Virus record (IMG/VR): IMGVR_UViG_3300027983_002388
Origin: a virus
Taxonomy: Duplodnaviria > Caudoviricetes
Strand: one strand, 5' to 3'
Length of the DNA: 64,000 nucleotides
Shown: positions 1 to 64,000 of the stretch, in pieces
How positions within the stretch are numbered: the stretch's first letter is position 1
Layout: the number at the start of each line of letters is the position of its first letter
The notes under the pieces: generated by a model
Told to the model about the DNA's origin: nothing
Database searches by the model: none
What the model saw: only the letters and a program-made list of their open reading frames with translations
Translations under genes and position numbers: made by a program

Positions 1-258
1 ACCTTTGAGGTCGTTGTCGATTCCAAAAAATTGATTTTTGGTGATAAATCCAGCTTGGACCAACTGAACGATTTCTGATCCTTCTGTATCGGGTTGTTTA
101 TTGCAGAAGGTCCAGTAAGATTTTTCCATTGGAATTGAATGGATGCCGGTAATTTTTCTATAAGCATTGATCAATTCTTGTCTTGCCTTTATCTTGGCAG
201 AGTTCTTATAATATTCTGGCTGTTCGGCGAAATGATGTTTGTCGAATGGATTTTGCAT
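1..258 (-). CDS. hypothetical protein, runs off window edge
   Basis: ATG at 258, open to position 1 (MQNPFDKHHFAEQPEYYKNS...); not in ORF track because truncated. Confidence 0.6.
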   Translation of the reverse strand, partial: MQNPFDKHHFAEQPEYYKNSAKIKARQELINAYRKITGIHSIPMEKSYWTFCNKQPDTEGSEIVQLVQAGFITKNQFFGIDNDLKG

Positions 259-318
259 GTGTGATTTATAGCACAAATCACACAATTGTTCAAGGACAAA
301 ATAACTGATGAAGATTGA

Positions 319-507
319 CACTGTCACAAGCCTTTAGATGGCAAAGCATCCGAGGATGTAATGAGCAATCAGATCAATGAAAATTTGTTTCCACCAAAGT
401 TCTTAAACTGGCCTGTTCATTTGCATCACGATCATAAGACTGGCATGACAGTAGGTGCAGTTCATTCCCACTGCAACGCTGTATTATGGCAATATCATAA
501 TGAGTAA
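319..507 (+). pseudogene. 5'-truncated HNH/endonuclease VII-like small phage protein
   Basis: HCHKPLDGK...LFPPKFLNWPVHLHHDHKTGMTVGAVHSHCNAVLWQYHNE*; in-frame TGA at 316-318 where the first Cys pair/N-terminus is expected; internal ATG at 361. Confidence 0.55.
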
Positions 508-509
508 AT

Positions 510-890
510 ATGAATTACATCATCGTTCAAGTAGATCAAGATTATGGTCAAGTAGTAGGCGTCAGGTACATTGAAAGTTTTGAAGACAAAGAATCTGCGA
601 ATGCGTTTATTTTAGGAAAGAATGAACAGCGGATCGCAGAATGGAAAAATAGATTAGAATACATTGAACAATGGGTCGATGCTATTGAACTTCCTGAGAC
701 AGATTATCATGGCTGGATTAAATATCTCGAACAATACCATCCATTTGGTGTCATGTATGTGACTCCCGATGACTTCAAAGAAAATTTGAAGAGTTATTTA
801 ACAACACACTCGGTGAAATTGAATGAATATGAGCCGCCTCCAGTAGATTTAGAATGCAACGGTTTTCATATAGTGAAGATGAGTCGGTAG
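510..890 (+). CDS. hypothetical protein
   Basis: 126-aa ORF directly after the preceding stop. Confidence 0.7.
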   Translation: MNYIIVQVDQDYGQVVGVRYIESFEDKESANAFILGKNEQRIAEWKNRLEYIEQWVDAIELPETDYHGWIKYLEQYHPFGVMYVTPDDFKENLKSYLTTHSVKLNEYEPPPVDLECNGFHIVKMSR

Positions 891-892
891 GA

Positions 893-993
893 TTTCAAAG
901 GCTTTTGCAGCCTTTGAAACTCGCTTGGCGTGCAACTTCTGAAACATTTCAATCCACAAAGGCTTTTGTCCCCGTATCCCGCAGCCTTTGAAA
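893..993. repeat. two related palindromic units (CAAAGGCTTTT..GCAGCCTTTGAAAC)
   Basis: 893-919 TTTCAAAGGCT-tttgc-AGCCTTTGAAA 11-bp stem; second copy 957-993 with 12 extra nt in the loop. Confidence 0.75.
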
Positions 994-1120
994 CCGGCTG
1001 GCGTCGATAGACAAATGCCCGGATCTTGTATGAGTGATTCTCGTTATGTAATGATATTTGATAGTTAAATCGTAAATATCTAAAGGAAAGATATTCGATA
1101 AAACAAACATAGAGGCGAAG

Positions 1121-1972
1121 ATGAAATTCAGAAAATGGTTTGAAGTTGTGGAGTTAATGAAGCCGAAAGGTGCAAGAAAGAGCAACATTGTAAGGGATGC
1201 TGGCACGAATACAGCCAGAGGTGCGATTCAGTACAAATGGAAAACACAACTGGGAAGCGAAGTAAAGTTATTGTTTACTCCTGAAGGCAATGACGAATAC
1301 ACGGTTGTTTTTTATGTAAACAATACATTGTATGACGATGCTGCATCTAACACAGAAAATGGTAGAGACCCAGAGATTTTGTCTGGTATTTTTTACTTAT
1401 TAAAGTCCAAGTCGGAAGTAATTGGAGCAAAGACTTTATCGTTTAGGGCACATCAATCTCCTGGCGACACTAAAATTGTGCGAAGTCTAAACATAGATTT
1501 GTATAAGCAACAAGCATTGACAGACATTTTCAATTTCTCAAAAGAATCGTCTACAGTTGTTCCTAATGTTGTACCTCCGAGCGAGAGATCGCTGTCGCTT
1601 ATGAAAAAAATCAACAGGCCGATTCTAACAGTATACGATTTTGAAAAGGATCGTTGGTTGAATTTTGCAAAACAAGTAAAATCAGCAATTGAACAAAACG
1701 AATCGATTTACAATTATGTGAATCAGTTAAAAACTGGAGTAGGGGTTGGCGACTTCCGTACTTTGAATTTTGATATCAACAAATTGATTTATTCTTTAAG
1801 CAATTATCAAAACGCATTTATATCAAATACAGAGCAGGGCTGGAGCAAAACCAAAAACAGACGTGCTGTGATATATGAAAAGCTGTTGAATCGTCATATG
1901 TCTAATGACTGGTCTATTAGTGTTGTTCGTGGCGACAATTTTTTGTTGACTAAAAAACATGATGTGGTTTAA
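1121..1972 (+). CDS. hypothetical protein with capsid-targeting-like N-terminus (MKFRKWFEVVE)
   Basis: 283-aa ORF; N-terminal motif shared with many ORFs in the window. Confidence 0.7.
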   Translation: MKFRKWFEVVELMKPKGARKSNIVRDAGTNTARGAIQYKWKTQLGSEVKLLFTPEGNDEYTVVFYVNNTLYDDAASNTENGRDPEILSGIFYLLKSKSEVIGAKTLSFRAHQSPGDTKIVRSLNIDLYKQQALTDIFNFSKESSTVVPNVVPPSERSLSLMKKINRPILTVYDFEKDRWLNFAKQVKSAIEQNESIYNYVNQLKTGVGVGDFRTLNFDINKLIYSLSNYQNAFISNTEQGWSKTKNRRAVIYEKLLNRHMSNDWSISVVRGDNFLLTKKHDVV

Positions 1973-1979
1973 TGAATGC

Positions 1980-2009
1980 GTGAAACAGTGAAACAGTGAA
2001 ACAGTGAAA
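1980..2009 (+). repeat. 8-bp tandem repeat (GTGAAACA)x3.75, intergenic
   Basis: gtgaaaca gtgaaaca gtgaaaca gtgaaa read directly. Confidence 0.9.
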
Positions 2010-2024
2010 GTTGAATAAGGAAAC

Positions 2025-2288
2025 ATGATGTCAGACGAGAATTGGGAATGGGCCGAGCGAGGAATAAGTCCTAATGACAATTTCAAGCCTACGGTGATAA
2101 CGGATGGTGGTCCTTGGGCGACTCACAACATGCCTTGTGCTGTATTGAATCAAACGGAGAAGGCTGTATTGGACATGAATAGTAATGTATTTCAACCGTC
2201 TTGGAAGGCACAATCTGAGGGCTGGCGATTAGTTCATGCTCGGAGTTGGTTTCAAAGGTTTTTGTTAAAAGTTGCGGGTTTGGTTTAG
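2025..2288 (+). CDS. hypothetical protein
   Basis: 87-aa ORF with AAGGA SD. Confidence 0.6.
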   Translation: MMSDENWEWAERGISPNDNFKPTVITDGGPWATHNMPCAVLNQTEKAVLDMNSNVFQPSWKAQSEGWRLVHARSWFQRFLLKVAGLV

Positions 2289-2327
2289 CAATTGTCTATA
2301 ATGTAGCTTAAAGCTATTTATGGACAA

Positions 2328-2849
2328 TTGCGATCTATGATTGACGAAAGACTTCTTCAAGATAAGTACATATTAACAAATGTAAGACAAGGTGGAGTTT
2401 CTGATTTCATTGAAGATGAAATACGTCGCATTTGCGATTGTCCGAAGAAAGGCGAAAAGTCGATTGGCGATTTGTTTATTGATGGAAGTCCGTTAAACAT
2501 AAAGACGATTGACATAGGAAAGAGTTTTCATATGCCCAATTTAGTTTCTGCAAAGAAGGCGTTTGATTTTCTTCAGAAACCAGAAAACAAGCTGCGATAT
2601 ATGTTTGTTGAATACGAAAAAAATGGAGACATAGTGGAAATCAAAAGAGAAACCATCAAAGAGATCGAAGAGTTGTCTGACGTTAAAATACAAGCTCAAG
2701 GAGAGGGAGTAATTCAACTTCAAAGTTTGACATTTAGGGATCACATTGATGAATTCAGAGTGCTTATGCGAGACTTCATCAATAGACAAAACAAAAAATG
2801 GGAAATGCGATGGGACTATTATGGTTTACAACAAAAAACTTTGTTGTAA
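2328..2849 (+). CDS. putative PD-(D/E)xK restriction-endonuclease-like protein
   Basis: SDFIEDE...SIGDLFIDGSPLNIKT pattern (E..D..xNxK). Confidence 0.45.
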   Translation: MRSMIDERLLQDKYILTNVRQGGVSDFIEDEIRRICDCPKKGEKSIGDLFIDGSPLNIKTIDIGKSFHMPNLVSAKKAFDFLQKPENKLRYMFVEYEKNGDIVEIKRETIKEIEELSDVKIQAQGEGVIQLQSLTFRDHIDEFRVLMRDFINRQNKKWEMRWDYYGLQQKTLL

Positions 2850-2864
2850 ACCATAAATACAATT

Positions 2865-3221
2865 ATGACAGCATCATCAGTAACAGGCGTATCAGGACCA
2901 GGCGCAGCAACAAGCAAAGGTCCACACAACAATCGTGACACTTATGTACCATTGGCTGGTCCAAGAGTGATTGTGGCAGGATCGGCAACACTAGACGGAG
3001 GGGGCGGCTTTACACTAGAGTTTCCTACGCCACTACCCGGTGGATTCTACAACTATTCTTACGCTGTAACGCCTCTAGGTTCGGAACGATTCTCTGTAAC
3101 TGTCGGTGGAGCCGAAAACGCTGAAGGCGAGCTAGCAAGCATCACCATCATTGGCAACAGCAACAAGACGATTACTTATATGGTAGTCAGCAATGGGCAA
3201 GCAGCCATTCCTTTAAGCTAA
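2865..3221 (+). CDS. putative virion structural protein, paralog of 11375..11713
   Basis: G/S/T-rich beta-type sequence; N-terminus SVTGVSGPG shared; TAAATA box 5 nt upstream. Confidence 0.55.
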   Translation: MTASSVTGVSGPGAATSKGPHNNRDTYVPLAGPRVIVAGSATLDGGGGFTLEFPTPLPGGFYNYSYAVTPLGSERFSVTVGGAENAEGELASITIIGNSNKTITYMVVSNGQAAIPLS

Positions 3222-3233
3222 AGGAGCAGGCTC

Positions 3234-3686
3234 TTATTCCTTCAGCACAGCCTTCTTGACGTGCTTGTTTTTATTCATCCATTCTAAAAACGCAGGTCTG
3301 CTTTTGCGTGTTGACACTTTGACTTCATAGGTGAATTCTTCTGTTTGTTTCACGGCAAGAATTTTTCCCCCATCATCAGATACAATCTTGGCCAAGGATC
3401 GTGCGTCGGATTCTTTGGTGACATCTACGACAACCGTAAGTTGCTGTGTTGAGGTTAGCTCATAGGTTATCACGCCTATTCCAGCCAAAGCCATAACCGA
3501 AGCCATTGACAAAACAATTCGCTGAGTCCATTTCATGAATGAGTTGGACTTCTGTTTTGCTGGCATTACGATTCGCCCCATGTCAACAAGACAGTCTTCC
3601 ATACTTCCTTGTTCTTTCATAAATTTCAAATGTCCCGGTAGGTTCTCAAGGGACATTGGAATTTGTTCATCTTTTGGTGTTGCCAT
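3234..3686 (-). CDS. single-pass membrane protein
   Basis: AGGAG SD; hydrophobic IVLSMASVMALAGIGVITY. Confidence 0.7.
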   Translation of the reverse strand: MATPKDEQIPMSLENLPGHLKFMKEQGSMEDCLVDMGRIVMPAKQKSNSFMKWTQRIVLSMASVMALAGIGVITYELTSTQQLTVVVDVTKESDARSLAKIVSDDGGKILAVKQTEEFTYEVKVSTRKSRPAFLEWMNKNKHVKKAVLKE

Positions 3687-3721
3687 TTTATCTCCTTTTT
3701 GGTGGCTAACGTATTTAGTAT

Positions 3722-4000
3722 ATGCTCAATACAATTACACCAGAATTCGTCCACTACATCCCTGAAGACATGCAAGAAGGCGTACTGTATGTTTCTTTGG
3801 AGTACAGCACAGCGATCCACAAGTGCTGCTGTGGCTGCGGACATCAAGTCTGTACGCCAATTGATCCCAATCCACCACACAACGGCTGGACGCTTATAAA
3901 CGACGATGGCAAGGTATCTCTCAGCCCGTCAATAGGCAACTTCCAGTTGTCTTGTAAAACACACTACTTCATCAAAGAAAACCAAGTCATGTGGTGTTAA
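3722..4000 (+). CDS. DUF6527-like Cys/His zinc-binding protein
   Basis: GVLYVS..Y.TAIHKCCCGCG...TP...GWTL....GKVSLSPSIGN..LSCKTHYFI pattern recognised from memory. Confidence 0.7.
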   Translation: MLNTITPEFVHYIPEDMQEGVLYVSLEYSTAIHKCCCGCGHQVCTPIDPNPPHNGWTLINDDGKVSLSPSIGNFQLSCKTHYFIKENQVMWC

Positions 4001-4076
4001 TTACTTCACGACATATTAGCAAATTAGTGGAGGAAATGTACGCTGAAGATTACAAACTATTTGAGTATATATTTTA

Positions 4077-4319
4077 ATGGAATCATTCAAAGAATATATC
4101 AACGAAGGAAAAGATCGAGGCAACAATAGGATTGAGGCCATATCGACTCTCGTATCTGCTTTGAAAACAGCACTCGGTCAGTACGATATATCAACCCGTC
4201 ATTTCGTCTGGGAGCATCTCAACAGCCAAAAAGGGAAAGAATTGATGGAAAAGATTCTACGCAATCCGAAAACCTACCTTTCCGACAGCGAATTCACCAA
4301 GTTGGTTATAAAGAAATGA
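4077..4319 (+). CDS. small protein with capsid-targeting-like N-terminus (MESFKEYINEG)
   Basis: very close to T4 IP-type MKTYQEFIAE; TATATA 5 nt upstream. Confidence 0.75.
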   Translation: MESFKEYINEGKDRGNNRIEAISTLVSALKTALGQYDISTRHFVWEHLNSQKGKELMEKILRNPKTYLSDSEFTKLVIKK

Positions 4320-4409
4320 CGTGTTGACTTCAGACGAGAAAAGAGTAAATTGTGTTGGATCAGTTGGATCGCCGACTGAAATTTCCGATTCTCTCGAAGG
4401 AGTCTTGCA

Positions 4410-4949
4410 GTGAAGAAGTTTCTCTCAGTTATGGCTGCAATCGCAGTCCTCGTGGCCTGGAGTGGCACAGCTCCGGCTCAATGTGGCAGCGGGCGTTTCT
4501 TTAGTGGCCAAAACCAATGCGAGAATGGCTACTTCGGTGGTTGGCGAGTGATTCACTCGAACTATTCCCCCGTCTACTCGCACAGCAGCTTTGGATCGTG
4601 TTCCAGTGGAGGATATGTGACGGCGAGTCAACCAGTGCCTCAGACGGTGCCATACATCGAAAACAAAGGCACCAACAAGGCCGTGATGCCTGATCCAAAT
4701 TACCAACCCTATAAGGGTGGCAATTTGCCAGCTCCTACTCCAAAGAAGACTTCCCAACCGGGAGACCTTCCTCTGCCTCCGAAGAAGATTCAGCCGCCGA
4801 ATCCTCGCCAAGATGGATTTCCCGAAGGGACCATTCAGATTGACAACCAATCGTATGGCAGATTGCTTGACGGTACTTACGCCAAGATTTCCGATGGGAC
4901 GTACTCTCGCTTGAAGGGCAATACGGCATACGGAAGTTACTCGAAGTAA
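4410..4949 (+). CDS. secreted Pro/Gly-rich protein
   Basis: signal peptide MKKFLSVMAAIAVLVAWSGTAPA; low-complexity C-terminal part; starts at GTG. Confidence 0.65.
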   Translation: MKKFLSVMAAIAVLVAWSGTAPAQCGSGRFFSGQNQCENGYFGGWRVIHSNYSPVYSHSSFGSCSSGGYVTASQPVPQTVPYIENKGTNKAVMPDPNYQPYKGGNLPAPTPKKTSQPGDLPLPPKKIQPPNPRQDGFPEGTIQIDNQSYGRLLDGTYAKISDGTYSRLKGNTAYGSYSK

Positions 4950-5002
4950 TTTGAGTCAGTATCAAAAAGCAAAAGCCAGGGATCAAACCCTGGCTTTTGT
5001 CG

Positions 5003-5371
5003 TTATTTGGGGGCTGGATAACGGTCTATTCTGTTTTTTCGGTCATAAGACCCAAGCATATGACCCTGACGATAATCGTCACTTAATGTCCAACGGATTG
5101 GACCCAGCCACTTGCCATGCCCCCCATCCCAATATCCAGTCATAAATGTAGCTGACGGGGTTGCTGGTTGTGTAGTCGCTCCCACTGCGGGGGCAACTGG
5201 ACTTGATTCTGACGGTACAGGAACAGGTTGAACCTGCCTGATTTCTGACATAGGCGATTCGTTGATTGGACGAGCCTCCGGCTTAACTCGCACAATGCTA
5301 ATGATACCTAAGATCACAAGTGGAGTCGAAAGTATCGCCAACAATAATACGACAAAGAAACTCTTTTTCAT
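5003..5371 (-). CDS. membrane-anchored Pro-rich protein
   Basis: GGAGG SD; N-terminal hydrophobic helix. Confidence 0.7.
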   Translation of the reverse strand: MKKSFFVVLLLAILSTPLVILGIISIVRVKPEARPINESPMSEIRQVQPVPVPSESSPVAPAVGATTQPATPSATFMTGYWDGGHGKWLGPIRWTLSDDYRQGHMLGSYDRKNRIDRYPAPK

Positions 5372-5432
5372 AAGTCCTCCTTTATCGTATATACCTGCAC
5401 ACTGGAATAATTCAGAGGTTACAAGAAGTTAA

Positions 5433-6383
5433 ATGCGAGTTGCATCTATCACTATGATCGGTCAGTTTCCCGATGGGATCAACATTCATGTAAGAAATTT
5501 GAAATGGGCATTGACGGAAGATGACCACATTTTCATCATTACTTTGCCATCTTTTATTGAATCTCTTGATCTAAAAAACGATAAGCAAGTCACCTACATT
5601 CCCTTCCATACACAACTTAATTCGGAAAAAGGATTCATCAACTTTTGGAAATATTTTCCGAAAATAATCAAAGAGTACAAAATATACCCTGAGTGGTTTT
5701 TGTTCATGGAGGAAGACATTTGGTTTTTTGCCAAGCCACTACTCCAAAGCGATCCTAAAATTATCCGTGGATATTTACCTCGTGGCTCGTACAGAAACAT
5801 CTTACTCGACGACCAAATCATACACAATCGAGTGTGGGAAGGTGCGCAGGTAATCCACAGTGATATTGTGAAAAACGCCATCAATTTCGGCATCGACTTT
5901 TCTTTTGTGCGAAACACATTCTTGGTCAAGAACAGAAAAAAATACGAAGATGAATTTGGTGGCGAGATTACCATGTCCATGTATCAGAACCCTGATACAT
6001 TTGACGAGTTTGGTCTATATTGCGCTTTGGTCGAAAAGACGAAAATGCAACATGAAGTTAAAGCTCTGCATGTTCGTGGGCCGGAAAGTCTGCACCGCAT
6101 GTATCCCGATGCTTATTTGCACGCAACCAAACAACGCATAGATGAAATACAAAAGAAATTGCCATATATTGATGTTCTACTTGCTGTTGCTGTATATTAC
6201 ACAGTTGGATTGTGGAAGCACATTCATCATTTGGACTGGACCAAGGCTCAGATAGAAAGTAAGAGAGAAATACAGCGGCTGTTGTTGACTGGTAACGAAT
6301 GGATTACATTCGAGGAATACACCAAATTAGATTCATTGCATGTCTTAATGAATGGCTTATCTCCGAGCAGGAAGAAGGTATAA
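5433..6383 (+). CDS. putative GT-A fold glycosyltransferase-like protein
   Basis: 316 aa; WFLFMEEDIW (DxD-like acidic motif after a hydrophobic strand). Confidence 0.45.
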   Translation: MRVASITMIGQFPDGINIHVRNLKWALTEDDHIFIITLPSFIESLDLKNDKQVTYIPFHTQLNSEKGFINFWKYFPKIIKEYKIYPEWFLFMEEDIWFFAKPLLQSDPKIIRGYLPRGSYRNILLDDQIIHNRVWEGAQVIHSDIVKNAINFGIDFSFVRNTFLVKNRKKYEDEFGGEITMSMYQNPDTFDEFGLYCALVEKTKMQHEVKALHVRGPESLHRMYPDAYLHATKQRIDEIQKKLPYIDVLLAVAVYYTVGLWKHIHHLDWTKAQIESKREIQRLLLTGNEWITFEEYTKLDSLHVLMNGLSPSRKKV

Positions 6384-6505
6384 TGCGATATACTCATTCT
6401 CCGGGCGATCTCGATCAGCAATCGTCGGTTTCTATGTGAGAAAGCCGGACTTCTATCGGTACGAGCAAGACTGATAAGCCAAGCTGGTTTCACCCGGAGA
6501 GTGAG

Positions 6506-6913
6506 TTGTCTTTGGTCAAATTTATTGGATTCGATATGATACGCAAAATTACTGATCCGTGGGAAGTAAGCAAAGATGCACCGCCCAAGACTCTGGAAGG
6601 AGCCATCGTATTTTTGAATAATTGGTTATCTCAAACATCAGGTAAAGAAAAAGACGAAGACCCTGAGCAACCTATGATTGAGGTAGTTACAAAGATGATA
6701 AACGAAAACCCAACCGAATGGTGGCTTGGACATCATTTCGGTTGGGGCATGGGTATGAGAAACATACTTCGCAAGAATGGATACGACGAGCAAACGCTCG
6801 GCGTCAGCAATCTTGACGATTACTACATTGGGCTGATCGAGCAAGCATGTTTAGGCAAGGGAAACCATCACCATGAAATGCCTAGTCTCGACGCCGATAG
6901 TACAAAAGAATGA
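6506..6913 (+). CDS. DUF6794-like hypothetical protein
   Basis: PKTLEGAI...HHFGWGMGMRN pattern; N-terminal RKITDPWEVS motif. Confidence 0.5.
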   Translation: MSLVKFIGFDMIRKITDPWEVSKDAPPKTLEGAIVFLNNWLSQTSGKEKDEDPEQPMIEVVTKMINENPTEWWLGHHFGWGMGMRNILRKNGYDEQTLGVSNLDDYYIGLIEQACLGKGNHHHEMPSLDADSTKE

Positions 6914-6998
6914 CTCGTCTAATGTGATCTGCTTCGATTTTTCCCCACGATCCATCGTCGTGAAAAATCTCTTTAATGAATTTCCATATTCGGTTCAT
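6882..6998 (-). CDS. 38-aa small ORF (MNRIWKFIKEIFHDDG...)
   Basis: AAGGAGG SD and upstream TAAATA; below ORF-track length cutoff. Confidence 0.45.
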   Translation of the reverse strand: MNRIWKFIKEIFHDDGSWGKIEADHIRRVILLYYRRRD

Positions 6999-7031
6999 AT
7001 AGCCTCCTTTGCCAAAAGGAACCGAATGTAT

Positions 7032-7628
7032 TTATCCTACCTGTCGATACTTCACTTTTTCTTGGAATTCATTTGGATGAATTAAACCCAACAAACTGGG
7101 TTTATCAGTTGCAAATTGATCCCAACTGATGCTTCTGTTGAAATTATTGATTTGAGTTGCTTGGATGTCACATTCGATGACGCCGCAGCCCCAATCAATA
7201 TCGAAGAACATCAAACTTATTTTCCAACTACGGTCGCATGGACAGGCGACGTGTGGAAGTCATTCGTAAAGTTCCGAAACTCCTGGAATCTTCCAGCGTA
7301 TGTTGTTGAGATAAGGATTGCAATCATGGACAACAATAGTGCCACCAATATTGATGCTCCGAATGGAATTCAAGATGTCTTTGTCTACTTGATCTGATTG
7401 ATGCAATCCATCAATGAAAATCAAATCAAACTTTTGTGTATTGAAAGCAAAGAATTCATCTGAAGTGATTTGATATGTGGCCGCAGTATTATTCGGGTCT
7501 ACACAAAATTTGTGTTCACATTGGATGTGCTGGTATGTGTCAAATGTACCAATACCTATTTCCAAGTAGCTTTTGTAAGATAGCTCTTTAATCAAGAACG
7601 AAATCAATTCGAGTCGAGTTGAAAACAT
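7032..7628 (-). pseudogene. class I SAM methyltransferase (Methyltransf_24-like) disrupted by an internal 105-bp inversion (7203-7307)
   Basis: YLEIG, FDLIFIDGLH, VVHDCNP on the - strand; WTGDVWKSFVKFR on the + strand; DIDWGCGVI again on the - strand; re-inversion gives one 198-aa ORF. Confidence 0.85.
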
Positions 7629-7630
7629 CC

Positions 7631-8359
7631 TTAAAATTTCACTTGAGCCAAACACGGCGGCATAATTTGTTTGAGCATTGACACTGGAATATACGCCATG
7701 AGTTTATCTTGCTGGCTTCTAGGATCAGGGCGAACTCGCAATGTTGCAGCACCCATCCGATAGTTACCTCGTTGATCGAATCCCTCATCTTCGGCCCCGG
7801 CTCGCATCTCTTCTATGAGCTTTTTGGCTTCAGCAACGCTTACCAACACGATTTTGCCGCCAACTCGACTTAGAACAGCATAGAACTCAGCTTTGCCAAC
7901 CATGTCTCTACCAGGGACGCCACGGCGATAATCCTTCATGACTTCAAAGAGAATATCATCTCCAGTATCACGATATTTGATTTGAATGGGTTTTTCACCG
8001 CTGGGAGTGTCCCACCATCCGTCAACCTTGTCATATTTATCTTCTTGAGTGGATGGCTCTCTAAGTTTCATTCCACATTGAACCAAGCTATCAAATATCT
8101 GCTTTTCAATACTTTTGCCATATTGAACTCTCTGGTCAATGTCCTGAAATCTATTGCCCATACGCATTTGAGGCGGTGAAGTACGATCAGCAGGGTTTGG
8201 AGCATGACCAAGAGATGGCTTAGGAATTTCTTCTTCAGGATTTGTCACAGGTATCACCGGCTTTTGTTGTTGCATACGACGAGGATCACGGCCAAAGGCT
8301 CCACCTACGGGGCCTCGCCAGCGAGCTTCATTAGTTGATAACCATTTTGAAAAGTTCAT
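7631..8359 (-). CDS. PD-(D/E)xK-like nuclease domain protein with capsid-targeting-like N-terminus (MNFSKWLSTNEA)
   Basis: GKSIEKQI...EDKYDKVDGW...IQIKYR; TAAATA 4 nt upstream. Confidence 0.6.
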   Translation of the reverse strand: MNFSKWLSTNEARWRGPVGGAFGRDPRRMQQQKPVIPVTNPEEEIPKPSLGHAPNPADRTSPPQMRMGNRFQDIDQRVQYGKSIEKQIFDSLVQCGMKLREPSTQEDKYDKVDGWWDTPSGEKPIQIKYRDTGDDILFEVMKDYRRGVPGRDMVGKAEFYAVLSRVGGKIVLVSVAEAKKLIEEMRAGAEDEGFDQRGNYRMGAATLRVRPDPRSQQDKLMAYIPVSMLKQIMPPCLAQVKF

Positions 8360-8411
8360 AGCTTATTTATCTCCCAAGCTACATATTATTCAAAGTTAAA
8401 TATAATGAAAT

Positions 8412-8688
8412 ATGATTGAGCATGAACCAGAAGAAATCCGAATCAAAACATACAAAGACCCTTTAATGGATGGGAAGCTCCTCATGGGACACACACACAC
8501 AATATAAAGGCAACAGCCATATGGGTGCTGGATATTTCTTTGCGCCTTACGTCCCTTTGACTCGAACTCCGACCGTTTTTGGTCAGACGCACCAAGCTGT
8601 TGATTACGCTCGTGGTGATGATGTTGTAAAGCCAACAAAAGCTCACAGAAGCATCACCGATCCGTGGGAAGTTTCTCGATTCGACTGA
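8412..8688 (+). pseudogene. major capsid protein (gp23-like) C-terminal mini-gene, frameshifted at a (CA)6 tract
   Basis: frame 1 IKTYKDPLMDGKLLMG (8412-8489) + 13-nt CACACACACACAA + frame 2 YKGNSHMGAGYFFAPYVPLTRTP; matches the gp23 C-terminal YKG...GY(F/Y)(A/C)PY(V/I)PL motif. Confidence 0.7.
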
Positions 8689-8799
8689 AATAAACTGCTT
8701 GTATTCGGCTGTCCAGCAAGTAAAATGAAAGTTGACAGTACAAGACCAGCGTGCCGTCCAATTTCAATTCTGCTGGCCAATCCCTCACGGAGTCAAAAC

Positions 8800-9282
8800 A
8801 TGACCACAACACAAGAGGGCATGGACGCCACAACAGAAGAACCCGAAAAAATTGTTGTCCCTGTCTTAACAGACACGGATGAACAAGAAATTCTTGGTCT
8901 TCACAATGCCATCGGAAAGGTCTTGGAAAAGATCAAATGGCATGAAGAACAGATCAAAGAACGACGACAAGACATCACCGGCCACGAAAATCAAATCAAT
9001 GATTTGCGAAATTCATTAAGGCAACACGTCGGTCCATTGATGAGTCAAGCTCTGAGTCAGCCTCAAAAAACTGAGAGCCGAACTCGTGAATCGACTGATG
9101 CGACAGGAACTTTGATTACAGACTGTCTTCGCAAAAGCAGCAAGCCGCTGGATACAAACCACATCAAAAAGTTCCTGGTGAAGCATGGAAATACCACCAA
9201 CCCTAGTGTCGAACTCAGTCGAATGGTCAAGCGTGGATTCATCGAACGGTCAGGACGTGGGCTTTACCAACTGAAGAAGTAG
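8800..9282 (+). CDS. coiled-coil protein with C-terminal winged-helix DNA-binding domain
   Basis: GGAG SD, ATG 8800; heptad region then LITDCLRKSSKPLDT...LSRMVKRGFIERSGRGLYQL. Confidence 0.65.
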   Translation: MTTTQEGMDATTEEPEKIVVPVLTDTDEQEILGLHNAIGKVLEKIKWHEEQIKERRQDITGHENQINDLRNSLRQHVGPLMSQALSQPQKTESRTRESTDATGTLITDCLRKSSKPLDTNHIKKFLVKHGNTTNPSVELSRMVKRGFIERSGRGLYQLKK

Positions 9283-9296
9283 AATTTCGAGGAAGG

Positions 9297-9328
9297 AAAA
9301 AAGGACGGCTTTCAGGCCGTCCTTTTTT
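9297..9328. terminator. intrinsic terminator (bidirectional form)
   Basis: AAAAAAGGACGGC-tttcag-GCCGTCCTTTTTT. Confidence 0.85.
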
Positions 9329-9353
9329 ATTGCGCCAAGTCGTACATACCTTC

Positions 9354-9557
9354 ATGAATTTCAAACATTGGTTATCTCTGAACGAGGGCGGTTGGATTAG
9401 CAAAGGCAAAGCACAAAACTCTTTGTTCAAGCCCGGCCCCAAAGATACAACACCAAAACCACACGATCTAAAACTTTGTGGTATCGGCGGCGGTCCAGGT
9501 CCTGGTGGTGCATGCGCAAGTGCCGGAGGCGGGGCAACGGCTGTTCCTGTTAAGTAA
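9354..9557 (+). CDS. small Gly/Pro-rich protein with capsid-targeting-like N-terminus (MNFKHWLSLNEG)
   Basis: TACATA 5 nt before ATG 9354; no SD. Confidence 0.65.
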   Translation: MNFKHWLSLNEGGWISKGKAQNSLFKPGPKDTTPKPHDLKLCGIGGGPGPGGACASAGGGATAVPVK

Positions 9558-10038
9558 GTGGCTTCAACCAACTGGTAGGATTAGGCGTAGAATAACTAAC
9601 ATCAGAATATCTGACTGTTACATTTATCTCATAGTCTAACGAGCTTGTGATGTCCATGCTACCAAAGTCCAGAGCGGAGATAAGTGAATTTTCTAAATAC
9701 AACAATTCTAAAACTTCACCATTTTCACCATGTAGCCTCAATACCACAGTCGCTTTTTCTGATTGCCACTTGCGATCTTCTAACGCACGAAATTGCTCAG
9801 ACACCCAACACATGAACAATGCGCCACCTTCGTCGTTTTCAACATCGTTGTAGGTGATTTTCATTTCGTCCCATGACGATTTGCCCGGCAACCAAGTGGT
9901 GTTCCCATTATGTTGAACAGTCGTTGATTGAACGGTCATTGATGGAAGCGAACCAATTTTAACTGGAGACGGTGGGGCTATGAGTTGCCATGTCTTATCG
10001 TCTCGCCATTCCGCAGACCAATTGAATTTGTGAGGCAT
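9550..10038 (-). CDS. tail tube protein paralog (T4 gp19-like fold)
   Basis: TWLPGKSSWDEMKITYND...DFGSMD...VTVRYSD; resembles the ORF at 63762 (MWIPGKGSWETITV); AGGAG SD. Confidence 0.7.
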   Translation of the reverse strand: MPHKFNWSAEWRDDKTWQLIAPPSPVKIGSLPSMTVQSTTVQHNGNTTWLPGKSSWDEMKITYNDVENDEGGALFMCWVSEQFRALEDRKWQSEKATVVLRLHGENGEVLELLYLENSLISALDFGSMDITSSLDYEINVTVRYSDVSYSTPNPTSWLKPLT

Positions 10039-10143
10039 ATATTTTCTCCTGCATCCATTATAAGAAAATGAACTTCTCAAAAAGCCTATGCGGAGCATAA
10101 ATACTTATTGATAGAGGTTAAATCAACCATCAAGGAGGAAGAT

Positions 10144-10620
10144 ATGAGCAACAACAACTCTGTCGCTGTTATTGTTGTGGGCCTGTTAGGGTTCATGGCA
10201 ATTGCCATCACAGGAAAATGGATTCTCGATCAAAATAATGAGTGTAATCATCATCGCCAAGATCATCGAGATCGAATTGAAATAAACACACCGGCACCAC
10301 AAGTTGTGACACCACCGGCTCAACAAATAATTGTGACACCACCGGCTCAACAAATAATTGTGACACCACCGGCTCAACAAATCATCATTGGTCGTCCTTA
10401 CCCACAAGCCTACCCACAATATCACAGCAGAAACGAATTCTGGATGGGATATTCCGATGGATGGAATGGTATGGGAATGCGTCAGAATTGCCCTGAATAT
10501 ATTCAGGGCTATCAGATCGGCACGCATGATCGCAGTTGTCATCGACCATATTATCACGAACGACATTGCCCACCAGGGTTCTCTTTGAGAGTCCCTGGCT
10601 TTAGCTTGAATATCCGTTAA
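10144..10620 (+). CDS. membrane-anchored protein with TPPAQQIIV tandem repeats
   Basis: AAGGAGG SD; TM helix; 27-bp tandem repeat around 10305-10390. Confidence 0.7.
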   Translation: MSNNNSVAVIVVGLLGFMAIAITGKWILDQNNECNHHRQDHRDRIEINTPAPQVVTPPAQQIIVTPPAQQIIVTPPAQQIIIGRPYPQAYPQYHSRNEFWMGYSDGWNGMGMRQNCPEYIQGYQIGTHDRSCHRPYYHERHCPPGFSLRVPGFSLNIR

Positions 10621-10624
10621 GCAA

Positions 10625-10658
10625 AAAAACACCCCATGATTTTTCATGGGGTGTTTTT
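10625..10658. terminator. bidirectional intrinsic terminator between convergent genes
   Basis: AAAAACACCCCATGA-tttt-TCATGGGGTGTTTTT. Confidence 0.85.
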
Positions 10659-10663
10659 GTTTT

Positions 10664-11239
10664 TTACTCGTATTTTTCAATCAAGAAATTTGGCAACTTA
10701 GGAGCGATGATTGAAAGCAATTCAAACGCTCCTTTATTGGTAAACACGATTTCGTATCTGCCTCTACACTGATGCAGATCACAGGTGCAATCTAGCGAAT
10801 TGAAATATTCAGCTATGATCTTTGTGCCTTCTTCGCCAAACTTGTGAGTCCGCAAATAGGCTTTTCTTTTACTTTTCCGACCGGCATCAACAAACCAAAC
10901 CATCCAGGCTTCGTCTGTCAATATTTCCAGCATCTCACGAGTCACTGTCTTAGCGCCATCTTTGTAATACATTTCGTATGCTTCATTGAAGATTGGAAAA
11001 GCAACACTGTAACACCTGTAAGTGTTTTTGTCTTTCTTGATGGTATTTTGGTCGATCTTGAAGAAATCCTTTAAGACCTCGATCTTATAAGACAACCACA
11101 TATTGTCGTGGTCACGCATGGCGAGGTAACAATTCTTACCACGCTCAGGGTGAATGATAGAGGAGCCTCCAAGGATGGTCCCGTATAGCACTTGTCTCTG
11201 GCTGTCTTTTAAGTTTGGTCCGCACTGATAAGTCATCAT
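10664..11239 (-). CDS. LAGLIDADG_2-like protein lacking both catalytic Asp
   Basis: QVLYGTILGGSSI and LTDEAWMVWFVDAG; AAGGAG SD supports start at 11239 rather than 11788. Confidence 0.75.
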   Translation of the reverse strand: MMTYQCGPNLKDSQRQVLYGTILGGSSIIHPERGKNCYLAMRDHDNMWLSYKIEVLKDFFKIDQNTIKKDKNTYRCYSVAFPIFNEAYEMYYKDGAKTVTREMLEILTDEAWMVWFVDAGRKSKRKAYLRTHKFGEEGTKIIAEYFNSLDCTCDLHQCRGRYEIVFTNKGAFELLSIIAPKLPNFLIEKYE

Positions 11240-11374
11240 TGTCTCCTTGTTGCCATATATACGTTTCGCAACATTGTTCCCGAAGATATGTAGTAGAAAT
11301 CGGAATAAAAATATGAGCAGCATAGCTATTGTGAACAAAAAGTTCACTCGCATTAAAAAAAGGAGATAAATACT

Positions 11375-11713
11375 ATGGGAGCAACAAGCGTAACAGGCGT
11401 TAGTGGTCCAGGAAGCGTAGCCGGTCTTCAGAAGGGTTCGGAGCATATGTCTCTTGGCGTAGCCAAGTTGATTGGTCCGAAGGTTTCTGCTGCTGGTAAG
11501 ATTACTTTGACTGGCACAACTGGCGTTGTAGAATTTCCAGAATTGGTTGGTGTAGTTGGCGATTACGTCGTCATGTTGACTGCTAATAGCGTCACACATG
11601 TTTTCGTTTCGACACCATTGGCCGCTATTGCAAGCACAGATCAGTGGGGATTCGTCGCAACTGGTGGTACTAATGCAGTAGTTAATTGGGCAGTCGTTAA
11701 AGTCGGCAACTAA
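11375..11713 (+). CDS. putative virion structural protein, paralog of 2865..3221
   Basis: MGATSVTGVSGPG; AGGAG SD. Confidence 0.6.
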   Translation: MGATSVTGVSGPGSVAGLQKGSEHMSLGVAKLIGPKVSAAGKITLTGTTGVVEFPELVGVVGDYVVMLTANSVTHVFVSTPLAAIASTDQWGFVATGGTNAVVNWAVVKVGN

Positions 11714-11820
11714 TTGATGACAAAATGAAAGAATTGAATGAAGCAAAAAAGTGATGCCCGGCAGCATTGCTCTTTTGGAAAAAGGCAAAACTCATCCTTA
11801 TTAGCCTTTCTAATTAAGCT

Positions 11821-11858
11821 AACAAAACCTTGACATTGTGTGATGTCAAGGTTTTGTT
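11821..11858. terminator. perfect 16-bp inverted repeat between convergent genes (terminator or operator)
   Basis: AACAAAACCTTGACAT-tgtgtg-ATGTCAAGGTTTTGTT. Confidence 0.6.
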
Positions 11859-11968
11859 TTTATATCAGGTCGCCATTCTCATCGAGACAACACAGAGGCA
11901 TTTGCGAACCTGCGATTTACTCTGTTCAGCCCGGTCTTTTGAGTAGACTGCTACCTTGTCTTTATTTT

Positions 11969-12535
11969 CTATTCAGTCTCATCTTTTGGACGATAGAACT
12001 TGAAGTTTTTGTCGGCCCATTCGATTGCCATGTGCGATCCCCTTGCCAAAAGACCTACAAGTTGCGTTGGATTGCCACTTCCTTCAATGGCGATGTTGTC
12101 TCGCTCATTGTTTTCAATCCAAACCAGAGCAAACGTCAAATTAGGTCGCTGCTTCAACTCCATTGCCATCTGACGAATAGTCACAAGAGAAAGATCAGGT
12201 AGTCCCAATTCTTTGAGAGTGGCCCGCAGAGCATCACCGCCAGCTTCCAAAATGTTGTTTAACTTCTTTGTCAGAACTTTCATAGCCATCAGTCGATCAT
12301 CGGCTTCGATGATGAGTTGATACGAGAAATCATCTACATTGTCCTGATTAGACAGGACTAAAAGACTGCAAGGGTGTTGTTCTTTAACATCTGAAACTTG
12401 GTTTGATATGCTCACCAAACTTTTTTCATCTGTTAGCTTAAAATGTATCCAACTTCCTTCAGCACTGGTGTCGATTAGCGTAAGCCCATCAAATTTTTTC
12501 AGTGCCTCAATCAATAATTCAAATTCCTTTTCCAT
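11969..12535 (-). CDS. hypothetical protein
   Basis: 188-aa ORF, GGAGG SD. Confidence 0.7.
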   Translation of the reverse strand: MEKEFELLIEALKKFDGLTLIDTSAEGSWIHFKLTDEKSLVSISNQVSDVKEQHPCSLLVLSNQDNVDDFSYQLIIEADDRLMAMKVLTKKLNNILEAGGDALRATLKELGLPDLSLVTIRQMAMELKQRPNLTFALVWIENNERDNIAIEGSGNPTQLVGLLARGSHMAIEWADKNFKFYRPKDETE

Positions 12536-12539
12536 ATGG

Positions 12540-13076
12540 TTAATCCTCCAAGATTCCAGCGTGATCGAGAGATTGCACGAGTTTGATTAGATGTTTGCAC
12601 ATTCCTGGCATTTCGAGCGGATTCGCCGAGCCAGGATTTACATTCGCTTCGTACTTCTTTCTGACTCTTCCATACAACGATGTATCTATGTGATCTGTGT
12701 AGTTGAAACGCCATTTGAAATCGTTACAATCACACCGAACCAACACATTGTTCTCTTTATCGAGTCTTTCAAAAACGTAGTGACGACCATCGTTCGCTAC
12801 AATCTCGATCCAGTTCTGGTTGTCTTTGGAGTCGTGATAATTCACGCCTTTGAACAATACCATAGGGGAATATTCTTTTCCGCTTTCTTCACTATGCGCA
12901 ATACCCTTTATGAACAGGGTTTTAACTCCCAAGAAAGGCGTCCAATTCAACTCGATGATCCGAACTAAATCGGTGGCATGTTGTCTTTTGGTCGTCTGGG
13001 GGAAGGCTTGAACCGTACTTGTGTAAAGGTCTTGAAGATTAGATTCTTGAAAAACCAGCCAATTTTGGAAACGCAT
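12540..13076 (-). CDS. SWIM zinc-finger protein with capsid-targeting-like N-terminus (MRFQNWLVFQES)
   Basis: CDCNDF...MCKHL; TAAATA 4 nt before ATG 13076. Confidence 0.75.
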   Translation of the reverse strand: MRFQNWLVFQESNLQDLYTSTVQAFPQTTKRQHATDLVRIIELNWTPFLGVKTLFIKGIAHSEESGKEYSPMVLFKGVNYHDSKDNQNWIEIVANDGRHYVFERLDKENNVLVRCDCNDFKWRFNYTDHIDTSLYGRVRKKYEANVNPGSANPLEMPGMCKHLIKLVQSLDHAGILED

Positions 13077-13109
13077 ACAATATTTAAGCAGCCAAACTAT
13101 ATTATTGAC

Positions 13110-13406
13110 ATGAGCGAAGAAATACTCCAATTCCCGACGCCTCCAGAGGGAAAAAAACGATTCGAGGTTAAAATGCGACCAGCCAACGGCGGCGGCATTG
13201 AGAAAGCAATTTTCATTGATAATGAAATTATGGATTGGCAAATTGACCTAAATTCATATATGGAAGCCGTGAAAATGGGACCGATGTATCGCCGTGAAAT
13301 TCAGCGAAGCATCGAAGAACATTTCATCGAATCGGTATCCGATACCTTGGGCCGAAAGGTTACAATGGAAGAGATCAAAGTGGCAATCAAAACCGGATGG
13401 ATTTAA
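13110..13406 (+). CDS. hypothetical protein
   Basis: ATG 13110 (MSEEILQFP), divergent from the SWIM gene. Confidence 0.65.
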   Translation: MSEEILQFPTPPEGKKRFEVKMRPANGGGIEKAIFIDNEIMDWQIDLNSYMEAVKMGPMYRREIQRSIEEHFIESVSDTLGRKVTMEEIKVAIKTGWI

Positions 13407-13554
13407 CAGGGAAGTCATTAGTATCACAGAACAAGGAGGTGCGGCTTGTTGTAGAACATGTTGATGGAAGCAAACATTGGCATATTGATGGTATCTTTCA
13501 TCGACCTTTGGAAAAAGCCTGTTGTAGAATATGCAGATGCTAGGATGTTACTCA

Positions 13555-14137
13555 ATGTTTAGACCAGATCAAGTCCATGATGTCATGAAGCTGTACACCA
13601 TCGGTGACGGCGAGCCTAATACTTGATGAAGTTCAAACCGGCGTAGGCTTGACCGGGACAACATGGGCATACGAACATCATGCCGGGCTGCGGCCCGATA
13701 TGATAGCGTTCGGGAAGAAAACGCAGGTCTGTGGCTTCGCTTCTACCACCCGTATTGATGAAGTGCCTGATAATGTATTCAAACAATCCAGTCGTATCAA
13801 TTCGACCTGGGGTGGAAACATTATTGACATGATTAGATTCACGCACATTGCAGAGATCATGAAAGAAGATGGAATCTTAAATCAAGTTGCCATAGTTGGC
13901 GACTACTTCTTAAAGCAGCTTCACACGATTCCACGCATCACTAATGTTCGTGGCAAAGGATTGATGCTGGCTTTTGATTTAGAGACGCCTGACGCACGCA
14001 ACAAGGTCTTAGATAACCTACTAAAAAGAATGACCGTCCTGCCTTGTGGAGAACGGTCAATTCGATTAAGACCACATTTGATATTCTCAATGGCCGACGT
14101 AGACGAGGCCATCGACATCATTAAACACGCCGTTTAA
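13555..14137 (+). pseudogene. lat: L-lysine 6-aminotransferase-like (class III PLP) gene with large internal deletion
   Basis: N-terminal MFRPDQVHDVMKLYTIGDGEP (13555-13617) joined out of frame to LILDEVQTG...AFGKKTQVCG...NSTWGG...RGKGL; roughly 230-240 residues missing by comparison with remembered family length. Confidence 0.75.
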
Positions 14138-15614
14138 GATACTCAAAGAATAATGGCATCTTGTTTTTGTTCCTCAGATTGTGATCTGCAAATTTACTTG
14201 TGTGAGGAGTATCCAAATTTGGTTCTGGCAATCCAAGTTTAGCAAGATCGACTCCCTGTTTTTTCAGCATGGACAATAAGGTGTCCTTGTCTACGCCTGC
14301 CTTTTCAGCAGACGCCATGATTTCTGGAATTTCTGCCTGGAAAACCACAGGTGGCTCTTTTGAAACATCAATCAAATTTTTGAGATGAGACTGTAAAGGA
14401 TCAGATTTTGCTTCTGGTGCTGTTTCTGGTGCTGTTTCTGGTGCTGTTTCTGGAGTTGTTTCTGGTGCTGTTTCTGGAGTTGCTTCTGGTGCTGTTTCTG
14501 GAGTTGCCGCCTGATTCAATCCAGCCTTAACTTGTTTGAGTGCAGCAGCAAAGTCTTCTGTTGGTTGACTTCCAGTCATACCCTTCTCAAGCTCTCCCAA
14601 TGCGTGCATAGCTTGTTGGATAGCATCCGTGTCACGTCCTTGATCTTTCTGTGCTTGATACTCATCGCCAGCTTTACCCCATTGGTTCCAAGCCCCTTTG
14701 GCATTAGCCCATTGACGACCAAACCAATCTTTAGCACCATCGAACATGCCTTCATTGAGGTATTGCCCTTCTTCGATATACCAATCAACAAATTTAACTG
14801 GATCAATACCATGTTCTTGAAGAGTTCGCAGCCCAGTCTTAATTTCATTATGAAGCCTGATCTTACGAGTGAATTCGCCAAATCCATTTGATTCAAAAGA
14901 TGGCGTATCAGCACTAGCCGCTTGAGCAATATTAGCTGGGTTGTTGAGTAGATGCAGCAAATTAACAACTGCTGCTTGGAAAGAAGGTCCGCCAAGTTTT
15001 TCCATCAATGACTTGGACTTAGACATACGCTTAGAAAGTGCATCTACAGCGGTTGCTGCATTCTTGGCATGTTGTGTGTATGCTGGCTGTGGCGTTGATC
15101 CTGGTGGCGTTGATCCTGGTGGCGTTGATCCTGGTGGCGTTGATCCTGGTGGCGTTGATCCTGGTGGCGTTGATCCTGGTGGCGTTGATCCTGGTGGCGT
15201 TGATCCTGGATGAATTGAAGAGTAGGGATTTCCCTCAACGCCTGAGTTAAAACTTTTTGCAATATCTCCTCCCTGCCCTTGTAGCCAGCCACCAACTTTG
15301 CCTCCTAATTCACTAGCTCCTCCTAATGCTCTACCTAATCCATAAGTAACGGCGGAACTTTTTGGTCGATTGGCAGTTTGTTGATAGCCCTGTTTGAATC
15401 TATCGAAAAAACCTTCATTTAGATAAATCTCATTTTTAAGCCATTCTTCAGATGCTTCTGTAAGCAATCCTTGGTCCTGCATACCGATTCCATCGGTTGT
15501 GTACCACTCGACAAAATCGTTAGGATCAATTCCACGTTCGGACATCAAAATGAACGATTCTCTTACCATTCTGAGATTCGTGGTGGTTTTTAGGCTTTCA
15601 GTAAATGTTCTCAT
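14121..15614 (-). CDS. putative internal head/ejected protein with duplicated domain and PPGST/APET repeats
   Basis: MRTFTESL; two GIDP..FV(E/D)WY...LNEG(F/M)FD units. Confidence 0.65.
   Translation of the reverse strand: MRTFTESLKTTTNLRMVRESFILMSERGIDPNDFVEWYTTDGIGMQDQGLLTEASEEWLKNEIYLNEGFFDRFKQGYQQTANRPKSSAVTYGLGRALGGASELGGKVGGWLQGQGGDIAKSFNSGVEGNPYSSIHPGSTPPGSTPPGSTPPGSTPPGSTPPGSTPPGSTPPGSTPQPAYTQHAKNAATAVDALSKRMSKSKSLMEKLGGPSFQAAVVNLLHLLNNPANIAQAASADTPSFESNGFGEFTRKIRLHNEIKTGLRTLQEHGIDPVKFVDWYIEEGQYLNEGMFDGAKDWFGRQWANAKGAWNQWGKAGDEYQAQKDQGRDTDAIQQAMHALGELEKGMTGSQPTEDFAAALKQVKAGLNQAATPETAPEATPETAPETTPETAPETAPETAPEAKSDPLQSHLKNLIDVSKEPPVVFQAEIPEIMASAEKAGVDKDTLLSMLKKQGVDLAKLGLPEPNLDTPHTSKFADHNLRNKNKMPLFFEYLKRRV
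15091..15210 (-). repeat. 15-bp tandem repeat x8 encoding PPGST
   Basis: GGCGTTGATCCTGGT units, identical except the last base of the final unit. Confidence 0.95.
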
Positions 15615-15627
15615 TTAATTCCTCATA

Positions 15628-16476
15628 CTATTCTGACAACTGGTATTCGTAATCTTTCAGTTTTAACTTCACGAAGGGAAGTAAAGGCAACGCTGCCGAC
15701 TCCGTATATACAGATTCGAGAACATTATTTAGCTCTGTGTCCCAGGTTTTGAGGTCTGAGATAGGACGATAATACGAGACATTAGGAAGCAGCATCTGCT
15801 TGTGAGAACGAAGTCCAACGCAAATTGCAATGACCTTGTAATTATCAGTCAAAAACAACGGCCCGCCTGAATCACCCAGGAAAGCAAAACAATTGGCTCG
15901 AATCAAACCTTGAAATCCCTTCGGGAAAAGAGTTTTAGGCTGCGTAATTTGTCCATAATCTATTCTCACATCGTCTAACAAGGCATATCCACAGTGAAAA
16001 ACCTCTGTGTTTATGTAAAGTTTTGAATCAAAGCAAATCTTCGCTACAGGCATTTTCTGTTCACTTACAAAGTAACCAATCGCCAAATCTCTATTGGAAT
16101 CGAGAGCATAAGGAACCATGCGGTGTTTTTTGTAGTCTTTGATCTCAGACCAGTTTTGATATTCAGCCACATGAACTTCGAGAGCGTCTTCGTCTTCAAC
16201 GACATGAGCCGCAGTAACAATGGTATTGTGCCACTTATCGCCTACTTGAGTTGATCGAACGACAACTCCACTGCCACCGGCTTCATCTCCATCTGTGATT
16301 TTCACAGTCGGGTAAATACACTGTTTGTGTAATTTTCTATCAACTGCATTGGTTCTCTGCCTCTTGTTTGAAGTTTTGTCTGTTTCTTCACTAAATACAA
16401 GAGTGGAAAAAGTACAAAGGGTTAGCACGATGCTGAACAATATTTTGTGCATACATACCTTGTTATAGGAGGACAA
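15628..16476 (-). CDS. trypsin-like serine protease with signal peptide
   Basis: TAAHV (His), RDLAI (Asp), GDSGGPLF (Ser); N-terminal hydrophobic segment. Confidence 0.9.
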   Translation of the reverse strand: MSSYNKVCMHKILFSIVLTLCTFSTLVFSEETDKTSNKRQRTNAVDRKLHKQCIYPTVKITDGDEAGGSGVVVRSTQVGDKWHNTIVTAAHVVEDEDALEVHVAEYQNWSEIKDYKKHRMVPYALDSNRDLAIGYFVSEQKMPVAKICFDSKLYINTEVFHCGYALLDDVRIDYGQITQPKTLFPKGFQGLIRANCFAFLGDSGGPLFLTDNYKVIAICVGLRSHKQMLLPNVSYYRPISDLKTWDTELNNVLESVYTESAALPLLPFVKLKLKDYEYQLSE

Positions 16477-16480
16477 TCAA

Positions 16481-16846
16481 ATGGATAGGAATTTCCTTTA
16501 TGGAATAGCTACATTCTTAGCTATAGCGCTATTTGGCGTTTATATTCAAAACAATCATCCCAATTTCTTCTCTGAAATTACGGGGGAAAAAGAAACCGAA
16601 GATTCTTGGAAAGAAGAAGCGCCAATTTTGGAACAGGATGAAACCCTTCCAAAAGAAGTGACGCCCCCAGAAATCAAAGTAAACCCAGATGCAACATCGC
16701 CAGAAACAGAGCCAAGCGATCCTGAATCTGACGAGCCAGAAATCAATTCTCCAGAACAACATCAAAATCGACGATTACGCAGACACAATCGTGATAGGCA
16801 TGTCAATCTGAGCCGGTCGCCCAATCTTTTTGGGGATGTGATCTAA
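16481..16846 (+). CDS. membrane-anchored acidic/Pro-rich protein
   Basis: GGAGG SD; TM helix at the N-terminus. Confidence 0.65.
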   Translation: MDRNFLYGIATFLAIALFGVYIQNNHPNFFSEITGEKETEDSWKEEAPILEQDETLPKEVTPPEIKVNPDATSPETEPSDPESDEPEINSPEQHQNRRLRRHNRDRHVNLSRSPNLFGDVI

Positions 16847-16862
16847 CAAACGTCAATGAATT

Positions 16863-16921
16863 AAACTCCCTCGCACACTAGAATAATGTAGGTCATTATT
16901 CTATAGAATGCGAGGGAGTTT
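16863..16921 (+). promoter_or_regulatory. nested hairpin sequestering the gdhA Shine-Dalgarno
   Basis: AAACTCCCTCGCA pairs with TGCGAGGGAGTTT; inner stem TAGAATAATG/CATTATTCTA. Confidence 0.6.
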
Positions 16922-16924
16922 TTC

Positions 16925-18190
16925 ATGTCGATGTTAGAGGAAGCCAAAAAACAACTACATGCTGCGTACAAGTTTGCTCAAATTGATGATGAAAGTTGGC
17001 AGCGTCTTCAATATCCACAAAAGACCCTCAATGTCACAATTCCAATGCGACATGATGATGGCACTCTCAAAATGTATCAGGCATTTCGCTGCCAATACGA
17101 TACAACTCTCGGCCCAGCAAAGGGTGGTATTCGCTACCATCCATCCGTAGACGCAGACCATTGCGAAGCTCTCGCATTATGGATGACTTTCAAGTGTGCC
17201 TGCCTCAAATTACCATATGGTGGTGCCAAAGGCGGTATTTGCGTAGATGCGACAAAATTATCGCACCGTGAATTAGAACGTCTCAGTAAGGCTTATATCG
17301 CATCTATGATCGACTTTATCGGTCCAGATGTTGATGTGCCTGCACCGGACCTTTATACCGACGAACGAATCATGGGCTGGATGTATTCTGAATACAAAAG
17401 AATCAAAGGTGGACATCCAAAAGATATTGTCACTGGAAAACCAGTTGCTCTGGGAGGCATAGAAGGTAGAAGCTCTGCTACTGGCTATGGTGGATTTTAC
17501 GTTCTGGAAAATATCCTCAACAATAGCGTGAGCAAAATAAACATTCCATCCAATCCAGAAGACATCCGAATTGCAATTCAAGGTTTCGGAAAAGTTGGGT
17601 ATTGGTTAGCTGAAAAATGCTTCCGTTCTGGATTGAAGGTTGTGGCCTTGACGAATGAGTTTGGTGGCTCGTATAACGAACATGGACTAAATGTCTCAGC
17701 TTGTCGCAAGTCATTAGATGAAAGCGGCGGCAAAGAATGGGGAGATGGTGACAAAATAACCAATGAAGAATTATGGTCATTGGATATTGATGTTCTGGCA
17801 CCCTCGGCTGTTGAAAATGTCATCACCATCAATAATGCCGACAAAATCAAAGCCAAGGTAATTTTGGAAATGGCTAACGGACCCACCACAAATGAAGCTG
17901 ATGCGATTCTAAATGACCGTGGCATATTGGTGATTCCCGATATTTTGGCGAATGCTGGTGGTGTGGTTGTCAGCTATTTTGAATGGCTCCAAAACCGAAC
18001 GGCGATCAGCCGAACACTGCAAGAAGTCGATCATGATCTCCGAGAAATGATGGTATACGCAACCGAAAGAGTTATTGCGTTGCACATGAAGCACGATATT
18101 TCTGCTCGGACGGCAGCATACGTTTTGGCATTAAAAAGAATCAATGATGCAAACATCTGTTTAGGAAGTCGAGGGTATTTTCAGAAATGA
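16925..18190 (+). CDS. gdhA: Glu/Leu/Phe/Val (glutamate) dehydrogenase
   Basis: GPAKGGIRYHP, GGAKGG, DVPAPD, GRSSATGYG, QGFGKVG, EMANGP, PDILANAGGV. Confidence 0.93.
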   Translation: MSMLEEAKKQLHAAYKFAQIDDESWQRLQYPQKTLNVTIPMRHDDGTLKMYQAFRCQYDTTLGPAKGGIRYHPSVDADHCEALALWMTFKCACLKLPYGGAKGGICVDATKLSHRELERLSKAYIASMIDFIGPDVDVPAPDLYTDERIMGWMYSEYKRIKGGHPKDIVTGKPVALGGIEGRSSATGYGGFYVLENILNNSVSKINIPSNPEDIRIAIQGFGKVGYWLAEKCFRSGLKVVALTNEFGGSYNEHGLNVSACRKSLDESGGKEWGDGDKITNEELWSLDIDVLAPSAVENVITINNADKIKAKVILEMANGPTTNEADAILNDRGILVIPDILANAGGVVVSYFEWLQNRTAISRTLQEVDHDLREMMVYATERVIALHMKHDISARTAAYVLALKRINDANICLGSRGYFQK

Positions 18191-18269
18191 AAATTGAAAA
18201 CATCGAACGTGGTCCCGGTTGTGCAGTTTGGGGTTTGACCAATATCTCTATCCGAGACGGAATGGCTGG

Positions 18270-18614
18270 TTAAAATTTTGGTGCCAACTGAGGCAATGTG
18301 AAATTAAGCACTCGCATACCAGATGTAGCAAAAATTTGCACACAAACTAATCTTGATGCCGGATTGAAGCTCGTTATTCGCCAATTCTGATTGGTCAGTA
18401 AAATCCTCCTCGGATAACGGTCTTCAAAGTAAATCCACGTCCCATCATTCAAATGAGGGTTGATCTCCGTTTGAGCCATTTGGCTCACGTCTATAATCTC
18501 ACCAGAAGACACAACAATCACTTTTGACGTGTCGATGTGACTATCCAACATGGCCAAAAGCGAAGGTTTCGACAATCTTTGGTCAGGAAGACAGGCTTGC
18601 AAATATGGATTCAT
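18270..18614 (-). CDS. hypothetical protein
   Basis: 114-aa ORF with upstream TAAATA and GAGGG. Confidence 0.55.
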   Translation of the reverse strand: MNPYLQACLPDQRLSKPSLLAMLDSHIDTSKVIVVSSGEIIDVSQMAQTEINPHLNDGTWIYFEDRYPRRILLTNQNWRITSFNPASRLVCVQIFATSGMRVLNFTLPQLAPKF

Positions 18615-18665
18615 GAATTTTACCCTCTATTAAGAACAACTTATTTATGCGGGAGCACATATAGT

Positions 18666-18905
18666 ATGGACGTGCGGCAAGAAGATTGTTATCTTTGGAT
18701 GGACGAGTCGATCCCCGAAGACGAAAGAACGATGAACGTGTTGTGTGAACAGTGTCATCTAAAATATCCCACTCTAGGATGGTTTTGGGAAGGATCAAAG
18801 CTCGGTTACGGACCTTTTGAGTTTGTCTGCAACATATGCGGGCATTTGGTATACGCCGCCCCTAAGTCCAGCACAAACAACGAGATAGGGCAAGGGACTA
18901 CATGA
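18666..18905 (+). CDS. small zinc-finger protein
   Basis: CEQC...CNICG; overlaps the methyltransferase start (ATGA coupling). Confidence 0.6.
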   Translation: MDVRQEDCYLWMDESIPEDERTMNVLCEQCHLKYPTLGWFWEGSKLGYGPFEFVCNICGHLVYAAPKSSTNNEIGQGTT

Positions 18906-19699
18906 AAACCATCAGACCAGTGTTTAAGTGCCACGGTGGAAAATTCTATTTGGCACAGTGGATTATTTCGCATTTTCCTGAGAAGTACACAGAGATGACG
19001 TACTTGGAACCCTTTTGCGGGGGTGCGAATGTTCTTTTGAATAAAGAAAAATCTATCATCGAGATCATAAACGATCTCGATCCAAATGTCACTCAAATCT
19101 ATCAGGCGTTGCGAGACGAACCGAAAGAACTGATTCGACGTTTGAACCTCTGCAAATATTGCGAAGAAACTTTTGATCGAGCCGTCAAGAAAACCCAATA
19201 CGATGACTATTTGGATTATGCTGTAAATGAATTTATCGTTCGCCGCATGAGCCGTGGAGGGTTGAAAAAAGCATTCGCCTGGAGCAATCGTTTACGAGGC
19301 GGTCAACCTGGAGATGTCAACGCTTGGATGACAGCCGTAAAAGGTTTGCCTGATCTTGGAGAGCGAATCAAAGAAGTTTACATCTTCAATAAACCTGCCC
19401 TTGAAGTAATGAAGGCATTCAACTCGCCAAATACTTTTTTATATTGCGATCCACCATATTTGCACGAAACACGAGTATCAAAAACCGTATATTCTTCAGA
19501 AATGACTACCTACGATCATATCGAATTAGGACATGCCTTGAACGCATTTCAGGGCAAGGCCATGATTAGCGGATATGCTTCACCGCTGTACAACCGACTC
19601 TACAAAGAGTGGAATGTTGAGAAGAAAAAGATCGCCAATCATTCGTCGCAACAAAAGACCAAAGAGAAAAAGATCGAAGTGATCTGGAAAAATTACTGA
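18902..19699 (+). CDS. Dam-like N6-adenine DNA methyltransferase (D12 class)
   Basis: GGKFYLA, YLEPFCGG, IINDLD, YCDPPY. Confidence 0.92.
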   Translation: MKTIRPVFKCHGGKFYLAQWIISHFPEKYTEMTYLEPFCGGANVLLNKEKSIIEIINDLDPNVTQIYQALRDEPKELIRRLNLCKYCEETFDRAVKKTQYDDYLDYAVNEFIVRRMSRGGLKKAFAWSNRLRGGQPGDVNAWMTAVKGLPDLGERIKEVYIFNKPALEVMKAFNSPNTFLYCDPPYLHETRVSKTVYSSEMTTYDHIELGHALNAFQGKAMISGYASPLYNRLYKEWNVEKKKIANHSSQQKTKEKKIEVIWKNY

Positions 19700-19738
19700 G
19701 TTGCAGGCTAATTAAGATCAGAATCGAGAAAGACAGAC

Positions 19739-19767
19739 TTGACTTCAAGTTCCTTTTAGTTTAAGAT
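19739..19767 (+). promoter_or_regulatory. sigma70-type promoter
   Basis: TTGACT-17 nt-TAAGAT. Confidence 0.7.
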
Positions 19768-19856
19768 TAAGATTAAGATGTCGCAGTTGTGGAGCGACGG
19801 GATTGTTTCCCAAATCCACTGAAGTTAGAAGAAGTTAGAAGAAGAAAAGGTGAACA

Positions 19857-20813
19857 ATGTCGTACAACGACCGTATCGAGGCTGCGCTCGCAGCCATCAA
19901 TCAACACAACGAAGCCGTAGGTGGTGAAGGCAAGTCAGGGTATCTAAACCCTGACGAATTCATCCAATGCGTAAAGGCTTCAGGCGGGACAAGTGAGGAA
20001 CGCCTCTCTGCTCTGTCCCACGAAGACTTGCTGGCATGTATGCCAGCAACCTCTCCCAACGGGATCAAACCTCGTGTCTTGGCGAAAGAAGTCGCCGACA
20101 TCTTCCGCAGCAAATCTGCTGCCAAAACCGATGATAAGCGTCCTGTTTCCGGCAAAAAGGCCGAAAAAATGACGCCTCGTGAATTGGTGGAAGCATTCGA
20201 TCCCGAAGACCACAGCAATCCGGTTGGGGTTCGTCTTACCACAATTTCCAAGGGCGAAAAGTTCATCGTTTATTCTGATGGACGGATCGTGGACGTGGAT
20301 TCCACTTTCAAACTGCTCACAGAAATCAAAGGCGGCTACTCTGGACGTGATGATGTGGACGTGAATGGGGCCATTAAGAAGGTGTACCAAATCGGCGAAC
20401 TGCCGGAAAACTACGCTGACGAGAATCCTCTGTATAGAGGTCGTCCGTTGCGTCCTGATGGAACGTGCGACCAGACTGGTCGAAGCTGGGAAGGTGTTGA
20501 TCTTTCCGTTCGTCAACTCATCCGTGTTGCAATGGATGAAGGCGAACTGCGGGTCACACTGGAAATTGCCCATGATACTCTTGACGCCGTGATGGAAACT
20601 GGCGATCAGAAGAAACTACGATCTCGCTATCGCAAGTCAGCAATCAAATTTGATGAGCTTGCAAAGACCGGCGATCTTCCGACGTTGAAGATTCCTCTCG
20701 ACGGAGGCAGCGAAGGCACCAGCCCTTTTTCCGGGGGTAAGCAAGTAGTTTGGGGTCAAAGCCCCGTTCTGCCCAATGCTTACATCACCAATCGCCATCT
20801 GCGTGGCCGATAA
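19857..20813 (+). CDS. hypothetical protein
   Basis: 318-aa ORF after a sigma70 promoter. Confidence 0.75.
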   Translation: MSYNDRIEAALAAINQHNEAVGGEGKSGYLNPDEFIQCVKASGGTSEERLSALSHEDLLACMPATSPNGIKPRVLAKEVADIFRSKSAAKTDDKRPVSGKKAEKMTPRELVEAFDPEDHSNPVGVRLTTISKGEKFIVYSDGRIVDVDSTFKLLTEIKGGYSGRDDVDVNGAIKKVYQIGELPENYADENPLYRGRPLRPDGTCDQTGRSWEGVDLSVRQLIRVAMDEGELRVTLEIAHDTLDAVMETGDQKKLRSRYRKSAIKFDELAKTGDLPTLKIPLDGGSEGTSPFSGGKQVVWGQSPVLPNAYITNRHLRGR

Positions 20814-20874
20814 CTTCCGGGCTGGTGGCACTTTCAGTAACAACATCGCTCCCAAGAAGTAAGCAATGTAACGT

Positions 20875-20910
20875 ATATCCCGCCCATCTGTATGGTGGGC
20901 GGGATATTTT
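20875..20910 (+). terminator. intrinsic terminator
   Basis: ATATCCCGCCCA/TGGGCGGGATAT stem followed by T run. Confidence 0.75.
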
Positions 20911-20943
20911 TCTCTCAGCACATCTCAAACAAGGTACACTATA

Positions 20944-21882
20944 ATGGCGAAGAAGAAAGCAGTAGCAACCGTCGCAAAGCCTAAGACGTATGTTGCGATC
21001 ATTTTGGACAAGTCCGGCTCAATGGCTGCGACTAAGGCAGGAGCAATCAGCGGGTTCAACGAACAAATTCAACAATTGAAAGAAGACTCCAAGACGCAGG
21101 AAATTTACTGCTCGTTGGTAACTTTCAACGGCGAAGTGTTCGAGCATCTGTGGAATGTTCCAGCAGAAAAACTGTCAGAGGCAAACGCCAACGACTTTCA
21201 GCCCAATGGCAACACAGCCATGCGGGACGCAGTAGGTTACACTGTTCAGAAATTGTTGAACACAACCGATCATGAAGACCCCAATACGGCCTACTTGATT
21301 GTGACGATCTCTGATGGTCAAACTAACCAAGACCGTCATTACAATTGGGATGCTCTAAAGGAATTGACCCAGGGTTGTGAAGCCACCAAGAAGTGGACTT
21401 TCACCTACATGGGTTGCACGAAAGAGTACATGCAACAACTTGCAGAAAATGTTGGAACACAAGTTTCCAATATGGCAGCGTGGTCCAACCATTCCGTCGC
21501 TGCTGCTGGTCTTGGTTTTTCCAATATGCGAGGTCGTCAAAAGAAATACTTTGCTGAACGAGCTATGGGACAAAGCGCTGCGTCCAATTACGCTTCGGAT
21601 AGTCTGAGCGTTGCTGACTTCACTGAAGATGTCGTAGAATCGGCACCGGCTCCTGTGTTGGTGGATGTGGCGGCTTTACCAAAGGTGGACTTTGCCACCA
21701 TCTTGAGTCTCCAACCTAAGTATGAGGTTCAAGATTCTCCAGCCTGGAATGGTGGGACATTGTTCGCCAATTCCATGAAAGTAGCCTGGAGCGGTGATGA
21801 GGGATCAGATTTAACCGCCAATGGCGGCGTAGCTTCGATGGCTGTCGCCAACAATGTTCGGCGTGGCGTCAAGAAGAACTAA
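20944..21882 (+). CDS. von Willebrand factor A domain protein
   Basis: IILDKSGSM (DxSxS), T.M.DA, ISDG MIDAS elements. Confidence 0.88.
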   Translation: MAKKKAVATVAKPKTYVAIILDKSGSMAATKAGAISGFNEQIQQLKEDSKTQEIYCSLVTFNGEVFEHLWNVPAEKLSEANANDFQPNGNTAMRDAVGYTVQKLLNTTDHEDPNTAYLIVTISDGQTNQDRHYNWDALKELTQGCEATKKWTFTYMGCTKEYMQQLAENVGTQVSNMAAWSNHSVAAAGLGFSNMRGRQKKYFAERAMGQSAASNYASDSLSVADFTEDVVESAPAPVLVDVAALPKVDFATILSLQPKYEVQDSPAWNGGTLFANSMKVAWSGDEGSDLTANGGVASMAVANNVRRGVKKN

Positions 21883-21910
21883 TTCCCACTTCTCCCCATT
21901 TCCTCCCATT

Positions 21911-21944
21911 AAGCGGACCCGATTTATTTCGGGTCCGCTTTTTT
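21911..21944 (+). terminator. intrinsic terminator
   Basis: AAGCGGACCCGA-tttatt-TCGGGTCCGCTT-TTTT. Confidence 0.85.
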
Positions 21945-21968
21945 GTTGCGCCAACCCTAAATAACAAC

Positions 21969-22229
21969 ATGAGTTTAATAGGCTTCAAAGAATGGCTATC
22001 TAAGACTGCACCAGAAGGTGGAGGCGAAATATGGGACAACCGTTCCAATGCCGATCTCGATTTCGGGAGAACAGGAGCTAAATCCAGAAATGTCTCTCAA
22101 AACAAGTCAGGTCAAGTGGAGATAGACCCTGAAAAGCTATTCTTTGGAATATCCAAAAAGCGAAACCCTAAACTAGATACAGATAAGAATTCCAATACCG
22201 GAGGAAGTAATGAAAACAATTACATTTAG
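21969..22229 (+). CDS. small protein with capsid-targeting-like N-terminus (MSLIGFKEWLSK)
   Basis: TAAATA 5 nt upstream; first gene of a coupled cluster. Confidence 0.7.
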   Translation: MSLIGFKEWLSKTAPEGGGEIWDNRSNADLDFGRTGAKSRNVSQNKSGQVEIDPEKLFFGISKKRNPKLDTDKNSNTGGSNENNYI

Positions 22230-22506
22230 AGTAAATCTTGAAACAGTGAACCGTCAAGGTTTTTTGCAACCAAACCGTACAACACTGGCTGGAAACGAAA
22301 CTGTTTCCGAAGCTGACAACATGCGTATTACTCGCACTATTTATATCCCTGGTCTGTTACAGACCAATGTTCAAGGTCTTGGCCCAAAGGGATATTTGCA
22401 CCACGGCGACACATTTGTTGCTACTGATTCGCAAGCTATGTATTTGAAGAAAACTTATGTGTTGGGTCAAGCCGACGACGTTCTTCAAATCGTTTCCGAA
22501 GACTAA
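22210..22506 (+). CDS. hypothetical (putative virion) protein
   Basis: GGAGG SD; 98 aa. Confidence 0.65.
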   Translation: MKTITFRVNLETVNRQGFLQPNRTTLAGNETVSEADNMRITRTIYIPGLLQTNVQGLGPKGYLHHGDTFVATDSQAMYLKKTYVLGQADDVLQIVSED

Positions 22507-22540
22507 TTTCAAATAGCTTTGTCATTCAATAGGGTGGGAA

Positions 22541-22879
22541 ATGAGTTCGTTTCAACGATTGTGGGAAAATATCCAAGCTGATAAAGAGAAGACGCCCCAG
22601 GATGACAGGGCAATGTCTGCTATACGCACCGGCATGGGTGTTCGTGATGAATTTTGGGATGACTTTCTATTGGTCATCAACAATTCAGAAGGTCTTTCGC
22701 AACTGCTGGATATTCCGACCACAAAGATTTCTGGTTGGCATGACAAAGTAAAGCATGTTTTGGATAAGGTCAGGCAAGCCGATGCTTCTCCTGACCCTAG
22801 AGACAACGGCAAGTTGCTCAAGACAGGGCAATCAGACGAACCAGACCCACATACTCTTGTCATGAATCCGGTACAATGA
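22541..22879 (+). CDS. hypothetical protein (MSSFQRLWE N-terminus)
   Basis: 112-aa ORF within the cluster. Confidence 0.65.
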   Translation: MSSFQRLWENIQADKEKTPQDDRAMSAIRTGMGVRDEFWDDFLLVINNSEGLSQLLDIPTTKISGWHDKVKHVLDKVRQADASPDPRDNGKLLKTGQSDEPDPHTLVMNPVQ

Positions 22880-23274
22880 TGAAATCACTTAAAGATTGGC
22901 GAATTAAAGAGAACACTCAAAATGCTGAGTGGGATCACATCAAGTCAATGAAGTTCCCCACAAGCCCTGATATGAAAGCGTTTATTGCGCCCAGGGTAGG
23001 GAAACTTCAAGAGGCTATTGTACTTCGATTAAGTGAAGGAAATCCAAAGATCAAATCTTTCAGAGACGTACCACCTGAAGTAAGAGATCAGTTTGCCCAA
23101 GCAATCGTGTCCTCAACGCTGGAAGCATTCTTTGGTGGCATGGACCCACAAGCGGCTCAATCAAGCCACGGTCAACAACCCATGACTCCACAACCCATGA
23201 CTCCACAACAGCCGCAGCCTCCACAGATGTTGCCACAAGATGAACCACAAACTCCAGCCGCATCGAGGGGATAA
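22876..23274 (+). CDS. Gln/Pro-rich protein with capsid-targeting-like N-terminus (MKSLKDWRIKE)
   Basis: ATGA coupling; QPMTP duplication. Confidence 0.65.
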   Translation: MMKSLKDWRIKENTQNAEWDHIKSMKFPTSPDMKAFIAPRVGKLQEAIVLRLSEGNPKIKSFRDVPPEVRDQFAQAIVSSTLEAFFGGMDPQAAQSSHGQQPMTPQPMTPQQPQPPQMLPQDEPQTPAASRG

Positions 23275-23672
23275 TGAAAAGTTTCAATGATTTTGTTTGC
23301 CTAAAAGAAGACGGGATGCCACCTACTCAAAACCAGATGAATCCTGCGGCCAATCAAATGCCACCAACAGGTCTAAGTCCAGAAGAACAAAATCCCGGAC
23401 AGGGAGCCGAACGTGATCCACCACCCGAAGCGGCAGCAGAGATGGAAGGCATAACCAACGATATTCAACGTCAAGTTAATCGTCTTTTCCAAGTGTTAGA
23501 TCGACACAATCTGAATAAGACAAAGACAACTACTCTATTAACTGCGCTCATTCAGCAAGTGGCTAGTGGTGGAAAACTAACTGCTACAGGTGCGACTCAA
23601 ACAACTCGCAATGCGATGACCACAAATGGAAGCGGAATGTCCCCACCAATGCAGCCAATGGCGAATGGTTAA
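23274..23672 (+). CDS. protein with capsid-targeting-like N-terminus (MKSFNDFVCLKED)
   Basis: TAATG coupling. Confidence 0.7.
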   Translation: MKSFNDFVCLKEDGMPPTQNQMNPAANQMPPTGLSPEEQNPGQGAERDPPPEAAAEMEGITNDIQRQVNRLFQVLDRHNLNKTKTTTLLTALIQQVASGGKLTATGATQTTRNAMTTNGSGMSPPMQPMANG

Positions 23673-23686
23673 ACAAGGAGCCATGA

Positions 23687-25729
23687 ATGAACGAGAGAAA
23701 AAATATCGTAAGGCAAAATACCACAAGAAAAACGCAAAACGATAAATTGAAAGAAGCGTTGGCAAAAAAGCCGACCGCATCTCATTTGAATACAGTGGGC
23801 ATTTCTCCAATTCAAATGGACCAACTCAGTAGAATGCCGCCAGAAAAAGAAAAATTACTTAAAGATCGTCTGGTCAGAAATTCCAAGAATCGAAAAAGGT
23901 TTAACAATCGTCCCCTGACAGTTGTTCTTTCCGATCAGATAGCTGGCACTAGCTACATGGAGTCATTGGGTTCAAATGATGGTCGGTCCAATGAATGGCC
24001 TGCTCCTGCTTGGTTTCGCACAACACAACCAGTAGATGTTTCTGTAATTATTCCGCTATACAAAAGTGATAGTGTCATACAGGATTTAATTCGTACATGG
24101 CCAATTGAAACAGGAAAATACACTGTCGAAATAATCTTTGTTGACGATCAATGTCCAAAAAAATCAAAAGAAGTAGCATTGAACACCTGGACACTTCGCA
24201 AAAGTGAACTTAAAGGTCCAGTTGGTAAGATCATCTACAATTCAAGCAACAAAGGTTACGGACAAGCCTGTAATGCAGGTGCCGCTGTTGCTTCTGGCAA
24301 ATACTTGATATTTTTGAATGCCGACACAAAGGTTACTTCGGGTTGGGTTGATCCTATGATCGAGTTGTTCAATGATCCCAAAGTTGGATTGGTTGGCAAC
24401 ATGCACCTAAAAGAAGGTGGCGATCATAATGGAACAATCGACAGTGCCGGGTCCGAGTGGAAATGGAACGATATGTCTTTTATTCACATCGGAAGACACT
24501 GTTATCGAAAACAGGGCATTGCCGGACCCTACAAACCAGAAAATGCTCCTAGAGACTTGTTAGAAGTCAACGAACGAGAAATGGTAACTGGTTGCTGTTT
24601 TGCAATGACAAAATCATTGTTTGAATATATTGGCGGATTCAATCCAAATTATAGAATTGGTTATTGGGAAGATTCTGAAATCTGCCTAAACGTCAAAGAA
24701 CTTGGCTACAAGGTCATGTTCCAGCCTAAATCTGTAATCTATCATAAATTAGGACACACAGCATCAGGTGGGCATAGATATTTTGGTCACAACAAACTTT
24801 ACTTCATGAACAAATGGGTCAAATCTCATCGACTCGATGATCTTTTGTTAACAGAAGCACGCTCAAAGAATGACAATCCTGTGAATCGCATTTTAGTTCG
24901 TCGTAGCAATGCTCATGGAGACGCATTGGTTGCAGCAGGCGTATGTGCTGGTCTTCGGAAGAAGTATCCAAAGGCCCACATTATGTTTTGCACTCTCTTT
25001 CCTGAAGTCATATGCCAAAATCCAAACATTGATGAATTCATTGATGTTCGTCAAATACACAAAACTCCATTTGATGTATTTTACAATTTAGATTTTTGCT
25101 ACGAATGGCGTCCAAGGATCAACATCCTTACGGCTTATGCTGAAGCTGTGGGCATCAAGAAAGAAGACTGCAAAGTCTGCATGGTGCCAGAGCCTTTCGA
25201 GTCACTTCCAAAAAATTACATTGTAGTTCACGCTGGTCGTACTGATTGGGTTGGCCGGGATTGGCCACACGAAAACTTCGTTGAATTAACGAAGAGGCTT
25301 ATATCGGCTGGCGAAACTGTAGTGGCTGTTGGCAAATACTCTGAAGGTGAAATCCCTTGCAATCTGGACCTGAGATCAAAGACCAACATCGCACAAATGG
25401 CATTTGTCATGAGCAAAGCAAAGGCGTTTGTCGGCATTGATTCTTTGCCCATGCACGTCGCTCAGGCGTTCGACGTACCAGGAGTTTCTTTCTTTGGCTG
25501 CGTGTGGCCCGAATCAAGAATCTACAGCGATAAGATGCGTGGCATCAACGCAAAAGATTTATCCTGTTTAGGTTGCCACCATCGTAAACCAGCGCCATCT
25601 ACTGTGACTAAGAGTTGCGAAACAGGCACTCTGGATTGCATCAGTGGTGTATCTGTTGATGATATGTGGTTCAAAGTGCAAGACTTACTTGAGGAAGTGA
25701 ACAATGGACGTATTAGCCTCTTGGGATGA
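23687..25729 (+). CDS. fused GT2 + GT9 (heptosyltransferase-like) glycosyltransferase
   Basis: VSVIIPLY..FVDD, GYGQACN, FLNADT, YWEDSE (GT2); RRSNAHGDAL, FVGIDSLPMHVAQAFDVP (GT9). Confidence 0.88.
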   Translation: MNERKNIVRQNTTRKTQNDKLKEALAKKPTASHLNTVGISPIQMDQLSRMPPEKEKLLKDRLVRNSKNRKRFNNRPLTVVLSDQIAGTSYMESLGSNDGRSNEWPAPAWFRTTQPVDVSVIIPLYKSDSVIQDLIRTWPIETGKYTVEIIFVDDQCPKKSKEVALNTWTLRKSELKGPVGKIIYNSSNKGYGQACNAGAAVASGKYLIFLNADTKVTSGWVDPMIELFNDPKVGLVGNMHLKEGGDHNGTIDSAGSEWKWNDMSFIHIGRHCYRKQGIAGPYKPENAPRDLLEVNEREMVTGCCFAMTKSLFEYIGGFNPNYRIGYWEDSEICLNVKELGYKVMFQPKSVIYHKLGHTASGGHRYFGHNKLYFMNKWVKSHRLDDLLLTEARSKNDNPVNRILVRRSNAHGDALVAAGVCAGLRKKYPKAHIMFCTLFPEVICQNPNIDEFIDVRQIHKTPFDVFYNLDFCYEWRPRINILTAYAEAVGIKKEDCKVCMVPEPFESLPKNYIVVHAGRTDWVGRDWPHENFVELTKRLISAGETVVAVGKYSEGEIPCNLDLRSKTNIAQMAFVMSKAKAFVGIDSLPMHVAQAFDVPGVSFFGCVWPESRIYSDKMRGINAKDLSCLGCHHRKPAPSTVTKSCETGTLDCISGVSVDDMWFKVQDLLEEVNNGRISLLG

Positions 25730-26324
25730 TGGATCAACGGCTGATTTGAAGATGGCTGAACTTATGGCACGCTACAACGTACCAACCATTTTCTATTGGC
25801 CATCCATGCTAGGCAAAGCCAAGAATATGGCAATGACGAGTTCTTGGCTCACAGAAAAGGACTGCAAAGAGATAGCCAGTCGATTTGAAATCGGATCACA
25901 TTCTGCGAGTCATCAAGCAATGAGCAAAATGACCATTCCCCAATTGGGGATGGAAATTACAGATTCTCGTAAACACTGGCAAGACTTGACCGGGCAAGAA
26001 ATTAAATCCTTTGCGTATCCTAAAAGCAGCATGAATAGTTTAACAAAAGCTCTTATTCGAGGAGCGGGCTACGAATCTGCTCGCACCAGCATACCGGGAC
26101 ACTTACAACCCGGTGACGATCCTTTTGCAATTCAATGCACAGTTCAAATCGGGATCGACCGCATTGAATACGTTGATAGATGCTGGGAATACTTTGCTGA
26201 CGATATGTTATCCAAAGCAGAACCCAATAGTGTTTTCTACATCTTCGGAAACTCTTGGGATGTAGAAGCATACAACGATTGGGATGCTTTAGAGTCGCTT
26301 CTTATGAAGATAAAGTCCGCTTAA
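25704..26324 (+). CDS. polysaccharide deacetylase (NodB/CE4-like)
   Basis: SWDDG, EIGSHSASH, FAYP. Confidence 0.82.
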   Translation: MDVLASWDDGSTADLKMAELMARYNVPTIFYWPSMLGKAKNMAMTSSWLTEKDCKEIASRFEIGSHSASHQAMSKMTIPQLGMEITDSRKHWQDLTGQEIKSFAYPKSSMNSLTKALIRGAGYESARTSIPGHLQPGDDPFAIQCTVQIGIDRIEYVDRCWEYFADDMLSKAEPNSVFYIFGNSWDVEAYNDWDALESLLMKIKSA

Positions 26325-26499
26325 ACCAAGAAAACCAAGGTTCTTTTTCTGGAAGTGGGTCCATTTCATCTAAGAAGTCATTGATATAATCTTCCAAAAC
26401 GAATTGCGGAATCCAACCTAACTTTTCAGTTGTAAACTGAATGTCTGCTAGTGTTGTGTCGGCTTCACCAGGACGCTGAGGTATGTATGCAGTCTTCAT
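26302..26499 (-). CDS. stand-alone C-terminal fragment of an NAD-dependent epimerase
   Basis: YIPQRPGEADTTLADI...EKLGWIPQ..LEDYI. Confidence 0.6.
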   Translation of the reverse strand: MKTAYIPQRPGEADTTLADIQFTTEKLGWIPQFVLEDYINDFLDEMDPLPEKEPWFSWFKRTLSS

Positions 26500-26555
26500 A
26501 AAATAGAATAAATTGTACTATATATCTTAGCTGCTTCTGACAACAAGGAGGAATC

Positions 26556-26993
26556 ATGAAACGACAGCTTACCGCATTTGAAGTACAAGATGTTCTTCAC
26601 AAACTAGAATTATATCTTGGCGATCTAAAGGTTCGCTGGGACCAGGAAAACTCTGGAACTCGCTCTTGGTTCACGGTGCCAAGAAGCTACATCTTAAAAG
26701 CCACGACATTTATTGTCGGCATTCTTGACGAATTGATTACATTTGTCGAACCGATTATTCCAGAAGGCAGCGATAAGAAAGCTGCTGTTATGGCAGTAAT
26801 AGGAAAACTATTTGACTACATTGTAGTTCAAGCGTTCCCTTTCTGGCTGAGGCCATTTGCAGGGACAATCAAGACAATTATTGTGGGCATTGTCATCGGT
26901 CACTTGATTGATTTCATCGTCACAAAATACAACTCTGGTTATTGGTCAATGAAGCAGGAGGCTACAAATGGCACAACGGATCAAGTTGCGTAA
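26556..26993 (+). CDS. hypothetical membrane-associated protein (possible holin-like)
   Basis: AAGGAGG SD; hydrophobic C-terminal segments; overlaps the S8 gene. Confidence 0.6.
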   Translation: MKRQLTAFEVQDVLHKLELYLGDLKVRWDQENSGTRSWFTVPRSYILKATTFIVGILDELITFVEPIIPEGSDKKAAVMAVIGKLFDYIVVQAFPFWLRPFAGTIKTIIVGIVIGHLIDFIVTKYNSGYWSMKQEATNGTTDQVA

Positions 26994-27924
26994 TCCCGTA
27001 TGCAATCTTTTGCCATACGAACGGGAAGATTTCTTGACTATTCAAGAGGTCGCACAAAAAATAGGGTGGGAAATTACAGCATTCAATCTTCCAGAAGCCT
27101 GGGAATTCTCCAAGGGCGAAGGAGTGATCGTTGCTGTACTCGATACGGGAGCAGATTTAGACCATGATGACCTCGTGGAAAATCTTCTTCCTGGCAGGAA
27201 CTTTGTTGATTCAAATTCACCGCCAGAAGATGATAACGGTCATGGATCACACGTCGCTGGCATCATCTGTGCTGCTAATAATGATTTTGGAGTTGTAGGT
27301 GTTGCTCCAAAGGCCAAGATCATTCCGGTTAAGGTGTTAGACAATAAAGGTGCGGGGAACCTACCAAACGTCGCCAATGGAATTCGTTGGGCCGCAGATC
27401 AAGGTGTTGACTTTATTACGTTGTCGCTTGGCGCACCGGCTCAAATGCCAATGATTCAAGATGCCATTCGTTATGCGGCATCCAAAGGAGCAGTAACTTG
27501 GTGTGCTGCTGGTAATGCTGGCAAAACACGACAGATATTCTATCCGGCTGCTTATCCCGAAGTAATCGGCATTGGTGCCATTGATGAAAACTTCGACCGT
27601 GCTTCTTTTAGCTGCACAGGTCCAGACTTGGATTTTGTGGCCCCAGGAGTAAAAATTTTGAGTACGGTTCCAGACAACTGGTATGCCGTTCTATCAGGCA
27701 CGAGTATGGCAAATCCATTTGCCGTAGGCGTGGCGTCATTGCTGTTGTCTTACAAGCGGACCAAGAATCTGAATATTCAGTTGAGAAATAATACTGACTA
27801 TATCAATTTAATGAAATCTTACACAATATCAACGAAAAATCCCGAATACGCCGGTCAAAGATTCTTTGAGGGATTCGGGATTATCGACCCACGCAAGATG
27901 GAATATTGGGTTAAGTCACATTAG
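26968..27924 (+). CDS. S8 subtilisin-like serine peptidase
   Basis: VLDTG, HGSHVAG, AAGN, GTSMA. Confidence 0.95.
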   Translation: MAQRIKLRNPVCNLLPYEREDFLTIQEVAQKIGWEITAFNLPEAWEFSKGEGVIVAVLDTGADLDHDDLVENLLPGRNFVDSNSPPEDDNGHGSHVAGIICAANNDFGVVGVAPKAKIIPVKVLDNKGAGNLPNVANGIRWAADQGVDFITLSLGAPAQMPMIQDAIRYAASKGAVTWCAAGNAGKTRQIFYPAAYPEVIGIGAIDENFDRASFSCTGPDLDFVAPGVKILSTVPDNWYAVLSGTSMANPFAVGVASLLLSYKRTKNLNIQLRNNTDYINLMKSYTISTKNPEYAGQRFFEGFGIIDPRKMEYWVKSH

Positions 27925-28510
27925 ATTCATTTTGAAGTTGTTCCCGTAGTTCTTGAATCTTTAATTTCAAAACTCCCGCAACTTCATAGTTCTCAACCTT
28001 GACGGCCTTGGCCATCTTGTCCTCAAGGTTTTTAATTTGATCTCGAATATTAAGCGCCGCTTCTTCTACGAGGCGGCGTTTTTCTTGTTCTTCAGGAAAT
28101 CGTTTAGGCACTTTTCCGATGTGCTTGGTAGCTCCGTTTTGGCATTTCTGTAAAATGTGTTCAATAGAAGCGTGATAATGCTCATAGCATTTTACACAAC
28201 CAAATTTACCAGTCTTGGCTATGTCCTCTGGAGTTGTACCACAACCAGGACATTTAGTCGATGATCTTGCAGCTTCACGCTTTTTTGAAGCGACAGTTCC
28301 GAGCATTAGCAGGGACAACAAACCGAGCAAACCACCCAAACCAGAGAGCTTCTCTGGTTCTAGCTTTATCTCTGATTCAATTGGACCGCCTGTATATTTG
28401 GCTGCACATTTTTCACACATATGCAAGTCTGTGTAGCTTCCATCTTTTAATTCTGTGATATGAAGAACCTTCTTCTCATCACAGGGCTGTTTGGAATATG
28501 GACAATCCAT
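27911..28510 (-). CDS. mcsA: McsA-like protein (CxxC motifs + UvrB/C domain)
   Basis: LHMCEKCA, CPGCG...KTGKFGCVKCYEH, HIGKVPK, AVKVENYEVAGVLKLKI. Confidence 0.85.
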   Translation of the reverse strand: MDCPYSKQPCDEKKVLHITELKDGSYTDLHMCEKCAAKYTGGPIESEIKLEPEKLSGLGGLLGLLSLLMLGTVASKKREAARSSTKCPGCGTTPEDIAKTGKFGCVKCYEHYHASIEHILQKCQNGATKHIGKVPKRFPEEQEKRRLVEEAALNIRDQIKNLEDKMAKAVKVENYEVAGVLKLKIQELREQLQNESNVT

Positions 28511-28513
28511 AAG

Positions 28514-29095
28514 TCATTCCTTTTTTCTTTCGATTAACTTTTCGACATTGTGAACAGATCGGATTTGATTAAGTGTGAACTCACTTTCTTTCTTATCCAA
28601 TTTGCTGAATTCCTTCAATGTCTTATCGGCGAAATCTTCGTAAGCGATGGCGTATTTCTTTCTTAGGTCCAATAGTTGATTATTGTATTTCTCGACATCG
28701 GTTTTAAGAGCAGGCTTATTTTCTTTTTCGCCTTCACCTTTTGGTTCATAAGCAGGGTCATCGAACTTTTTAAGTTCACGTTCCCATGCCTTTTGCAAAT
28801 TGGTCATCAACTTAGTCTGTTTTTCGGCCAACTCAAGTATAAAAACATTCTGCTCTTGAGTCGAAAAATCACTGAGCTTTTTTTCTTTTTTTGAATCTTT
28901 GGCTACCAATTTGAGGTCTTTATATCCACCACTAAAAGTGGCTGATTCTACTTTTTTGAAATAGTCAAAAGTATTTTTATAGTCTTCCAGAAAAGGAGCA
29001 GACTCTTGAACCAAGATGACTATTTGTGCTTTAGCAGGTTGGCAAACGCCAACGGACACAATCAAGGCGAACAAAAGAAGCAATAGGTTTTTCAT
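28514..29095 (-). CDS. secreted helical protein
   Basis: signal peptide MKNLLLLLFALIVSVGVCQPAKA. Confidence 0.7.
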   Translation of the reverse strand: MKNLLLLLFALIVSVGVCQPAKAQIVILVQESAPFLEDYKNTFDYFKKVESATFSGGYKDLKLVAKDSKKEKKLSDFSTQEQNVFILELAEKQTKLMTNLQKAWERELKKFDDPAYEPKGEGEKENKPALKTDVEKYNNQLLDLRKKYAIAYEDFADKTLKEFSKLDKKESEFTLNQIRSVHNVEKLIERKKE

Positions 29096-29148
29096 TTCAT
29101 CTCCAATATGTGGAACGTCACATATTCATAGGAGCAACAAGTATGAAA

Positions 29149-29973
29149 TTATGCTGGAATGCCATCACCTTTTATTCTCAAAACAAAACCGTCATTTTCA
29201 ATTGCTGGCGTATTGACAGGAACTATTCTCTTGATCCACACAGGAATACTATCAAGGGGACGAATATCGCCTACAGAAGCCGTTGAATCAAAAACGATAT
29301 TGTTGGGGTTTGTGGTATCGACATCAATAACGTCGGCCACACGATTGATGGGACCACCATTAACGGACTTGGCAACACTAATGGTTGTCAGTTGACTAGA
29401 CACTAGATTATTCCCGCCAGCTTTGAGAACCAAAACTTCGTGATGCCTTTTGGATGCCGCTCCTACAAAATCAATTTCAAACGTCGCACTTGAACCCGAC
29501 AACAACCCAGAAACCGTAACATCTTCGAGATTGGCAATAGATCGAATCGCAGTTTGAAGGTTTCCTGACCAAATGCTTAAATTTGCATCGTAATTTACGA
29601 TTATATCGTGGTTGCTGGTGTCTGTATACGTCAATGTAAAAGAACCACTTGTAATGGACGTGGCGTTCGCAACAGTTAAATTCTGTCGTTCATTGGATAA
29701 ATCGAATCCCAATTGCACCGTTACTTCGCCAGGAACAGTGTAGGCAACATAAATCAATGCGTTGTATAAAGAATCAACATTGCTTTCATTGTTGACATAA
29801 AAACACCGATAGTCAATGACGCCCGATTTAGTTTCGGCATTCGACACATCATCAAACAATCTCTTGTTGAGGATTGGCTGCACAGAGGGTTCGCCGCCCA
29901 GAGAGTTGTTGGGATCGGAATTTATGCTGCCACCTGAAAAAGTAAAAGTAATGTCGGAAATTGACAAGCTCAT
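29149..29973 (-). CDS. putative virion structural (tail/baseplate-associated) protein
   Basis: SGG...DPNNSLGG, LFDDVS..E...G..DYRCFYV.N, VWIKR pattern remembered from phage tail proteins. Confidence 0.65.
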   Translation of the reverse strand: MSLSISDITFTFSGGSINSDPNNSLGGEPSVQPILNKRLFDDVSNAETKSGVIDYRCFYVNNESNVDSLYNALIYVAYTVPGEVTVQLGFDLSNERQNLTVANATSITSGSFTLTYTDTSNHDIIVNYDANLSIWSGNLQTAIRSIANLEDVTVSGLLSGSSATFEIDFVGAASKRHHEVLVLKAGGNNLVSSQLTTISVAKSVNGGPINRVADVIDVDTTNPNNIVFDSTASVGDIRPLDSIPVWIKRIVPVNTPAIENDGFVLRIKGDGIPA

Positions 29974-30278
29974 TATTTGTTCCCTTCAGTAATATTTTTC
30001 GCAAGGATATATCGGACATTCCGAGGGGTATATCCTGTAAATTCGGCTATTTCTCGCACACCCCAGCCCAATTGAGAAAGATTCATCACTTTCTGATGAT
30101 TTACCTTTTGTCTATTTGGCGACACATCATTTGAGTGTAGAATACGATATATTTCCGCCTCCGACTTCCCAAATTGCTGGGCGATTTCCGAGATGCGTAT
30201 TTTTGGGCTGTTAAGGTAAACATTTATGATGTCCCCGTCCCCGCCCTGATCGGTTATGAATTGTTTGAATCCGTACAT
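29973..30278 (-). CDS. double helix-turn-helix protein with capsid-targeting-like N-terminus (MYGFKQFITDQ)
   Basis: ISEIAQQFGKSEAEIYRIL and VREIAEFTGYTPRNVRYIL. Confidence 0.75.
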   Translation of the reverse strand: MYGFKQFITDQGGDGDIINVYLNSPKIRISEIAQQFGKSEAEIYRILHSNDVSPNRQKVNHQKVMNLSQLGWGVREIAEFTGYTPRNVRYILAKNITEGNK

Positions 30279-30365
30279 GCTTTATTAACGCTTGTGGGAT
30301 ATTTTTTCCCAAAGGGCATTGACCCACTTGATGAGCAACTGTAACATTTAGGACTGGAGACTGAT

Positions 30366-31142
30366 ATGAGTTACAACCGCTATATCGACTGGAAGCCGGT
30401 CCCGGCAAACTCGAAGATTCTACAGATATATTCCAAAGGATTGGAATATGCCTTGGTTTCTGCCGATTACGAGCAGTGTCATCCATTCGTGTGGTGTAAA
30501 GACTTTCTCCATGATGTCATGTATGGAACTTTGCACAATAAATGGTTTGAAATATACAAGTTCAAATACAACCCGACACTTGATTCGGCTCCTTGTCTTG
30601 ACCGGATTCGGTTGTTGCTCACAAATTCAAAAGACAAGAAATTTGCAGAAAAAATTCCGGCTGTTATTGATTTCATAAATCAAATTGAAGAACGCCTCAA
30701 AATCAAAAAGTCATTTGCTCGAAAATGCGGTTGTCCACCCGAAGCATACCAAAAAGCTGGTGTGTTTATGTTTGAAGGCAGCAAGAGATGGATTCAATCA
30801 CCGCCAATGCTTTCGCTCTACACTTTGTTGTTGCGTGTAGGGTTCTGTCACACAGTAGGTGACTCCTTTTTGAAAACAATCGAAGGAGTCAAGTCTGGCG
30901 AGATCAAACCTTACCAGAAGAAGGACGGATACTGGCTTAAAAGCTCAGATATTGCCCTTCAAAAGATTTTGCGGGTCGGCGACCGACGAATCTTCTACAG
31001 AGATATTCAGTTGAACTACCCTAGCAATATGCAGATCGACTCGATCCACAACAAGCTGGGTATTATCGGGTTTGCCACGGACATAATGTACAATGCCATT
31101 GGCCAACCCGTTCTCGTTCCGTACTGGCACTATCAAAAGTGA
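30366..31142 (+). CDS. hypothetical protein upstream of the COOH-NH2 ligase
   Basis: GGAG SD; 258 aa. Confidence 0.7.
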   Translation: MSYNRYIDWKPVPANSKILQIYSKGLEYALVSADYEQCHPFVWCKDFLHDVMYGTLHNKWFEIYKFKYNPTLDSAPCLDRIRLLLTNSKDKKFAEKIPAVIDFINQIEERLKIKKSFARKCGCPPEAYQKAGVFMFEGSKRWIQSPPMLSLYTLLLRVGFCHTVGDSFLKTIEGVKSGEIKPYQKKDGYWLKSSDIALQKILRVGDRRIFYRDIQLNYPSNMQIDSIHNKLGIIGFATDIMYNAIGQPVLVPYWHYQK

Positions 31143-31151
31143 GGATTAGTT

Positions 31152-32093
31152 ATGGGCTTTACATTTGGAAGCGACCCTGAGTTCATGTTGACGCATCATG
31201 ATGAACTCAAGAGCGCAATCGACATTCTTCCCAAAAAAGAAAATGCCGTAATCAAACACGGGCATGGATATTACTTCGATAATGTCTTAGCTGAGATTGC
31301 AGTAAAACCAGCCAAGAATAAAGACGAAGCTCTATACAACATGCGATCTGCGCTGCATGGACTTGCTCAGGTCATTCAACCTGCCAAGTTCGTCACAAGG
31401 GCATCTGGCAATTACCCTAAAAAAGAATTGAATTGCCCTGATGCCAAGATTGCTGGATGTAATCCAGAATGGAACGTGTACAGTCTTCAACAGGTATTCC
31501 CACCCGACGAGGATGTGGACCTTCTGGATGGCTACTACCAGTTCAAGACGCCATTCCGTTCAGCGGGCGGTCACATCCATATTGGAAGTGATAGCCTTCA
31601 AGACCCTATGGAAGCATTCAGCGTCATTCGCATGATGGACTTGTTCCTGGGCATTCCTTCTATCTTTATGGATACAGATGAGACATCCAAAGACAGAAGA
31701 ACAATCTATGGTCATGCAGGGTCGCATCGTATTCCAGATTATGGTTTGGAATATCGTGCATTGGGTAATTTCTGGCTGTCATCGCCAGAGCATGTTGCTT
31801 TGATGTACGATCTCACTGAATTCGTTTTAGGCTTTGTAAACAAAAAAACCCACGAACGATTCTGGACTGTGAACGAGGATTTGTTGGACGAAGACGATCC
31901 CAGCGTTGCGTATTCTTGTTTTGGCTACGATGTCAATATGCTCCGCAAAGCAATTGACACATGCAGCAGAAAAGAAGCTGATAAGTTCATGATATTCGTG
32001 AGCAACTATCTGCCGACTCGTTTGTCACAAGCGATTGAACGGCTTTCTGGTAAAGCCCTTCCTGATCCTTATGTCGCATGGAATATTGAATAA
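31152..32093 (+). CDS. phiEco32-like COOH-NH2 ligase type 2
   Basis: FGSDPEF, DNVLAE, GCNPE.N.Y, RSAGGHIHIG, RR.IYG.AG..R...YGLEYR. Confidence 0.88.
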   Translation: MGFTFGSDPEFMLTHHDELKSAIDILPKKENAVIKHGHGYYFDNVLAEIAVKPAKNKDEALYNMRSALHGLAQVIQPAKFVTRASGNYPKKELNCPDAKIAGCNPEWNVYSLQQVFPPDEDVDLLDGYYQFKTPFRSAGGHIHIGSDSLQDPMEAFSVIRMMDLFLGIPSIFMDTDETSKDRRTIYGHAGSHRIPDYGLEYRALGNFWLSSPEHVALMYDLTEFVLGFVNKKTHERFWTVNEDLLDEDDPSVAYSCFGYDVNMLRKAIDTCSRKEADKFMIFVSNYLPTRLSQAIERLSGKALPDPYVAWNIE

Positions 32094-32758
32094 TGTATGA
32101 AGTATTCGTTCGTGAATCACACGGAGAGTGTCTAGGTTTAATCGTGTTGCTACCGGGTCGTGGACAGCCTGCAAAGGACATCCTGACCCGGTATCATCGC
32201 TATTCGACATTAGATCAATTCACATTGGTGGCTGTAGAGCCAGTCGATGAATGGTATCCTGCGCCAAATGGCGCAGAAGATCAAATGGAAGCGGTATGGG
32301 GGCTGAGGCTATCTGTGCCTCAGATGGATGGGTTCATTGCTGAACTTGAAGAAGAATTTGAAGTGGATAGGTCCAATGTGACCTTGAGTGGTTTTTCAGC
32401 CGGGGCTGTAATGGCAATTCAAATTGCGGCCCACACAGATAGACCATTCAACTCTGTGATTGCTCACAATGGAGCAATTCTGGCACCTGAAGAATTGCCA
32501 GAGTCAATTCATCCAACTAAATATCTTGTTCTTCACAACGAAAATGACGATTGCTTTTCATGGGAAGAACGATATTTGCCTATGAAGAATGCACTAATGG
32601 AACGAGGTTACGACTTAGAAGTGTTCGAGAACGAAGTCGGTGGTCACTATATCGCTCCAGAAGACGTTGAAGAAGTTGGCCTCTGGTTGAGAGAGCAATA
32701 TGATTTACCTATGCCGGAAAAATCAACGGACTCTTTTTCTGAAGAGTCTCCCGAATAA
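32093..32758 (+). CDS. alpha/beta hydrolase (phospholipase/carboxylesterase-like)
   Basis: LLPGRG, GFSAG nucleophile elbow, NDDC, GGH. Confidence 0.82.
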   Translation: MYEVFVRESHGECLGLIVLLPGRGQPAKDILTRYHRYSTLDQFTLVAVEPVDEWYPAPNGAEDQMEAVWGLRLSVPQMDGFIAELEEEFEVDRSNVTLSGFSAGAVMAIQIAAHTDRPFNSVIAHNGAILAPEELPESIHPTKYLVLHNENDDCFSWEERYLPMKNALMERGYDLEVFENEVGGHYIAPEDVEEVGLWLREQYDLPMPEKSTDSFSEESPE

Positions 32759-33419
32759 CTCGGCATGATTGCCTCAAGTCGAACTCTCGACACTTGTGAC
32801 ACATCCACGACAACTTGTATTCTTGGAAGGCCCTCATTTCCAATAATAAACGCTTTTTGTGAATGAAGAATTCTTCTTTGCAACATTTGCATATCGTTTG
32901 AGTGTATCCGTCTTTGGCTTGTTTGCCAATTTTATGTTTGGAATTATGCGATTCATAATATCGCAGTAATTCATCAGGCATATTTGGCACTATGAAATTA
33001 GAGCCAACCAGCCAGCCATATTTAGAACCATCTTTGTGCATTGACGGCGGCACAACAGATTGATGTTTGTGCGCACGGAATTCCATTCCGTTAAAGACCT
33101 TGCGAGTCAAAGAGGGATCGGGATTCAAAAAAATATGATGTGTTGACTTGGAGCTACGAAACTTAGGATGAGGCGTATATTCTGTCATCTGATGCAAAAG
33201 ATCATTCGCCTCTTCTGTATCTCCTTCAACGTCTACTACACTCCCAAGCAATATACCCATTTCGTAGGCGTTTTCAATTTCAAAGTATGGACGCCATTTT
33301 TCAGCGGTCCAGTTGCCATTCCAATTTAGTCCAACAGGGGCTTTCTTTGCTTTGAAAATCGCAATGGGCTGGAACCCGGCTTGAACGTAGAGTTCAAACC
33401 ATTCTGCTTTTGTTGGCAT
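32709..33419 (-). CDS. bifunctional DNA primase/polymerase (prim-pol) N-terminal domain protein
   Basis: GFQPIAI...K.P, GILLG..VDVE, S.KS.HH.F, EFR...QSVVPPS.H..G..Y.W. Confidence 0.8.
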   Translation of the reverse strand: MPTKAEWFELYVQAGFQPIAIFKAKKAPVGLNWNGNWTAEKWRPYFEIENAYEMGILLGSVVDVEGDTEEANDLLHQMTEYTPHPKFRSSKSTHHIFLNPDPSLTRKVFNGMEFRAHKHQSVVPPSMHKDGSKYGWLVGSNFIVPNMPDELLRYYESHNSKHKIGKQAKDGYTQTICKCCKEEFFIHKKRLLLEMRAFQEYKLSWMCHKCREFDLRQSCRVIRETLQKKSPLIFPA

Positions 33420-33430
33420 GTGCGTCCTGC

Positions 33431-33589
33431 TTACGAGTGAGATGGATCACGAAGATACGCTTTTGTAGCTTCAATAATATTGTCAGTGGTGAGACTTTCA
33501 ATAACAATGCCCTGACGATGCGCCCACTCTACCACCTTGAGAATATTCTTCTCATTTGATTTGTTGAGCCAGAAGTTTCGCAGTTTCAT
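33431..33589 (-). CDS. small protein (MKLRNFWLNKSNE)
   Basis: 52 aa; weak capsid-targeting-like start. Confidence 0.5.
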   Translation of the reverse strand: MKLRNFWLNKSNEKNILKVVEWAHRQGIVIESLTTDNIIEATKAYLRDPSHS

Positions 33590-33624
33590 TTTGCACACTC
33601 TACTATTGTTAAGAGGTAAAATCA

Positions 33625-34533
33625 ATGTCAAAAACAGCCCTAGTTACTGGTGCCAGCGGGTTCGTTGGCCATCATCTTTGCAATATACTTTACAACCAAG
33701 GTTGGAAAGTTGTCGCCATAGGAACCAAAGGTGAACATAAACCTTTGTGTCATAAATTCCTCCAGTTTAACTTAGATGGTATCGCATGGGATTTAGTCCC
33801 AAAGATAGACGTTTGTTTTCATCAGGCGGCAAATAATGATACGACGGATATGGACATGGAAAATATGCTCCGGTCGAACCTGACTGCTCCGTCGAATCTA
33901 TTCTATAGTTTGGCACGAGAAAAAGGTTGCAAACAATTTGTGTATGCGTCCAGTTGTTCTGTATATGGCAACGAGGCTGTGCCATACAAAGAGAAAGAAA
34001 CACGATTAGACCCTTTGAACCCATACGCTCATTCCAAAATGTTGTTTGAGCAATTCGCTGAGAGCTTTGCCCTTGAATACAGCGTCAATCTTATTGGTCT
34101 TAGATATTCCAATGTTTATGGACCGGGAGAAAGTCACAAGGGGAAGCGATCAAGTATGATAAGCCAATTATTGCAAAAAATGCAACTAGGGGAAAGGCCA
34201 AAAATATTCAAATTAGGAGAACATTTAAGAGATTGGGTGTACATCGAAGATGTTATAAGTGCCAACATATTGGCAAGCGAATACAAATACTCAAACGTAT
34301 TCAATGTTGGTTCAGGAGAAGCCATGAGTTTCAACAACGTAGTTGCTACGTTGAATGCCGAATTGGGATCAAATCTGGAACCAGAGTATATCGACTGTCC
34401 ATTCTTAGATACCTATCAATCACACACATTGCTTGATCTAACGCACTCTAAGGCAAATTTAGGATATAACCCCGAATACGGACCAAAGGCGGGAATCAAA
34501 CGATTTGTGGAAGAAATTAGAATCGCTCCTTGA
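33625..34533 (+). CDS. NAD-dependent epimerase/dehydratase (HldD/GalE-like)
   Basis: TGASGFVG, YASSCSVYG, YAHSK, RYSNVYGP, RDWVYIED. Confidence 0.92.
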   Translation: MSKTALVTGASGFVGHHLCNILYNQGWKVVAIGTKGEHKPLCHKFLQFNLDGIAWDLVPKIDVCFHQAANNDTTDMDMENMLRSNLTAPSNLFYSLAREKGCKQFVYASSCSVYGNEAVPYKEKETRLDPLNPYAHSKMLFEQFAESFALEYSVNLIGLRYSNVYGPGESHKGKRSSMISQLLQKMQLGERPKIFKLGEHLRDWVYIEDVISANILASEYKYSNVFNVGSGEAMSFNNVVATLNAELGSNLEPEYIDCPFLDTYQSHTLLDLTHSKANLGYNPEYGPKAGIKRFVEEIRIAP

Positions 34534-34708
34534 CTTCTCTTGGTCTGCCAATTGTAGAGTCTTTGTCTATCTTTTCAGAATAGCATCACATACAAAATCA
34601 ATCAAATTACAAACTTTGTATTTGCGACAGAATTCCACGACGACTAATCATAATTCAACCTAACTACAAAAAATTGTTAAATAGCGTTTTGATCCATTGA
34701 ATTAAAAA

Positions 34709-34734
34709 AAAAAGTGTCATTTCTGACACTTTTT
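34709..34734 (-). terminator. intrinsic terminator
   Basis: AAAAAGTGTCA-tttc-TGACACTTTTT with an A10 run. Confidence 0.75.
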
Positions 34735-34752
34735 GACCCGTTTATATTGATG

Positions 34753-35721
34753 TTACAAATCGCCTATTCTGCTTTGGACAGGGAATCCTGCTTGTCCCGG
34801 CTCAGGACGAACAGCCTGAGTTAAGTTTTCAGTGTCAACTGGAGTGAACAAGTTTTCGCCATTGCCAGTGCTTTGATATTCAGTCCAACCATCGTTGTAC
34901 TTCGTATCAGGTGAACTGCCAGTCATGCTCTTAACACTGTTCCACCATTTTTCGTCATCAGTAGCTTCTTTTTGCATTTTCTTCTTGGATGACTTCTTGG
35001 AGTTCTTCTTTGAGAACATTGGGCCAGCATCGCCCATGCCACCACCGACATCGCCGCCCTTGCCACCGAGCTTGATCTTAGACTTCAGGTCTTCACCTTC
35101 ATCGTCCCCTTCATCATCGCCCATATCTTCGTCGCTGTCGCCTTCTTCGTCCTCGACGCCCATATCCATATCTTGGTCATCTTCTTCAGCGTCTTCTTCA
35201 TCGTCGCTGTCGTCGTTATCAGACCACATTTTCTTCTTGGACTTCATCATCTTTTTCTTGGACTTCTTTTTAGAGAAGAGAACTGAGTTCAAGTCTTTCT
35301 TGCCCTCGTCGTCTCCTTCGTCGTCGCCCTCAGCGTCAATGTCATCGCCTTCTTCATCATCCATGTCTTCGTCGCCCATATCGGCACCACACTTGGACTT
35401 AGACTTCTTCTTGGACTTAGCACCACACATATTGCTGAACTTAGGCTTTTCGTCACCGTCATCAGCATCTACATCAACGTCCACATCTGGATCGTCTTTG
35501 TCGGACGAAGGCTCGACCATTTCGCCGTCGCCTGTTTCGTCATCATCATCGCCAAACATTTTCTTTTTGGCTTTCTTCTTTGCCATTTTCTTGGATTCTT
35601 CAAGGTCCATGCCGAAACCGGATGGAGCTTGAATTCCGAGGTTTGATGGGTTGGAAATACCAAGATTGAAACTCGGCAATACAGACTCATTCAGCGTCTT
35701 CCACTGTTTGTACGTTAGCAT
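34753..35721 (-). CDS. highly charged D/E/K-block protein with capsid-targeting-like N-terminus (MLTYKQWKTLNES); scaffold/core-like
   Basis: alternating acidic and KKKSKKK blocks. Confidence 0.7.
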   Translation of the reverse strand: MLTYKQWKTLNESVLPSFNLGISNPSNLGIQAPSGFGMDLEESKKMAKKKAKKKMFGDDDDETGDGEMVEPSSDKDDPDVDVDVDADDGDEKPKFSNMCGAKSKKKSKSKCGADMGDEDMDDEEGDDIDAEGDDEGDDEGKKDLNSVLFSKKKSKKKMMKSKKKMWSDNDDSDDEEDAEEDDQDMDMGVEDEEGDSDEDMGDDEGDDEGEDLKSKIKLGGKGGDVGGGMGDAGPMFSKKNSKKSSKKKMQKEATDDEKWWNSVKSMTGSSPDTKYNDGWTEYQSTGNGENLFTPVDTENLTQAVRPEPGQAGFPVQSRIGDL

Positions 35722-35796
35722 AATTATTCCTCTTTCGATCTAAACGGGTTAAATCTATATATGTCAGGCTCCAAATCTTTTCCAAAGGAACGGGAA

Positions 35797-36618
35797 ATGA
35801 AAAAAATACTTCTCGCCTTGGCTTTCTTCGGTGCATTAGCGTATTTGTATTGGGTTTTGACAACACCGAGAATAACGCCGGTTTATCTATCCCCCACAGA
35901 TCAAATATCTAAGCAAGAAAAGCCACAGCCAATTCATGAGATTTACGATATTATCAAAGTAATCAACGATAGAAGCTCAAAGATCAAGAGCCTTTATATT
36001 GACGAAATGCCTATTCGTCTTCAACAAGGCAACATGACCGCCAAGGTATATGGTGAGTTAGCAATGGAAAAAGAAAAGAACTTCCGATTAAAGGTGACAC
36101 ACCGATTGACCGGAAAAGAGATGGATATTGGGTCAAATAAGAGTCATTTTTGGTTCTGGTCCAAACGCATGACCCCACCCTCTCTGCACTTTGCAAAGCA
36201 TGAAGACCTTGACAAAACGATGCTGCGAACCGCCCTAAATCCATCCTGGATGATGGAATCCCTCAATATAAGTCCGGTCAACACAGAAAACATTGAAATC
36301 GCCAAATTCAAAGACTTTTGGGCAACCATTCAACCCAGAACAAGTAGTACCGGCGAAAAAGTCACAGTTGTTACGTTGATCCATCCTACTCAAAAAGTAA
36401 TTGTTGGAAGATATTTGTATAATCAAGACGGAAAATTGATCGCCAGCACTGAGTATCAGGACTTTTCCAGTGCCATTCCTCGAAAGATATTTATCATCTG
36501 GTATGAGGAAGGAATAACTTTGGATTGGGATTTATCTGGAGTACAAACAAATGTGGGCATCAATCCACAATTCTGGGTGATGCCCGACATGAAAAACAAA
36601 ATAGACATGGGAAAATAG
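35797..36618 (+). CDS. membrane-anchored protein resembling a Planctomycetota-conserved family
   Basis: N-terminal TM; NFRL...MDIGSN..HFWFWS...PPSLHFAKHED resembles remembered planctomycete LGSN.E.FWFW proteins. Confidence 0.55.
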   Translation: MKKILLALAFFGALAYLYWVLTTPRITPVYLSPTDQISKQEKPQPIHEIYDIIKVINDRSSKIKSLYIDEMPIRLQQGNMTAKVYGELAMEKEKNFRLKVTHRLTGKEMDIGSNKSHFWFWSKRMTPPSLHFAKHEDLDKTMLRTALNPSWMMESLNISPVNTENIEIAKFKDFWATIQPRTSSTGEKVTVVTLIHPTQKVIVGRYLYNQDGKLIASTEYQDFSSAIPRKIFIIWYEEGITLDWDLSGVQTNVGINPQFWVMPDMKNKIDMGK

Positions 36619-36852
36619 TTACTTGTTGAGTGCCTTTCTGATGGCATCTCGTCTAATCGCCTGTGTCTTGCGACGTTCGGCACTCAATCCAGCAGCATTA
36701 GTCTGCTGTGGAGGCGCTGCGGCTTGCGCACGAAGCTGAGTTGGTGTAGGACCAGCAGCTATGCCGCCTGATGTTGAACGAACAGATGTGCTAGGACGAA
36801 GAACTGGTCCGTTTCTACTTCCGCCTCTATTTTTAGTGCATCCACATGCCAT
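36619..36852 (-). CDS. small basic protein (MACGC...)
   Basis: 77 aa, Arg/Lys-rich C-terminus. Confidence 0.6.
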   Translation of the reverse strand: MACGCTKNRGGSRNGPVLRPSTSVRSTSGGIAAGPTPTQLRAQAAAPPQQTNAAGLSAERRKTQAIRRDAIRKALNK

Positions 36853-36860
36853 AGTTGACC

Positions 36861-37046
36861 TCACATGAAATAACGTGTATTGGTTTTATAGATCGAGTTT
36901 TTTCTTTGATTTGTCTTTTGAATACGACTAATCAACCTTTGTTGCTGCTCGGTCAATGGTGGATTTGTTGCAAGATTAGTGCTTCCGCAACCACAACCTT
37001 TCGGTTTCTCTTCTGGTTTGTCGCTTGGTACTTGCAATTCATCCAT
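36861..37046 (-). CDS. small basic protein with GCGC motif
   Basis: TAAATA 4 nt upstream. Confidence 0.6.
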   Translation of the reverse strand: MDELQVPSDKPEEKPKGCGCGSTNLATNPPLTEQQQRLISRIQKTNQRKNSIYKTNTRYFM

Positions 37047-37055
37047 ACTCTATTT

Positions 37056-38570
37056 ATGAATGAGCAACCAAAAAGGATTTCCAATATGTTTACAGAAGAC
37101 GATGTTTTGAAGTTGATTGAAAAAGCAATCGAAGCTGCATTCAAAAAGTTTAAGGCGGGATGCTATCAGGACGCCGAAATAATACTCAATCAAACCATTA
37201 AAGTCTTTCCTACAGAAATTCACGCATTGCAATTGATGGGTCTTGTAAAACACAATCTTGGCAAATTCACAGAAGCCATCGACATCTTCAACAAAACAAT
37301 AGAAATTGCTCCCAACGATCCAGAAAACTATAACAACATAGGTTTGTGTTATTCAAACAATGGAAAATACGATGCTGCAATTGAAATGCTAAAAAAGGCC
37401 ATCGAACTAAATCCAACTTGCGCCTACATGCACAGCAACCTGGGGCTTCAACACAGAAACATCAATAATCTCGATTCCGCTATCGAATGTTTCCAAAAAT
37501 CACTTTCTATCGAAGAGAGTGATTTAACCTGGGGCATGTTAGGTGGATGCTACGGGGAAAAACGTCATTTAGACGACGCTGAAAGGTGTTTCAAAAAGTC
37601 GATTGAAATCAACCCAAACTTTGCTGGTGGCCATGTAGACTTGGCAAACGTATATCACTTAAAAGGCGAGTGGGATAAGGCTTGGGAAGAATACGAATGG
37701 CGATATGAAGTATTTGAACAACTTAAAGTATGGAAAAATCTCTATGACCCAAGCAAGACATGGAATGGCGAACCACTTGATGGCAAGACTATAATCGTTC
37801 ATGGAGAACAAGGTCACGGTGATACCATTCAGTTCTTCAGATACATCCATCATTTGAAAGCTCGTGTCATATTACACTGTTCAAATGATTTGGCTTCTAT
37901 TTTTGCTGGTCATGTAGATGAGATTTACACAAATGAACCTAGTGAAACTAAAACAGAACAATTGCCAGTTCACGACTACCACTGTTCTATTTTGAGTTTG
38001 CCTTATCTTCTAAAACTGAAAGCGATACCGCCTTTCTCATTGAAGATTGACAAAAGTATAAATCTTGATGGTTACTCTAATCTAATGAAGATCGGCATTG
38101 TTTGGGCGGGAAATCCACAACATCCAAACGACGCCAATCGCTCCTGCCATCTGAAACATTTTCGTGAGATTCATGATATTCCTGGCGTTAAATTGTTTAG
38201 CTTAGTCAAGGACATACGACCTCGCATCTACCGCTTTAACGCCAATCCAATTGATCTCACCGAAGAAACTGAGGACATGAAAATTGTGGATATGGCACCA
38301 ATGATGGAAACATTCAGAGACACAGCAGAAGTCATCAATTCTCTCGATTTAGTGATTACTGTAGACACATCTGTTCTGCATCTCGCCGGATCAATGGGAA
38401 AACCGACCTGGGCCTTATTGCCGTGGACTTGTGACTGGAGATGGGGTTCAGGAGAAGAAACAATATGGTATCCGAGCGTTCGGATATTTCGCCAACCGTC
38501 CAAAGGCGATTGGCAGTCAGTATTTTCAAACATCAAAAAAGAGATTTACAATGAACAACGATTATGTTGA
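37056..38570 (+). CDS. TPR-repeat protein with C-terminal GT-B (GT9-like) glycosyltransferase domain
   Basis: about 5-6 TPRs; EQGHGDTIQFFRY, DLVITVDTSVLHLAGSMGKPTWALLP. Confidence 0.88.
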   Translation: MNEQPKRISNMFTEDDVLKLIEKAIEAAFKKFKAGCYQDAEIILNQTIKVFPTEIHALQLMGLVKHNLGKFTEAIDIFNKTIEIAPNDPENYNNIGLCYSNNGKYDAAIEMLKKAIELNPTCAYMHSNLGLQHRNINNLDSAIECFQKSLSIEESDLTWGMLGGCYGEKRHLDDAERCFKKSIEINPNFAGGHVDLANVYHLKGEWDKAWEEYEWRYEVFEQLKVWKNLYDPSKTWNGEPLDGKTIIVHGEQGHGDTIQFFRYIHHLKARVILHCSNDLASIFAGHVDEIYTNEPSETKTEQLPVHDYHCSILSLPYLLKLKAIPPFSLKIDKSINLDGYSNLMKIGIVWAGNPQHPNDANRSCHLKHFREIHDIPGVKLFSLVKDIRPRIYRFNANPIDLTEETEDMKIVDMAPMMETFRDTAEVINSLDLVITVDTSVLHLAGSMGKPTWALLPWTCDWRWGSGEETIWYPSVRIFRQPSKGDWQSVFSNIKKEIYNEQRLC

Positions 38571-38823
38571 GAAGAATTTAGTTTACCAAGATCAGGTGCA
38601 ACAAATTGCAAAGCTGGTATTTCACGCCTTCTATTATGATGAAGAAGAAAAATTCAATGCTTCATCACCTGAAGTTTACGAAAAAGAAGTCATCAGTGAT
38701 TTGTTACCGATGTCAGATAAGATTTTTCAATTCTTTGGAACTGCGGACGAAGCGAAGAAAGCAATTCGCTTCCTACATACAGTAAATCCAATTAAGGCCA
38801 AGGAAATATTTGATGAACTGTAA
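38551..38823 (+). CDS. hypothetical protein
   Basis: 90-aa ORF coupled to its neighbours. Confidence 0.55.
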   Translation: MNNDYVEKNLVYQDQVQQIAKLVFHAFYYDEEEKFNASSPEVYEKEVISDLLPMSDKIFQFFGTADEAKKAIRFLHTVNPIKAKEIFDEL

Positions 38824-39658
38824 AATCTTCTACAGGATTAGCAGCAATAGCCTGTCTAAGCCAAAACTGCCTGGGGCCAACAAGCTCCGTTGCTTGGACA
38901 ACTTCATTAGCGTATTTGGTCCTGAAATAAACGTCCTGGCAGACAATTGCGATCCAGATATATTGGGCGAACTTGAACGCCGTCATTTACGCACTTTGGA
39001 CACGGATTATGGAAACGCCCAATCGTTTTTGCATACATTGTCTGAGGTTAAATATTGTTCAGACGATACAGTGGTCTATTTTGTAGAAGATGATTACCTT
39101 CATTTGCCGACATCTCGCACACTTCTTGAAGAAGGCATTGATTCTGGAGCCGATTACGTCAGTCTGTATGACCACCCGGACAAATATGGTCCGTTATATG
39201 ATGGAGGCGAAACATCCAAGGTATTTCGCACAGCGTCATCTCATTGGAGAACTTCCATATCCACTTGCATGACATTTGCAGCAACAGCGAGCGTGCTAAA
39301 GACGGACATGGAAACATGGCAGAAATGGTGCCAAGGTGCAAACCCCGACGATCATGGTGCCTTTTGTGATTTGAATGCCCAAGGTCGAAAATTGGCAGTA
39401 TCCATTCCGGGGGCTGAGTGTCACACAGATTTGAACTATTCGACAATCATTGGAGAGAATTGGATCGAGCCGTGGGCAATCCAGATGATGCTAAAAAATA
39501 TAGAGCAAAGCATATACAAGTCATATGATGCCGATGCTATTGATGCAATGGAAGAAATACTTCATCACCAAAGAGAGCAACATAACGACTTGTCTAAATT
39601 GGTATTGATTTCAGAAATTGAAAGTCACAGCAAAAAGAAAAAAGCGAGTAAACTGTGA
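38810..39658 (+). CDS. putative GT-A glycosyltransferase
   Basis: VLADN, YFVEDDYLH, SLYDHPDKY. Confidence 0.7.
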   Translation: MMNCKIFYRISSNSLSKPKLPGANKLRCLDNFISVFGPEINVLADNCDPDILGELERRHLRTLDTDYGNAQSFLHTLSEVKYCSDDTVVYFVEDDYLHLPTSRTLLEEGIDSGADYVSLYDHPDKYGPLYDGGETSKVFRTASSHWRTSISTCMTFAATASVLKTDMETWQKWCQGANPDDHGAFCDLNAQGRKLAVSIPGAECHTDLNYSTIIGENWIEPWAIQMMLKNIEQSIYKSYDADAIDAMEEILHHQREQHNDLSKLVLISEIESHSKKKKASKL

Positions 39659-39699
39659 TGTTTACTCGCTTTCAGAAGTGATTTCAACAAGCTCAGTAA

Positions 39700-40044
39700 T
39701 TACGACTGAGTGGTTGTCGATGCAGAAGACTTGCTCTTGGCCGGAGCCTTGACAGAAGTGACCTTCTTAGAAGCGGCAGACTTCTTTGCAGCTTTCTTCA
39801 GCGTTGCGGTTGCAGGAGTCGCAGTCTTGCTGCTGTCGCTGACATCAACATCAGTGAAGCCCAGAGATTTGGCTAGATTGCGTGCAGCGCCGCTGACTGC
39901 GGACTTTGTAGGGAACTGTGTGCTACCATCACTACGACGAGCCAACTTGGTTGGCTTGAGTCCAGCGATGCTGACGGTTCCTTCATAATAATCACCAGCA
40001 TCGCTCTTGCGGCTGGCTACTCGGACAGAGAGAGTGTTGCTCAT
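39700..40044 (-). CDS. small basic protein with histone-like Lys/Ala tail
   Basis: LKKAAKKSAASKKVTSVKAPAKSK; own sigma70 promoter. Confidence 0.7.
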   Translation of the reverse strand: MSNTLSVRVASRKSDAGDYYEGTVSIAGLKPTKLARRSDGSTQFPTKSAVSGAARNLAKSLGFTDVDVSDSSKTATPATATLKKAAKKSAASKKVTSVKAPAKSKSSASTTTQS

Positions 40045-40102
40045 TCGGGTTCGTACCTTTCTTTCATGAAATAAGTCTGTATAGATTCCCAGACGTTAGG
40101 GA

Positions 40103-40131
40103 ATTCTATATTCAACATAGTAGTCAGTCAA
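40103..40131 (-). promoter_or_regulatory. sigma70-type promoter
   Basis: TTGACT-17 nt-TAGAAT on the - strand. Confidence 0.75.
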
Positions 40132-40141
40132 TATCTTTCGC

Positions 40142-40840
40142 TTATTTTTTTGCTTTCAAATCATCAAAGACAAAGTTTCTCATCTTGTCCAAGCTGCACA
40201 TCTTTGGCTCGACGACCCCTGTGTTGGCAAGAGTCGGGATCAACATGCGACGATCAGCCGGTCGAAATCGCTTGCGATAAAATCCATCGACCGCATCTTT
40301 ATATTTCAAAAACAAAGAGGACATGCTCACGCCTGGAGTTGTTTCTGACAAGTTGAAAGTCGTCAAAATACTCACGATGGTTTTCATGACTTCATCTATG
40401 TGTATTTTCTTTTTGCTTTTGCCGATCCTGGAGAAGTTCAAGAACCAGAGCATGGTATCAGGATCGTATAAAAACAACGGGTTCACCAAACCGGCGTGGC
40501 AATGAGCGTCGATATAATCCTCAATTTGAGAAATCCAGAGTTTTTGACCATTGTTGGCTTGGATATAGTTCTGAAAATAGAAGTACCCAATTATGCTCCG
40601 AAAGCTCAAAATCAAGACATCTCGGTTTCCCTTGTTGTTTAAGCCATGCCGAAGACAAAAGGAACAGTAAAAATTTCCTGGACCGGAGAGCCTATCTATA
40701 AGCGATGATTGGACACTAGCGGTTTCGCAGTTCTTTTCGCAAAAGAAGCATTTACGAAAAACTTTGTCCGATAGCTCTCCTGAAAGGGTGGCTGGGATCG
40801 GTTTGAGCCGAACTTGGCTTATAGAAAGTTTTTCAGACAT
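40142..40840 (-). CDS. zinc-finger-containing hypothetical protein
   Basis: CFFC...YCSFC. Confidence 0.65.
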   Translation of the reverse strand: MSEKLSISQVRLKPIPATLSGELSDKVFRKCFFCEKNCETASVQSSLIDRLSGPGNFYCSFCLRHGLNNKGNRDVLILSFRSIIGYFYFQNYIQANNGQKLWISQIEDYIDAHCHAGLVNPLFLYDPDTMLWFLNFSRIGKSKKKIHIDEVMKTIVSILTTFNLSETTPGVSMSSLFLKYKDAVDGFYRKRFRPADRRMLIPTLANTGVVEPKMCSLDKMRNFVFDDLKAKK

Positions 40841-40926
40841 CGTTTATTCACCGAAATTTGTAAAAGCTCGCATACATAATAAGAAGCGAGTGAACTCTAC
40901 TCAATCACCAGAACGAGGAAAAAAAT

Positions 40927-41151
40927 ATGAAGACATTTATTCAATGGGCAGGCGAAGTCAAGAAAGAACTGCCTCTGTACATGCAAGACGAAAATACAAA
41001 GCGTGCTGGTATTGCACATTGGGCTTACCCGGACGCATACGTCCGTCAGCAGTATCCAGATGCTTATTTCATGCCTCACGCCGCTGATGCTCTACAGAAA
41101 ATGGGAAAACATCAGCCAAGTCGCAAGGCTCCTGCTGATAGCTCTTGGTAA
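40927..41151 (+). CDS. small protein with capsid-targeting-like N-terminus (MKTFIQWAGE)
   Basis: GAGG SD; 74 aa. Confidence 0.7.
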   Translation: MKTFIQWAGEVKKELPLYMQDENTKRAGIAHWAYPDAYVRQQYPDAYFMPHAADALQKMGKHQPSRKAPADSSW

Positions 41152-41225
41152 GTAACAAACCCGCTGCTACTCTGGTCTGAAAAGACAATTGAGCATTAAG
41201 GGCGGGTAGACATTTACCTTTAGTT

Positions 41226-41258
41226 AAAAAACCCCTGCCTTTATTGGCGGGGGTTTTT
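41226..41258. terminator. bidirectional terminator
   Basis: AAAAACCCCTGCC/GGCGGGGGTTTTT between convergent genes. Confidence 0.75.
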
Positions 41259-41261
41259 GTT

Positions 41262-41597
41262 TTAGCCCTTAACTTTGTTGATGCGGTCGTTGTGATCCTT
41301 GGCAGTAATCGACTCTTCTTCAACTGGAAGCATTTCGGGACATCTTTCCCAATAACCCCATTGATCTTCATTTTGTGGGTTTTGGAAGACCATGCCCTTC
41401 TTCCAATACTTATTCAATATTTCATCGACCCGCTCCTTGGACAACTTTGATTCCTTGGAAAGTTGAGCGGTTGATCGCCATTGCCATTTGATGCTGCGAG
41501 CCAAAGCGATAAAAAATCCTTGTTCCTCGTCGCCCTCTTTGGTGCCTTGGGGATACACTGAAGTCCATTTGGGCGGTGTCTTTGTTTTATTCTTCAT
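41262..41597 (-). CDS. winged-helix-like small protein
   Basis: WRSTAQLSKESKLSKERVDEILNKYWKKGMV; GGAG SD. Confidence 0.6.
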   Translation of the reverse strand: MKNKTKTPPKWTSVYPQGTKEGDEEQGFFIALARSIKWQWRSTAQLSKESKLSKERVDEILNKYWKKGMVFQNPQNEDQWGYWERCPEMLPVEEESITAKDHNDRINKVKG

Positions 41598-41639
41598 GAT
41601 TGACTCCGAAAAAAATGGCGAGATTGCCATACTATAATA

Positions 41640-42221
41640 ATGAGGTATTTGGAGAAAATCCAACCCTTTGAATTATATACTCTGCTTAAAAGGAAATGCC
41701 AAATGAGAAATTCACCAAGATTGAATCGTTTTGAGAAGCGAACAATGCACGCCGAGAAGCTGAAGAACGACATGAGCGGCACAGGCGTCTACGTGTATGA
41801 GAACAATACTGAGGGTGATTTGAAGCTGCCGAAGCCGACAGATTCAGGGGTCCGTCAGATTTCTCCAAAAAACAAACCTGGATGTCGATTCCAGGGAGAC
41901 AGTTACTATCTACAATGGGTTGGTTCGCCAATGAATCTACTCAAGCTGGTTGAAGAAGTGGTTCCAAAGATGACTCATGTGGAACTAATGGAACACCGAG
42001 CCAAACAAGAACAATTACTGGAGGAAGAAGCTATGGCAAATGAGCGACAACTATTGCTAGACCAACCTGATTGCATCACTCATCACGGCAAGATCGAGAG
42101 AGTGGTCACAGAACCGGGCCAGCAACCGATCAACGACAATACGGACCTTTCTCAGAAGAAACCTGCCGAGGTTCTTTTGACGGAAGACCCATTGGATGGC
42201 ATTGAGATTATCCTGGGCTAA
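41640..42221 (+). CDS. hypothetical protein (true start probably 41703 or later)
   Basis: ORF followed by a terminator. Confidence 0.6.
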   Translation: MRYLEKIQPFELYTLLKRKCQMRNSPRLNRFEKRTMHAEKLKNDMSGTGVYVYENNTEGDLKLPKPTDSGVRQISPKNKPGCRFQGDSYYLQWVGSPMNLLKLVEEVVPKMTHVELMEHRAKQEQLLEEEAMANERQLLLDQPDCITHHGKIERVVTEPGQQPINDNTDLSQKKPAEVLLTEDPLDGIEIILG

Positions 42222-42248
42222 ACCCACACGTCAATACAAACAACGACT

Positions 42249-42279
42249 ACAGCACCCGAATATCGGGTGCTGTTTTTAT
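42249..42279 (+). terminator. intrinsic terminator
   Basis: ACAGCACCCGA-ata-TCGGGTGCTGT-TTTT. Confidence 0.8.
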
Positions 42280-42441
42280 TTACAGCCGATTTTACAAGTC
42301 CCTGTCTCCGTGGTATGATCCGAATCACAGCGTGTTTTGCCAAAATATTCACGCATGAAAAATTTGACGACAGGTCGAACCAAACGATCTCGAATCTCTC
42401 TAGGCATTTGATCGGTCGTCACTCAAATCTGTGGAGCAACC

Positions 42442-43740
42442 ATGTACACTCTGTTTTTGCAGCGGGTTTTGTCGAAAAGAAGCGGCGACGATAAAATTCA
42501 GGCGCAAATCGAATACATCCTTCAGCGTGGAATGGCCGGAACCCGTGGAAAAACCTGGAAGGCCGAGCCGCATCGCCTCCCGCCCATCCAACAAGAAAGC
42601 GGCAATTGGCTATTCAAATATTGCATTACCTTTGAGAAGGTGCGTGGCGACCGGGGACAACAAGCTGAATACAGTCAGTGGGAAGAAATCAAAGCAATGC
42701 TCCAACAGACCGGAGCAATCACTCGCTTTCAGCCTTTTCCTTGGACTGTTCAAGTTGCTCCCAATGTCGCTCTTGTTGCGACTGCTGCTCCTACGGTTCA
42801 GACAGCGGAACCCGTTGAATTAGACCCAAACGCTATTGCCACGACTCCCTTGCCGCAACCTGAAGGGTTTGAGGGTGTATTGGACGGTATGCTCACACAG
42901 ATTTTGGGCGGCGTCCGCACGGTTGGACAATTTGGTCCCGCCAAAAAATGGGACCAACTGATTGTTCCACCCGAACTATTGGGCAGAGACAGCGATGCCC
43001 ATCTTGCAGAACATCCAGCGTGGAAGAACCTCTATGGAGTCAACCCTCAGACTCGCATCATCCTGAGCAACATCAAGCGAGCGCACGAAACGAACGGCGA
43101 AAGTCGTAATCATGGCGTATTGTTCGGTCATGCCGGTTGTGGGAAAACAACTACGATGTTTGCATTGGAAAGTATGTTTGGTGCTGACGCCGTATTGAAG
43201 CTAGATGCAACCAGCACAACCAAAGCTGGTCTGGAGAAGATGTTCTTCAACGACCTGAACGAAATCCCGCCGTTGGTGTTCATGGAAGAGGCTGAAAAGG
43301 CCGATCCTGAAGCCCTGAAAATTTGGCTTGGCGCTCTCGACGACCGTGGAGAAATTCGTAAGGTCAACTTTCGAGTCAACCAACTTCGGTCGGTCAAGGT
43401 ATTGTTCCTCTGCTCTGTCAACAACAAAGCCGCATTCGACAAGATGATGGGAAGTGACGGAACGGAAGCTGGCGCTCTATCCAGCCGGTGTGTGACTCAG
43501 GTGTATTACCCCCGTCCAAGCAAAACTGTATTGCTCCAAATTCTTGATAAAGAAGTTCGAGAAAAGGGTGGTCGCCAAGAATGGATTACTCCCGCAATTC
43601 AACTTGCCACTGAAATGGGCATCACTGATCCTCGTATTGTTCGCAGCTACCTTGCTGGTGGGGACCGATTGCTCGATGGAACCTACCAGCGTGACTGGCA
43701 GGCGATTCATCAGGCTCAAAATACCTTCAACAAAGCGTAA
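42442..43740 (+). CDS. AAA+ ATPase with uncharacterised N-terminal domain
   Basis: Walker A GHAGCGKTT, Walker B FMEE, LSSRC Arg finger. Confidence 0.85.
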   Translation: MYTLFLQRVLSKRSGDDKIQAQIEYILQRGMAGTRGKTWKAEPHRLPPIQQESGNWLFKYCITFEKVRGDRGQQAEYSQWEEIKAMLQQTGAITRFQPFPWTVQVAPNVALVATAAPTVQTAEPVELDPNAIATTPLPQPEGFEGVLDGMLTQILGGVRTVGQFGPAKKWDQLIVPPELLGRDSDAHLAEHPAWKNLYGVNPQTRIILSNIKRAHETNGESRNHGVLFGHAGCGKTTTMFALESMFGADAVLKLDATSTTKAGLEKMFFNDLNEIPPLVFMEEAEKADPEALKIWLGALDDRGEIRKVNFRVNQLRSVKVLFLCSVNNKAAFDKMMGSDGTEAGALSSRCVTQVYYPRPSKTVLLQILDKEVREKGGRQEWITPAIQLATEMGITDPRIVRSYLAGGDRLLDGTYQRDWQAIHQAQNTFNKA

Positions 43741-43751
43741 GCAACTTAGTT

Positions 43752-44834
43752 ATGGGTCGTGAAATCAAACGTGTAGACACTGGTTTTGAGTGGCCATTGG
43801 AAAAAGTGTGGAAAGGCTACCAAAACCCATATTGCAAACATGCACATAACTGTGCTGCTTGTGATGGATCGGGCTACAGTACAATGGCAAATCTATACAA
43901 AGATCAATGGTATGGGTATCACGAATTCAATCCTGTTGCCTATGGCAGCGAATTGCTCACACCTGAAACTCCGGCATTAAAATCATTCGTGGAATTTCAA
44001 GTGGATCGCTCCATTCGAGATGCTGCCAATGGCACAGCTTTGGAATTCCATGCTGATTTTCGCTCGACACGAACTGGTACAATGTGCCATAAGACTAAAA
44101 ATGGTCTATACACTCGTGAAGAGGCCATTGAACGTGACTGCAATCGACTATTGGAAATGTGGAACGAGCAATGGAGCCATCATCTGATTGCAGTTGATAT
44201 TGCTGCATTGGTTGAGGGAAATCGGCTTTATGATTTGACTCGACAACGATTGAAAAATATTCCATTGGAGGAATATATCCGCACCCGTGCATATTACTTG
44301 TGGGTAGATGCTGGTCGTCCTGAAGGCGATGCGTCACAATTTTGGGAAATAGCCGCCAAAGAACACAGTGGTCCTTGGCTCCCGTTCTGGAACGGGCATA
44401 CCCCCACGCCAGAAGAAGTCAATGGCTGGAGCATCGCTGGCTTTGGTCACGATTCCATCAATTGTCACATTTGCATTGAAGCTCGATGTAAACGTGAAGG
44501 ATATTCCACGGAATGTGAAGTGTGCAAGGGAAAGGGTTCTATCTGGCAACCGGCAGAAGCCGAACAATGGGCTGAAGATTGGGTAGAAGAAAAACCGCCA
44601 GCAGGCGAAGGATACCAAATTTGGGAGACAGTATCTGAAGGTTCTCCAATCTCGCCCGTATTTTCCGACCCACGCATCCTGGCTGAATGGATGGCAAATT
44701 CCCCAACATGGGGTGCCGCCGAACCAATGTCTGCTGATCGGTGGTTGGAATGGATTGTCGGCCCAGGCTGGTCCCCGTCCGGCATGATGATAAATGGCGT
44801 CTACAAAGATGGCGTTGCCGCAATGACTGAGTAA
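43752..44834 (+). CDS. phage protein with CxxCxGxG motifs and an embedded DUF2934-like segment
   Basis: CAACDGSG, CEVCKGKG; IRTRAYYLWVDAGRPEGDASQFW. Confidence 0.7.
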   Translation: MGREIKRVDTGFEWPLEKVWKGYQNPYCKHAHNCAACDGSGYSTMANLYKDQWYGYHEFNPVAYGSELLTPETPALKSFVEFQVDRSIRDAANGTALEFHADFRSTRTGTMCHKTKNGLYTREEAIERDCNRLLEMWNEQWSHHLIAVDIAALVEGNRLYDLTRQRLKNIPLEEYIRTRAYYLWVDAGRPEGDASQFWEIAAKEHSGPWLPFWNGHTPTPEEVNGWSIAGFGHDSINCHICIEARCKREGYSTECEVCKGKGSIWQPAEAEQWAEDWVEEKPPAGEGYQIWETVSEGSPISPVFSDPRILAEWMANSPTWGAAEPMSADRWLEWIVGPGWSPSGMMINGVYKDGVAAMTE

Positions 44835-44840
44835 TTTTCT

Positions 44841-44873
44841 CTTCCCCATGACGTAAATAACGTCATGGGGAAG
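44841..44873 (+). promoter_or_regulatory. 13-bp hairpin with the TAAATA late box in the loop and the start codon in the 3' arm
   Basis: CTTCCCCATGACG-taaataa-CGTCATGGGGAAG; ATG at 44865. Confidence 0.75.
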
Positions 44874-45635
44874 TTTTCATTTCATCACTGGCTTAATCTT
44901 CAAGAAAACCAACACGTCGTTGAGATTCAGGTAGCACGCTTCCTTGAAGATATTCTTGAAAAAGCAACCGCTCACAAAAAGCAGGACATGCAGGCTGGTC
45001 AGCCAAATCAGACGTATACGAACTACGTCAGACAAGTTTGGCCACAGGACGCCATTCAAAATGGCGAATTTGTGTTGCCAAGCATCTTCCCTGCCGACAT
45101 TGCAGGTCAGCGAGTACAATTCAAACTCAAGCTGGGACATAATGCCGCCGACACCGTTCACAATAACGGCAAGTTCGAGGGCTTTGTCATCAATATGTAT
45201 CCATTCAACTATGCCAAAAGCATAGAAGATGTTGATCGTCATTTGATGACTCTCAAATCAGCAATGCACCATGAAGCGGAACATATCTATAACGTGGGTG
45301 CTGAATATGAATCCAATGATTGGGATGGCGACGACAAGCATCGCATGGCGATGCAATACATGAGCAATCCCGGAGAAATTCGAGCGCACGCTCGACAGAT
45401 GGCCTATATGTACGCCAAGCACTTCCCTGGTGAGCCATTTGATCTAAAGAAGGCACAGTCAATTCTGAACGGTCCTGGGTTCACCACTACCCATAAGAAC
45501 TACTTCAATGGCTTTGCCAAGCCTGACGTTTGGCAAAAAAACGTCAATAGGTTTGGATATAATCATGCAAATCCGCACGATCAAATCATGCCATTGGTGC
45601 CACAATTTTTGGCCCAATATCAGTCTCAGCCATGA
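44865..45635 (+). CDS. HExxH metallopeptidase-like protein with capsid-targeting-like N-terminus (MGKFSFHHWLNLQE)
   Basis: MHHEAEH followed by Y.SNPGEIRAH (third-ligand Glu position). Confidence 0.65.
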   Translation: MGKFSFHHWLNLQENQHVVEIQVARFLEDILEKATAHKKQDMQAGQPNQTYTNYVRQVWPQDAIQNGEFVLPSIFPADIAGQRVQFKLKLGHNAADTVHNNGKFEGFVINMYPFNYAKSIEDVDRHLMTLKSAMHHEAEHIYNVGAEYESNDWDGDDKHRMAMQYMSNPGEIRAHARQMAYMYAKHFPGEPFDLKKAQSILNGPGFTTTHKNYFNGFAKPDVWQKNVNRFGYNHANPHDQIMPLVPQFLAQYQSQP

Positions 45636-45747
45636 ATGCGGCATTGCTCCTTACGCCTGGGTCGTAAGAAAAACGACATGAGGGTTGCAACTTGGCGAGT
45701 CTTTCCTAAAATAGCTCGATCAATTCGTTCCCTTTGAGGATTTTCTA

Positions 45748-46008
45748 ATGAACCCCAAGGCTGTTGAGCTTGTCGATGAGTACGGCGACCAAGCGTATCA
45801 CGTCGCCGTTGAGTTTACCGTGCTGGCTACCCACATCGGGGACACGGTTGGTGCTGAATTGTTTGGAGAGTGTGCCAGAGATTTAATAGAGGCGGGCTTC
45901 CACAAGCACCGGAAAGAAAATGAAAGAAGATTTAGCTGGTGGAATTCGCTTCAGCGAAAGGATGAAACTCTACGAGGCGGGCTTCCACAAGCACCGGAAA
46001 GAAAATGA
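45748..46008 (+). CDS. hypothetical protein, 3' end affected by a local duplication
   Basis: 86-aa ORF; GAGG SD. Confidence 0.55.
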   Translation: MNPKAVELVDEYGDQAYHVAVEFTVLATHIGDTVGAELFGECARDLIEAGFHKHRKENERRFSWWNSLQRKDETLRGGLPQAPERK

Positions 46009-46021
46009 AAGAAGATTTAGC
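45889..46021 (+). repeat. 48-bp perfect direct repeat separated by 37 bp
   Basis: GAGGCGGGCTTCCACAAGCACCGGAAAGAAAATGAAAGAAGATTTAGC at 45889-45936 and 45974-46021. Confidence 0.9.
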
Positions 46022-46102
46022 CGAAAGGATCTTCTATGGTGAAGAACCACGATTACATGAAGAACCAAGATTACAAACCGAAGAGGCGGCTTCGTAGTAA
46101 AG

Positions 46103-46132
46103 AAAAGACCCCGGTTTTAGCCGGGGTCTTTT
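46103..46132. terminator. bidirectional terminator
   Basis: AAAAGACCCCGG-ttttag-CCGGGGTCTTTT. Confidence 0.85.
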
Positions 46133-46135
46133 TGT

Positions 46136-46642
46136 TTAGCGAATGTTTTCTTCCAACAACTTCTTCACCCTGTTGAGATGGACGTTCGTGTCGATACGAA
46201 GCTGGCCCGATCTAACTCGTGGGTTGTTTATTCCAGTGGATGTTTTGATATTGATAATTGCACCGCCTCTAATATCCTTGATTACAACTTCGGATTTAGA
46301 GTATTCCATCCCACCTTCAATGGATTCAATCATAGTTGATTTGAAAACAAAAATACCATTTGGTTTCTTTTCAATTGTTTCTTTTGCAATCCAAACGAAG
46401 ACTCCTTTGCTGGAATCTCTGCGAACTTTGAACTTGCCGTTGCCAAGGTCTTCAACAAGAGTTACGCCGGACGCTTCTCGAACGGCATCTCTGTGAGAAT
46501 CGACCCAATCAATTGTCTTTTGTGCAGTCGATCTAACTTCGATTTCTTTTTCGACCGTTGCTGCTGCATCTGCTGCATTGGCGATGTGTGGCATAAAGAT
46601 GCTCGTACCAAGCAATGCCAATAGAACTAACAAGTGTTTCAT
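46136..46642 (-). CDS. secreted protein
   Basis: signal peptide ending in ANA; GGAGG SD. Confidence 0.7.
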   Translation of the reverse strand: MKHLLVLLALLGTSIFMPHIANAADAAATVEKEIEVRSTAQKTIDWVDSHRDAVREASGVTLVEDLGNGKFKVRRDSSKGVFVWIAKETIEKKPNGIFVFKSTMIESIEGGMEYSKSEVVIKDIRGGAIINIKTSTGINNPRVRSGQLRIDTNVHLNRVKKLLEENIR

Positions 46643-46753
46643 ATCCCCTCCGTGTGAAATGTGACTTGAAGTGACTTCTGATGTTATATAGCCTCAATAT
46701 TTTGATATTGCACACTCCTTTATGTCGTCCAACCTTTTATCGGAGGAAACAAA

Positions 46754-47488
46754 ATGAAAGGCATTATTTTAGCAGGCGGGATGGGGACAAGACTTCATCC
46801 TTTGACAAAAGTAACCAACAAATGCTTATTGCCAGTGCATGATAGACCCATGATTTATTGGCCAATTCAAACACTTGTGGGCAGTGGCATCAAAGATATT
46901 CTTTTAGTATGTGGCGGGAACGCCGCAGGTGAATTTTTGAGAATCCTTGGCAACGGTGAAGAATTTGGCCTGAAACATCTTCACTACACATACCAGAAAG
47001 AAGCAAATGGAATTGCCGACGCTTTATCTTTGGCAGAAGAATGGGCAGACAATGAACCAGTAGCCGTAATTCTGGCTGACAACATTTATGAAAATCCGGT
47101 TCCTGAAGTTGTTACCGCCTTTGAAAAGAATCCTGATGGCGCACACATCTTCTTGACGCCAGTAGACCATCCAGAGTGTTACGGCGTAGTTGAAACAGAC
47201 GCAGCAGGAAAAGTAATAGGGATCGAAGAAAAACCTAAAGAACCGAAATCCAACTTGATCGCAACAGGGTTGTATATGTACGACGGAGGAGTTTGGGACT
47301 ACATCCGAACGCTCAAGCCATCCAAGAGAAACGAACTTGAGATCACCGATCTCAATAATCGTTATTTGGGCATTGGGAAGCTCCACGCTCACACAATCAA
47401 TGGTTGGTGGGCAGACTGCGGAGAAAGTCTCGAAGGATATACGCAGACGTGCTATGCAGCCAGCAGACTTGGAAAGAAGGCTGAGTAA
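46754..47488 (+). CDS. glucose-1-phosphate thymidylyltransferase-like (RmlA/SpsI) NTP-sugar transferase
   Basis: GIILAGGMGTRLHPLT..NK.LLPV, LADNI, YGVV, EEKP, ELEITD. Confidence 0.92.
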   Translation: MKGIILAGGMGTRLHPLTKVTNKCLLPVHDRPMIYWPIQTLVGSGIKDILLVCGGNAAGEFLRILGNGEEFGLKHLHYTYQKEANGIADALSLAEEWADNEPVAVILADNIYENPVPEVVTAFEKNPDGAHIFLTPVDHPECYGVVETDAAGKVIGIEEKPKEPKSNLIATGLYMYDGGVWDYIRTLKPSKRNELEITDLNNRYLGIGKLHAHTINGWWADCGESLEGYTQTCYAASRLGKKAE

Positions 47489-47489
47489 A

Positions 47490-48377
47490 ATGAAAGTTGT
47501 AGTTTGTCCTTTGGTTAGTCGAGATGTCCCGAAAGCAATTAGGGCAGTCAACTCGATTCGCAACATGATGGCAACAACCGAAGTTCAGTTTTCGGTTGTT
47601 GCCATCATCAATTCGTTAAACGCTGAATTCATTCAGGAATTCAAAACTTGGTGCGACCAAGAATCTGTTGAATACAAAATAACGCCGTCCAAAGGAACTC
47701 CCGCAGCAGGTAAAAATCAATGCCTGAAGTTTTTCCGGGAATCTCAATATGATGGAATGTGCATGGTTGATGGTGACGATCTGTATTATCCAAGTGCCGG
47801 ACTCCAAATCGAGAGACACTTAAAGCATCACCCTGGCACTGATTTATTGATCGTCAAGCCATCCGATCAAATCAATAACTACAGCAACAATTCAGTCCAA
47901 ATAAAAGAAAAAGTACACGCCTGTTGTTGGGGCGACAATATATTCCCATTGCCATACACTTATGGACCCGCAAAACATGAAATGTTCTCCAACAGAGCGG
48001 CTGCTCACAACTTAGGCGGGCATGTTTTTTACAGTCGCAAATTTGTCGAACTCCTTGAATACGATGAAGACCAACTATTGGGAGAAGACCTCTTGTTGGA
48101 GTTCAAAGCATTGAAGCTGCATCAGGAAGGGAAGTTGTGCTTCTGGCTGAGTTTTGCCAGCGACGTTCAGTTTCTTGATCGAACAGGCGAATCAAATATT
48201 CAAGCGATAAAAAACGAAACAGACGGAGAGATGTATTACAACCGGCTGGTTGAAAAAGTAACGTCGATCCTTGATACAAATCGAAGTTCGTTCAATGAGC
48301 TTCCTGTGGAATTTCCCAAAATCATATTCGGTCATGCCGAAAAAATTGCGTGGATTGCCCAACAAGTCGTAGTCTAA
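47490..48377 (+). CDS. putative GT-A glycosyltransferase
   Basis: GKNQCL, MVDGDD, GED motifs; start at 47490 coupled to the upstream gene. Confidence 0.65.
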   Translation: MKVVVCPLVSRDVPKAIRAVNSIRNMMATTEVQFSVVAIINSLNAEFIQEFKTWCDQESVEYKITPSKGTPAAGKNQCLKFFRESQYDGMCMVDGDDLYYPSAGLQIERHLKHHPGTDLLIVKPSDQINNYSNNSVQIKEKVHACCWGDNIFPLPYTYGPAKHEMFSNRAAAHNLGGHVFYSRKFVELLEYDEDQLLGEDLLLEFKALKLHQEGKLCFWLSFASDVQFLDRTGESNIQAIKNETDGEMYYNRLVEKVTSILDTNRSSFNELPVEFPKIIFGHAEKIAWIAQQVVV

Positions 48378-48490
48378 ATTTACAAACGGCAAATTTCGTG
48401 GTAGAATACTTCCGTCACAACGCCCCTAAATGAAGCAAGCCCCGATGCAAGGTGCATCGAGGCCAAGGTATTCTCCAGAAAGGACCGAAA

Positions 48491-49906
48491 ATGAATTGGC
48501 TCAACAACATTTGCTGGCTTTCCGATTCGTACAAAATCAGTCACTACAAGCAGTATCCGCCTGGGACAAAACGAATTTACTCGTATTTCGAGTCACGATC
48601 CGGGTCGGTTCATCCTGCCACGACCTTTTTTGGCCTCCAATATTGGCTGAAGCAATATCTGGTTGGGCAAGTCGTAACCGCCGAAAAAATCGACAAAGCA
48701 GAACGGCTGTTTAACAAACACTTCGGCGGCAAGGTTTTTAATCGTGAGGGTTGGGAATACATCCTCAACGTCCACAATGGTCGCCTACCTGTCGAGATTA
48801 AAGCGGCCCCCGAAGGTACAGTGGTTGGAGAATCCAACGTGTTGATGACGGTCGAAAATACCGACGACAACGCATTTTGGTTGACCAACTATCTGGAAAC
48901 TTTACTGGTCCAGGTTTGGTATCCATCGACAGTCGCCACGCAAAGCCGAGCGATGAAGAAAGTCATCCTCGAATATCTTGCAAAGACAGGCGATACGGAC
49001 CTGATCCACTTCAAGTTACACGACTTCGGTTTCCGTGGGGTCACTTGCCCAGAACAAGCCGCAATCGGTGGTGCATCGCACCTTGTAAACTTCATGGGAA
49101 CCGATACGATTCTAGGGCTTGTCTTATTGGACGAATTCTATCATGAACCATGTGCTGGCTTCTCGATTCCGGCTGCTGAACACAGCACAATCACGTCATG
49201 GGGACGTGAACACGAAGTCGATGCTTGTCGCAACATGCTAGTTCAGTATCCAACCGGCCTCGTAGCAACAGTGAGCGATAGCTACGACATTTTCAACTGC
49301 TGTGCCAATATTTGGGGCGGCGTCCTCAAAGACGAAGTGTTGGCTCGTGACGGTGTTTTGGTTGTTCGCCCGGACTCTGGCGACCCTCCGACCGTTGTGG
49401 TGAAAGTGCTGGATATTCTTGGCGAGAAATTCGGCATCACGATGAACAACAAGGGATATAAAGTCCTGCATCCCAAGGTTCGAGTTATTCAAGGAGACGG
49501 CATCGACTTCAAGATGCTCGACCTGATCCTCTCAGCAATGGAAAAAGCTGGTTGGTCGGCTGACAACATTGCCTTCGGTTCAGGTGGTGGACTGCTTCAA
49601 AAACTCAATCGAGACACCCAACGATTTGCCTTCAAGTGTTCTTCGGCAGTTGTTGGCGATGAAGTCAGAGACGTTTACAAGCAGCCCATCACGGACGGCT
49701 GCAAGAAGTCCAAAGCTGGACGATTGAAGTTGGTCTGGTCAGACCGTCTCGGCCTCCTGGCGGGCGCACACGGCAAGGTTTTACAAACTGTGCCTGAGTC
49801 TGATCCACGTCCCGATCAGTTGCAGTTTGTCTTCAGGAACGGCGAACTTCTGGTTGACCAGACATTCGAGCAAGTTCGAGAAGCGACTAAACATACGATT
49901 CTGTAA
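48491..49906 (+). CDS. nadV: nicotinamide phosphoribosyltransferase family
   Basis: SDSYKISH, HDFGFRG, SIPAAEHS, VSDSYD, VRPDSGDP, IQGDG, AFGSGGGL. Confidence 0.92.
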   Translation: MNWLNNICWLSDSYKISHYKQYPPGTKRIYSYFESRSGSVHPATTFFGLQYWLKQYLVGQVVTAEKIDKAERLFNKHFGGKVFNREGWEYILNVHNGRLPVEIKAAPEGTVVGESNVLMTVENTDDNAFWLTNYLETLLVQVWYPSTVATQSRAMKKVILEYLAKTGDTDLIHFKLHDFGFRGVTCPEQAAIGGASHLVNFMGTDTILGLVLLDEFYHEPCAGFSIPAAEHSTITSWGREHEVDACRNMLVQYPTGLVATVSDSYDIFNCCANIWGGVLKDEVLARDGVLVVRPDSGDPPTVVVKVLDILGEKFGITMNNKGYKVLHPKVRVIQGDGIDFKMLDLILSAMEKAGWSADNIAFGSGGGLLQKLNRDTQRFAFKCSSAVVGDEVRDVYKQPITDGCKKSKAGRLKLVWSDRLGLLAGAHGKVLQTVPESDPRPDQLQFVFRNGELLVDQTFEQVREATKHTIL

Positions 49907-49948
49907 AATCAGAATAGATCAAGTACCACAATTTTATTCAGGAATGAT

Positions 49949-50352
49949 ATGACGAACTTCCAAGAATTCGTTGATCGTAAAAAAACGGTAAAAGTTGGCG
50001 TCGTTGGTTTTTCAGCCCAGAAGTTTGACATCTCTAAGGCAAAAGCCTATATCGTGGCGGCTTTTGACAAGATTGAAAAGGACTTCTCGCCGAAGAACAT
50101 TCATTGCATTTCCGGATTGACCGACCTTGGCATTCCAGCACTGGCGTACCGGGAAGCGCTCTGGAATACGACTTATTCAATGTCGATGAGACGATCTTGG
50201 TAGGGGAAGAGTGGGGCGATGAGAGCGATACATTCCTCTCCATGCTCGATGTCATGGTGAAGGTGGGCGGCGGTAAACAATCGGTAGCAGAGGCTGAAAA
50301 GGCCGAAGCGAACGGGTTGTCGGTGATGAAATTTGATTTGAAGGCCGAATAG
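49949..50352 (+). pseudogene. SLOG-family protein split by a short frameshifting deletion near 50158
   Basis: KVGVVGFS...ISGLTDLGIPALAYREA in one frame; ALEYDLFNVDE..VGEEWGDES.TFL...KVGGGKQS in another. Confidence 0.7.
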
Positions 50353-50441
50353 CAAGGTTCGTTGAAGGTACACCTTCGACGCTTCAGACGCTTCAGATTG
50401 TAGTCAAATTGCGATATTAGTCAATTAGTTGGTTGTAAACC

Positions 50442-51056
50442 CTAATTGTGACCTTTTCGGGCTTCGCACCAATCAGCAAAAGAGGTCTTATTTGGGAATC
50501 TCTTCTTAATTGCCCGCAAATGACCGGGCCAAGCCTCTGCGAATTTGGGATGCAATTTCATACCCTCCACCTTGTCCAAATCAGCCCATTCCGACGCATC
50601 GTGTTCTTTTGAAAGCTGTACGTCGAAAGGCTTTGCGACAGCCATCAGGTAGGTGTGAAAGTGATGTGCGCCATCTCTGGCGTGGAAGTGTCCGAACCGT
50701 TGTCCCTCTACGGTGCCGCATTCTTCTTTGGATTCTCGCCGAGCCACATCAAGTGGAGCTTCCCCTTCTTTGGCTTTTCCACCGGGAATGCCCCAATGAC
50801 CGGCGTAATCACTTGATCCATCTCTTTTCAACAAGAGAATCTTTTCACCATCGGTGAAAACGATGCCGCCGCCCAATCTACCCCAATATTTTTTGCCGTC
50901 TTTTCCGATCCGATGAAATTGTTCTGCCATGTCGGCCACAGTGGGATATATCTCCTGATGAGTTATTCCCCATTGTTTGCAAATATCGCAAAATGGAATA
51001 TCCGTTGTTTGTTCGTTTGTGATCGCTCCACAATGTTGACAAATATCGTGATTCAT
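50442..51056 (-). CDS. Nudix hydrolase with N-terminal zinc ribbon
   Basis: Nudix box GGKAKEGEAPLDVARRESKEECG; CQHC..CDIC. Confidence 0.9.
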   Translation of the reverse strand: MNHDICQHCGAITNEQTTDIPFCDICKQWGITHQEIYPTVADMAEQFHRIGKDGKKYWGRLGGGIVFTDGEKILLLKRDGSSDYAGHWGIPGGKAKEGEAPLDVARRESKEECGTVEGQRFGHFHARDGAHHFHTYLMAVAKPFDVQLSKEHDASEWADLDKVEGMKLHPKFAEAWPGHLRAIKKRFPNKTSFADWCEARKGHN

Positions 51057-51658
51057 TATCCCTTCGGCCCTCTCTTCAAAGGCACCGGCTTCATTTTAGA
51101 GACATGACGATCTGGTTGTCCCTTCAAATGGTGCATCATATTGTGCAACTCTTTTGTGACATCTGCCGCTGAGTCTCCGTTGCACTTCTGAGCGTGTTGG
51201 ACGGATACGGTTCGACGATCTTTGTTGTAGAAGCCTTTGCTTATAACAAAGCAATTGTGGTCTGTATTCCAAGTCACAACCCCCGTCCATTCTCCGTCAT
51301 CCCAATTACGATACGAGACGAGCAGACGGAGGGGCTTTTCCGTGAAGACGTGTTTGGTGTGATAGCCGTGATTCTTCAGTGCAGCACTAACATAACCCAA
51401 GCATATTTTGGCGAAGCCCTCCAAGGATTCCTTGGATGTAGTTCGATAATTTACTTCAATTGCGTATCTGGATGTCTCCACGGCTTCGACTAGATTCTCT
51501 TCCAGATATTCATGATGGGTTTTCATGCCGCCCCGTAGGGTTGTGGCAAAATACTCTTGACAAATACGCAAGAAGTCCTCTCGCTCTACCTTGAGTTCGG
51601 TATGCGTATCATTTTTTTGCTCATTTCGCCAATTGTGAAAGTCTTTCATTGTTCCCAT
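51056..51658 (-). CDS. protein with capsid-targeting-like N-terminus (MGTMKDFHNWRNE)
   Basis: start at 51658 or 51649; coupled to the Nudix gene. Confidence 0.65.
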   Translation of the reverse strand: MGTMKDFHNWRNEQKNDTHTELKVEREDFLRICQEYFATTLRGGMKTHHEYLEENLVEAVETSRYAIEVNYRTTSKESLEGFAKICLGYVSAALKNHGYHTKHVFTEKPLRLLVSYRNWDDGEWTGVVTWNTDHNCFVISKGFYNKDRRTVSVQHAQKCNGDSAADVTKELHNMMHHLKGQPDRHVSKMKPVPLKRGPKG

Positions 51659-52503
51659 CCTTTTTCGCCAATTTCGCAATCAAAGTTTGTCCAAATGACT
51701 TCCTGTCGCAATTTCTTTTCTCCGTTTTGGAGAGTCGAATTGGCAAACTCAGAGGTTCTTCTGAACTCTCTCCAGTCGTGGAGTAAACTCGGATACAGGT
51801 CATTTATATATCCAGACAAGATCACCTTGCCTTGTAAAGTCAGAAGCAATTTCAACAATAAAATGTGTTGATCGTCTGAGAATTCATGAGAGTAATTTTC
51901 ACCGCCAGTTCTCGAACTCATCAAATAAGGCGGGTCAATATAATGCAAGGCATTAGGGGTGTCATATCTTTGTATTGCATCTAAGGCATCAATGTGTTCA
52001 ATCTGAACATTCTTGATTCGGTTGCAAACATCTTCAAGTCCATCAATGGCTCCCAACCATTGACTGACTGGTAATGCCCTTTTTTGTCTAGCATCTTTTT
52101 TTGTATAACTCCATCGTCCTGGAGTAGCCTTGGTTGCCAAGCCGCTTCTAACCTGTCTGGCTTTTACAAAGAATCTACGAGCTTTTTCCAATGGATCAAT
52201 GGCTTCTTCCATACAAGCGATTCTGAATTCTTCTCGACTATACGGAGTAAGGTCCAATAGACCGACCAATTCTTTTTGATTCAATCTAAGAACTTCAAAG
52301 AAGTTCACCACATCATTGTGAATGTCATTGTAAACTTCTACATCACTTGGAGCTTTATTCAAAAGCACTGCTGCCGATCCGCCGAACGATTCCACATACA
52401 CTTTATGTGGAGTTGAATCCACTAATGGAACAAGCCAATTGAGATGACAGGTTTTTCCGCCATACCAAGAAAAAGCACTGATTTCATTTTTGCGTCTTCT
52501 CAT
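51646..52503 (-). CDS. Dam-like N6-adenine DNA methyltransferase (D12 class)
   Basis: WYGGK, YVESFGGS, VYNDI, YIDPPY. Confidence 0.92.
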   Translation of the reverse strand: MRRRKNEISAFSWYGGKTCHLNWLVPLVDSTPHKVYVESFGGSAAVLLNKAPSDVEVYNDIHNDVVNFFEVLRLNQKELVGLLDLTPYSREEFRIACMEEAIDPLEKARRFFVKARQVRSGLATKATPGRWSYTKKDARQKRALPVSQWLGAIDGLEDVCNRIKNVQIEHIDALDAIQRYDTPNALHYIDPPYLMSSRTGGENYSHEFSDDQHILLLKLLLTLQGKVILSGYINDLYPSLLHDWREFRRTSEFANSTLQNGEKKLRQEVIWTNFDCEIGEKGWEQ

Positions 52504-52594
52504 GTATATAATAAACAACTTTTTTTAGAATGGTTGAAAAATAAAGGCGTATATAGGATCAAAGAGCGAATAAATCACCAAATGAAATAAAGAG

Positions 52595-53467
52595 TCACCC
52601 CATCATGGGTCCAAGCAAATCGCCCCATTTAGAAATTAGCTTTTCTTCCCAATCCTTCTTTTCTTGAAGACCTTCGGCAAGAATAGCCTGACCATCTAAT
52701 TGAACGCCGCCACCAGGACCGGGAGGGTTAGCAATACGACTGCGAATGCGACCCAAAACGATCTTAGCGAATGCTAAAGACCCTTCCTGCATTGCCTGTG
52801 TCACCATTCGGAAATCTGGGCGGCGTTGTAAATACCGCACAGCGACAGGATAACTGCGATAAGGGATTGGATATAGCTTAATGTGGTTGTACCCACCTAG
52901 AAACTCCCATCCACCTTGCTGACTTGAGATTCTGTTGTACATATCTTCATATTGTTTGTATAAAACCCAATCGGACATATTGCCCCAAACTGGCTGTTGA
53001 GGGTTAATGCCACCGGCAATTGAGCCATAGGCTCCACCACCCATATAATCCAGAGGAATTACGCCACCCAAATCGGAAGCTGAAAAAGCATAATTGGCTG
53101 TTTCTTTATAGGAAATTTGTCTAATAAAGCCCACATCAGGTGGCATTTGATAAACGCTCTGTCCTGGTACTGTATAAAAAGTATGGTATTGAAAATATTC
53201 CATTGGGGCATAATCTTCAAAGATTTGCAGGGCGAAATCAATGCAGTTTTCGATCTGTTGATCGTCCAATTCGAGCGGCAAAACTGGTGCGCCGAGCATA
53301 GTCAGGACATATTCTTTAATTTGTCCACGCACTTTTTCTCTATTTCTGCGTGGGCCGATCTTATCTAAAGGATCGGTAGGGCCTAAATCTCCGCAGCCCT
53401 GTCCACAAGAAAGCTGTGAGAATTGGTCCTTAGTCGGTCGTGGGACAAAAAGCATATTGTTCATCAT
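52595..53467 (-). CDS. gp13: neck protein (T4 gp13-like)
   Basis: QIKEYVLTMLGAPVLPLELDDQQIENCIDFAL; GGGVQLDG..I..EG. Confidence 0.8.
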   Translation of the reverse strand: MMNNMLFVPRPTKDQFSQLSCGQGCGDLGPTDPLDKIGPRRNREKVRGQIKEYVLTMLGAPVLPLELDDQQIENCIDFALQIFEDYAPMEYFQYHTFYTVPGQSVYQMPPDVGFIRQISYKETANYAFSASDLGGVIPLDYMGGGAYGSIAGGINPQQPVWGNMSDWVLYKQYEDMYNRISSQQGGWEFLGGYNHIKLYPIPYRSYPVAVRYLQRRPDFRMVTQAMQEGSLAFAKIVLGRIRSRIANPPGPGGGVQLDGQAILAEGLQEKKDWEEKLISKWGDLLGPMMG

Positions 53468-53513
53468 GGTGATATATAGGAAGAGTACAAATGAAACTCG
53501 TAAAGGCAGGATT

Positions 53514-56483
53514 ATGGCTGTAATCACAAAATCGTTCCGTGACTTCTTCACTAAGAGTTTTACTGAAGAAAAGGCATACAGAGACTTTGGCACACGACAT
53601 TTCAAACTTTTATATGAAATGGCCCAGCGATTTCACAAACTAAACGCAATGCCAGCAAACATTGATGACGACGACCTAGAATTTCTGGGACAGTTCCCTC
53701 ACGACTATTGGATCAAAGCCAAACAAGCTCGCTATCAAATGTTTTTTGATGCTGTGAAGGGTCTTCACAAGAAAAGACATGAAGAACACGGACAGCCAAA
53801 ACTCAAACAAGCCATTATCACTGCCATCGAAACTGGCGAGTATGGACATCTTCAGGGAGTCATTCCTGATCGGAACATCAACCAATTGAAGAGGGTAGGA
53901 ACTACCCTAAGTGCCAAAGAACGTGCCGATGAAGCCGAAAAGCTCTCGCACGATCATGTGAAAGACAAAACGCCTCACATTGATGAACCACAAGGAGAAA
54001 TTCCATTCACACTCAAGGGATCAAGCGACAAGACAGCCACAAGAAAACCTGTGACGTTTATGGCAAAGCCATTTCTTAATCGACTCTATCACAAATTGGA
54101 AACAACTCCTGGCAATCCTTTTCACCCGGAGTCTGGGCTAAATGGGACGGGCAAGTATGGCCTTGATATGGCTGAACCTATGGATTCAAGAACCATTAAA
54201 TCGCACGACGAAGATGGTGACGAAACTGAAGTCACTTACCCGAATTCTACAGCAGGCATGAAGTTTCCTACGGACTCTCAAATCCGTGACAGAATGATTG
54301 ATTATTTTAATCTTAATGCCCACCGGATGTTCGGTAACTTGCCAGAAGACGCTGAATGGAAGCCCGTTCCTGGAATGCAGGACACTTGGTCTGTAGGGTA
54401 TGTCAGACAAGAGCTTCAAAAAAGAATTGAAGCTCAACTGCGAGTCAGCGGCAAAAAATACGAAAAAGAAAGTGAAATGAGAAAAGAAGCCGCCGACTTA
54501 GTAAAACAGCACATCGTGAAAATGGCTGAATCTGGTCAATTAAAAGGACCGCCGATTCCTGGTCAATTTCCAGATGGCATTCCAATTAAAATTGAGGGCG
54601 GCAAACTTGTGAATCCTCCATTGTATCTTCCGTATCAAATTAAAGATATTAAGATGCGAGATGAAAATGGTGGCGTCAAAGTAGTACAAAAAGCCGTTCC
54701 TGTGGTAAAGCCTGCTCACTTCTTCCGTGAACTCGGAAGTGATGAATCAGATTATGAACACGAATTAGGTGATGATGGTCAGCCAACCGACAAAAGAAAG
54801 TATGATCCAACTACCGGAGAGCCGGTTTATCGGGTTCCTCAAGAAAAATTGAGGGGACACGAAAGACAATTCGTTCATGTTGGAGATGAAGAGTTTCAAA
54901 AGAAAAAACATCGAGCCGCTGGCGCTATTGATTTCAATAGCGAAACAGAACAGGTTATGCACATAACAAAAGGCGATCCTGGTTGGCAAGAAGCCTGGGA
55001 AAAGGCTTTTGGAGATCAACAAAAAGTTGAGATTGATCGTCGTGGTAATGCTACACCTTCAAATAGCGAATCTGGATTCTACGAAGACATCATCGCTGGC
55101 ATAAATCAATGTTTTAAGAGTAGTCATTGTGGTGGAGCTACGCATCATGAACTTGAAATGTTGAAAAACAACATTGAAGACTTCCATCAAATAGTTGTAA
55201 TTAAAATGCTCAATAGCATGGGCGACCCAAATTTGTACACAAGCTCAGGACGCAAAGCCTTTGCTTACAACAAGGTTTCTTCAATTATGCAGAAAGACCT
55301 TGGAAGTGGTGGTGGAACTCGTCGAAAAAGAAACTTGACACAAACTAGCAGAAACACAAGTTTCAGTGCTGGTGGCGAAAAAAATATTGAAGACGATTTA
55401 ATGGGCCAACTCGCTGGTGGTACGGGTAAAATCCGTGGCAGCAAAAAGCGTGGGAAGGGAGATCGCCAATTCGACACATCGGGAATGAACACTCCTTACA
55501 ATTTGACAAACATGAGAGAAGCCTTGATGCAAATGCAAAAGGATGCTCAAGAGGCCGATTCCACAAGCGATGAAGCAAAGAAATTAAGTCAAAGACAAAG
55601 GGGAACAGAAATCATCAATATGCTTCGGGATGGCATAAAAAAACAAATTGATTTCAAAATGTATTTAACAGATACATTGATTGGATTGTACCAACAAGGA
55701 GGAATGGGTAAAGGCGAAGCAGAACAAGCAGCCCAAGCTCAAATGAAAAGTTGGCAGGACGAAGATGGACATAACTCATCTGAGACGTTGATGGCAGCAT
55801 TTCAAAACCACCCACTTGTTCAAAGTGCAATTGGCGCAGCCGGTGAGGATAAAAAACAAGACGGTCAAGTACAACCAACCGACAAAGAGGACAACGCCAA
55901 CGAACAAGAGGCCATGCGATTCTTGCAATCGACATTTGATAAAATGCAGAGTGCAGGTTTTGATGAAGACGACATCAAAGATAAACTATTGGCAAAACCT
56001 GGAGAAAAATACAGTATATTTGTCAAGCAATTGGTCGCACAACAATTTGGCGGCATAAACGATAAAACTACTAAGTTGTTGGATCGTGTACAAGGTGAAA
56101 TCAACAGACGCTTTAAGCTACCATCACCAGCGGCAGCACAAGCGGCCAGAGTTGTCACGACTCCACAAAGCAATGAACTAGCTAAGAAAAAACTAGGACA
56201 AACGCCAGAAGCAGAAGCGAAGCCAGTTCCAACTGTTGCTCCGACTACAAGAATTCCAACACAACAAGTTCCTATTCCTACTGAAAGTGTAAGTGAATTG
56301 TTCGCTAAGAAAAATTGGCTTGGGCTTGCTCACCATCCAGATTATTTGGGAACACACTCTCCAGTATTAGATGCACAAAAATTGAAGTTGCTAAATCACT
56401 TCAAAACAAACAAGGATAAGTACCAGCAGAATGAGATTGAATCTGCTATTGCGAACCTTGAAAGATCAATAAGGAGAGGTTAA
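53514..56483 (+). CDS. 989-aa putative internal/ejected virion protein (MAVITKSFRDFF)
   Basis: long ORF inside the neck module; no catalytic motif recognised. Confidence 0.65.
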   Translation: MAVITKSFRDFFTKSFTEEKAYRDFGTRHFKLLYEMAQRFHKLNAMPANIDDDDLEFLGQFPHDYWIKAKQARYQMFFDAVKGLHKKRHEEHGQPKLKQAIITAIETGEYGHLQGVIPDRNINQLKRVGTTLSAKERADEAEKLSHDHVKDKTPHIDEPQGEIPFTLKGSSDKTATRKPVTFMAKPFLNRLYHKLETTPGNPFHPESGLNGTGKYGLDMAEPMDSRTIKSHDEDGDETEVTYPNSTAGMKFPTDSQIRDRMIDYFNLNAHRMFGNLPEDAEWKPVPGMQDTWSVGYVRQELQKRIEAQLRVSGKKYEKESEMRKEAADLVKQHIVKMAESGQLKGPPIPGQFPDGIPIKIEGGKLVNPPLYLPYQIKDIKMRDENGGVKVVQKAVPVVKPAHFFRELGSDESDYEHELGDDGQPTDKRKYDPTTGEPVYRVPQEKLRGHERQFVHVGDEEFQKKKHRAAGAIDFNSETEQVMHITKGDPGWQEAWEKAFGDQQKVEIDRRGNATPSNSESGFYEDIIAGINQCFKSSHCGGATHHELEMLKNNIEDFHQIVVIKMLNSMGDPNLYTSSGRKAFAYNKVSSIMQKDLGSGGGTRRKRNLTQTSRNTSFSAGGEKNIEDDLMGQLAGGTGKIRGSKKRGKGDRQFDTSGMNTPYNLTNMREALMQMQKDAQEADSTSDEAKKLSQRQRGTEIINMLRDGIKKQIDFKMYLTDTLIGLYQQGGMGKGEAEQAAQAQMKSWQDEDGHNSSETLMAAFQNHPLVQSAIGAAGEDKKQDGQVQPTDKEDNANEQEAMRFLQSTFDKMQSAGFDEDDIKDKLLAKPGEKYSIFVKQLVAQQFGGINDKTTKLLDRVQGEINRRFKLPSPAAAQAARVVTTPQSNELAKKKLGQTPEAEAKPVPTVAPTTRIPTQQVPIPTESVSELFAKKNWLGLAHHPDYLGTHSPVLDAQKLKLLNHFKTNKDKYQQNEIESAIANLERSIRRG

Positions 56484-56752
56484 TGGCAAGTTGGATGGAC
56501 TACATGAGTAATCCCCGTGGGCATTACTTGAAAAAGACAATGTTTGAAGTGTTACAAGAAAGATATGCACAGAATGAGCAGATTATCGAAAGAATGGGAG
56601 TGACCCTCCTTACAGAAAGTGATCTCACTGCGTTCATGAAAATGGTCGCTGACATTTATGAAATGGCTTACCTGAAAGCCGTCAGTGACCACAAAGAACA
56701 ACTTCAAAAGGCGGGGTTGGTTGCAAGGGTTGTCTCGCCAGGAAGATCATAG
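56483..56752 (+). CDS. hypothetical protein
   Basis: TAATG coupling; 89 aa. Confidence 0.7.
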   Translation: MASWMDYMSNPRGHYLKKTMFEVLQERYAQNEQIIERMGVTLLTESDLTAFMKMVADIYEMAYLKAVSDHKEQLQKAGLVARVVSPGRS

Positions 56753-57370
56753 ATCAAAAGAAGGCTGGTGATCTGAAGGTGTTGCCGATAAGACCCAGCC
56801 TCCTCCTTTTTGTTGTTTTCCCTGAACTCTCCACCATCTTTTGTATCCTTGTTTTGGAAACAAAATAGAGCCAGCATTGATTGCGTCGGTGTCTGTCCAG
56901 ATTTCAATAAACAAATCTTGTTGGTTGAGAATCACTCCTTCAAAAGAAATGGGCTTTCCGTATTGAACGGTAGTATAAGAATCGCCATAAAGTGAATCTT
57001 TTCTGTTTCTCAATACGGCTGGCAAGCAATGAATGAAAGTTTTTTCGATTCCACTATCTGTGGATGCTCGAAGTTCTTCTCGCTGAAGATCAGGTTGAAC
57101 AACTGGTTTTCTTTCAACCACTTGTGGCTGAGATTCTGATTTGACTTCAGAAACCTTAATGTCGGCCTTGGCTTTATCTAAAGCAGACAAAAAAGTCTCT
57201 CGGACATCAAAATCGGATGCCAAAGGGGTAACTTGATTAGTATCTTTGGCTGTTTCGCCATCCCACTGCATATTGTGGACCTTGAAGCCTTCCCATATTT
57301 CTTGGGTCTTCATTACTGGATTTGGTCCAGCGAGACGATAGACGCTTCCATCTTTATTTTTCAATGTCAT
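56747..57370 (-). CDS. hypothetical virion-module protein sharing its N-terminus with the gp14-like gene
   Basis: MTLKNKDGSVYRL versus MTLKNLNGTPYQL. Confidence 0.65.
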   Translation of the reverse strand: MTLKNKDGSVYRLAGPNPVMKTQEIWEGFKVHNMQWDGETAKDTNQVTPLASDFDVRETFLSALDKAKADIKVSEVKSESQPQVVERKPVVQPDLQREELRASTDSGIEKTFIHCLPAVLRNRKDSLYGDSYTTVQYGKPISFEGVILNQQDLFIEIWTDTDAINAGSILFPKQGYKRWWRVQGKQQKGGGWVLSATPSDHQPSFDL

Positions 57371-57433
57371 TGAATATTCAGCCCCTTTATGTTTATATAG
57401 ATTGAAGACAAAAACAAAATAAAAGGATGAATT

Positions 57434-57859
57434 ATGTCGCTAGTGGTTCCAAATATTTCCAATGTTCTCATGCTTCAATACATTGTGAACATGATTGGGC
57501 AAGACGGTGCCGCCGCTCCTGCGGGTGGTCAACGTCTGCTTCGTCTTTTTACAAACAATCTAACACCCGGTAAGTCAACCGTAATTGCAGATGTTACTGA
57601 AGCAACGGCACCTGGTTATGTGCCATACACAATGGTAGGAAGCAGTTGGACAACAACATCAAATTTGGGAGTGAATTCCGCAGTTTACAGTGAACAAACT
57701 TTCGCATTTACGACAGGTGTGACCATTTACGGCTACTACGTTACTACAATTGAAGGTACACCTAGATTATTGTGGGTGGAAAGATTTTCCACGGCTCCGT
57801 ACACTTTGCCAGCAGGCGGTGGCGAGATCGCAATATCCCCACGTTTTACATTAAATTGA
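57434..57859 (+). CDS. putative virion structural protein
   Basis: LRLFTNN.TP....ADVTEAT..GY...EQTF.FT...IYGYYV pattern of phage tail-associated proteins. Confidence 0.65.
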   Translation: MSLVVPNISNVLMLQYIVNMIGQDGAAAPAGGQRLLRLFTNNLTPGKSTVIADVTEATAPGYVPYTMVGSSWTTTSNLGVNSAVYSEQTFAFTTGVTIYGYYVTTIEGTPRLLWVERFSTAPYTLPAGGGEIAISPRFTLN

Positions 57860-57883
57860 TTTATATTGACACTTTGACTACTG

Positions 57884-57914
57884 AATGGCGAGAGAGCAAT
57901 CTCTCGCCATTTTT
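57884..57914 (+). terminator. intrinsic terminator with GCAA tetraloop
   Basis: AATGGCGAGAGA-gcaa-TCTCTCGCCATT-TTT. Confidence 0.85.
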
Positions 57915-57933
57915 AATTGTGGATAATTATTTT

Positions 57934-58098
57934 TCATCCACATCTTCCCTGTTTGAATTTGCTAAAGATAACTTTAGCTTCGTTTCCGCATTGGCAACGA
58001 AAAACAACAGGAATTCTATCATTGCTATATGGGCAAAGTAATTCGCATCCATTTTCAATCATGAAAAGAGCAACTTCTTCATTGGTTCTTTTTTTCAT
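57934..58098 (-). pseudogene. truncated homing-endonuclease-type zinc-ribbon repeat
   Basis: CELLCPYSNDRIPVVFRCQCGN....FSKFKQGRCG* stops where CxxC would continue. Confidence 0.5.
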
Positions 58099-58121
58099 TG
58101 TTCCTCCACCATACATACAGC

Positions 58122-58664
58122 ATGACTCTTAAAAATTTGAACGGGACACCGTATCAACTTCGTGGAAGCGTGCAAATGTACGATCCAAATGATCGCACGC
58201 ATGATTTATTTAACCTGTGGGATCAAGAGGCGATCCAACGGGGCGGATCGCCTCTTTACTATTACGAAGTGGTTATTACCCCAAACATGATTGATCCGGT
58301 GTATTTGGAAGCTCGTGGAAAACTGTTTTCAAACAATCCTGTTCAATTATGGTGCAATTACGAGCCGATTCCGTCACAAAACCTAATCAATCAGTTTGGC
58401 ATTGATGCTCCAGATGAAATGAAATTCGAGCTTAACTACCGATCTGTATTACAGAGCATTGGACATCCACCTAAAATTGGATCAAGGTTGTTTACGCCAC
58501 ACCTTAGAGAGAATTGGGTTATTGTTCAAAGAAACCTGGGCGAATTCAAATTATGGGGCGCACTCCGTATTGAATTGATTTGCCAACGATTCCAGGAAGA
58601 CGTGGTTACAGGCGAAGGCAAAGTAACACAAAAACAACCAGATTTGAAAATCAAAATCGTTTAA
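58122..58664 (+). CDS. gp14: neck/head-completion protein (T4 gp14-like)
   Basis: DQEAIQRGGSPLYYY, IDPVYLE, QFGIDAPDE..F, P..G..L. Confidence 0.75.
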   Translation: MTLKNLNGTPYQLRGSVQMYDPNDRTHDLFNLWDQEAIQRGGSPLYYYEVVITPNMIDPVYLEARGKLFSNNPVQLWCNYEPIPSQNLINQFGIDAPDEMKFELNYRSVLQSIGHPPKIGSRLFTPHLRENWVIVQRNLGEFKLWGALRIELICQRFQEDVVTGEGKVTQKQPDLKIKIV

Positions 58665-58678
58665 TCGAGGATACCACA

Positions 58679-59140
58679 ATGAAATCGTTTTATCAGTTCT
58701 ATCAGAAAATGTTAAAAGAAGCTGCTCCGGGTCAACCTGCTCCGGGTCAACCTGCTCCGGGTCAACCTGCTCCGGGTCAACCTGCTCCGGGTCAACCTGC
58801 TCCGGGTCAACCTGCTCCGGGTCAACCGAATGCTCCTGCTGCTCCGATTCAAGGAGGACAGACAGCCCCTCCAGTACCACCAAATCCAATGTCGGACCCT
58901 AAAGTAGCTCAGGCATTTCAGACTATTTCTGGAATTAAAGATCAGAAAATTCAGCAGGCATTTCAACAATTCCAGAAAGCCGCTGGAATCCAGCCTGGAG
59001 GTTCCCCGCAACAAAGTCCAGCATCGCCGCAAGCTCCGGCTTCTCCAAGTCCAGGACAGCCGCAGGCTCAGCCGCAGGCTCAGCCGCAGGCTCAACCACC
59101 GGCTGGTCAGCCCGGTCAACCACAACAACCTCAAAGGTAG
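58679..59140 (+). CDS. Pro/Gln-rich protein with capsid-targeting-like N-terminus (MKSFYQFYQKMLKEA)
   Basis: GAGG SD; APGQP x7, QPQA repeats. Confidence 0.7.
   Translation: MKSFYQFYQKMLKEAAPGQPAPGQPAPGQPAPGQPAPGQPAPGQPAPGQPNAPAAPIQGGQTAPPVPPNPMSDPKVAQAFQTISGIKDQKIQQAFQQFQKAAGIQPGGSPQQSPASPQAPASPSPGQPQAQPQAQPQAQPPAGQPGQPQQPQR
58724..58828 (+). repeat. 15-bp tandem repeat x7 encoding APGQP
   Basis: GCTCCGGGTCAACCT units, identical except the last base of the final unit. Confidence 0.95.
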
Positions 59141-59247
59141 GTTGAGGCTTGAACAAAGCTGGCCGATGAATGGTGCTGAATAATATTTGTGGTAATTTAG
59201 GTTTAGGGAAAGAAGTTATAGGCGGGCCAATGATAAACACTGGCTGT

Positions 59248-60096
59248 CTATAACTTTTCCTTTTTATCTTGAATGCCTTCATCTTTCCTCTTCATGACCA
59301 ATTTGCCACGGAATTTCTTTTTGTTTTCAATCTTGAGTGCCACAGCTTCAATGAACTCTTGAACGCCTTTCGATCCTTTTTTGGTAAAAACGGCACTTAG
59401 CACTTTGTATTTGTCATCAAAATTGTGACCTAAGTGGTCATGCCAATCATTGTTGACAAATCTCTTGCAGTATTTACTAAGTTTGTCGTCCGTAGATACT
59501 CGTTGAGACATTTCAGCTACGGTCATTTCTTTGATGTCATAGCTAACTTTCTTTGGAATCACAAGAGCCTGACCATATGGCTCACCCTTCCTGAAGATTA
59601 GAGTTTGCCCAGGCATTGGATTCTTAAATACCACGAAGAAGATTTTTGGCCACCATTCAGTCTGAAGATGACCCGGCAAACAACAAGGAACTGTGTATGT
59701 GGTATCAGTGTAGTACCTTGGGTGACATTCTGTTCTAAGAACGTACCCAGACGGCACTTTAATATCAAGAGCCGATGTCATGCCAAAATGTCCTGGAGCG
59801 AAACACATGAAGGGAGGCAAAGAAACATCAGGACATTCTTTCTGTTCTTCGCTGAAATCACCATTGAACACAACTTGCCCGTCAACCATGTTGACTCGAC
59901 ACTCTGTTTCAAATGGGTAACAGAGTTCCAGCCCATAGGTAGCCCCATCGACAAATGGAGGACAATGCCAAGGCTGTGGTTTGTCACCATTTGAATGATC
60001 GTTGGGATCACCAGCCCAACCGGGAATTTGAAGTTTTATTGGTCGAGGAGGAACACCTTTGTACCATGTCCGATATTTGATTTCTAGCTTATCCAT
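59248..60096 (-). CDS. hypothetical protein (possible DUF6065/dUTPase-like beta fold)
   Basis: PWHCPPF.DG..YG.EL.YP; FRKGEPYGQ. Confidence 0.5.
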   Translation of the reverse strand: MDKLEIKYRTWYKGVPPRPIKLQIPGWAGDPNDHSNGDKPQPWHCPPFVDGATYGLELCYPFETECRVNMVDGQVVFNGDFSEEQKECPDVSLPPFMCFAPGHFGMTSALDIKVPSGYVLRTECHPRYYTDTTYTVPCCLPGHLQTEWWPKIFFVVFKNPMPGQTLIFRKGEPYGQALVIPKKVSYDIKEMTVAEMSQRVSTDDKLSKYCKRFVNNDWHDHLGHNFDDKYKVLSAVFTKKGSKGVQEFIEAVALKIENKKKFRGKLVMKRKDEGIQDKKEKL

Positions 60097-60135
60097 TTTG
60101 GTCCTTACTTGAATACCTAATTGTAGGAGAAAGAA

Positions 60136-61137
60136 ATGAGCAGCACAAATAATCCAAATCACCAGCAGAGGAATTTGAACAATTGCGCAGTTCCAGGAAT
60201 TCCCGCAGACGTAAATCTCGATCCTTCTCCTCCGTACTGTGGTAAAGACCCAGAACGGGATGCAGATAATCGAAGAGGAATCAATGACGACAGTTTGAAT
60301 TTCCTCAAAGACGAAACAATGAAGAAGACCGGCTTCGGGGCCAGAGTTGATTGCGACCCGATGCAGCGTGGCTTCATTATTAACGACTTGGAGAATCCAG
60401 AGCGAAATGTCCTCTACAGATATTCTAAATCAATTCGTGGCACAGATGAAGCCATGCTGGATATGTTTAACAACATTGTTGTGATTGATGAAGATGGCAA
60501 GGCATGGCCAATTCCCGTGATGCTCGGTCCACCAGAAAAAGCTGTAGCCGCAATCGTACAAGATAATGTTCACAAAGACGAGACGTTGGTTGTTGATCGA
60601 CTGAAGTTGCCATTGCTGGCTTTGACTCAAACACAAATTGATTACGACCTTGATAGATACACCTATCACAAAGCAATCAATCTGTTTCGCAACAGCAACA
60701 ATGACCGTCCAGGTTTGGCGATTAGTGAAAAGTACAACAAAGATACAGTATTTGGTTTAGCAAGAGGCGTTCCAATAAATATTGGATATTCGGTCACGGC
60801 ATGGACTATGTATCGTGAAGATATGAACCAGATAGTAGAACAAATTCTCACAAAATTTAGTCATGCGGCATACATACGAGTAACAGGTGTCCCTTGGGAG
60901 GTCATGATCAAGCTGGACTCTATTGCTAATAACCTGGAAGTTGAACCGGGCGATCAAGCAATTCGAGTAATTAAATACGAATTTAATATGACGGCTCAGA
61001 CCTATATACCTCAACCGATTGAACGCAAGAAGGCAGTCCTAAAAATGAAGATTGACTTTGTTGACGGTATGACCGAGGAAGAAATCACTGAGGTGATGGC
61101 GAGAATAGAAGAATCTGTCAAGGAATTAGAATGTTAG
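60136..61137 (+). CDS. gp15: tail terminator/sheath stabiliser (T4 gp15-like)
   Basis: position before the sheath gene; F.NIVV......PIPV.LG..EK, LP.LAL...IDYD..R. Confidence 0.7.
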   Translation: MSSTNNPNHQQRNLNNCAVPGIPADVNLDPSPPYCGKDPERDADNRRGINDDSLNFLKDETMKKTGFGARVDCDPMQRGFIINDLENPERNVLYRYSKSIRGTDEAMLDMFNNIVVIDEDGKAWPIPVMLGPPEKAVAAIVQDNVHKDETLVVDRLKLPLLALTQTQIDYDLDRYTYHKAINLFRNSNNDRPGLAISEKYNKDTVFGLARGVPINIGYSVTAWTMYREDMNQIVEQILTKFSHAAYIRVTGVPWEVMIKLDSIANNLEVEPGDQAIRVIKYEFNMTAQTYIPQPIERKKAVLKMKIDFVDGMTEEEITEVMARIEESVKELEC

Positions 61138-61352
61138 AGATAAAAAACAAACAGAAATTTCCAGTTCAATTAGTCATAAGGTCGAGGACGGCCCCACGCT
61201 CTTTCACGGTATTGAATGTACCAGGAATAGGTTGCGGAAAAAATATTTATCTTCTCGAAGATGAAAGAGCAACTGAATACATAGATAGAGCAGAAAAGGA
61301 TGGATTGATTTCCACAAGGTACATACCAAACAAGTTAAGAAAGGGAGAATAA
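61131..61352 (+). CDS. small hypothetical protein
   Basis: coupled between the gp15- and gp18-like genes. Confidence 0.65.
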   Translation: MLEIKNKQKFPVQLVIRSRTAPRSFTVLNVPGIGCGKNIYLLEDERATEYIDRAEKDGLISTRYIPNKLRKGE

Positions 61353-61356
61353 GACT

Positions 61357-63720
61357 ATGGCGATTCTACAGGGGTTCCCGCCTTCTAACACTATTAGCCC
61401 AAGTGTTAGAATCACTGAGAAAGACTTGAGCTACATTGCTCCTGACCAGTCCTTCCACCGTGCGGGCTTGGTCGGTTTTGCATCTAAGGGTCCGATAAAT
61501 TTACCGACTCTAATTGCAACAAACCGTCAATTGCACGTTACATTTGGCAATCCGCACCCGGACGTTGGCGATCCATTCCTCATTTACGCAGCCGAGCAAT
61601 ATTTGCTTGTTGCCAATGAGCTATTCGTCGTTCGAGTTGCTGATACTGATCCAGTTAGCGACGAGCAGGCATCATCAGCTACGGTTGATGTCCCTGCTGC
61701 CGGTACATTGGTGAAGATTGAATCAGCTTACACCGGGGCTGGCGGGTCATATACGTTTGACGTAGACTCATTCTTCCGTTGGAGACTGAATGGTAATCTA
61801 TCTGCCAAGACACTGGTTGTGTTGGCAGGAACTTACCTAGTTCAAGAAGTTGTTGACGACTTGAATGCACAACTCGACTTTGAGAACGATGGAATTCAGT
61901 TGTACAAGACTGGAACCGGCACAATTGGTGTAAAAACTACTTGGGCATACGGTCCTGACGCTTCATTAGAATTGGTTTCTGTTCAGAATTCCATCTATGG
62001 CAATACCGTTTTGAATGGAAATCCAACTGGACTTGGAACTGGTATGACTCAGGCGACGGTCACTGGCACAACCGCCATGTACCCGAACGTAGGCTATCAG
62101 ACTCCTGGCACCTATGACTTCACAGGTTTGACTGGTCTAAATATTCAAATCGTCTTAGACGGCACAGACAATGTGTTGATCGACGGTATTGTTCAAGTAA
62201 TTGACCTATCTGCTCTCGAAGGCTCCTCAAATGTTATTGCAGACGTTATCACTGCAATCAATGCAGAAAAAATAGAGAATGGTGGAACACTCCCAGGTGG
62301 ATGGACGGCTGTAGCTGTTGGAAACAACGTACAGTTCAACACCAATCACGCTGGAAACGACGCTCGTCTTCGTATTAAGCCAGACAGCACAGCAGAAGCA
62401 TTATTCGGACTCAACACATCCACACACGCTGGCGATAGCCCAGAAGGTGTCACTGGTGCGGTCGGTATCGCAACATACGGTATCGTAACTGGTGCTGTGA
62501 ACAACAGCGGCAGCATCTCGTTCACCATCAATGCTGACAGTCCTGGCATCGAAGGCAATCAGACACAAGTAAGAATCACAAACGACGTTCGTGAAGACCA
62601 CTTCATTATCGAAGTCTTCAATAACGGCGTATCGGTAGAAGCATGGGGCAACTTGACAAAGAACCAGACAAGTCGGTTCTATGTTGAAACCTACATGGCT
62701 TTGGTTTCGGACTTTATCCGAATCAATGACAACACTAGCGAAGGTGCTGGTCCTTTGGACGGTACTTATGGCCTATTAGGTGGATCAGACGGTATTCCTT
62801 CTGATCCAGATGCTCAAGACGCTTTGATTATTGGCAATCAGATTGGCTACACCGGCATGTATACCATGTCCGAGCCAGAACAGATTGACATTGACCTCAT
62901 CGCTGCTCCTGGTCACTCCAGCACTAGCGTTGTAACAGCCCTGTTGGACTTCTGCCAGAACACCCGCATGGACTGCTTGGCGATCATCGATCCTCCATTC
63001 GGTCTGACGGTTGGCGAAATTGTAGCATGGCAAAACGGAACTCACCCATTGAACCTCACACGTTTTGACTCGGACTTCGGTGCTTTGTACTGGCCTTGGG
63101 TTAAGATTCGTGACAACTTCAACCGGGTTGACGTATGGGTGCCACCTAGCGGTTCAATTATGGCAGTTATCGCTCGAAGCGATTTCTTGTCTGCTCCTTG
63201 GTTTGCTCCGGCTGGGGCGAACCGTGGTGTCGTTCCGGCGATCACCGACGTTTACAACCGTCCGACGCTTGCCGAGCGTGACTTGATGTATGGAAACCGT
63301 AACTGCATCAATCCAATCGTTCACTTCAATGATGTTGATGGCTTCTTGGTTTGGGGTCAAAAGACTCTGCAACGCCGACCAACAGCTTTGGATCGTGTTA
63401 ACGTGCGTCGATTGATGTTTTACCTAGAGAAGCGAATTCGCTCTGCGAGCCGTCAGCTTCTATTCGATCCAAACGACGAGACGTTCCAGCGCAAGTTTGT
63501 AAGCATCGCTTCGCAGATTTTGCGTGAGGTTCAGGTAGGTCGGGGCGTTACCGACTTCATCATCAAGGCCGACGCTGAATTGAACACTCCTGATGTAATC
63601 GACCGTAATGAGTTCCGGGCGCAGATTGGCGTACAGCCAACGAGAGCCGCTGAATTCATCTTCATCGAGTTCTCGATTCACAGAACGGGTAGCTTCACAG
63701 AGAACGCAGATACCTTCTAA
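61357..63720 (+). CDS. gp18: contractile tail sheath protein
   Basis: SPSVRITEKD, GFASKGP, YWPWV, VPPSG, WFAPAG..RG, WGQKTL..ALDRVNVRRL, EFIFIEF. Confidence 0.95.
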   Translation: MAILQGFPPSNTISPSVRITEKDLSYIAPDQSFHRAGLVGFASKGPINLPTLIATNRQLHVTFGNPHPDVGDPFLIYAAEQYLLVANELFVVRVADTDPVSDEQASSATVDVPAAGTLVKIESAYTGAGGSYTFDVDSFFRWRLNGNLSAKTLVVLAGTYLVQEVVDDLNAQLDFENDGIQLYKTGTGTIGVKTTWAYGPDASLELVSVQNSIYGNTVLNGNPTGLGTGMTQATVTGTTAMYPNVGYQTPGTYDFTGLTGLNIQIVLDGTDNVLIDGIVQVIDLSALEGSSNVIADVITAINAEKIENGGTLPGGWTAVAVGNNVQFNTNHAGNDARLRIKPDSTAEALFGLNTSTHAGDSPEGVTGAVGIATYGIVTGAVNNSGSISFTINADSPGIEGNQTQVRITNDVREDHFIIEVFNNGVSVEAWGNLTKNQTSRFYVETYMALVSDFIRINDNTSEGAGPLDGTYGLLGGSDGIPSDPDAQDALIIGNQIGYTGMYTMSEPEQIDIDLIAAPGHSSTSVVTALLDFCQNTRMDCLAIIDPPFGLTVGEIVAWQNGTHPLNLTRFDSDFGALYWPWVKIRDNFNRVDVWVPPSGSIMAVIARSDFLSAPWFAPAGANRGVVPAITDVYNRPTLAERDLMYGNRNCINPIVHFNDVDGFLVWGQKTLQRRPTALDRVNVRRLMFYLEKRIRSASRQLLFDPNDETFQRKFVSIASQILREVQVGRGVTDFIIKADAELNTPDVIDRNEFRAQIGVQPTRAAEFIFIEFSIHRTGSFTENADTF

Positions 63721-63761
63721 CAAACTGGCTCATATAGAGAGTAGACCACAAGGAGATAATT

Positions 63762-64000
63762 ATGGCAAGATCAGGTTCGGGACGTGATATGGGATTGGGC
63801 CAATTGGCCGGTCCCGATTTAGTCTTCAAAAGAAAATATAGATGGACATTTGAAGTCCAGCCGTATTGCGGATATGTGATTCCTGCTCACTTCGTAAAGT
63901 TGGCTTCACGGCCTAACCTAACGATTGAAGAGACGGAAATCAACTTCTTGCACGGCAAGATGTGGATTCCAGGAAAGGGTTCTTGGGAAACCATTACTGT
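63762..64000 (+). CDS. gp19: tail tube protein, runs off window edge
   Basis: AAGGAG SD; KRKYRWTF...RPNLTIEETEINFL...IPGKGSWETITV directly after the sheath gene. Confidence 0.88.
   Translation, partial: MARSGSGRDMGLGQLAGPDLVFKRKYRWTFEVQPYCGYVIPAHFVKLASRPNLTIEETEINFLHGKMWIPGKGSWETIT

What the first reader, a model, noticed from the sequence alone, without database searches (positions are those of the whole stretch)
1121..59140. Genome-wide family of capsid-targeting-like N-terminal tags on about 17-19 unrelated ORFs: a possible tagged injection payload system
Seen: otherwise unrelated ORFs start with one amphipathic pattern, M-x(1-4)-F-x-[E/D/Q/K/N/H]-[W/F/Y]-hydrophobic...(L/I)xE. Examples: 1121 MKFRKWFEVVE, 4077 MESFKEYINE, 8359(-) MNFSKWLSTNE, 9354 MNFKHWLSLNE, 13076(-) MRFQNWLVFQE, 15614(-) MRTFTESL, 21969 MSLIGFKEWL, 22879 MKSLKDWRIKE, 23274 MKSFNDFVCLKE, 30278(-) MYGFKQFITD, 35721(-) MLTYKQWKTLNE, 40927 MKTFIQWAGE, 44865 MGKFSFHHWLNLQE, 49949 MTNFQEFVD, 51649(-) MKDFHNWRNE, 53514 MAVITKSFRDFF, 58679 MKSFYQFYQKMLKE; weaker cases are 22541 and 33589. 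Known: T4 internal proteins carry a roughly 10-residue capsid-targeting sequence (IPIII MKTYQEFIAE) removed by the gp21 protease after (L/I)xE, and IPI* is an injected anti-restriction protein. Inference: this phage uses the tag as a modular address for packaging a much larger and more varied set of proteins, including enzymes, than T4 does.
Basis: partly seen in the sequence, partly recalled or inferred. Interest (0 to 1): 0.85.

Follow-up and report, generated by a model that had tools for sequence, protein, structure and literature searches.

The report
Expanded T4-style capsid-address tags, huge phage
About one gene in seven in this stretch of a huge freshwater T4-like phage starts with a short peptide built like the tag that phage T4 uses to load proteins into its head and then clip off, which suggests a far larger packaged, and perhaps injected, protein cargo than T4's, but no experiment has tested this.

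Summary
Eighteen of the 19 listed N-termini are in the sequence as written. Position 33589 is not a start codon.

- **Enrichment:** a regex for the motif hits 12 of about 100 called genes, against 1.5 expected. A tighter seven-residue core sits at residues 1-5 six times, against 0.03 expected.
- **Unrelated carriers:** past residue 20, the tagged proteins show no detectable similarity to each other.
- **Context:** the window is a distant T4-like myovirus (gp15, tail sheath). Its close relatives encode a T4-type S77 prohead protease, a scaffold protein and a gp23-like capsid protein.
- **Match to T4:** the tags copy the mapped layout of the T4 capsid-targeting sequence, with aromatics three residues apart, then a hydrophobic residue, any residue, and Glu.
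- **Conservation:** the pattern survives in diverged orthologues while individual residues and synonymous codons change.
- **Late expression:** tags are strongly linked to a TAnATA box 4-5 nt before the ATG, which resembles a T4 late promoter and would give a leaderless mRNA.
- **Scale:** T4 and a cyanomyovirus show only 2-3 such genes. A 595-kb relative shows about 50 more than chance.
- **Cargo:** it includes a predicted PD-(D/E)xK nuclease and an HExxH metallopeptidase.

Packaging, cleavage and injection are untested. Earlier notes of this scan reported similar tag families on other phage DNA. I rate it a new variant of a known kind.

The parts
1121..1972 (+). Tagged gene, 283 aa. Tag MKFRKWFEVVE (1121-1153). 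Shine-Dalgarno (SD) site GAGG upstream. No homologue in G001 or LR756511.
   Evidence: no Pfam or PHROG hit
4077..4319 (+). Tagged gene, 80 aa. Tag MESFKEYINE (4077-4106) has the exact T4 IPII/IPIII layout. TATATA box at 4066-4071, 5 nt before the ATG.
7631..8359 (-). Tagged gene, 242 aa. Tag MNFSKWLSTNE (8327-8359), then a roughly 60-aa low-confidence linker, then a PD-(D/E)xK nuclease-like body (residues 74-242). TAAATA box at 8364-8369.
   Evidence: (56 of 71 homologues keep the tag)
9354..9557 (+). Tagged gene, 67 aa. Tag MNFKHWLSLNE (9354-9386). TACATA box at 9343-9348. No SD.
12540..13076 (-). Tagged gene, 178 aa. Tag MRFQNWLVFQE (13044-13076). TAAATA box at 13081-13086. The LR756511 orthologue starts MNFSGWLNE.
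   Evidence: (phrog_18980 on the C-terminal part)
14121..15614 (-). Doubtful member, 497 aa. N-terminus MRTFTESLK has no second aromatic.
21969..22229 (+). Tagged gene, 86 aa. Tag MSLIGFKEWLSKTAPE (21969-22016). TAAATA box at 21958-21963. No SD.
22541..22879 (+). Plausible variant, 112 aa. N-terminus MSSFQRLWE. The LR756511 orthologue starts MTFLEAWE.
22876..23274 (+). Plausible variant, 132 aa. N-terminus (M)MKSLKDWRIKE, with Leu in place of the first aromatic.
23274..23672 (+). Tagged gene, 132 aa. Tag MKSFNDFVCLKE (23274-23309). SD present.
29973..30278 (-). Tagged gene, 101 aa. Tag MYGFKQFITD ends in Asp. TTAATA box at 30283-30288 (TAAATA in G001). The LR756511 orthologue starts MDGFKEFFAE. 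Weak helix-turn-helix hits below the Pfam gathering score.
34753..35721 (-). Tagged gene, 322 aa. Tag MLTYKQWKTLNE (35686-35721). The body alternates Lys-rich and Asp/Glu-rich runs. It has the highest codon-usage score per residue in the window. Candidate major internal or prohead-core protein.
   Evidence: (tag kept in about 50 of 57 homologues)
40927..41151 (+). Tagged gene, 74 aa. Tag MKTFIQWAGE (40927-40956) has the exact T4 layout. The LR756511 orthologue starts MVKTFMQWAEE.
44841..44873 (+). Perfect 14-bp hairpin. The TAAATA box (44854-44859) lies across its 5-nt loop and adjoining stem bases, and the ATG of gene 44865 lies in its 3' arm.
   Evidence: -25.3 kcal/mol, z = -7.7; none of 200 shuffles folds as well
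44865..45635 (+). Tagged gene, 256 aa. Tag MGKFSFHHWLNLQE (44865-44906). The body has an invariant HExxH (HHEAEHI) and is a predicted zincin-type metallopeptidase.
   Evidence: (18 of 18 homologues tagged)
49949..50203 (+). Tagged gene, 84 aa. Tag MTNFQEFVD ends in Asp. No homologue in G001 or LR756511.
51056..51649 (-). Tagged gene, 197 aa. Tag MKDFHNWRNE (51620-51649). The LR756511 orthologue keeps a tag (MLNFKDYVEE) although the adjoining linker does not align.
53514..56483 (+). Plausible member, 989 aa, a hydrophilic protein next to neck and tail genes. N-terminus MAVITKSFRDFFTKSFTEE. The aromatic pair is kept in G001 at 50% overall identity.
58679..59140 (+). Tagged gene, 153 aa. Tag MKSFYQFYQKMLKE (58679-58720), followed by PGQPA repeats.
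60136..63720 (+). T4-type tail genes that fix the lineage: gp15 tail sheath stabiliser (60136-61137), a 73-aa ORF, and gp18 tail sheath (61357-63720).
   Evidence: PF16724 E = 1.4e-23; PF04984 and PF17482

Best explanation
**What it is.** The shared N-termini are T4-type capsid-targeting propeptides. The window belongs to a huge freshwater phage with T4-type head and tail genes; one contig carrying an identical window protein is 462,616 bp long.

**Proposed mechanism.**
1. A 9-19-residue N-terminal peptide docks the newly made protein onto the scaffolding core of the prohead. The peptide has two aromatics three residues apart, then a hydrophobic residue, then a Glu within a few residues.
2. 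The gp21-type S77 prohead protease then cuts after that Glu. The mature protein stays inside the capsid, and it may leave with the DNA at infection.
3. Many of these genes are transcribed from a T4-late-like TAnATA box placed 4-5 nt before the ATG, so the late mRNA would start at or next to the AUG (leaderless). For gene 44865 a hairpin would hide the AUG on any longer read-through transcript.
4. Promoter, start codon and tag together form a compact unit found in front of unrelated genes.

**Shown here.** The motif, its restriction to N-termini, the unrelated bodies, conservation at the peptide level, the lineage, the protease in relatives, and the link to the box.

**Inferred.** Docking, cleavage, late leaderless transcription and injection.
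For: **Lineage.**
- The window encodes gp15 and gp18.
- G001 is the syntenic relative at about 85-95% amino-acid identity. It encodes the S77 protease (E = 4.8e-27), a gp22-like scaffold, a portal, and a capsid protein 29% identical to T4 gp23.
- LR756511 also has the S77 protease.

**Match to the T4 tag.**
- T4 IPII and IPIII start MKTYQEFIAE, and IPI starts MKTFKEF.
- In T4, residues 4 and 7 direct targeting and residues 8 and 10 direct processing, and gp21 cuts after L/I-x-E (PMC9026906).
- The window has MESFKEYINE, MKTFIQWAGE, MLTYKQWKTLNE and similar tags.

**Enrichment and position.** In LR756511 the regex hits 73 genes against 24.5 expected, and in G001 25 against 5.3.

**Unrelated bodies.** Each tagged protein is its own family within its genome: 12 of 12, 25 of 25 and 73 of 73.

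**Selection acts on the peptide.**
- Synonymous codons are mixed inside the tags.
- All 6 window tagged genes that have an LR756511 orthologue keep a tag there, with changed residues.
- The tag is kept in 18 of 18, 56 of 71, and about 50 of 57 homologues in three families.
- Distant homologues of the nuclease-like body lack both tag and linker. The tag is therefore an add-on.

**Residues around the first Glu.** L, F and W are enriched at P3 and A, S, G and N at P1'. Head proteins of G001 also carry hydrophobic-x-E near their N-termini: the capsid protein starts MNANSRFLNE-A, and the protease contains LNLNE-S.

**Late-gene signal.**
- TAnATA-N4-5-ATG precedes 30 of 73 tagged genes against 26 of 1047 untagged in LR756511 (p = 9e-24). 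In the window the figures are 5 of 12 against 3 of 88.
- Gene 44865 has the hairpin described above.
- Small sigma-70 region-2 ORFs are present in G001 and LR756511.

**Controls.** By the same method, T4 gives 10 hits against 6.4 expected, Syn33 7 against 3.4, and XacN1 15 against 11.3.
Against: - No proteomic, N-terminal sequencing or expression data exist for this clade. No RNA runs hold the window.
- The window's own genome is not held, so its protease is inferred from relatives.
- Only 7 of 17 tags have L or I at P3. Others have V, F, T, A, R or W, and two end in Asp, which blocks processing in T4.
- Tag length and Glu position vary (Glu at +5, +6 or +8 from the first aromatic), which is looser than in T4.
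- Having the S77 protease is not sufficient: XacN1 has it and shows no enrichment.
- No homologue of T4 gp55 was found by sequence, so the late-promoter reading rests on motif, position and one strong hairpin.
- A packaged active nuclease next to the phage's own DNA would need an explanation.
- The regexes were refined after I had seen the data. Only the rule was fixed in advance.
Confidence: 0.6

Rival explanations
1. The tag does load proteins into the prohead, but the tagged proteins are mainly assembly parts of a very large capsid (core, scaffold or inner-body material). They would be degraded or stay in the head and would not be an injected effector payload.
For: - The best-conserved and apparently most highly expressed tagged protein (34753-35721) is a low-complexity acidic and basic protein, like prohead-core and internal proteins.
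- In T4, gp22, gp67, gp68 and gp21 all carry (L/I)-x-E within their first 10 residues.
- The portal N-terminus of G001 and LR756511 also fits the regex.
- Giant phages such as phiKZ and SPN3US build inner bodies from many processed proteins (PMC5694885).
Against: - Tagged proteins include a nuclease-fold protein and an HExxH peptidase.
- In the relative they include a CCA/poly(A)-type nucleotidyltransferase and an RNA-repair HAD domain. These look like effectors rather than scaffold.
- Most tagged genes are accessory and turn over quickly: 12 of 18 have no LR756511 homologue.
Confidence: 0.17
2. The peptide is an address or recognition signal for a different partner. Candidates are another phage protease (the window encodes an S8 subtilase at 26968-27924), a chaperone, a modifying enzyme, or another assembly or compartment.
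For: - Earlier notes of this scan describe an N-terminal tag in phage RB43 that turned out to be linked to a radical-SAM enzyme rather than the capsid (e1-127136, unchecked by me).
- The S77 protease occurs without tag expansion in XacN1, T4 and Syn33.
- P3 is often not L or I.
Against: - The close sequence match to the experimentally mapped T4 CTS in a T4-related phage is hard to explain otherwise.
- The tag ends in Glu, the P1 residue of gp21-type proteases, whereas subtilases usually prefer hydrophobic P1 (my own knowledge).
- Tagged genes are scattered and have no constant neighbouring gene.
Confidence: 0.13
3. The conserved 5' coding sequence is an mRNA-level feature needed to translate leaderless or SD-less late transcripts, and the peptide itself has no role.
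For: - Many tagged genes lack an SD and have the box 4-5 nt before the ATG.
- Tag codons lean slightly towards A or T at the third position: AAA 68% against 48% in gene bodies.
Against: - Ten of 17 window tagged genes have ordinary SD sites.
- Both synonymous codons are used freely: TTT/TTC 60/40 and GAA/GAG 79/21.
- Orthologues keep the amino-acid pattern while changing residues and tag length.
- Boxed genes without tags exist (2865, 37046).
Confidence: 0.05
4. The pattern is a chance or compositional artefact, or a functionless remnant of one duplicated leader.
For: - The regexes were shaped after the data had been seen.
- The loose regex has a sizeable background: 24.5 of 1120 genes in LR756511.
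Against: - Enrichment is 8-fold to 200-fold over internal positions and shuffles.
- The rule fixed in advance is also significant.
- The motif is restricted to the N-terminus: 39 N-terminal against 10 internal occurrences in about 250,000 positions.
- The pattern is kept across orthologues at 35-60% identity.
Confidence: 0.03

Closest known systems
Capsid targeting sequence (CTS) of phage T4 internal proteins IPI, IPII, IPIII and Alt (Mullaney and Black 1996; reviews PMC9026906, PMC3012670)
   Same: - It sits at the extreme N-terminus and is 10-19 residues long.
- It has aromatic residues three apart (T4 Y4/F7), then hydrophobic-x-Glu.
- It is fused to otherwise unrelated proteins.
- The phage lineage has a gp21-type S77 protease and a gp22 scaffold.
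- Two window tags (MESFKEYINE, MKTFIQWAGE) have the exact T4 layout.
   Different: - Scale: about 14-17 of roughly 100 genes here, about 50 above chance in a 595-kb relative, and 13 of 15 consecutive genes in one IMG/VR contig. T4 has 3-4.
- Trp is the commonest second aromatic.
- Spacing to the Glu is variable, and P3 is often not L or I.
- Carriers range from 67 to 989 aa and are not mainly small basic proteins.
- Many are driven from a box directly abutting the ATG.
- Function is untested here.
Long N-terminal propeptides of ejection and inner-body proteins in giant phages phiKZ, 201phi2-1 and SPN3US (PMC5694885, PMC7411985)
   Same: - These are large phages that load many different proteins into the head.
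- A diverged gp21 homologue processes them after Glu in a short motif.
- The propeptides are thought to target the proteins to the prohead.
   Different: - Those propeptides are mostly over 100 residues long and are not a shared short motif.
- Their cleavage motif is S/A/G-x-E.
- Those phages are not T4-type in their tail and head gene set.
T4 late promoters (TATAAATA) and the hairpin control of T4 genes e, soc and 49 (my own knowledge; not checked in a paper here)
   Same: - An A/T-rich TAnATA box lies just upstream of late genes.
- For gene 44865 a hairpin holds the box in its loop and the start codon in its 3' arm. Only transcripts that start inside the hairpin would be translatable.
   Different: - The box lies 4-5 nt from the ATG, so the transcript would have no leader and no SD, whereas T4 late mRNAs have leaders.
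- No gp55 homologue was found by sequence. Only small sigma-70 region-2 ORFs were found.
Mobile promoter cassettes (PeSL) that flank and shuffle accessory early genes in T4-type phages (Arbiol et al. 2010; recalled from memory, not read here)
   Same: A short repeated regulatory unit stands in front of many unrelated accessory genes. In contig L020 a roughly 30-nt upstream element plus ATG plus tag recurs before successive genes.
   Different: - The unit here is late rather than early.
- It includes the first 10 or so codons, so it would give a protein address as well as expression.
- A role in recombination is only a conjecture.

Membership tests
T4-type capsid targeting sequence (CTS) propeptide | Located at the free N-terminus of the precursor | tested here: met
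   The seven-residue core starts at residues 1-5 in 6 window genes, against 0.03 expected, and occurs once in 18,196 internal positions. Across the window, G001 and LR756511 there are 39 N-terminal against 10 internal occurrences.
T4-type capsid targeting sequence (CTS) propeptide | Targeting determinants: aromatic residues at positions 4 and 7 (three apart) | tested here: met
   T4 IPII/IPIII MKTYQEFIAE and IPI MKTFKEF; determinants per PMC9026906. All 14 solid window tags have [FY]-x-x-[WFY]. The first aromatic is at residue 3-4 in most. Exact T4 layout: 2 genes against 0.018 expected.
T4-type capsid targeting sequence (CTS) propeptide | Ends in a gp21 cleavage motif, (L/I)-x-E | tested here: inconclusive
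   Seven of 17 window tags end in L/I-x-E (INE, LNE twice, IKE, LKE twice, LQE). Others have V, F, T, A or R at P3, and two end in Asp. In the pooled set P3 is enriched for L, F and W, and P1' for A, S, G and N.
T4-type capsid targeting sequence (CTS) propeptide | The phage encodes a gp21-type (Peptidase_S77) prohead protease and a gp22-type scaffolding core | tested here: met
   Met in the syntenic relative G001 (S77 E = 4.8e-27, gp22-like ORF next to it) and in LR756511. The window's own genome is not held, so for this phage itself it is an inference.
T4-type capsid targeting sequence (CTS) propeptide | The same tag is fused to unrelated mature proteins | tested here: met
   No BLASTP similarity between bodies within any genome. 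Distant homologues of the 7631-8359 body lack the tag and linker.
T4-type capsid targeting sequence (CTS) propeptide | The tag is sufficient and needed for incorporation into the prohead and is removed by the protease | not testable with these tools
   No virion proteome or expression data exist for this clade. No RNA runs hold the window. The XacN1 proteome paper covers a phage without tag enrichment.
T4-like myovirus (T4-type structural module) | T4-type tail sheath, sheath stabiliser gp15, gp23-like capsid protein, portal, S77 protease | tested here: met
   gp15 and gp18 in the window. The capsid protein, portal, protease and scaffold are in G001. Thousands of T4-like records match the sheath and capsid proteins at under 45% identity.
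PD-(D/E)xK nuclease (body of 7631-8359) | Restriction-endonuclease-like fold with a conserved acidic ... (E/Q)-x-K catalytic signature | tested here: inconclusive
   The body is modelled at pLDDT above 90. Best Foldseek hit is I-Ssp6803I (E = 8.4e-4, probability 1.0), followed by SPARDA nuclease domains, DpnI, PvuII and Hjc. TM-scores are low (0.28-0.47). Invariant residues are E85, D107, D113, Q126 and K128. No Pfam match.
Zincin-type metallopeptidase (body of 44865-45635) | HExxH zinc-binding motif plus a third ligand on a zincin fold | tested here: inconclusive
   H136-E137-x-x-H140 is invariant in 19 sequences, as are G170-E171 and H175. The model has pLDDT 90.6. Fold hits are weak only: selecase, abylysin, ImmA/IrrE, SprT, M48 (E > 0.007). 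No Pfam match.

The most novel reading that the evidence does not exclude
Huge T4-like phages of fresh water have turned the T4 capsid-targeting sequence into a general, portable unit made of a late promoter, a leaderless start codon and an address tag. The unit could turn any gene into a capsid-loaded, DNA-co-injected effector. If so, 5-15% of the genome is a sequence-predictable injected proteome, including nucleases, proteases and RNA-repair enzymes, that acts before any phage gene is expressed. The repeated units would also serve as recombination sites that shuffle this cargo between phages.
Probability: 0.3. Interest if true: 0.8.

Novelty: new variant of a known kind. Interest (0 to 1): 0.6.

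Why it matters
If the tags work as in T4, the first 10-15 codons of a gene would predict which proteins of uncultured huge phages travel inside the capsid. That would give a direct list of candidates for early counter-defence and host take-over. Most of them are proteins with no known family. The list also includes a nuclease-fold protein, a metallopeptidase and, in relatives, tRNA-repair-type enzymes.

It would also show that the natural capacity of the CTS system is an order of magnitude larger than in T4, which is relevant to using T4-type heads as protein-delivery vehicles.

The tight link to a promoter-like box abutting the ATG suggests that leaderless late mRNAs are common in this clade.

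This is an extension of a known mechanism, not a new one. Reviews already suggest that the CTS lets T4-like phages package varied proteins. Earlier notes of this scan reported comparable tag families in other large phages.

Tried and rejected
- **Own genome.** It is not held. Looking up the large contig through a window protein returned only a 906-bp contig. The protease could therefore not be shown in the phage itself.
- **Close relatives in GenBank phages.** Megablast of 20 kb found no match.
- **The 322-aa protein in GenBank phages.** tblastn with the whole protein or its first 42 residues found nothing.
- **Pfam and PHROGs on tagged proteins.** Pfam gave no hit at or above gathering score on any tagged window protein; PHROGs, run on 10 of them, gave nothing informative. 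Pfam on the L020 array also found nothing.
- **ESM Atlas.** Look-ups for two tagged proteins returned only unnamed viral clusters.
- **XacN1 virion proteome as a proxy test.** XacN1 shows no tag enrichment, and its two candidate ORFs (117, 314) are not mentioned in the paper's text. I dropped this line.
- **T4 gp55 homologue.** None was found by the genome search or by phmmer. Only small sigma-70 region-2 ORFs were found.
- **Expression data.** No RNA run holds the window.
- **Literature.** Four full-text searches found no paper describing large CTS-tag families in huge or environmental T4-like phages. LR756511 is not cited in the library.
- **Paralogous gene family.** Rejected, because the bodies are unrelated.
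- **Signal peptide.** Rejected. The tags are short, charged and amphipathic. True signal peptides in the window look different, for example 4410 MKKFLSVMAAIAVLVAW.

Full report
**What the window is.** Composition is even at 40-47% G+C and there are no tRNA genes. An ad hoc codon-usage gene caller gave about 100 genes on both strands. Pfam identifies several of them:
- T4-type gp15 tail sheath stabiliser (60136-61137) and tail sheath (61357-63720)
- NAMPT and a glutamate dehydrogenase
- an S8 subtilase
- two Dam-class methyltransferases
- sugar-nucleotide enzymes

The whole genome is not held. The nearest sequence available is G001, a 223-kb IMG/VR contig. It is syntenic but inverted, and its proteins are mostly 85-97% identical. 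G001 encodes a Peptidase_S77 (T4 gp21) prohead protease, a gp22-like scaffold, a portal, and a capsid protein 29% identical to T4 gp23. That capsid protein is 80% identical to the one in LR756511, an unannotated 595-kb "uncultured phage" record that also has the S77 protease. One window protein occurs letter for letter on a 462,616-bp contig. The window's DNA is held in freshwater and estuary metagenomes from several studies. The window is therefore part of a huge freshwater T4-like phage.

**Checking the observation.** Eighteen of the 19 listed N-termini are present as written. 33589 is not a start; the gene there begins at 33625 and is an untagged epimerase. Four tests address chance:
- The motif regex hits 12 of 100 genes. 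Expected is 1.5 at internal positions and 1.6 in shuffles of residues 2-22, with a maximum of 6 in 2000 shuffles.
- A tighter seven-residue core starts at residues 1-5 six times, against 0.03 expected, and occurs once elsewhere in 18,196 positions.
- A rule fixed in advance from T4 IPII/IPIII (M-x-x-aromatic-x-x-aromatic-hydrophobic-x-E) gives 2 hits against 0.018 expected in the window (P = 1.7e-4). In LR756511 it gives 7 against 0.35 (P = 9e-8).
- Bodies of tagged proteins are unrelated within each genome: 12, 25 and 73 single-member families.

I grade 14 sites as solid, 3 as plausible variants, 1 as doubtful and 1 as wrong.

**The constraint acts on the peptide.**
- Synonymous codons are mixed inside the tags: TTT/TTC 60/40 and GAA/GAG 79/21.
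- All six window tagged genes that have an LR756511 orthologue face an orthologue that also starts with a tag, but with different residues. Examples are MKDFHNWRNE against MLNFKDYVEE, and MYGFKQFITD against MDGFKEFFAE.
- In three families searched in the large protein collection, the tag pattern is kept in about 50 of 57, 18 of 18 and 56 of 71 homologues. The distance to the Glu varies within a family.
- Distant homologues of the 7631-8359 body start directly at the folded domain, with no tag or linker. The tag is therefore an appended module.

**Comparison with T4.**
- The T4 record gives IPII and IPIII as MKTYQEFIAE followed by A, and IPI as MKTFKEF...ITE followed by A.
- A review of the Black laboratory's work states that the first 10 residues of IPIII suffice for packaging. 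Residues 4 and 7 carry the targeting, residues 8 and 10 the processing, Asp at position 10 blocks processing but not targeting, and gp21 cuts after L/I-x-E (PMC9026906).
- The tags here have the same layout. Anchored on the first aromatic, the pooled logo reads M-[K/L]-[S/T/D/N]-F-[K/R]-[E/Q/D]-[W/F/Y]-[L/F/V/I], with Glu peaking at +5, +6 and +8.
- Around the first Glu, L, F and W are enriched at P3 and A, S, G and N at P1'.
- Head proteins of G001 carry similar N-terminal hydrophobic-x-E sites (the capsid protein starts MNANSRFLNE-A, and the protease contains LNLNE-S). So do T4 gp21, gp22, gp24, gp67 and gp68.
- Only 7 of 17 window tags have L or I at P3, so the cleavage part of the membership test is inconclusive.

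**Scale and breadth.**

| Genome | Regex hits | Expected |
|---|---|---|
| Window | 12 of 100 genes | 1.5 |
| G001 | 25 of 313 | 5.3 |
| LR756511 | 73 of 1120 | 24.5 |
| T4 | 10 of 274 | 6.4 |
| Cyanomyovirus Syn33 | 7 of 211 | 3.4 |
| XacN1 | 15 of 568 | 11.3 |

The recognisable T4 hits are IPII, IPIII and gp61.1. Syn33 has two convincing candidates.

An exact-pattern scan of IMG/VR for M-N-F-x-x-W-L-x-L-N-E found eight contigs, five of them 188-323 kb long. In one (L020, 28% G+C), 13 of 15 consecutive genes begin MNFKNWLL..E or MKTF..., and only two pairs of bodies are related. The expansion is therefore a property of certain large environmental T4-like lineages and not of all phages with an S77 protease. 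I found no paper that describes it. Reviews say only that T-even relatives have other CTS-like basic proteins and that the CTS may let T4-like phages package varied proteins.

**A linked regulatory signal.** Many tagged genes lack a Shine-Dalgarno site and instead have TAAATA, or a one-base variant, ending 4-5 nt before the ATG.

| Genome | Tagged genes with TAnATA-N4-5-ATG | Untagged genes with it | p |
|---|---|---|---|
| LR756511 | 30 of 73 | 26 of 1047 | 9e-24 |
| Window | 5 of 12 | 3 of 88 | 5e-4 |
| G001 | 8 of 25 | 8 of 288 | 4e-6 |

- From my own knowledge, the T4 late promoter is TATAAATA centred near -10. A box at this distance would start transcription at or next to the AUG, giving a leaderless mRNA.
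- For gene 44865 the box lies across the loop of a perfect 14-bp hairpin (-25.3 kcal/mol, z = -7.7) whose 3' arm contains the AUG. This is the arrangement known for T4 genes e, soc and 49.
- Two other boxed genes have weaker versions of this hairpin, and the rest have none.
- G001 and LR756511 encode small sigma-70 region-2 proteins, but no sequence homologue of T4 gp55 was found.
- In L020 a roughly 30-nt upstream element plus ATG plus tag recurs before successive genes, so promoter, start codon and tag behave as one unit.
- I treat late leaderless transcription as a supported inference. It has not been shown directly.

**What the cargo is.**
- No Pfam family at or above gathering score matches any tagged window protein. 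The only hits are a few weak sub-threshold ones, such as helix-turn-helix on 29973-30278.
- With alignments of homologues, AlphaFold2 gave confident models for two of them.
  - 44865-45635 (pLDDT 90.6) has an invariant HHEAEH (HExxH). It gives weak fold matches to minimal zincins, ImmA/IrrE and SprT.
  - 7631-8359 has the tag, a roughly 60-residue low-confidence linker, and a body with a restriction-endonuclease-like fold. Hits are I-Ssp6803I (E = 8.4e-4), SPARDA nuclease domains, PvuII and Hjc. Invariant residues include D113, Q126 and K128.
- 34753-35721 alternates Lys-rich and Asp/Glu-rich runs and has the highest codon-usage score per residue. This fits an abundant internal or core protein.
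- In LR756511, tagged proteins include a poly(A)/CCA-type nucleotidyltransferase, an RNA-repair HAD domain, a C39-like peptidase and a tRNA-ligase phosphodiesterase domain. With about a third of regex hits there expected by chance, each of those needs its own check.

**Verdict.** The best explanation, at about 0.6, is a T4-type capsid-targeting and protease-clipped propeptide system that has expanded roughly tenfold and is often coupled to a late, probably leaderless, promoter-start unit. Whether the cargo is injected or is mainly capsid-internal building material is open. A different binding partner cannot be excluded without experiments. The mechanism itself is known from T4, so this is a new variant of a known kind. 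Earlier notes of this scan, on this genome and on other large phages, reported the same kind of tag family. I re-tested the hairpin and HExxH claims of one of them and found that both hold.

Noticed in passing
window 8412-8688 (+): A short ORF encodes only the conserved C-terminal end of a gp23-like major capsid protein (…GYFFAPYVPLTRTP…). G001 has a matching 103-aa ORF (177667-177978). It may be a capsid-gene fragment or a mini-gene.
   Followed up: partly
window 2865-3221 (+) and 11375-11713 (+): Two small paralogues share a different N-terminus (M-x-A-x-SVTGVSGPG). 2865 has a TAAATA box 5 nt before its ATG; 11375 has one 2 nt before its ATG. In G001 one copy lies next to the major capsid gene. 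They may be late virion or decoration proteins.
   Followed up: no
window 44841-44873 (+): A perfect 14-bp hairpin has TAAATA lying across its loop and the start codon of the HExxH gene in its 3' arm (-25.3 kcal/mol, z = -7.7). This is the T4 e/soc/49-type device that silences read-through transcripts.
   Followed up: yes
window 9319-9353 and 21934-21968 (+): Two tagged genes share the same upstream layout: a terminator-like T run, then TTGCGCCAA, then the TAnATA box, then the ATG. TTGCGCCAA may be a further promoter element.
   Followed up: no
window 16931-18190 (+): A full-length Glu/Leu/Phe/Val dehydrogenase (E = 6e-62), 97% identical between the window and G001. This is an unusual auxiliary metabolic gene for a phage. 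NAMPT lies at 48491-49906.
   Followed up: no
window 33431-33589 (-): A 52-aa ORF starts MKLRNFWLNKSNE and is conserved in G001. It may be a tag variant with adjacent aromatics.
   Followed up: no
L020 (IMGVR_UViG_3300009161_000023) 259-13038: Thirteen of 15 consecutive genes start MNFKNWLL..E or MKTF... Most are preceded by a near-identical 30-nt element ending in CATAAATACACT just before the ATG. This is a tandem array of promoter-start-tag units on mostly unrelated bodies.
   Followed up: partly
T4 NC_000866 18966-19130 (-), gene 61.1: The 54-aa hypothetical protein gp61.1 of T4 begins MKTFKEFIKE. That is a CTS-like N-terminus outside the known internal-protein genes.
   Followed up: no
protein P0044 (homologue of window 34753-35721): A tagged homologue lies on a 546-kb NCBI contig labelled 'MAG: Crenarchaeota archaeon'. 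This is probably a huge-phage contig binned with an archaeon.
   Followed up: no
G001 188380-190284 (-) and LR756511 526639-528489 (-): The portal protein N-terminus (MKRKLISFDAFKKIEE...) also fits the aromatic-pair-plus-Glu pattern. T4 portal is not processed, so this may be a chance match or a core-binding element.
   Followed up: no

Follow-up and report, generated by a model that had tools for sequence, protein, structure and literature searches.

Start codons adjoining TA[ACT]ATA boxes in a huge T4-like phage: probable gp55-type late promoters that would make first cistrons leaderless

In phage lambda, transcription of cI from PRM begins just downstream of a -10 element that lies a few bases before the ATG, and the resulting mRNA is leaderless. 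A -10 region adjoining the ORF, again yielding leaderless mRNA, is also a common host-type layout in some bacterial phyla, for example in Deinococcus-Thermus (PMC12340547). Among large phages, the Thermus phages phiYS40 (YS40) and Lalka27a are described, in the work of Sevostyanova et al. 2007 as cited in bioRxiv 10.64898/2026.04.20.719267, as having mostly leaderless transcripts, shown experimentally, whose first nucleotide is the A or G of the initiator codon, and as having late promoters without a -35 element. The late promoters of T4 consist of TATAAATA at positions -13 to -6 and are read by the gp55 sigma factor with the gp33 co-activator and the gp45 sliding clamp; the -13/-12 positions differ among T4 relatives, for example in Aeh1 and in cyanophage variants (PMC2988020).

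The stretch of DNA analysed here (the window, 64,000 nucleotides) comes from an uncultured huge freshwater T4-like phage. We defined the box as TA[ACT]ATA (TAHATA) and the gap as the number of nucleotides between the box and an ATG, scanned both strands, and derived chance expectations from 100 dinucleotide shuffles of the window. The relatives compared have genomes of 223 kb, 225 kb and 532 kb (the last complete and labelled G004, the others G001 and G002), and the set further includes the cultured SAR11 phage HTVC008M. A sequence labelled L043 was also used for the orthologue of the gene starting at 2865, and T4 served as the comparison genome for box-to-start distance.

An earlier note on this DNA had listed ten such boxes 4–5 nt before an ATG, and each is present with its spacing, six at gap 5 and four at gap 4 (Table 1). 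The distribution of box-to-start distances, whose tabulation the note had proposed, is peaked at these gaps rather than flat: TAHATA-N4-ATG occurs six times in the window against 1.26 expected and TAHATA-N5-ATG six times against 1.21, and no shuffle reaches six in either case. Over both strands, 12 of the 89 boxes in the window have an ATG at gap 4 or 5, with about 1.7 at each other gap. Ten of these ATGs open ORFs of 61–290 aa, while the other two, at 58202(-) and 60802(-), are non-genic and resemble chance matches. TAAATA accounts for six of the ten genic sites, and TATATA or TACATA for four.

Table 1. Box-adjacent start codons in the window and the layout of their orthologues; TACATA-4-ATG denotes a gap of 4, and the last three rows are likely further members of the set.
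Coordinates	Strand	Element	Gene and context	Orthologues
2854..2867	+	TAAATA, gap 5, ATG 2865	118-aa gene 2865-3221; 17-bp hairpin directly upstream	G001 TACATA-4-ATG; L043 and G004 SD-led
4066..4079	+	TATATA, gap 5, ATG 4077	80-aa tag-bearing gene 4077-4319; next gene 4410 SD-led	G001 TAGATA-4-ATG
8357..8369	-	TAAATA, gap 4, ATG 8359	242-aa tag-bearing gene 7631-8359; GGGAG 11 nt before ATG	Box and spacing kept in G001
9297..9356	+	Terminator 9297-9328; TACATA 9343-9348, gap 5, ATG 9354	67-aa tag-bearing gene	G001 TACATA-4-ATG
13074..13086	-	TAAATA, gap 4, ATG 13076	178-aa tag-bearing gene 12540-13076; SD-led gene 12535(-) next	Box adjoining ATG in all: G001 gap 4; G004 and G002 gap 5
21911..21971	+	Terminator 21911-21944; TAAATA 21958-21963, gap 5, ATG 21969	86-aa tag-bearing gene, head of an operon of SD-led genes	G001 same layout; G004 TACATA, gap 5
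37044..37056	-	TAAATA, gap 4, ATG 37046	61-aa gene 36861-37046; divergent from SD-led gene starting 37086(+)	Layout kept in G001
44841..44873	+	TAAATA 44854-44859, gap 5, ATG 44865	256-aa tag-bearing gene; 14-bp perfect hairpin	Hairpin kept in G001
53465..53478	-	TATATA 53473-53478 (palindromic), gap 5, ATG 53467	gp13-type head-tail adaptor 52595-53467; box read on + is 35 nt before SD-led ATG 53514 of a 989-aa gene	
58112..58124	+	TACATA, gap 4, ATG 58122	180-aa gene, possibly gp14-like; SD-led gene 58679 next	
40838..40850	-	TGAATA, gap 4, ATG 40840	Probable member; 232-aa gene without SD	G001 identical
57368..57380	-	TGAATA, gap 4, ATG 57370	Probable member; 207-aa paralogue of the 58122 gene; alternative TATATA 23 nt upstream	G001 TATATA-4-ATG
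30276..30288	-	TTAATA, gap 4, ATG 30278	Probable member; 101-aa tag-bearing gene	G001 TAAATA-4-ATG

The same sharp peak at gaps 4 and 5 appears in four further genomes spanning 33–53% GC, with 15 + 10 matches (gaps 4 + 5) among 213 boxes in G001, 18 + 12 in G002 and 12 + 31 among 275 boxes in G004, and with 14 matches at gap 5 in HTVC008M over a background of about 3. T4 has no sites at gap 4–5; there, ORF-opening ATGs lie 13–29 nt downstream of TATAAATA. When hexamers upstream of first ATGs were counted, only two classes of signal emerged, namely SD hexamers and box hexamers, the latter (TAAATA, TATATA, TACATA and TAGATA at gap 4–5) being enriched 35- to 57-fold.

The box-adjacent ATGs open real genes, as indicated by the conserved coding pattern of all ten ORFs, which have orthologues in a relative with 77–95% DNA identity and substitutions mostly at third codon positions. 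Six of them carry an N-terminal tag of the MxxFxxWL type, which is capsid-tag-like, in agreement with the note. Its assignment of gp13 also held, since the product of the 53467(-) gene matches phrog_211; the gp14 label of the 58122 gene agrees with its syntenic position, but the pairwise match is weak (E 0.015). Judging from these identities (the adaptor and the tag-bearing proteins), the box-adjacent genes would be expressed late.

As the note had observed for most of the sites, nine of the ten lack an SD, and the exception at 8359 has its GGGAG 11 nt from the ATG. Across four genomes, an SD precedes just 4 of 98 box-led starts and is lacking at the other 94. Start codon usage differs as well: box-led starts comprise 91 ATG and 7 non-ATG codons, compared to 652 and 350 for SD-led starts (Fisher 7e-10), which corresponds to an ATG share of 93% versus 65%, the non-ATG share of the SD-led set being inflated by some internal false starts. 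Leaderless mRNAs need a 5′ AUG, and non-AUG starts work poorly on them; the ATG bias of box-led starts fits this requirement.

Orthologous genes are found in three states: with a box adjoining the ATG and no SD, with a box about 30 nt upstream and an SD leader, or with an SD only, often before a TTG start. Among 42 distinct contexts of the adaptor gene (53467), the box lies 3–8 nt before the ATG in 33, of which 19 have gap 5, and 31–41 nt upstream with an SD in 5. Orthologues of the 58122 gene divide into 10 that are box-led, all with ATG, and 30 that are SD-led (22 ATG, 8 TTG), and those of the 2865 gene also switch between box-adjacent and SD-led states.

The genes that follow box-led ones (22210, 58679, 45748, 12535(-) and 4410) have strong SDs. 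Moreover, about as many boxes in the window, which are candidate late promoters, lie 16–45 nt upstream of SD-led starts, including those of the sheath and gp15-like genes, an arrangement also seen in T4. Consequently, the earlier note's proposal that late translation is uncoupled from SD-dependent initiation does not hold for late translation as a whole; the leaderless layout would be limited to first cistrons.

The six-base box corresponds to the conserved core, at -11 to -6, of T4-family late promoters. It shares with them the TAAATA sequence, the use of both strands, a gp55-family sigma factor in the clade and the absence of a -35 element: position counts over 100 sites revealed no conserved upstream hexamer, and only a T-rich tract contributed by terminators or reverse-complement SDs. 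There is no TGn extension upstream of the boxes. The departures from T4 are that the TA at -13/-12 is not conserved here, that the variants TATATA and TACATA are common, and that about half of the boxes adjoin an ATG, a distance never seen in T4. With T4 geometry, a 5-nt gap would place +1 on the A of the ATG; under the same strict spacing, a gap of 4 would place it on the U of the AUG, so that flexible start-site choice must be assumed. Because the boxes lie 4–5 bases before the ATGs of genes without SDs, the 5′ ends of their mRNAs most likely coincide with the start codon, unlike in T4.

A late sigma factor of the gp55 type, which the note had suggested looking for elsewhere in the contig, was not seen within the window. 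An ORF of 183 aa belonging to this family is present in G001, G002 and G004 (phrog_234; E 1.5e-9 to 1e-7; ORF scan E 6e-9), and in G001 its gene lies about 2.2 kb past the position matching the end of the window, which by synteny would place it just outside. The T4 gp55 protein gave no match when used directly as the query. The PHROG profiles for gp33 and gp45 (phrog_254 and phrog_223) matched nothing in four relatives, the phrog_223 control matched nowhere, and these proteins are small and divergent.

Strong terminators precede the boxes at 9343 and 21958, ending 14–15 nt short of them. Between the intrinsic terminator and the 9354 gene, a promoter and any leader would have to fit into about 25 nt. 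The hairpin at 44841-44873 has a folding energy of -25.3 kcal/mol (z -7.75); the box extends across its loop (AAATA), and its 3′ arm contains the ATG. At about 37459 in G001, an unrelated hairpin shows the same arrangement, which is an occasional feature and not a general one. In T4, the late promoters of e, soc and I-TevI reportedly lie inside hairpins that block translation of early read-through RNA, as McPheeters and colleagues, among others, are said to have described in 1986. The likeness is that a late transcript starting at the loop would miss the 5′ arm and thereby free the start codon. The T4 hairpin hides both SD and AUG and the late mRNA is leadered, whereas the hairpin here hides the AUG only and the late mRNA would be leaderless.

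A/U-rich tracts 5′ of start codons can promote SD-free initiation, and the box could therefore be an A/U-rich, S1-type enhancer acting at the RNA level, which takes the place of the SD on ordinary transcripts, leadered or polycistronic, that originate at promoters farther upstream. Such longer transcripts may exist, and the box-led genes do lack SDs. We nevertheless regard this explanation as quite improbable, because the signal is specific (TAnATA, the T4-family promoter core) rather than merely A/U-rich, because orthologues with an SD leader carry this box about 30 nt upstream, which is the geometry of a T4 promoter and not of an enhancer, and because so strong a preference for ATG would follow from a 5′-terminal AUG but not from enhancer-driven 30S initiation. 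The terminators directly before two boxes and the hairpin at 44865, which would block translation of any longer RNA, also argue against it.

Alternatively, the boxes could be -10 elements for the host's primary sigma factor, in the style of Deinococcus-Thermus or of actinobacteria, in which case the mRNAs would still be leaderless but would stand outside a gp55-dependent late programme. This layout is common in some phyla (PMC12340547), TAnATA matches TATAAT at four or five positions, and the timing of the box-adjacent genes may be other than late. We consider it improbable all the same: the box invariably ends in A, at the position where sigma-70-type hexamers carry the T that is conserved most strongly, neither a TGn extension nor a -35 element accompanies it, the ATG lies 4–5 nt away and not 6–7, the clade has a gp55-family sigma, and the genes are of the virion type. 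That the sites are a product of A/T-rich intergenic DNA and of motif choice is effectively refuted by the shuffles and by replication in other genomes of differing GC content, with no such peak in T4 and with sites kept across orthologues, despite the shortness and degeneracy of the motif and the two non-genic matches among the twelve in the window.

The data best supports the reading that the TA[ACT]ATA boxes act as late promoters of the gp55 type and leave the first cistron without a leader, to which we assign a probability of roughly 0.72. The proposal of the earlier note, that these are late promoters of leaderless genes, is thus supported indirectly, for first cistrons and not beyond them; the T4-core box, the gp55-family sigma in a syntenic relative, the absence of SDs, the ATG bias and the switching of orthologues all point to it. 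From these features we infer the position of transcription start, the late timing and the mode of initiation. Host core RNA polymerase, equipped with a phage sigma of the gp55 type, would read the boxes without a -35 element. At about half of the boxes in this phage clade, +1, located 5–6 nt past the last A of the box, would coincide with the A of the ATG. Ribosomes would then translate the first gene of each such unit by initiating at the 5′-terminal AUG of a leaderless mRNA, which does not use an SD, while downstream genes would retain their usual SDs. The units would be kept self-contained by terminators or divergent genes immediately upstream, and in a few cases a hairpin would hide the ATG in read-through RNA, so that only the promoter-proximal transcript could be translated.

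Among the systems described at the outset, lambda cI and the Deinococcus-Thermus genes depend on the primary host sigma, whereas here the consensus is that of a phage late sigma and strong SD sites occur elsewhere in the genome. phiYS40 and Lalka27a, as described in the cited account, are not T4-like, have another -10 consensus (TAGGGT in Lalka27a) and infect a host phylum already rich in leaderless mRNAs; most of their transcripts are leaderless by experiment, while here it would be the first cistrons of some units, judging from sequence. Our literature search found no published description of box-adjacent ATGs in T4-like phages.

A broader and more doubtful proposal is that aquatic T4-like phages, across a large radiation to which this huge-phage clade belongs, moved the first cistrons of many late units to 5′-AUG (70S/IF2-type) initiation, and did so as a deliberate layer of regulation. 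Translation of these messages would continue even where 30S initiation at SDs is impaired or monopolised late in infection, and the hairpins and terminators would restrict reading to gp55-made transcripts.

The presence of the layout in the cultured SAR11 phage HTVC008M makes it testable in the laboratory. If it is correct, gene-start prediction changes, as gene callers that expect an SD will misplace box-led starts, and late regulons, and probably also the sets of packaged proteins, could be read directly from metagenomes by a sequence rule. It would then have to be explained why first cistrons are exempt from SD-dependent initiation. Should the 5′ ends be confirmed, a highly abundant group of aquatic phages would be seen to join T4-type late transcription directly to translation that needs no SD.

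The box TA[A/C/T]ATA (TAHATA), which resembles the T4 late promoter, recurs in the window at a short spacing before ATG codons. All ten sites at which the earlier note had described a gap of 4 or 5 nt between box and ATG were found in place. When box-to-start distances were tabulated for 89 boxes over gaps of 0-30 nt, gaps 4 and 5 each held six ATGs over a background of about 1.7 per gap. The expected counts are 1.26 for TAHATA-N4-ATG and 1.21 for TAHATA-N5-ATG, and for neither spacing did any of 100 dinucleotide shuffles reach six. Ten of the 12 matches start ORFs of 61-290 aa. All ten have an orthologue in a related contig, G001, with substitutions mainly at the third codon position (11/4/112 in the gp13-type adaptor, for example), which marks them as real genes read in that frame. 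The Shine-Dalgarno (SD) sequence, said to be missing at most of these sites, is absent from nine of the ten; the exception, 8359(-), has GGGAG, though 11 nt from its ATG. Relaxing the second box position yields the probable extra members 40840(-), 57370(-) and 30278(-), and the G001 orthologues of the latter two carry canonical boxes at gap 4. We rejected ATG 3722 (TATTTA-4-ATG) as an eleventh site, because its hexamer, read on the other strand, is the TAAATA box of the SD-led gene 3686(-), 25 nt away.

Coordinates of box-adjacent starts and associated features (tag, MxxFxxWL-type N-terminal peptide)
Feature	Coordinates	Strand
ATG at gap 5	2865, 4077, 9354, 21969, 44865, 53467(-)	as marked
ATG at gap 4	8359(-), 13076(-), 37046(-), 58122	as marked
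Tag-bearing ORF starts	1121, 4077, 8359(-), 9354, 13076(-), 21969, 22541, 22876, 23274, 30278(-), 35721(-), 40927, 44865, 49949	as marked
Palindromic TATATA in six divergent-gene gaps	5388-5393, 26519-26524, 35756-35761, 46685-46690, 53473-53478, 57394-57399	
gp13-type head-tail adaptor	52595-53467	minus
gp15-like sheath stabiliser	60136-61137	
T4-type tail sheath	61357-63720	

The window's phage and its relatives are a clade of huge T4-like phages. The window (about 43% GC) also encodes NAMPT and a DNA methyltransferase; 12 kb of it gave no megablast match among GenBank phages, and its sheath shares only 27-40% identity with that of any deposited phage. Scanning IMG/VR with the adaptor protein brought up 65 related loci, 53-97% identical. 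Among them, G001 (223 kb) is syntenic across the entire window at 77-92% DNA identity, G002 spans 225 kb and G004 is a 532-kb contig rated complete (CheckV completeness about 50%, about 50% and 100%, respectively). Relatives with 69-97% identical adaptor proteins range in GC content from 36% to 53%.

The same layout is found in these genomes. At gaps 4 and 5 there are 15 and 10 ATGs in G001 (15 and 7 of them starting ORFs of at least 50 aa), 18 and 12 in G002 (36% GC), and 12 and 31 in G004 (52.7% GC, 275 boxes), while the cultured SAR11 myophage HTVC008M has 14 ATGs at gap 5 versus a background of about 3. In T4, the control, no ORF-opening ATG falls at gap 4 or 5; their distances from TATAAATA are 13-29 nt, most often 28. 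When the hexamers preceding first ATGs were counted without a preset motif, just two classes were enriched: SD hexamers and TAAATA/TATATA/TACATA/TAGATA, the latter 35- to 57-fold at gaps 4-5.

The strongest evidence on box function is the comparison of orthologues. For the adaptor, 33 of 42 distinct upstream contexts have a box 3-8 nt before the ATG (exactly 5 nt in 19); in five others the box lies 31-41 nt upstream and an SD-like leader has been gained. The gene starting at 58122 has ten box-adjacent orthologues, all with ATG and no SD, and thirty SD-led orthologues without an adjacent box, eight of which start with TTG; orthologues of the gene at 2865 toggle in the same way. Across four genomes, an SD is present at only 4 of 98 box-led starts, and ATG accounts for 93% of box-led starts versus 65% of SD-led candidates (Fisher 7e-10), a contrast somewhat weakened by false internal starts in the SD set. 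The box takes the SD's place, requires ATG and, in genes that do have an SD, shifts to a distance like that in T4. In these respects it behaves like the promoter of a leaderless message and unlike an RNA enhancer.

The T4 late box spans -13 to -6, late promoters have no -35 element, and positions -13/-12 differ among T4 relatives (Geiduschek and Kassavetis, PMC2988020). The six-base box therefore matches -11 to -6, and with gap 5 the transcript would start (+1) at the A of ATG. Counted by position, 100 box-led sites revealed no -35-like element and an avoidance of T at -12; G004 has C there, so that its box reads CTAnATA, a form shared with promoters of cyanophages and of the Aeh1 type. What looked like an upstream TTTTTGGTTGC element was dismissed, since it came from the T-runs of terminators or from the SD of a divergent gene read in reverse complement. 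The gp55-like late sigma sought after the earlier note was located in the relatives: G001, G002 and G004 each encode a 183-aa ORF matching that family (phrog_234, E 6e-9), the G001 copy lying about 2.2 kb past the point aligned with the window's end. The homologue was seen by PHROG profile only, T4 gp55 protein finding no match in the relatives, and profile searches for gp33 and gp45 gave no matches.

Boxes 9343 and 21958 each follow a strong intrinsic terminator whose end lies 14-15 nt before the box, leaving about 25 nt for promoter and any leader combined. Because the two cassettes (9297-9356 and 21911-21971) share the string TTTTTTnTTGCGCCAA between terminator and box, their sequences suggest that a terminator, late promoter and tag module may have spread by recombination. 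A 14-bp hairpin at 44841-44873 (-25.3 kcal/mol, z -7.75) carries the box in the loop and, in the 3' arm, the ATG; a second, unrelated 14-bp hairpin of the same design lies at about 37430-37475 in G001. Such hairpins would silence read-through RNA, following the T4 e/soc logic in which the late transcript is made without the 5' arm; unlike e/soc, the message is predicted to be leaderless. Burial of the ATG in hairpins is not general (19% of box-led versus 16% of SD-led starts).

Genes following box-led genes are SD-led (22210, 58679, 45748, 12535(-) and 4410), and about a dozen more boxes between genes precede SD-led starts by 16-45 nt, the starts of the gp15-like and sheath genes among them. 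Because TATATA is identical on both strands, each palindromic copy could be a bidirectional late promoter. The copy at 53473 is box-adjacent to the adaptor at gap 5 and, on its other side, precedes a 35-nt SD leader to a 989-aa gene (ATG 53514), an arrangement conserved in many relatives.

Eight of the ten box-led proteins had no family in PHROG and Pfam. We do not endorse the label gp14 previously given to the 58122 product, which reached only E 0.015 pairwise against T4 gp14 and had no PDB match. The ORFs 56747-57370(-) and 58122-58664(+) are divergent paralogues (MTLKNKDGSVYRLAG and MTLKNLNGTPYQLRG), both box-led, between the gp13-like and gp15-like genes. A start peptide of the type MxxFxxW(L/F)xxxE is common to many otherwise unrelated ORFs, about half of them box-led and the remainder SD-led; synonymous differences among its codons show that the peptide is under selection as protein. 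The C-terminal half of the 374-aa ORF 10664-11788(-) contains a LAGLIDADG homing-endonuclease domain (phrog_11023, E 3e-11).

The most likely mechanism, with a probability of roughly 0.7, is that late promoters of the gp55 type, fused to the start codon, would produce leaderless first cistrons; from sequence we infer the transcription start, late timing and initiation mode. The proposed leaderless late programme is partly supported: it narrows to box-led first cistrons, predicted to be leaderless in roughly half of candidate late units, and does not extend to the SD-led downstream genes or the roughly one dozen boxes before SD leaders. Our literature search on leaderless late genes of T4-like phages gave reference-list matches only, and start-codon-fused late promoters are apparently undescribed for this group. 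Lambda cI is a leaderless phage transcript. Leaderless transcripts are also established in the Thermus phages YS40 and Lalka27a. In Deinococcus-Thermus, a -10 element commonly adjoins the ORF (PMC12340547). The layout combines two known kinds and is testable in a cultured system.

Follow-up and report, generated by a model that had tools for sequence, protein, structure and literature searches.

A huge uncultured T4-like freshwater myophage, of which we analysed one stretch of 64,000 nucleotides (the window) encoding tail sheath, tail tube and gp15-like proteins, carries at positions 7032 to 7628 a methyltransferase gene whose central part lies on the wrong strand. This arrangement raises the question of whether the gene is a reversible switch, the victim of a single mutational event or a chimera generated during amplification or assembly, three readings that the original prediction, made from the letters of the window, had left side by side. 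Hereafter, the form present in the window is called OFF and the intact form ON, and all positions are those of the window.

Organization of the disrupted gene

On the minus strand, the reading frame that opens with the ATG at 7628 runs for 107 family-typical codons, ending in ...IVVHDCNPYL, which encode the SAM-binding Rossmann half of the methyltransferase (piece A, 7308 to 7628), and then continues into 15 nonsense codons, produced by antisense reading of the flipped segment, up to a premature stop at 7262 to 7260. The resulting product of 122 amino acids, 107 of them native and 15 nonsense, is identical to the protein P0001 described below. The 35 codons that should follow (codons 108 to 142, EEHQTY...WTGDVWK...PAYVV) are found on the plus strand at 7203 to 7307 (piece B), and the minus-strand reading resumes at 7202 with DIDWGCGVIE and proceeds to the stop at 7034 to 7032 (piece C, 7032 to 7202, codons 143 to 198 plus the stop). 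When piece B is re-inverted, the 321, 105 and 171 nucleotides of the three pieces are joined in a single ORF of 198 amino acids, and no stop or frameshift occurs within any of them. Thus, translation reproduced the minus-strand layout given in the original prediction, and the precise internal inversion of 105 bp that it had proposed was confirmed by the ORF restored upon flipping as well as by joints placed independently in the contigs described below. The limits of the inversion can be set at 7203 to 7307 or, given two ambiguous bases per side, at 7201 to 7309, and since the breakpoints are ambiguous by 2 nt, no weight should be given to the fact that the narrower limits are codon exact and span a multiple of three.

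In its present arrangement the gene lacks an intact, expressible ORF, which makes it a structural pseudogene in this strain. Piece C is at present an orphan ORF of 59 or 60 amino acids, called as the 59-aa protein P0121 on OFF contigs. Upstream, a gene of 242 amino acids (7631 to 8359, minus strand), with no Pfam or PHROG family and no function assigned, ends with a stop located 2 nt ahead of the methyltransferase ATG; this pairing is kept in all relatives, and a counterpart of 240 to 242 amino acids directly precedes the intact methyltransferase in the loci L004 to L011. The methyltransferase is the last gene of its operon, and since the next ORF past its 3' end (6506 to 6913) lies on the opposite strand, no polar effect of its disruption is expected.

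The gene order common to the relatives consists of the 242-aa gene, the methyltransferase and a convergent block. In L004 (4739 to 5964) and L008 (4753 to 6011), a 292-aa inosine-uridine nucleoside hydrolase (PF01156) and a gene of 116 to 127 amino acids are interposed between the methyltransferase and a conserved 316-aa gene. In place of this nucleoside hydrolase block, the window contains, between 6383 and 7032, only a 135-aa ORF, which marks the region as a variable spot.

Family, predicted fold and putative function of the methyltransferase

The assignment to the SAM-dependent methyltransferases, already made in the original prediction, was borne out by the match of piece A to Pfam Methyltransf_24 (PF13578), which scored 37.5 bits (E 4.7e-9), above the cutoff of 26.3; the intact relatives P0002 to P0004 score 35.7 to 41.5 bits against the same family. 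The protein search returned 4,310 homologues, nearly all of 190 to 210 amino acids, and the nearest intact ones are P0002 (206 amino acids, 78% identity), P0003 (198 amino acids, 74%) and P0004. In these three proteins the order of the motifs, HDCNP-[FY]L-EEHQTYF...W.GDVWK...YVV-D.DWGCG, is exactly that of the re-inverted ORF. Furthermore, the re-inverted translation features all 21 of the 21 invariant columns (E23...H101, D102, P105, W120, G122 and G147) of a 42-protein family alignment (A1).

Modelled with AlphaFold2 (pLDDT 96.1), the intact homologue P0003 presents a COMT/TrmR-like Rossmann methyltransferase fold, in which the residues corresponding to the flipped segment (108 to 142) are predicted to supply a helix (108 to 111), W120, G122, a second helix (124 to 134) and a strand (139 to 142). 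The model resembles cation-dependent O-methyltransferases (CCoAOMT/COMT-like enzymes, SafC and TrmR; PDB 8gxn, 5lhm, 3duw and 5zw3) with a Foldseek probability of 1.0 and TM scores of 0.5 to 0.59, although sequence identity to them is only 13 to 18% and the rmsd is 4 to 6 Å. A sequence search of the PDB gave no match to any solved structure (best E 0.41), and the search of NCBIfam returned nothing near cutoff and no functional name.

Different from the catechol or tRNA substrates of COMT/TrmR-type enzymes, the gene context of the homologues points to sugar modification. In particular, the neighbours of distant homologues are glycosyltransferases, hexapeptide acyltransferases, DegT aminotransferases and sugar epimerases, and on the basis of these neighbourhoods we suggest that the intact gene probably encodes a class I SAM-dependent O-methyltransferase acting on a sugar or glycan. 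The earlier guess at a surface- or glycan-modifying gene thus finds indirect support in these neighbourhoods.

A comparison with the relatives gave a dN/dS of about 0.1 for the whole gene and of 0.02 to 0.06 for piece B, indicating strong purifying selection historically. Polarization of the SNPs assigned to the window V41F, E175D and one synonymous change, which are too few for a test of relaxed selection. As judged from the P0003 model and the alignment, the 122-aa stump does not contain the last two beta-strands, three helices, W120, G122, D145 and G147; since these core strands, helices and invariant residues are missing, the stump is very unlikely to be active, and the enzyme would be off in the phage carrying it.

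The intact gene in relatives and the derived state of the flip

The re-inverted gene could be aligned without gaps over 198 codons with the intact genes of L004 and L008, with 75 to 81% nucleotide identity in every piece (75 to 77% for piece A), so that the full-length collinearity suggested beforehand as a check, together with the comparison with related phage genomes, was obtained. Each of the three pieces matches the intact genes collinearly, piece B in the flipped orientation only (E about 1e-24), an agreement well above what chance would produce. All the relatives L004 to L013 (75 to 81% identity) are ON, with piece B opposite to its present orientation, and the flipped state was seen in none of them. 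The ON form of every outgroup identifies OFF as the derived state.

Further searches outlined the distribution of the two forms. The region from 6500 to 8400 had no blastn match among 50,697 phage records; a pattern scan gave 0 matches in viral contigs and, in metagenome contigs, two contigs only, both of the L004 clade and both collinear. In a collection of 5.8 billion proteins, the 122-aa product used as query (67- to 214-aa range) retrieved no ON protein closer than 78% identity, and piece C (30- to 98-aa range) retrieved only the OFF-state 59-aa protein P0121 and no partial ON proteins.

Recurrence of the OFF allele in independent assemblies

Assemblies from ENA (megahit k141), JGI and Logan together supplied 11 contigs that code for P0001, the truncated protein of 122 amino acids. 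In run X1, the contig with the flipped form reaches a depth of 372. Three of the loci, L001 to L003, are 99.6 to 100% identical to the window across 5 to 6 kb, and piece B is flipped in all of them. Within this lineage some micro-diversity could be noticed, since L001 is devoid of 27 nt (in frame) near 10356 to 10382 and L002 differs from the window by one SNP near 8500, beside a (CA)n tract; the OFF genotypes differ mutually only by one SNP or one indel. The occurrence of the identical flip in genotypes distinguished by the 27-nt indel or by the SNP indicates that the OFF form is stably inherited. Moreover, the OFF strain is abundant and present in several samples and years.

Fold-back chimeras formed at short reverse-complementary sequences are a known class of artefact, and the amplification or assembly chimera considered in the original prediction, in which assembly, MDA or PCR would have created at the short inverted repeat a junction absent from the phage DNA, has to be judged against these data. 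It is possible that this record itself derives from several of the best-matching runs. However, all 11 contigs, which come from three pipelines and from several samples and years and include one at 372x, have the same junctions, and some OFF contigs belong to genotypes that differ elsewhere. A random chimera would neither recur nor dominate in this way; the chimera is thus refuted, and we regard an artefactual origin of the flip as extremely improbable.

The ON allele in sister strains

Logan contigs (contigs, not raw reads) of four runs, X1, X4, X5 and X6, were aligned to the region from 6700 to 7950. In two of these runs, X5 from soil and X6 from a glacier, there are contigs that are about 99% identical to the window and carry 7201 to 7309 on the opposite strand. 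In particular, record 13 of X6 (550 nt, depth 16.5) is composed of 7128 to 7200 on the plus strand, 7201 to 7309 on the minus strand and 7310 to 7677 on the plus strand, that is, 73, 109 and 368 nt that add up to 550 with 0 gaps and no extra letters between the parts. In X5, the right-hand joint is present in record 6, where 7201 to 7297 on the minus strand is joined to 7310 to 7537, and in record 4 the match ends at 7202 and is followed by 20 letters that do not fit the window. The joints, which connect opposite strands, were placed at 7200/7309 and 7201/7310, and at each of them 2 bases can be assigned to either side, in agreement with the TC/GA crossover homology that had been read from the letters.

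The ON contigs carry SNPs with respect to the window, of which those at 7480, 7508 and 7554 are common to X5 and X6. The flanks differ by about 1%, and the 109 flipped bases show 0 differences between the OFF form and the ON allele of X6, piece B being identical in both; the inversion is therefore recent. X1 (372x) and X4 provided OFF contigs only, and X5 and X6 ON contigs only, as far as contigs, which drop rare variants, can tell. With one orientation per sample and ON contigs bearing their own SNPs, the orientation is a strain-level polymorphism tied to the SNP haplotype. It had been reasoned beforehand that a complete lack of the ON state would denote a fixed pseudogene and not a switch; this holds at the contig level within each OFF sample, and it does not hold beyond them, where sister strains carry the ON allele.

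The inverted repeat at the junctions

The imperfect inverted repeat described in the original prediction exists and reaches further out than proposed. In the OFF state, local alignment pairs a left arm lying across the left junction (7192 to 7211, CAATCAATATC/GAAGAACAT) with the reverse complement (CAATCCTTATCTC/AACAACAT) of a right arm at 7300 to 7320, with identity in 16 of 21 columns, one gap and a score of 10; the arms are composed of a stretch with 9 of 11 matches and one with 7 of 8, with a bulge. The repeat has a P of about 0.003 with respect to random 105-bp segments of this window. The inversion started from the intact ON form, and there the repeat scores only 7 (P about 0.10); the relatives give scores of 6 to 7 (P 0.11 to 0.28). 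The outer halves of the repeat encode NPYL and DIDW, and the relatives have them as well. At the crossover, identity amounts to 2 nt (TC...GA), with 4 of 5 bases at the first junction. The junction repeat pair was not reported by a generic repeat search, and the predicted single-stranded DNA fold of 7186 to 7324 includes the repeat stem and is not significant (z -1.67).

Origin of the inversion

Taken together, one state per sample, a crossover of 2 nt, a repeat at chance level in the ON state and no recombinase among about 60 scanned window ORFs favour a one-off event. As expected of a spontaneous inversion, both breakpoints show inverted microhomology, the flip is exact to the base, with neither gain nor loss, and the derived OFF state occurs in a single lineage, whose haplotype it follows. 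We consider it probable that a single recent spontaneous inversion, mediated by microhomology or template switching, inactivated the methyltransferase in the lineage of this phage strain, and of the three readings offered at the outset the hairpin-driven template switch is the one that fits best. Quasi-palindrome mutagenesis of this kind is known in T4 rII. The event turned around 105 to 109 bp inside the 198-codon gene, and its breakpoints share a 2-nt inverted microhomology within a weak inverted repeat that is constrained by coding. Mechanistically, two template switches during replication, with copying passing from one sister strand to the other at the repeat (copy-choice), would be most likely; microhomology-mediated breakage and rejoining, the alternative candidate, would yield the same product sequence. 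The OFF allele would then have become fixed in a successful, widespread strain, with the sister strains, about 99% identical, staying intact. Gene conversion from an inverted paralogue was considered separately and rejected, as the window holds no second copy of piece B and no paralogue of the gene.

The inversion most likely represents a new instance of an already known kind of mutation, which pseudogenized a dispensable methyltransferase. Spacer inversions ascribed to template switching or illegitimate recombination share with it breakpoints at inverted microhomology in a weak inverted repeat, exactness without gain or loss of bases, a lineage-specific derived state, a location in coding DNA and reversibility, in principle, by a second event. 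However, the template-switch cases in yeast feature spacers of 2 to 5 bp and arms of 10 to 16 bp (Abraham & Hazkani-Covo 2021, PMC8604942), whereas the segment flipped here measures 105 bp, its arms are poorer and show no homogenization, and the outcome is the truncation of a gene and not a few amino acid changes.

Some observations sit less easily with a one-off event. The three pieces are undecayed, as expected for a recent event and also for a maintained switch; the OFF-state repeat beats chance (P about 0.003) and could support flipping back; and a minority orientation may be present within the samples, since contigs drop rare variants. These observations bear on the phase-variation switch of the original prediction, that is, a programmed intragenic inverton in which a site-specific recombinase of the phage or the host would flip the 105 bp between imperfect repeats of about 20 nt with a 2-bp core, thus allowing ON/OFF bet-hedging. 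The occurrence of both orientations in genomes about 99% identical, with exact and lossless junctions spanned by the repeat, agrees with such a switch, and the 2-nt shared core resembles the crossover of serine invertases, which is of 2 bp. With 2 nt, on the other hand, the crossover identity is too short for the spacer of a tyrosine recombinase. As had been stated for the window, no invertase was detected: among about 60 ORFs of the window (nearly all of them of 150 amino acids or more) a Pfam scan found no member of the Resolvase, Phage_integrase and Recombinase families, although a recombinase could lie elsewhere, since the genome measures at least 155 kb and the window covers 64 kb of it. 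Against a switch there are also the single orientation per sample at the contig level, its link to the SNP haplotype, the unchanged inheritance of the OFF form across micro-diverged genotypes, a repeat that in the ON state and in the relatives stays at chance level (P 0.10 to 0.28) with outer arms consisting of conserved coding sequence, and the lack of the flipped state in any of the relatives. Intragenic invertons, including some of the premature-stop type and one of 57 bp, have been described in Bacteroides, with both orientations in one culture (Chanin et al., 10.1101/2023.03.11.532203). Similarly to the locus studied here, those of the premature-stop type consist of a short segment (from 57 bp upward, a comparable size range) lying wholly within a gene and flanked by inverted repeats, whose flip adds a stop and splits the ORF. 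In those bacteria, however, a single culture or sample contains both orientations, and the flipping is attributed to invertases, different from the one orientation per sample (in contigs), haplotype linkage and absence of an invertase among the scanned window ORFs in our phage genome. We therefore judge a reversible switch unlikely, the contig-level evidence speaking against it short of refutation. If it were true, what look like ON and OFF strains would be snapshots of populations in alternative states, a phage population would hedge between two states of glycan modification, and the case would be the first report of an intragenic inverton from a virus.

The one-off inversion may also have been favoured by selection, if the 122-aa stump or the lost methylation (e.g., through a changed glycan marking of the virion or the host) were beneficial. 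The abundance of the OFF strain over several samples and years would suit this reading, as would the variability of a region in which the window is also devoid of the relatives' nucleoside hydrolase gene. Moreover, the strong past purifying selection (dN/dS about 0.1) through most of the history of the gene implies that its loss is a real phenotypic change. On the other hand, other accessory genes of the window look broken too, which fits plain gene decay, and the stump is devoid of invariant residues and core strands. An adaptive OFF state thus appears rather improbable to us.

Returning to the one-off spontaneous inversion, the OFF allele is fixed in a successful, widespread strain, and hence the methyltransferase is dispensable or costly there; the gene can be spared by at least one successful strain in the wild. 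The locus offers a natural example, with both alleles known, of how a small exact inversion at microhomology silences a conserved gene of a large phage without frameshift or deletion. Gene callers report just a 122-aa 'methyltransferase' and a 59-aa orphan, and for this reason such inversions are missed or misannotated. Should both states be found in one population, intragenic invertons would be extended to viruses, an outcome that the present evidence does not favour.

Accessory genes elsewhere in the window

Besides the methyltransferase, the window codes for glycosyltransferases, NAMPT, glutamate dehydrogenase and two Dam-like methyltransferases, and some of its accessory genes appear damaged. 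A 177-aa ORF (13604 to 14137, plus strand) matches only the C-terminal positions 227 to 403 of the 403-position class-III aminotransferase profile (E 6e-35), and no N-terminal half was found upstream, in either orientation, among ORFs of at least 40 amino acids; it looks like a gene remnant. Between NAMPT and a Nudix gene, two overlapping ORFs of 84 and 82 amino acids (49949 to 50352, plus strand), noted as a possible broken SLOG gene, look like the result of a frameshift and not of an inversion. These damaged genes fit an ongoing turnover of accessory genes.

A set of glycan-related genes comprises a 680-aa GT2+GT9 fusion, a polysaccharide deacetylase, an NAD-dependent sugar epimerase/dehydratase and a nucleotidyl transferase (23687 to 26324, 33625 to 34533 and 46754 to 47488), as well as a TPR+GT9 protein (36855 to 38570). 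It is possible to hypothesize that these genes encode pathway partners of the broken methyltransferase.

Other features of the window include a 497-aa protein with no Pfam family (14121 to 15614, minus strand), which carries eight tandem PGSTP repeats and an (A/T)PET run, and a full-length Glu/Leu/Phe/Val dehydrogenase (16925 to 18190, plus strand), which matches its two Pfam domains with E values of 1e-52 to 1e-62 and is unusual as an auxiliary metabolic gene. The two Dam-like genes, 18902 to 19699 on the plus strand and 51646 to 52518 on the minus strand, both encode D12-class N6-adenine DNA methyltransferases within the 64 kb.
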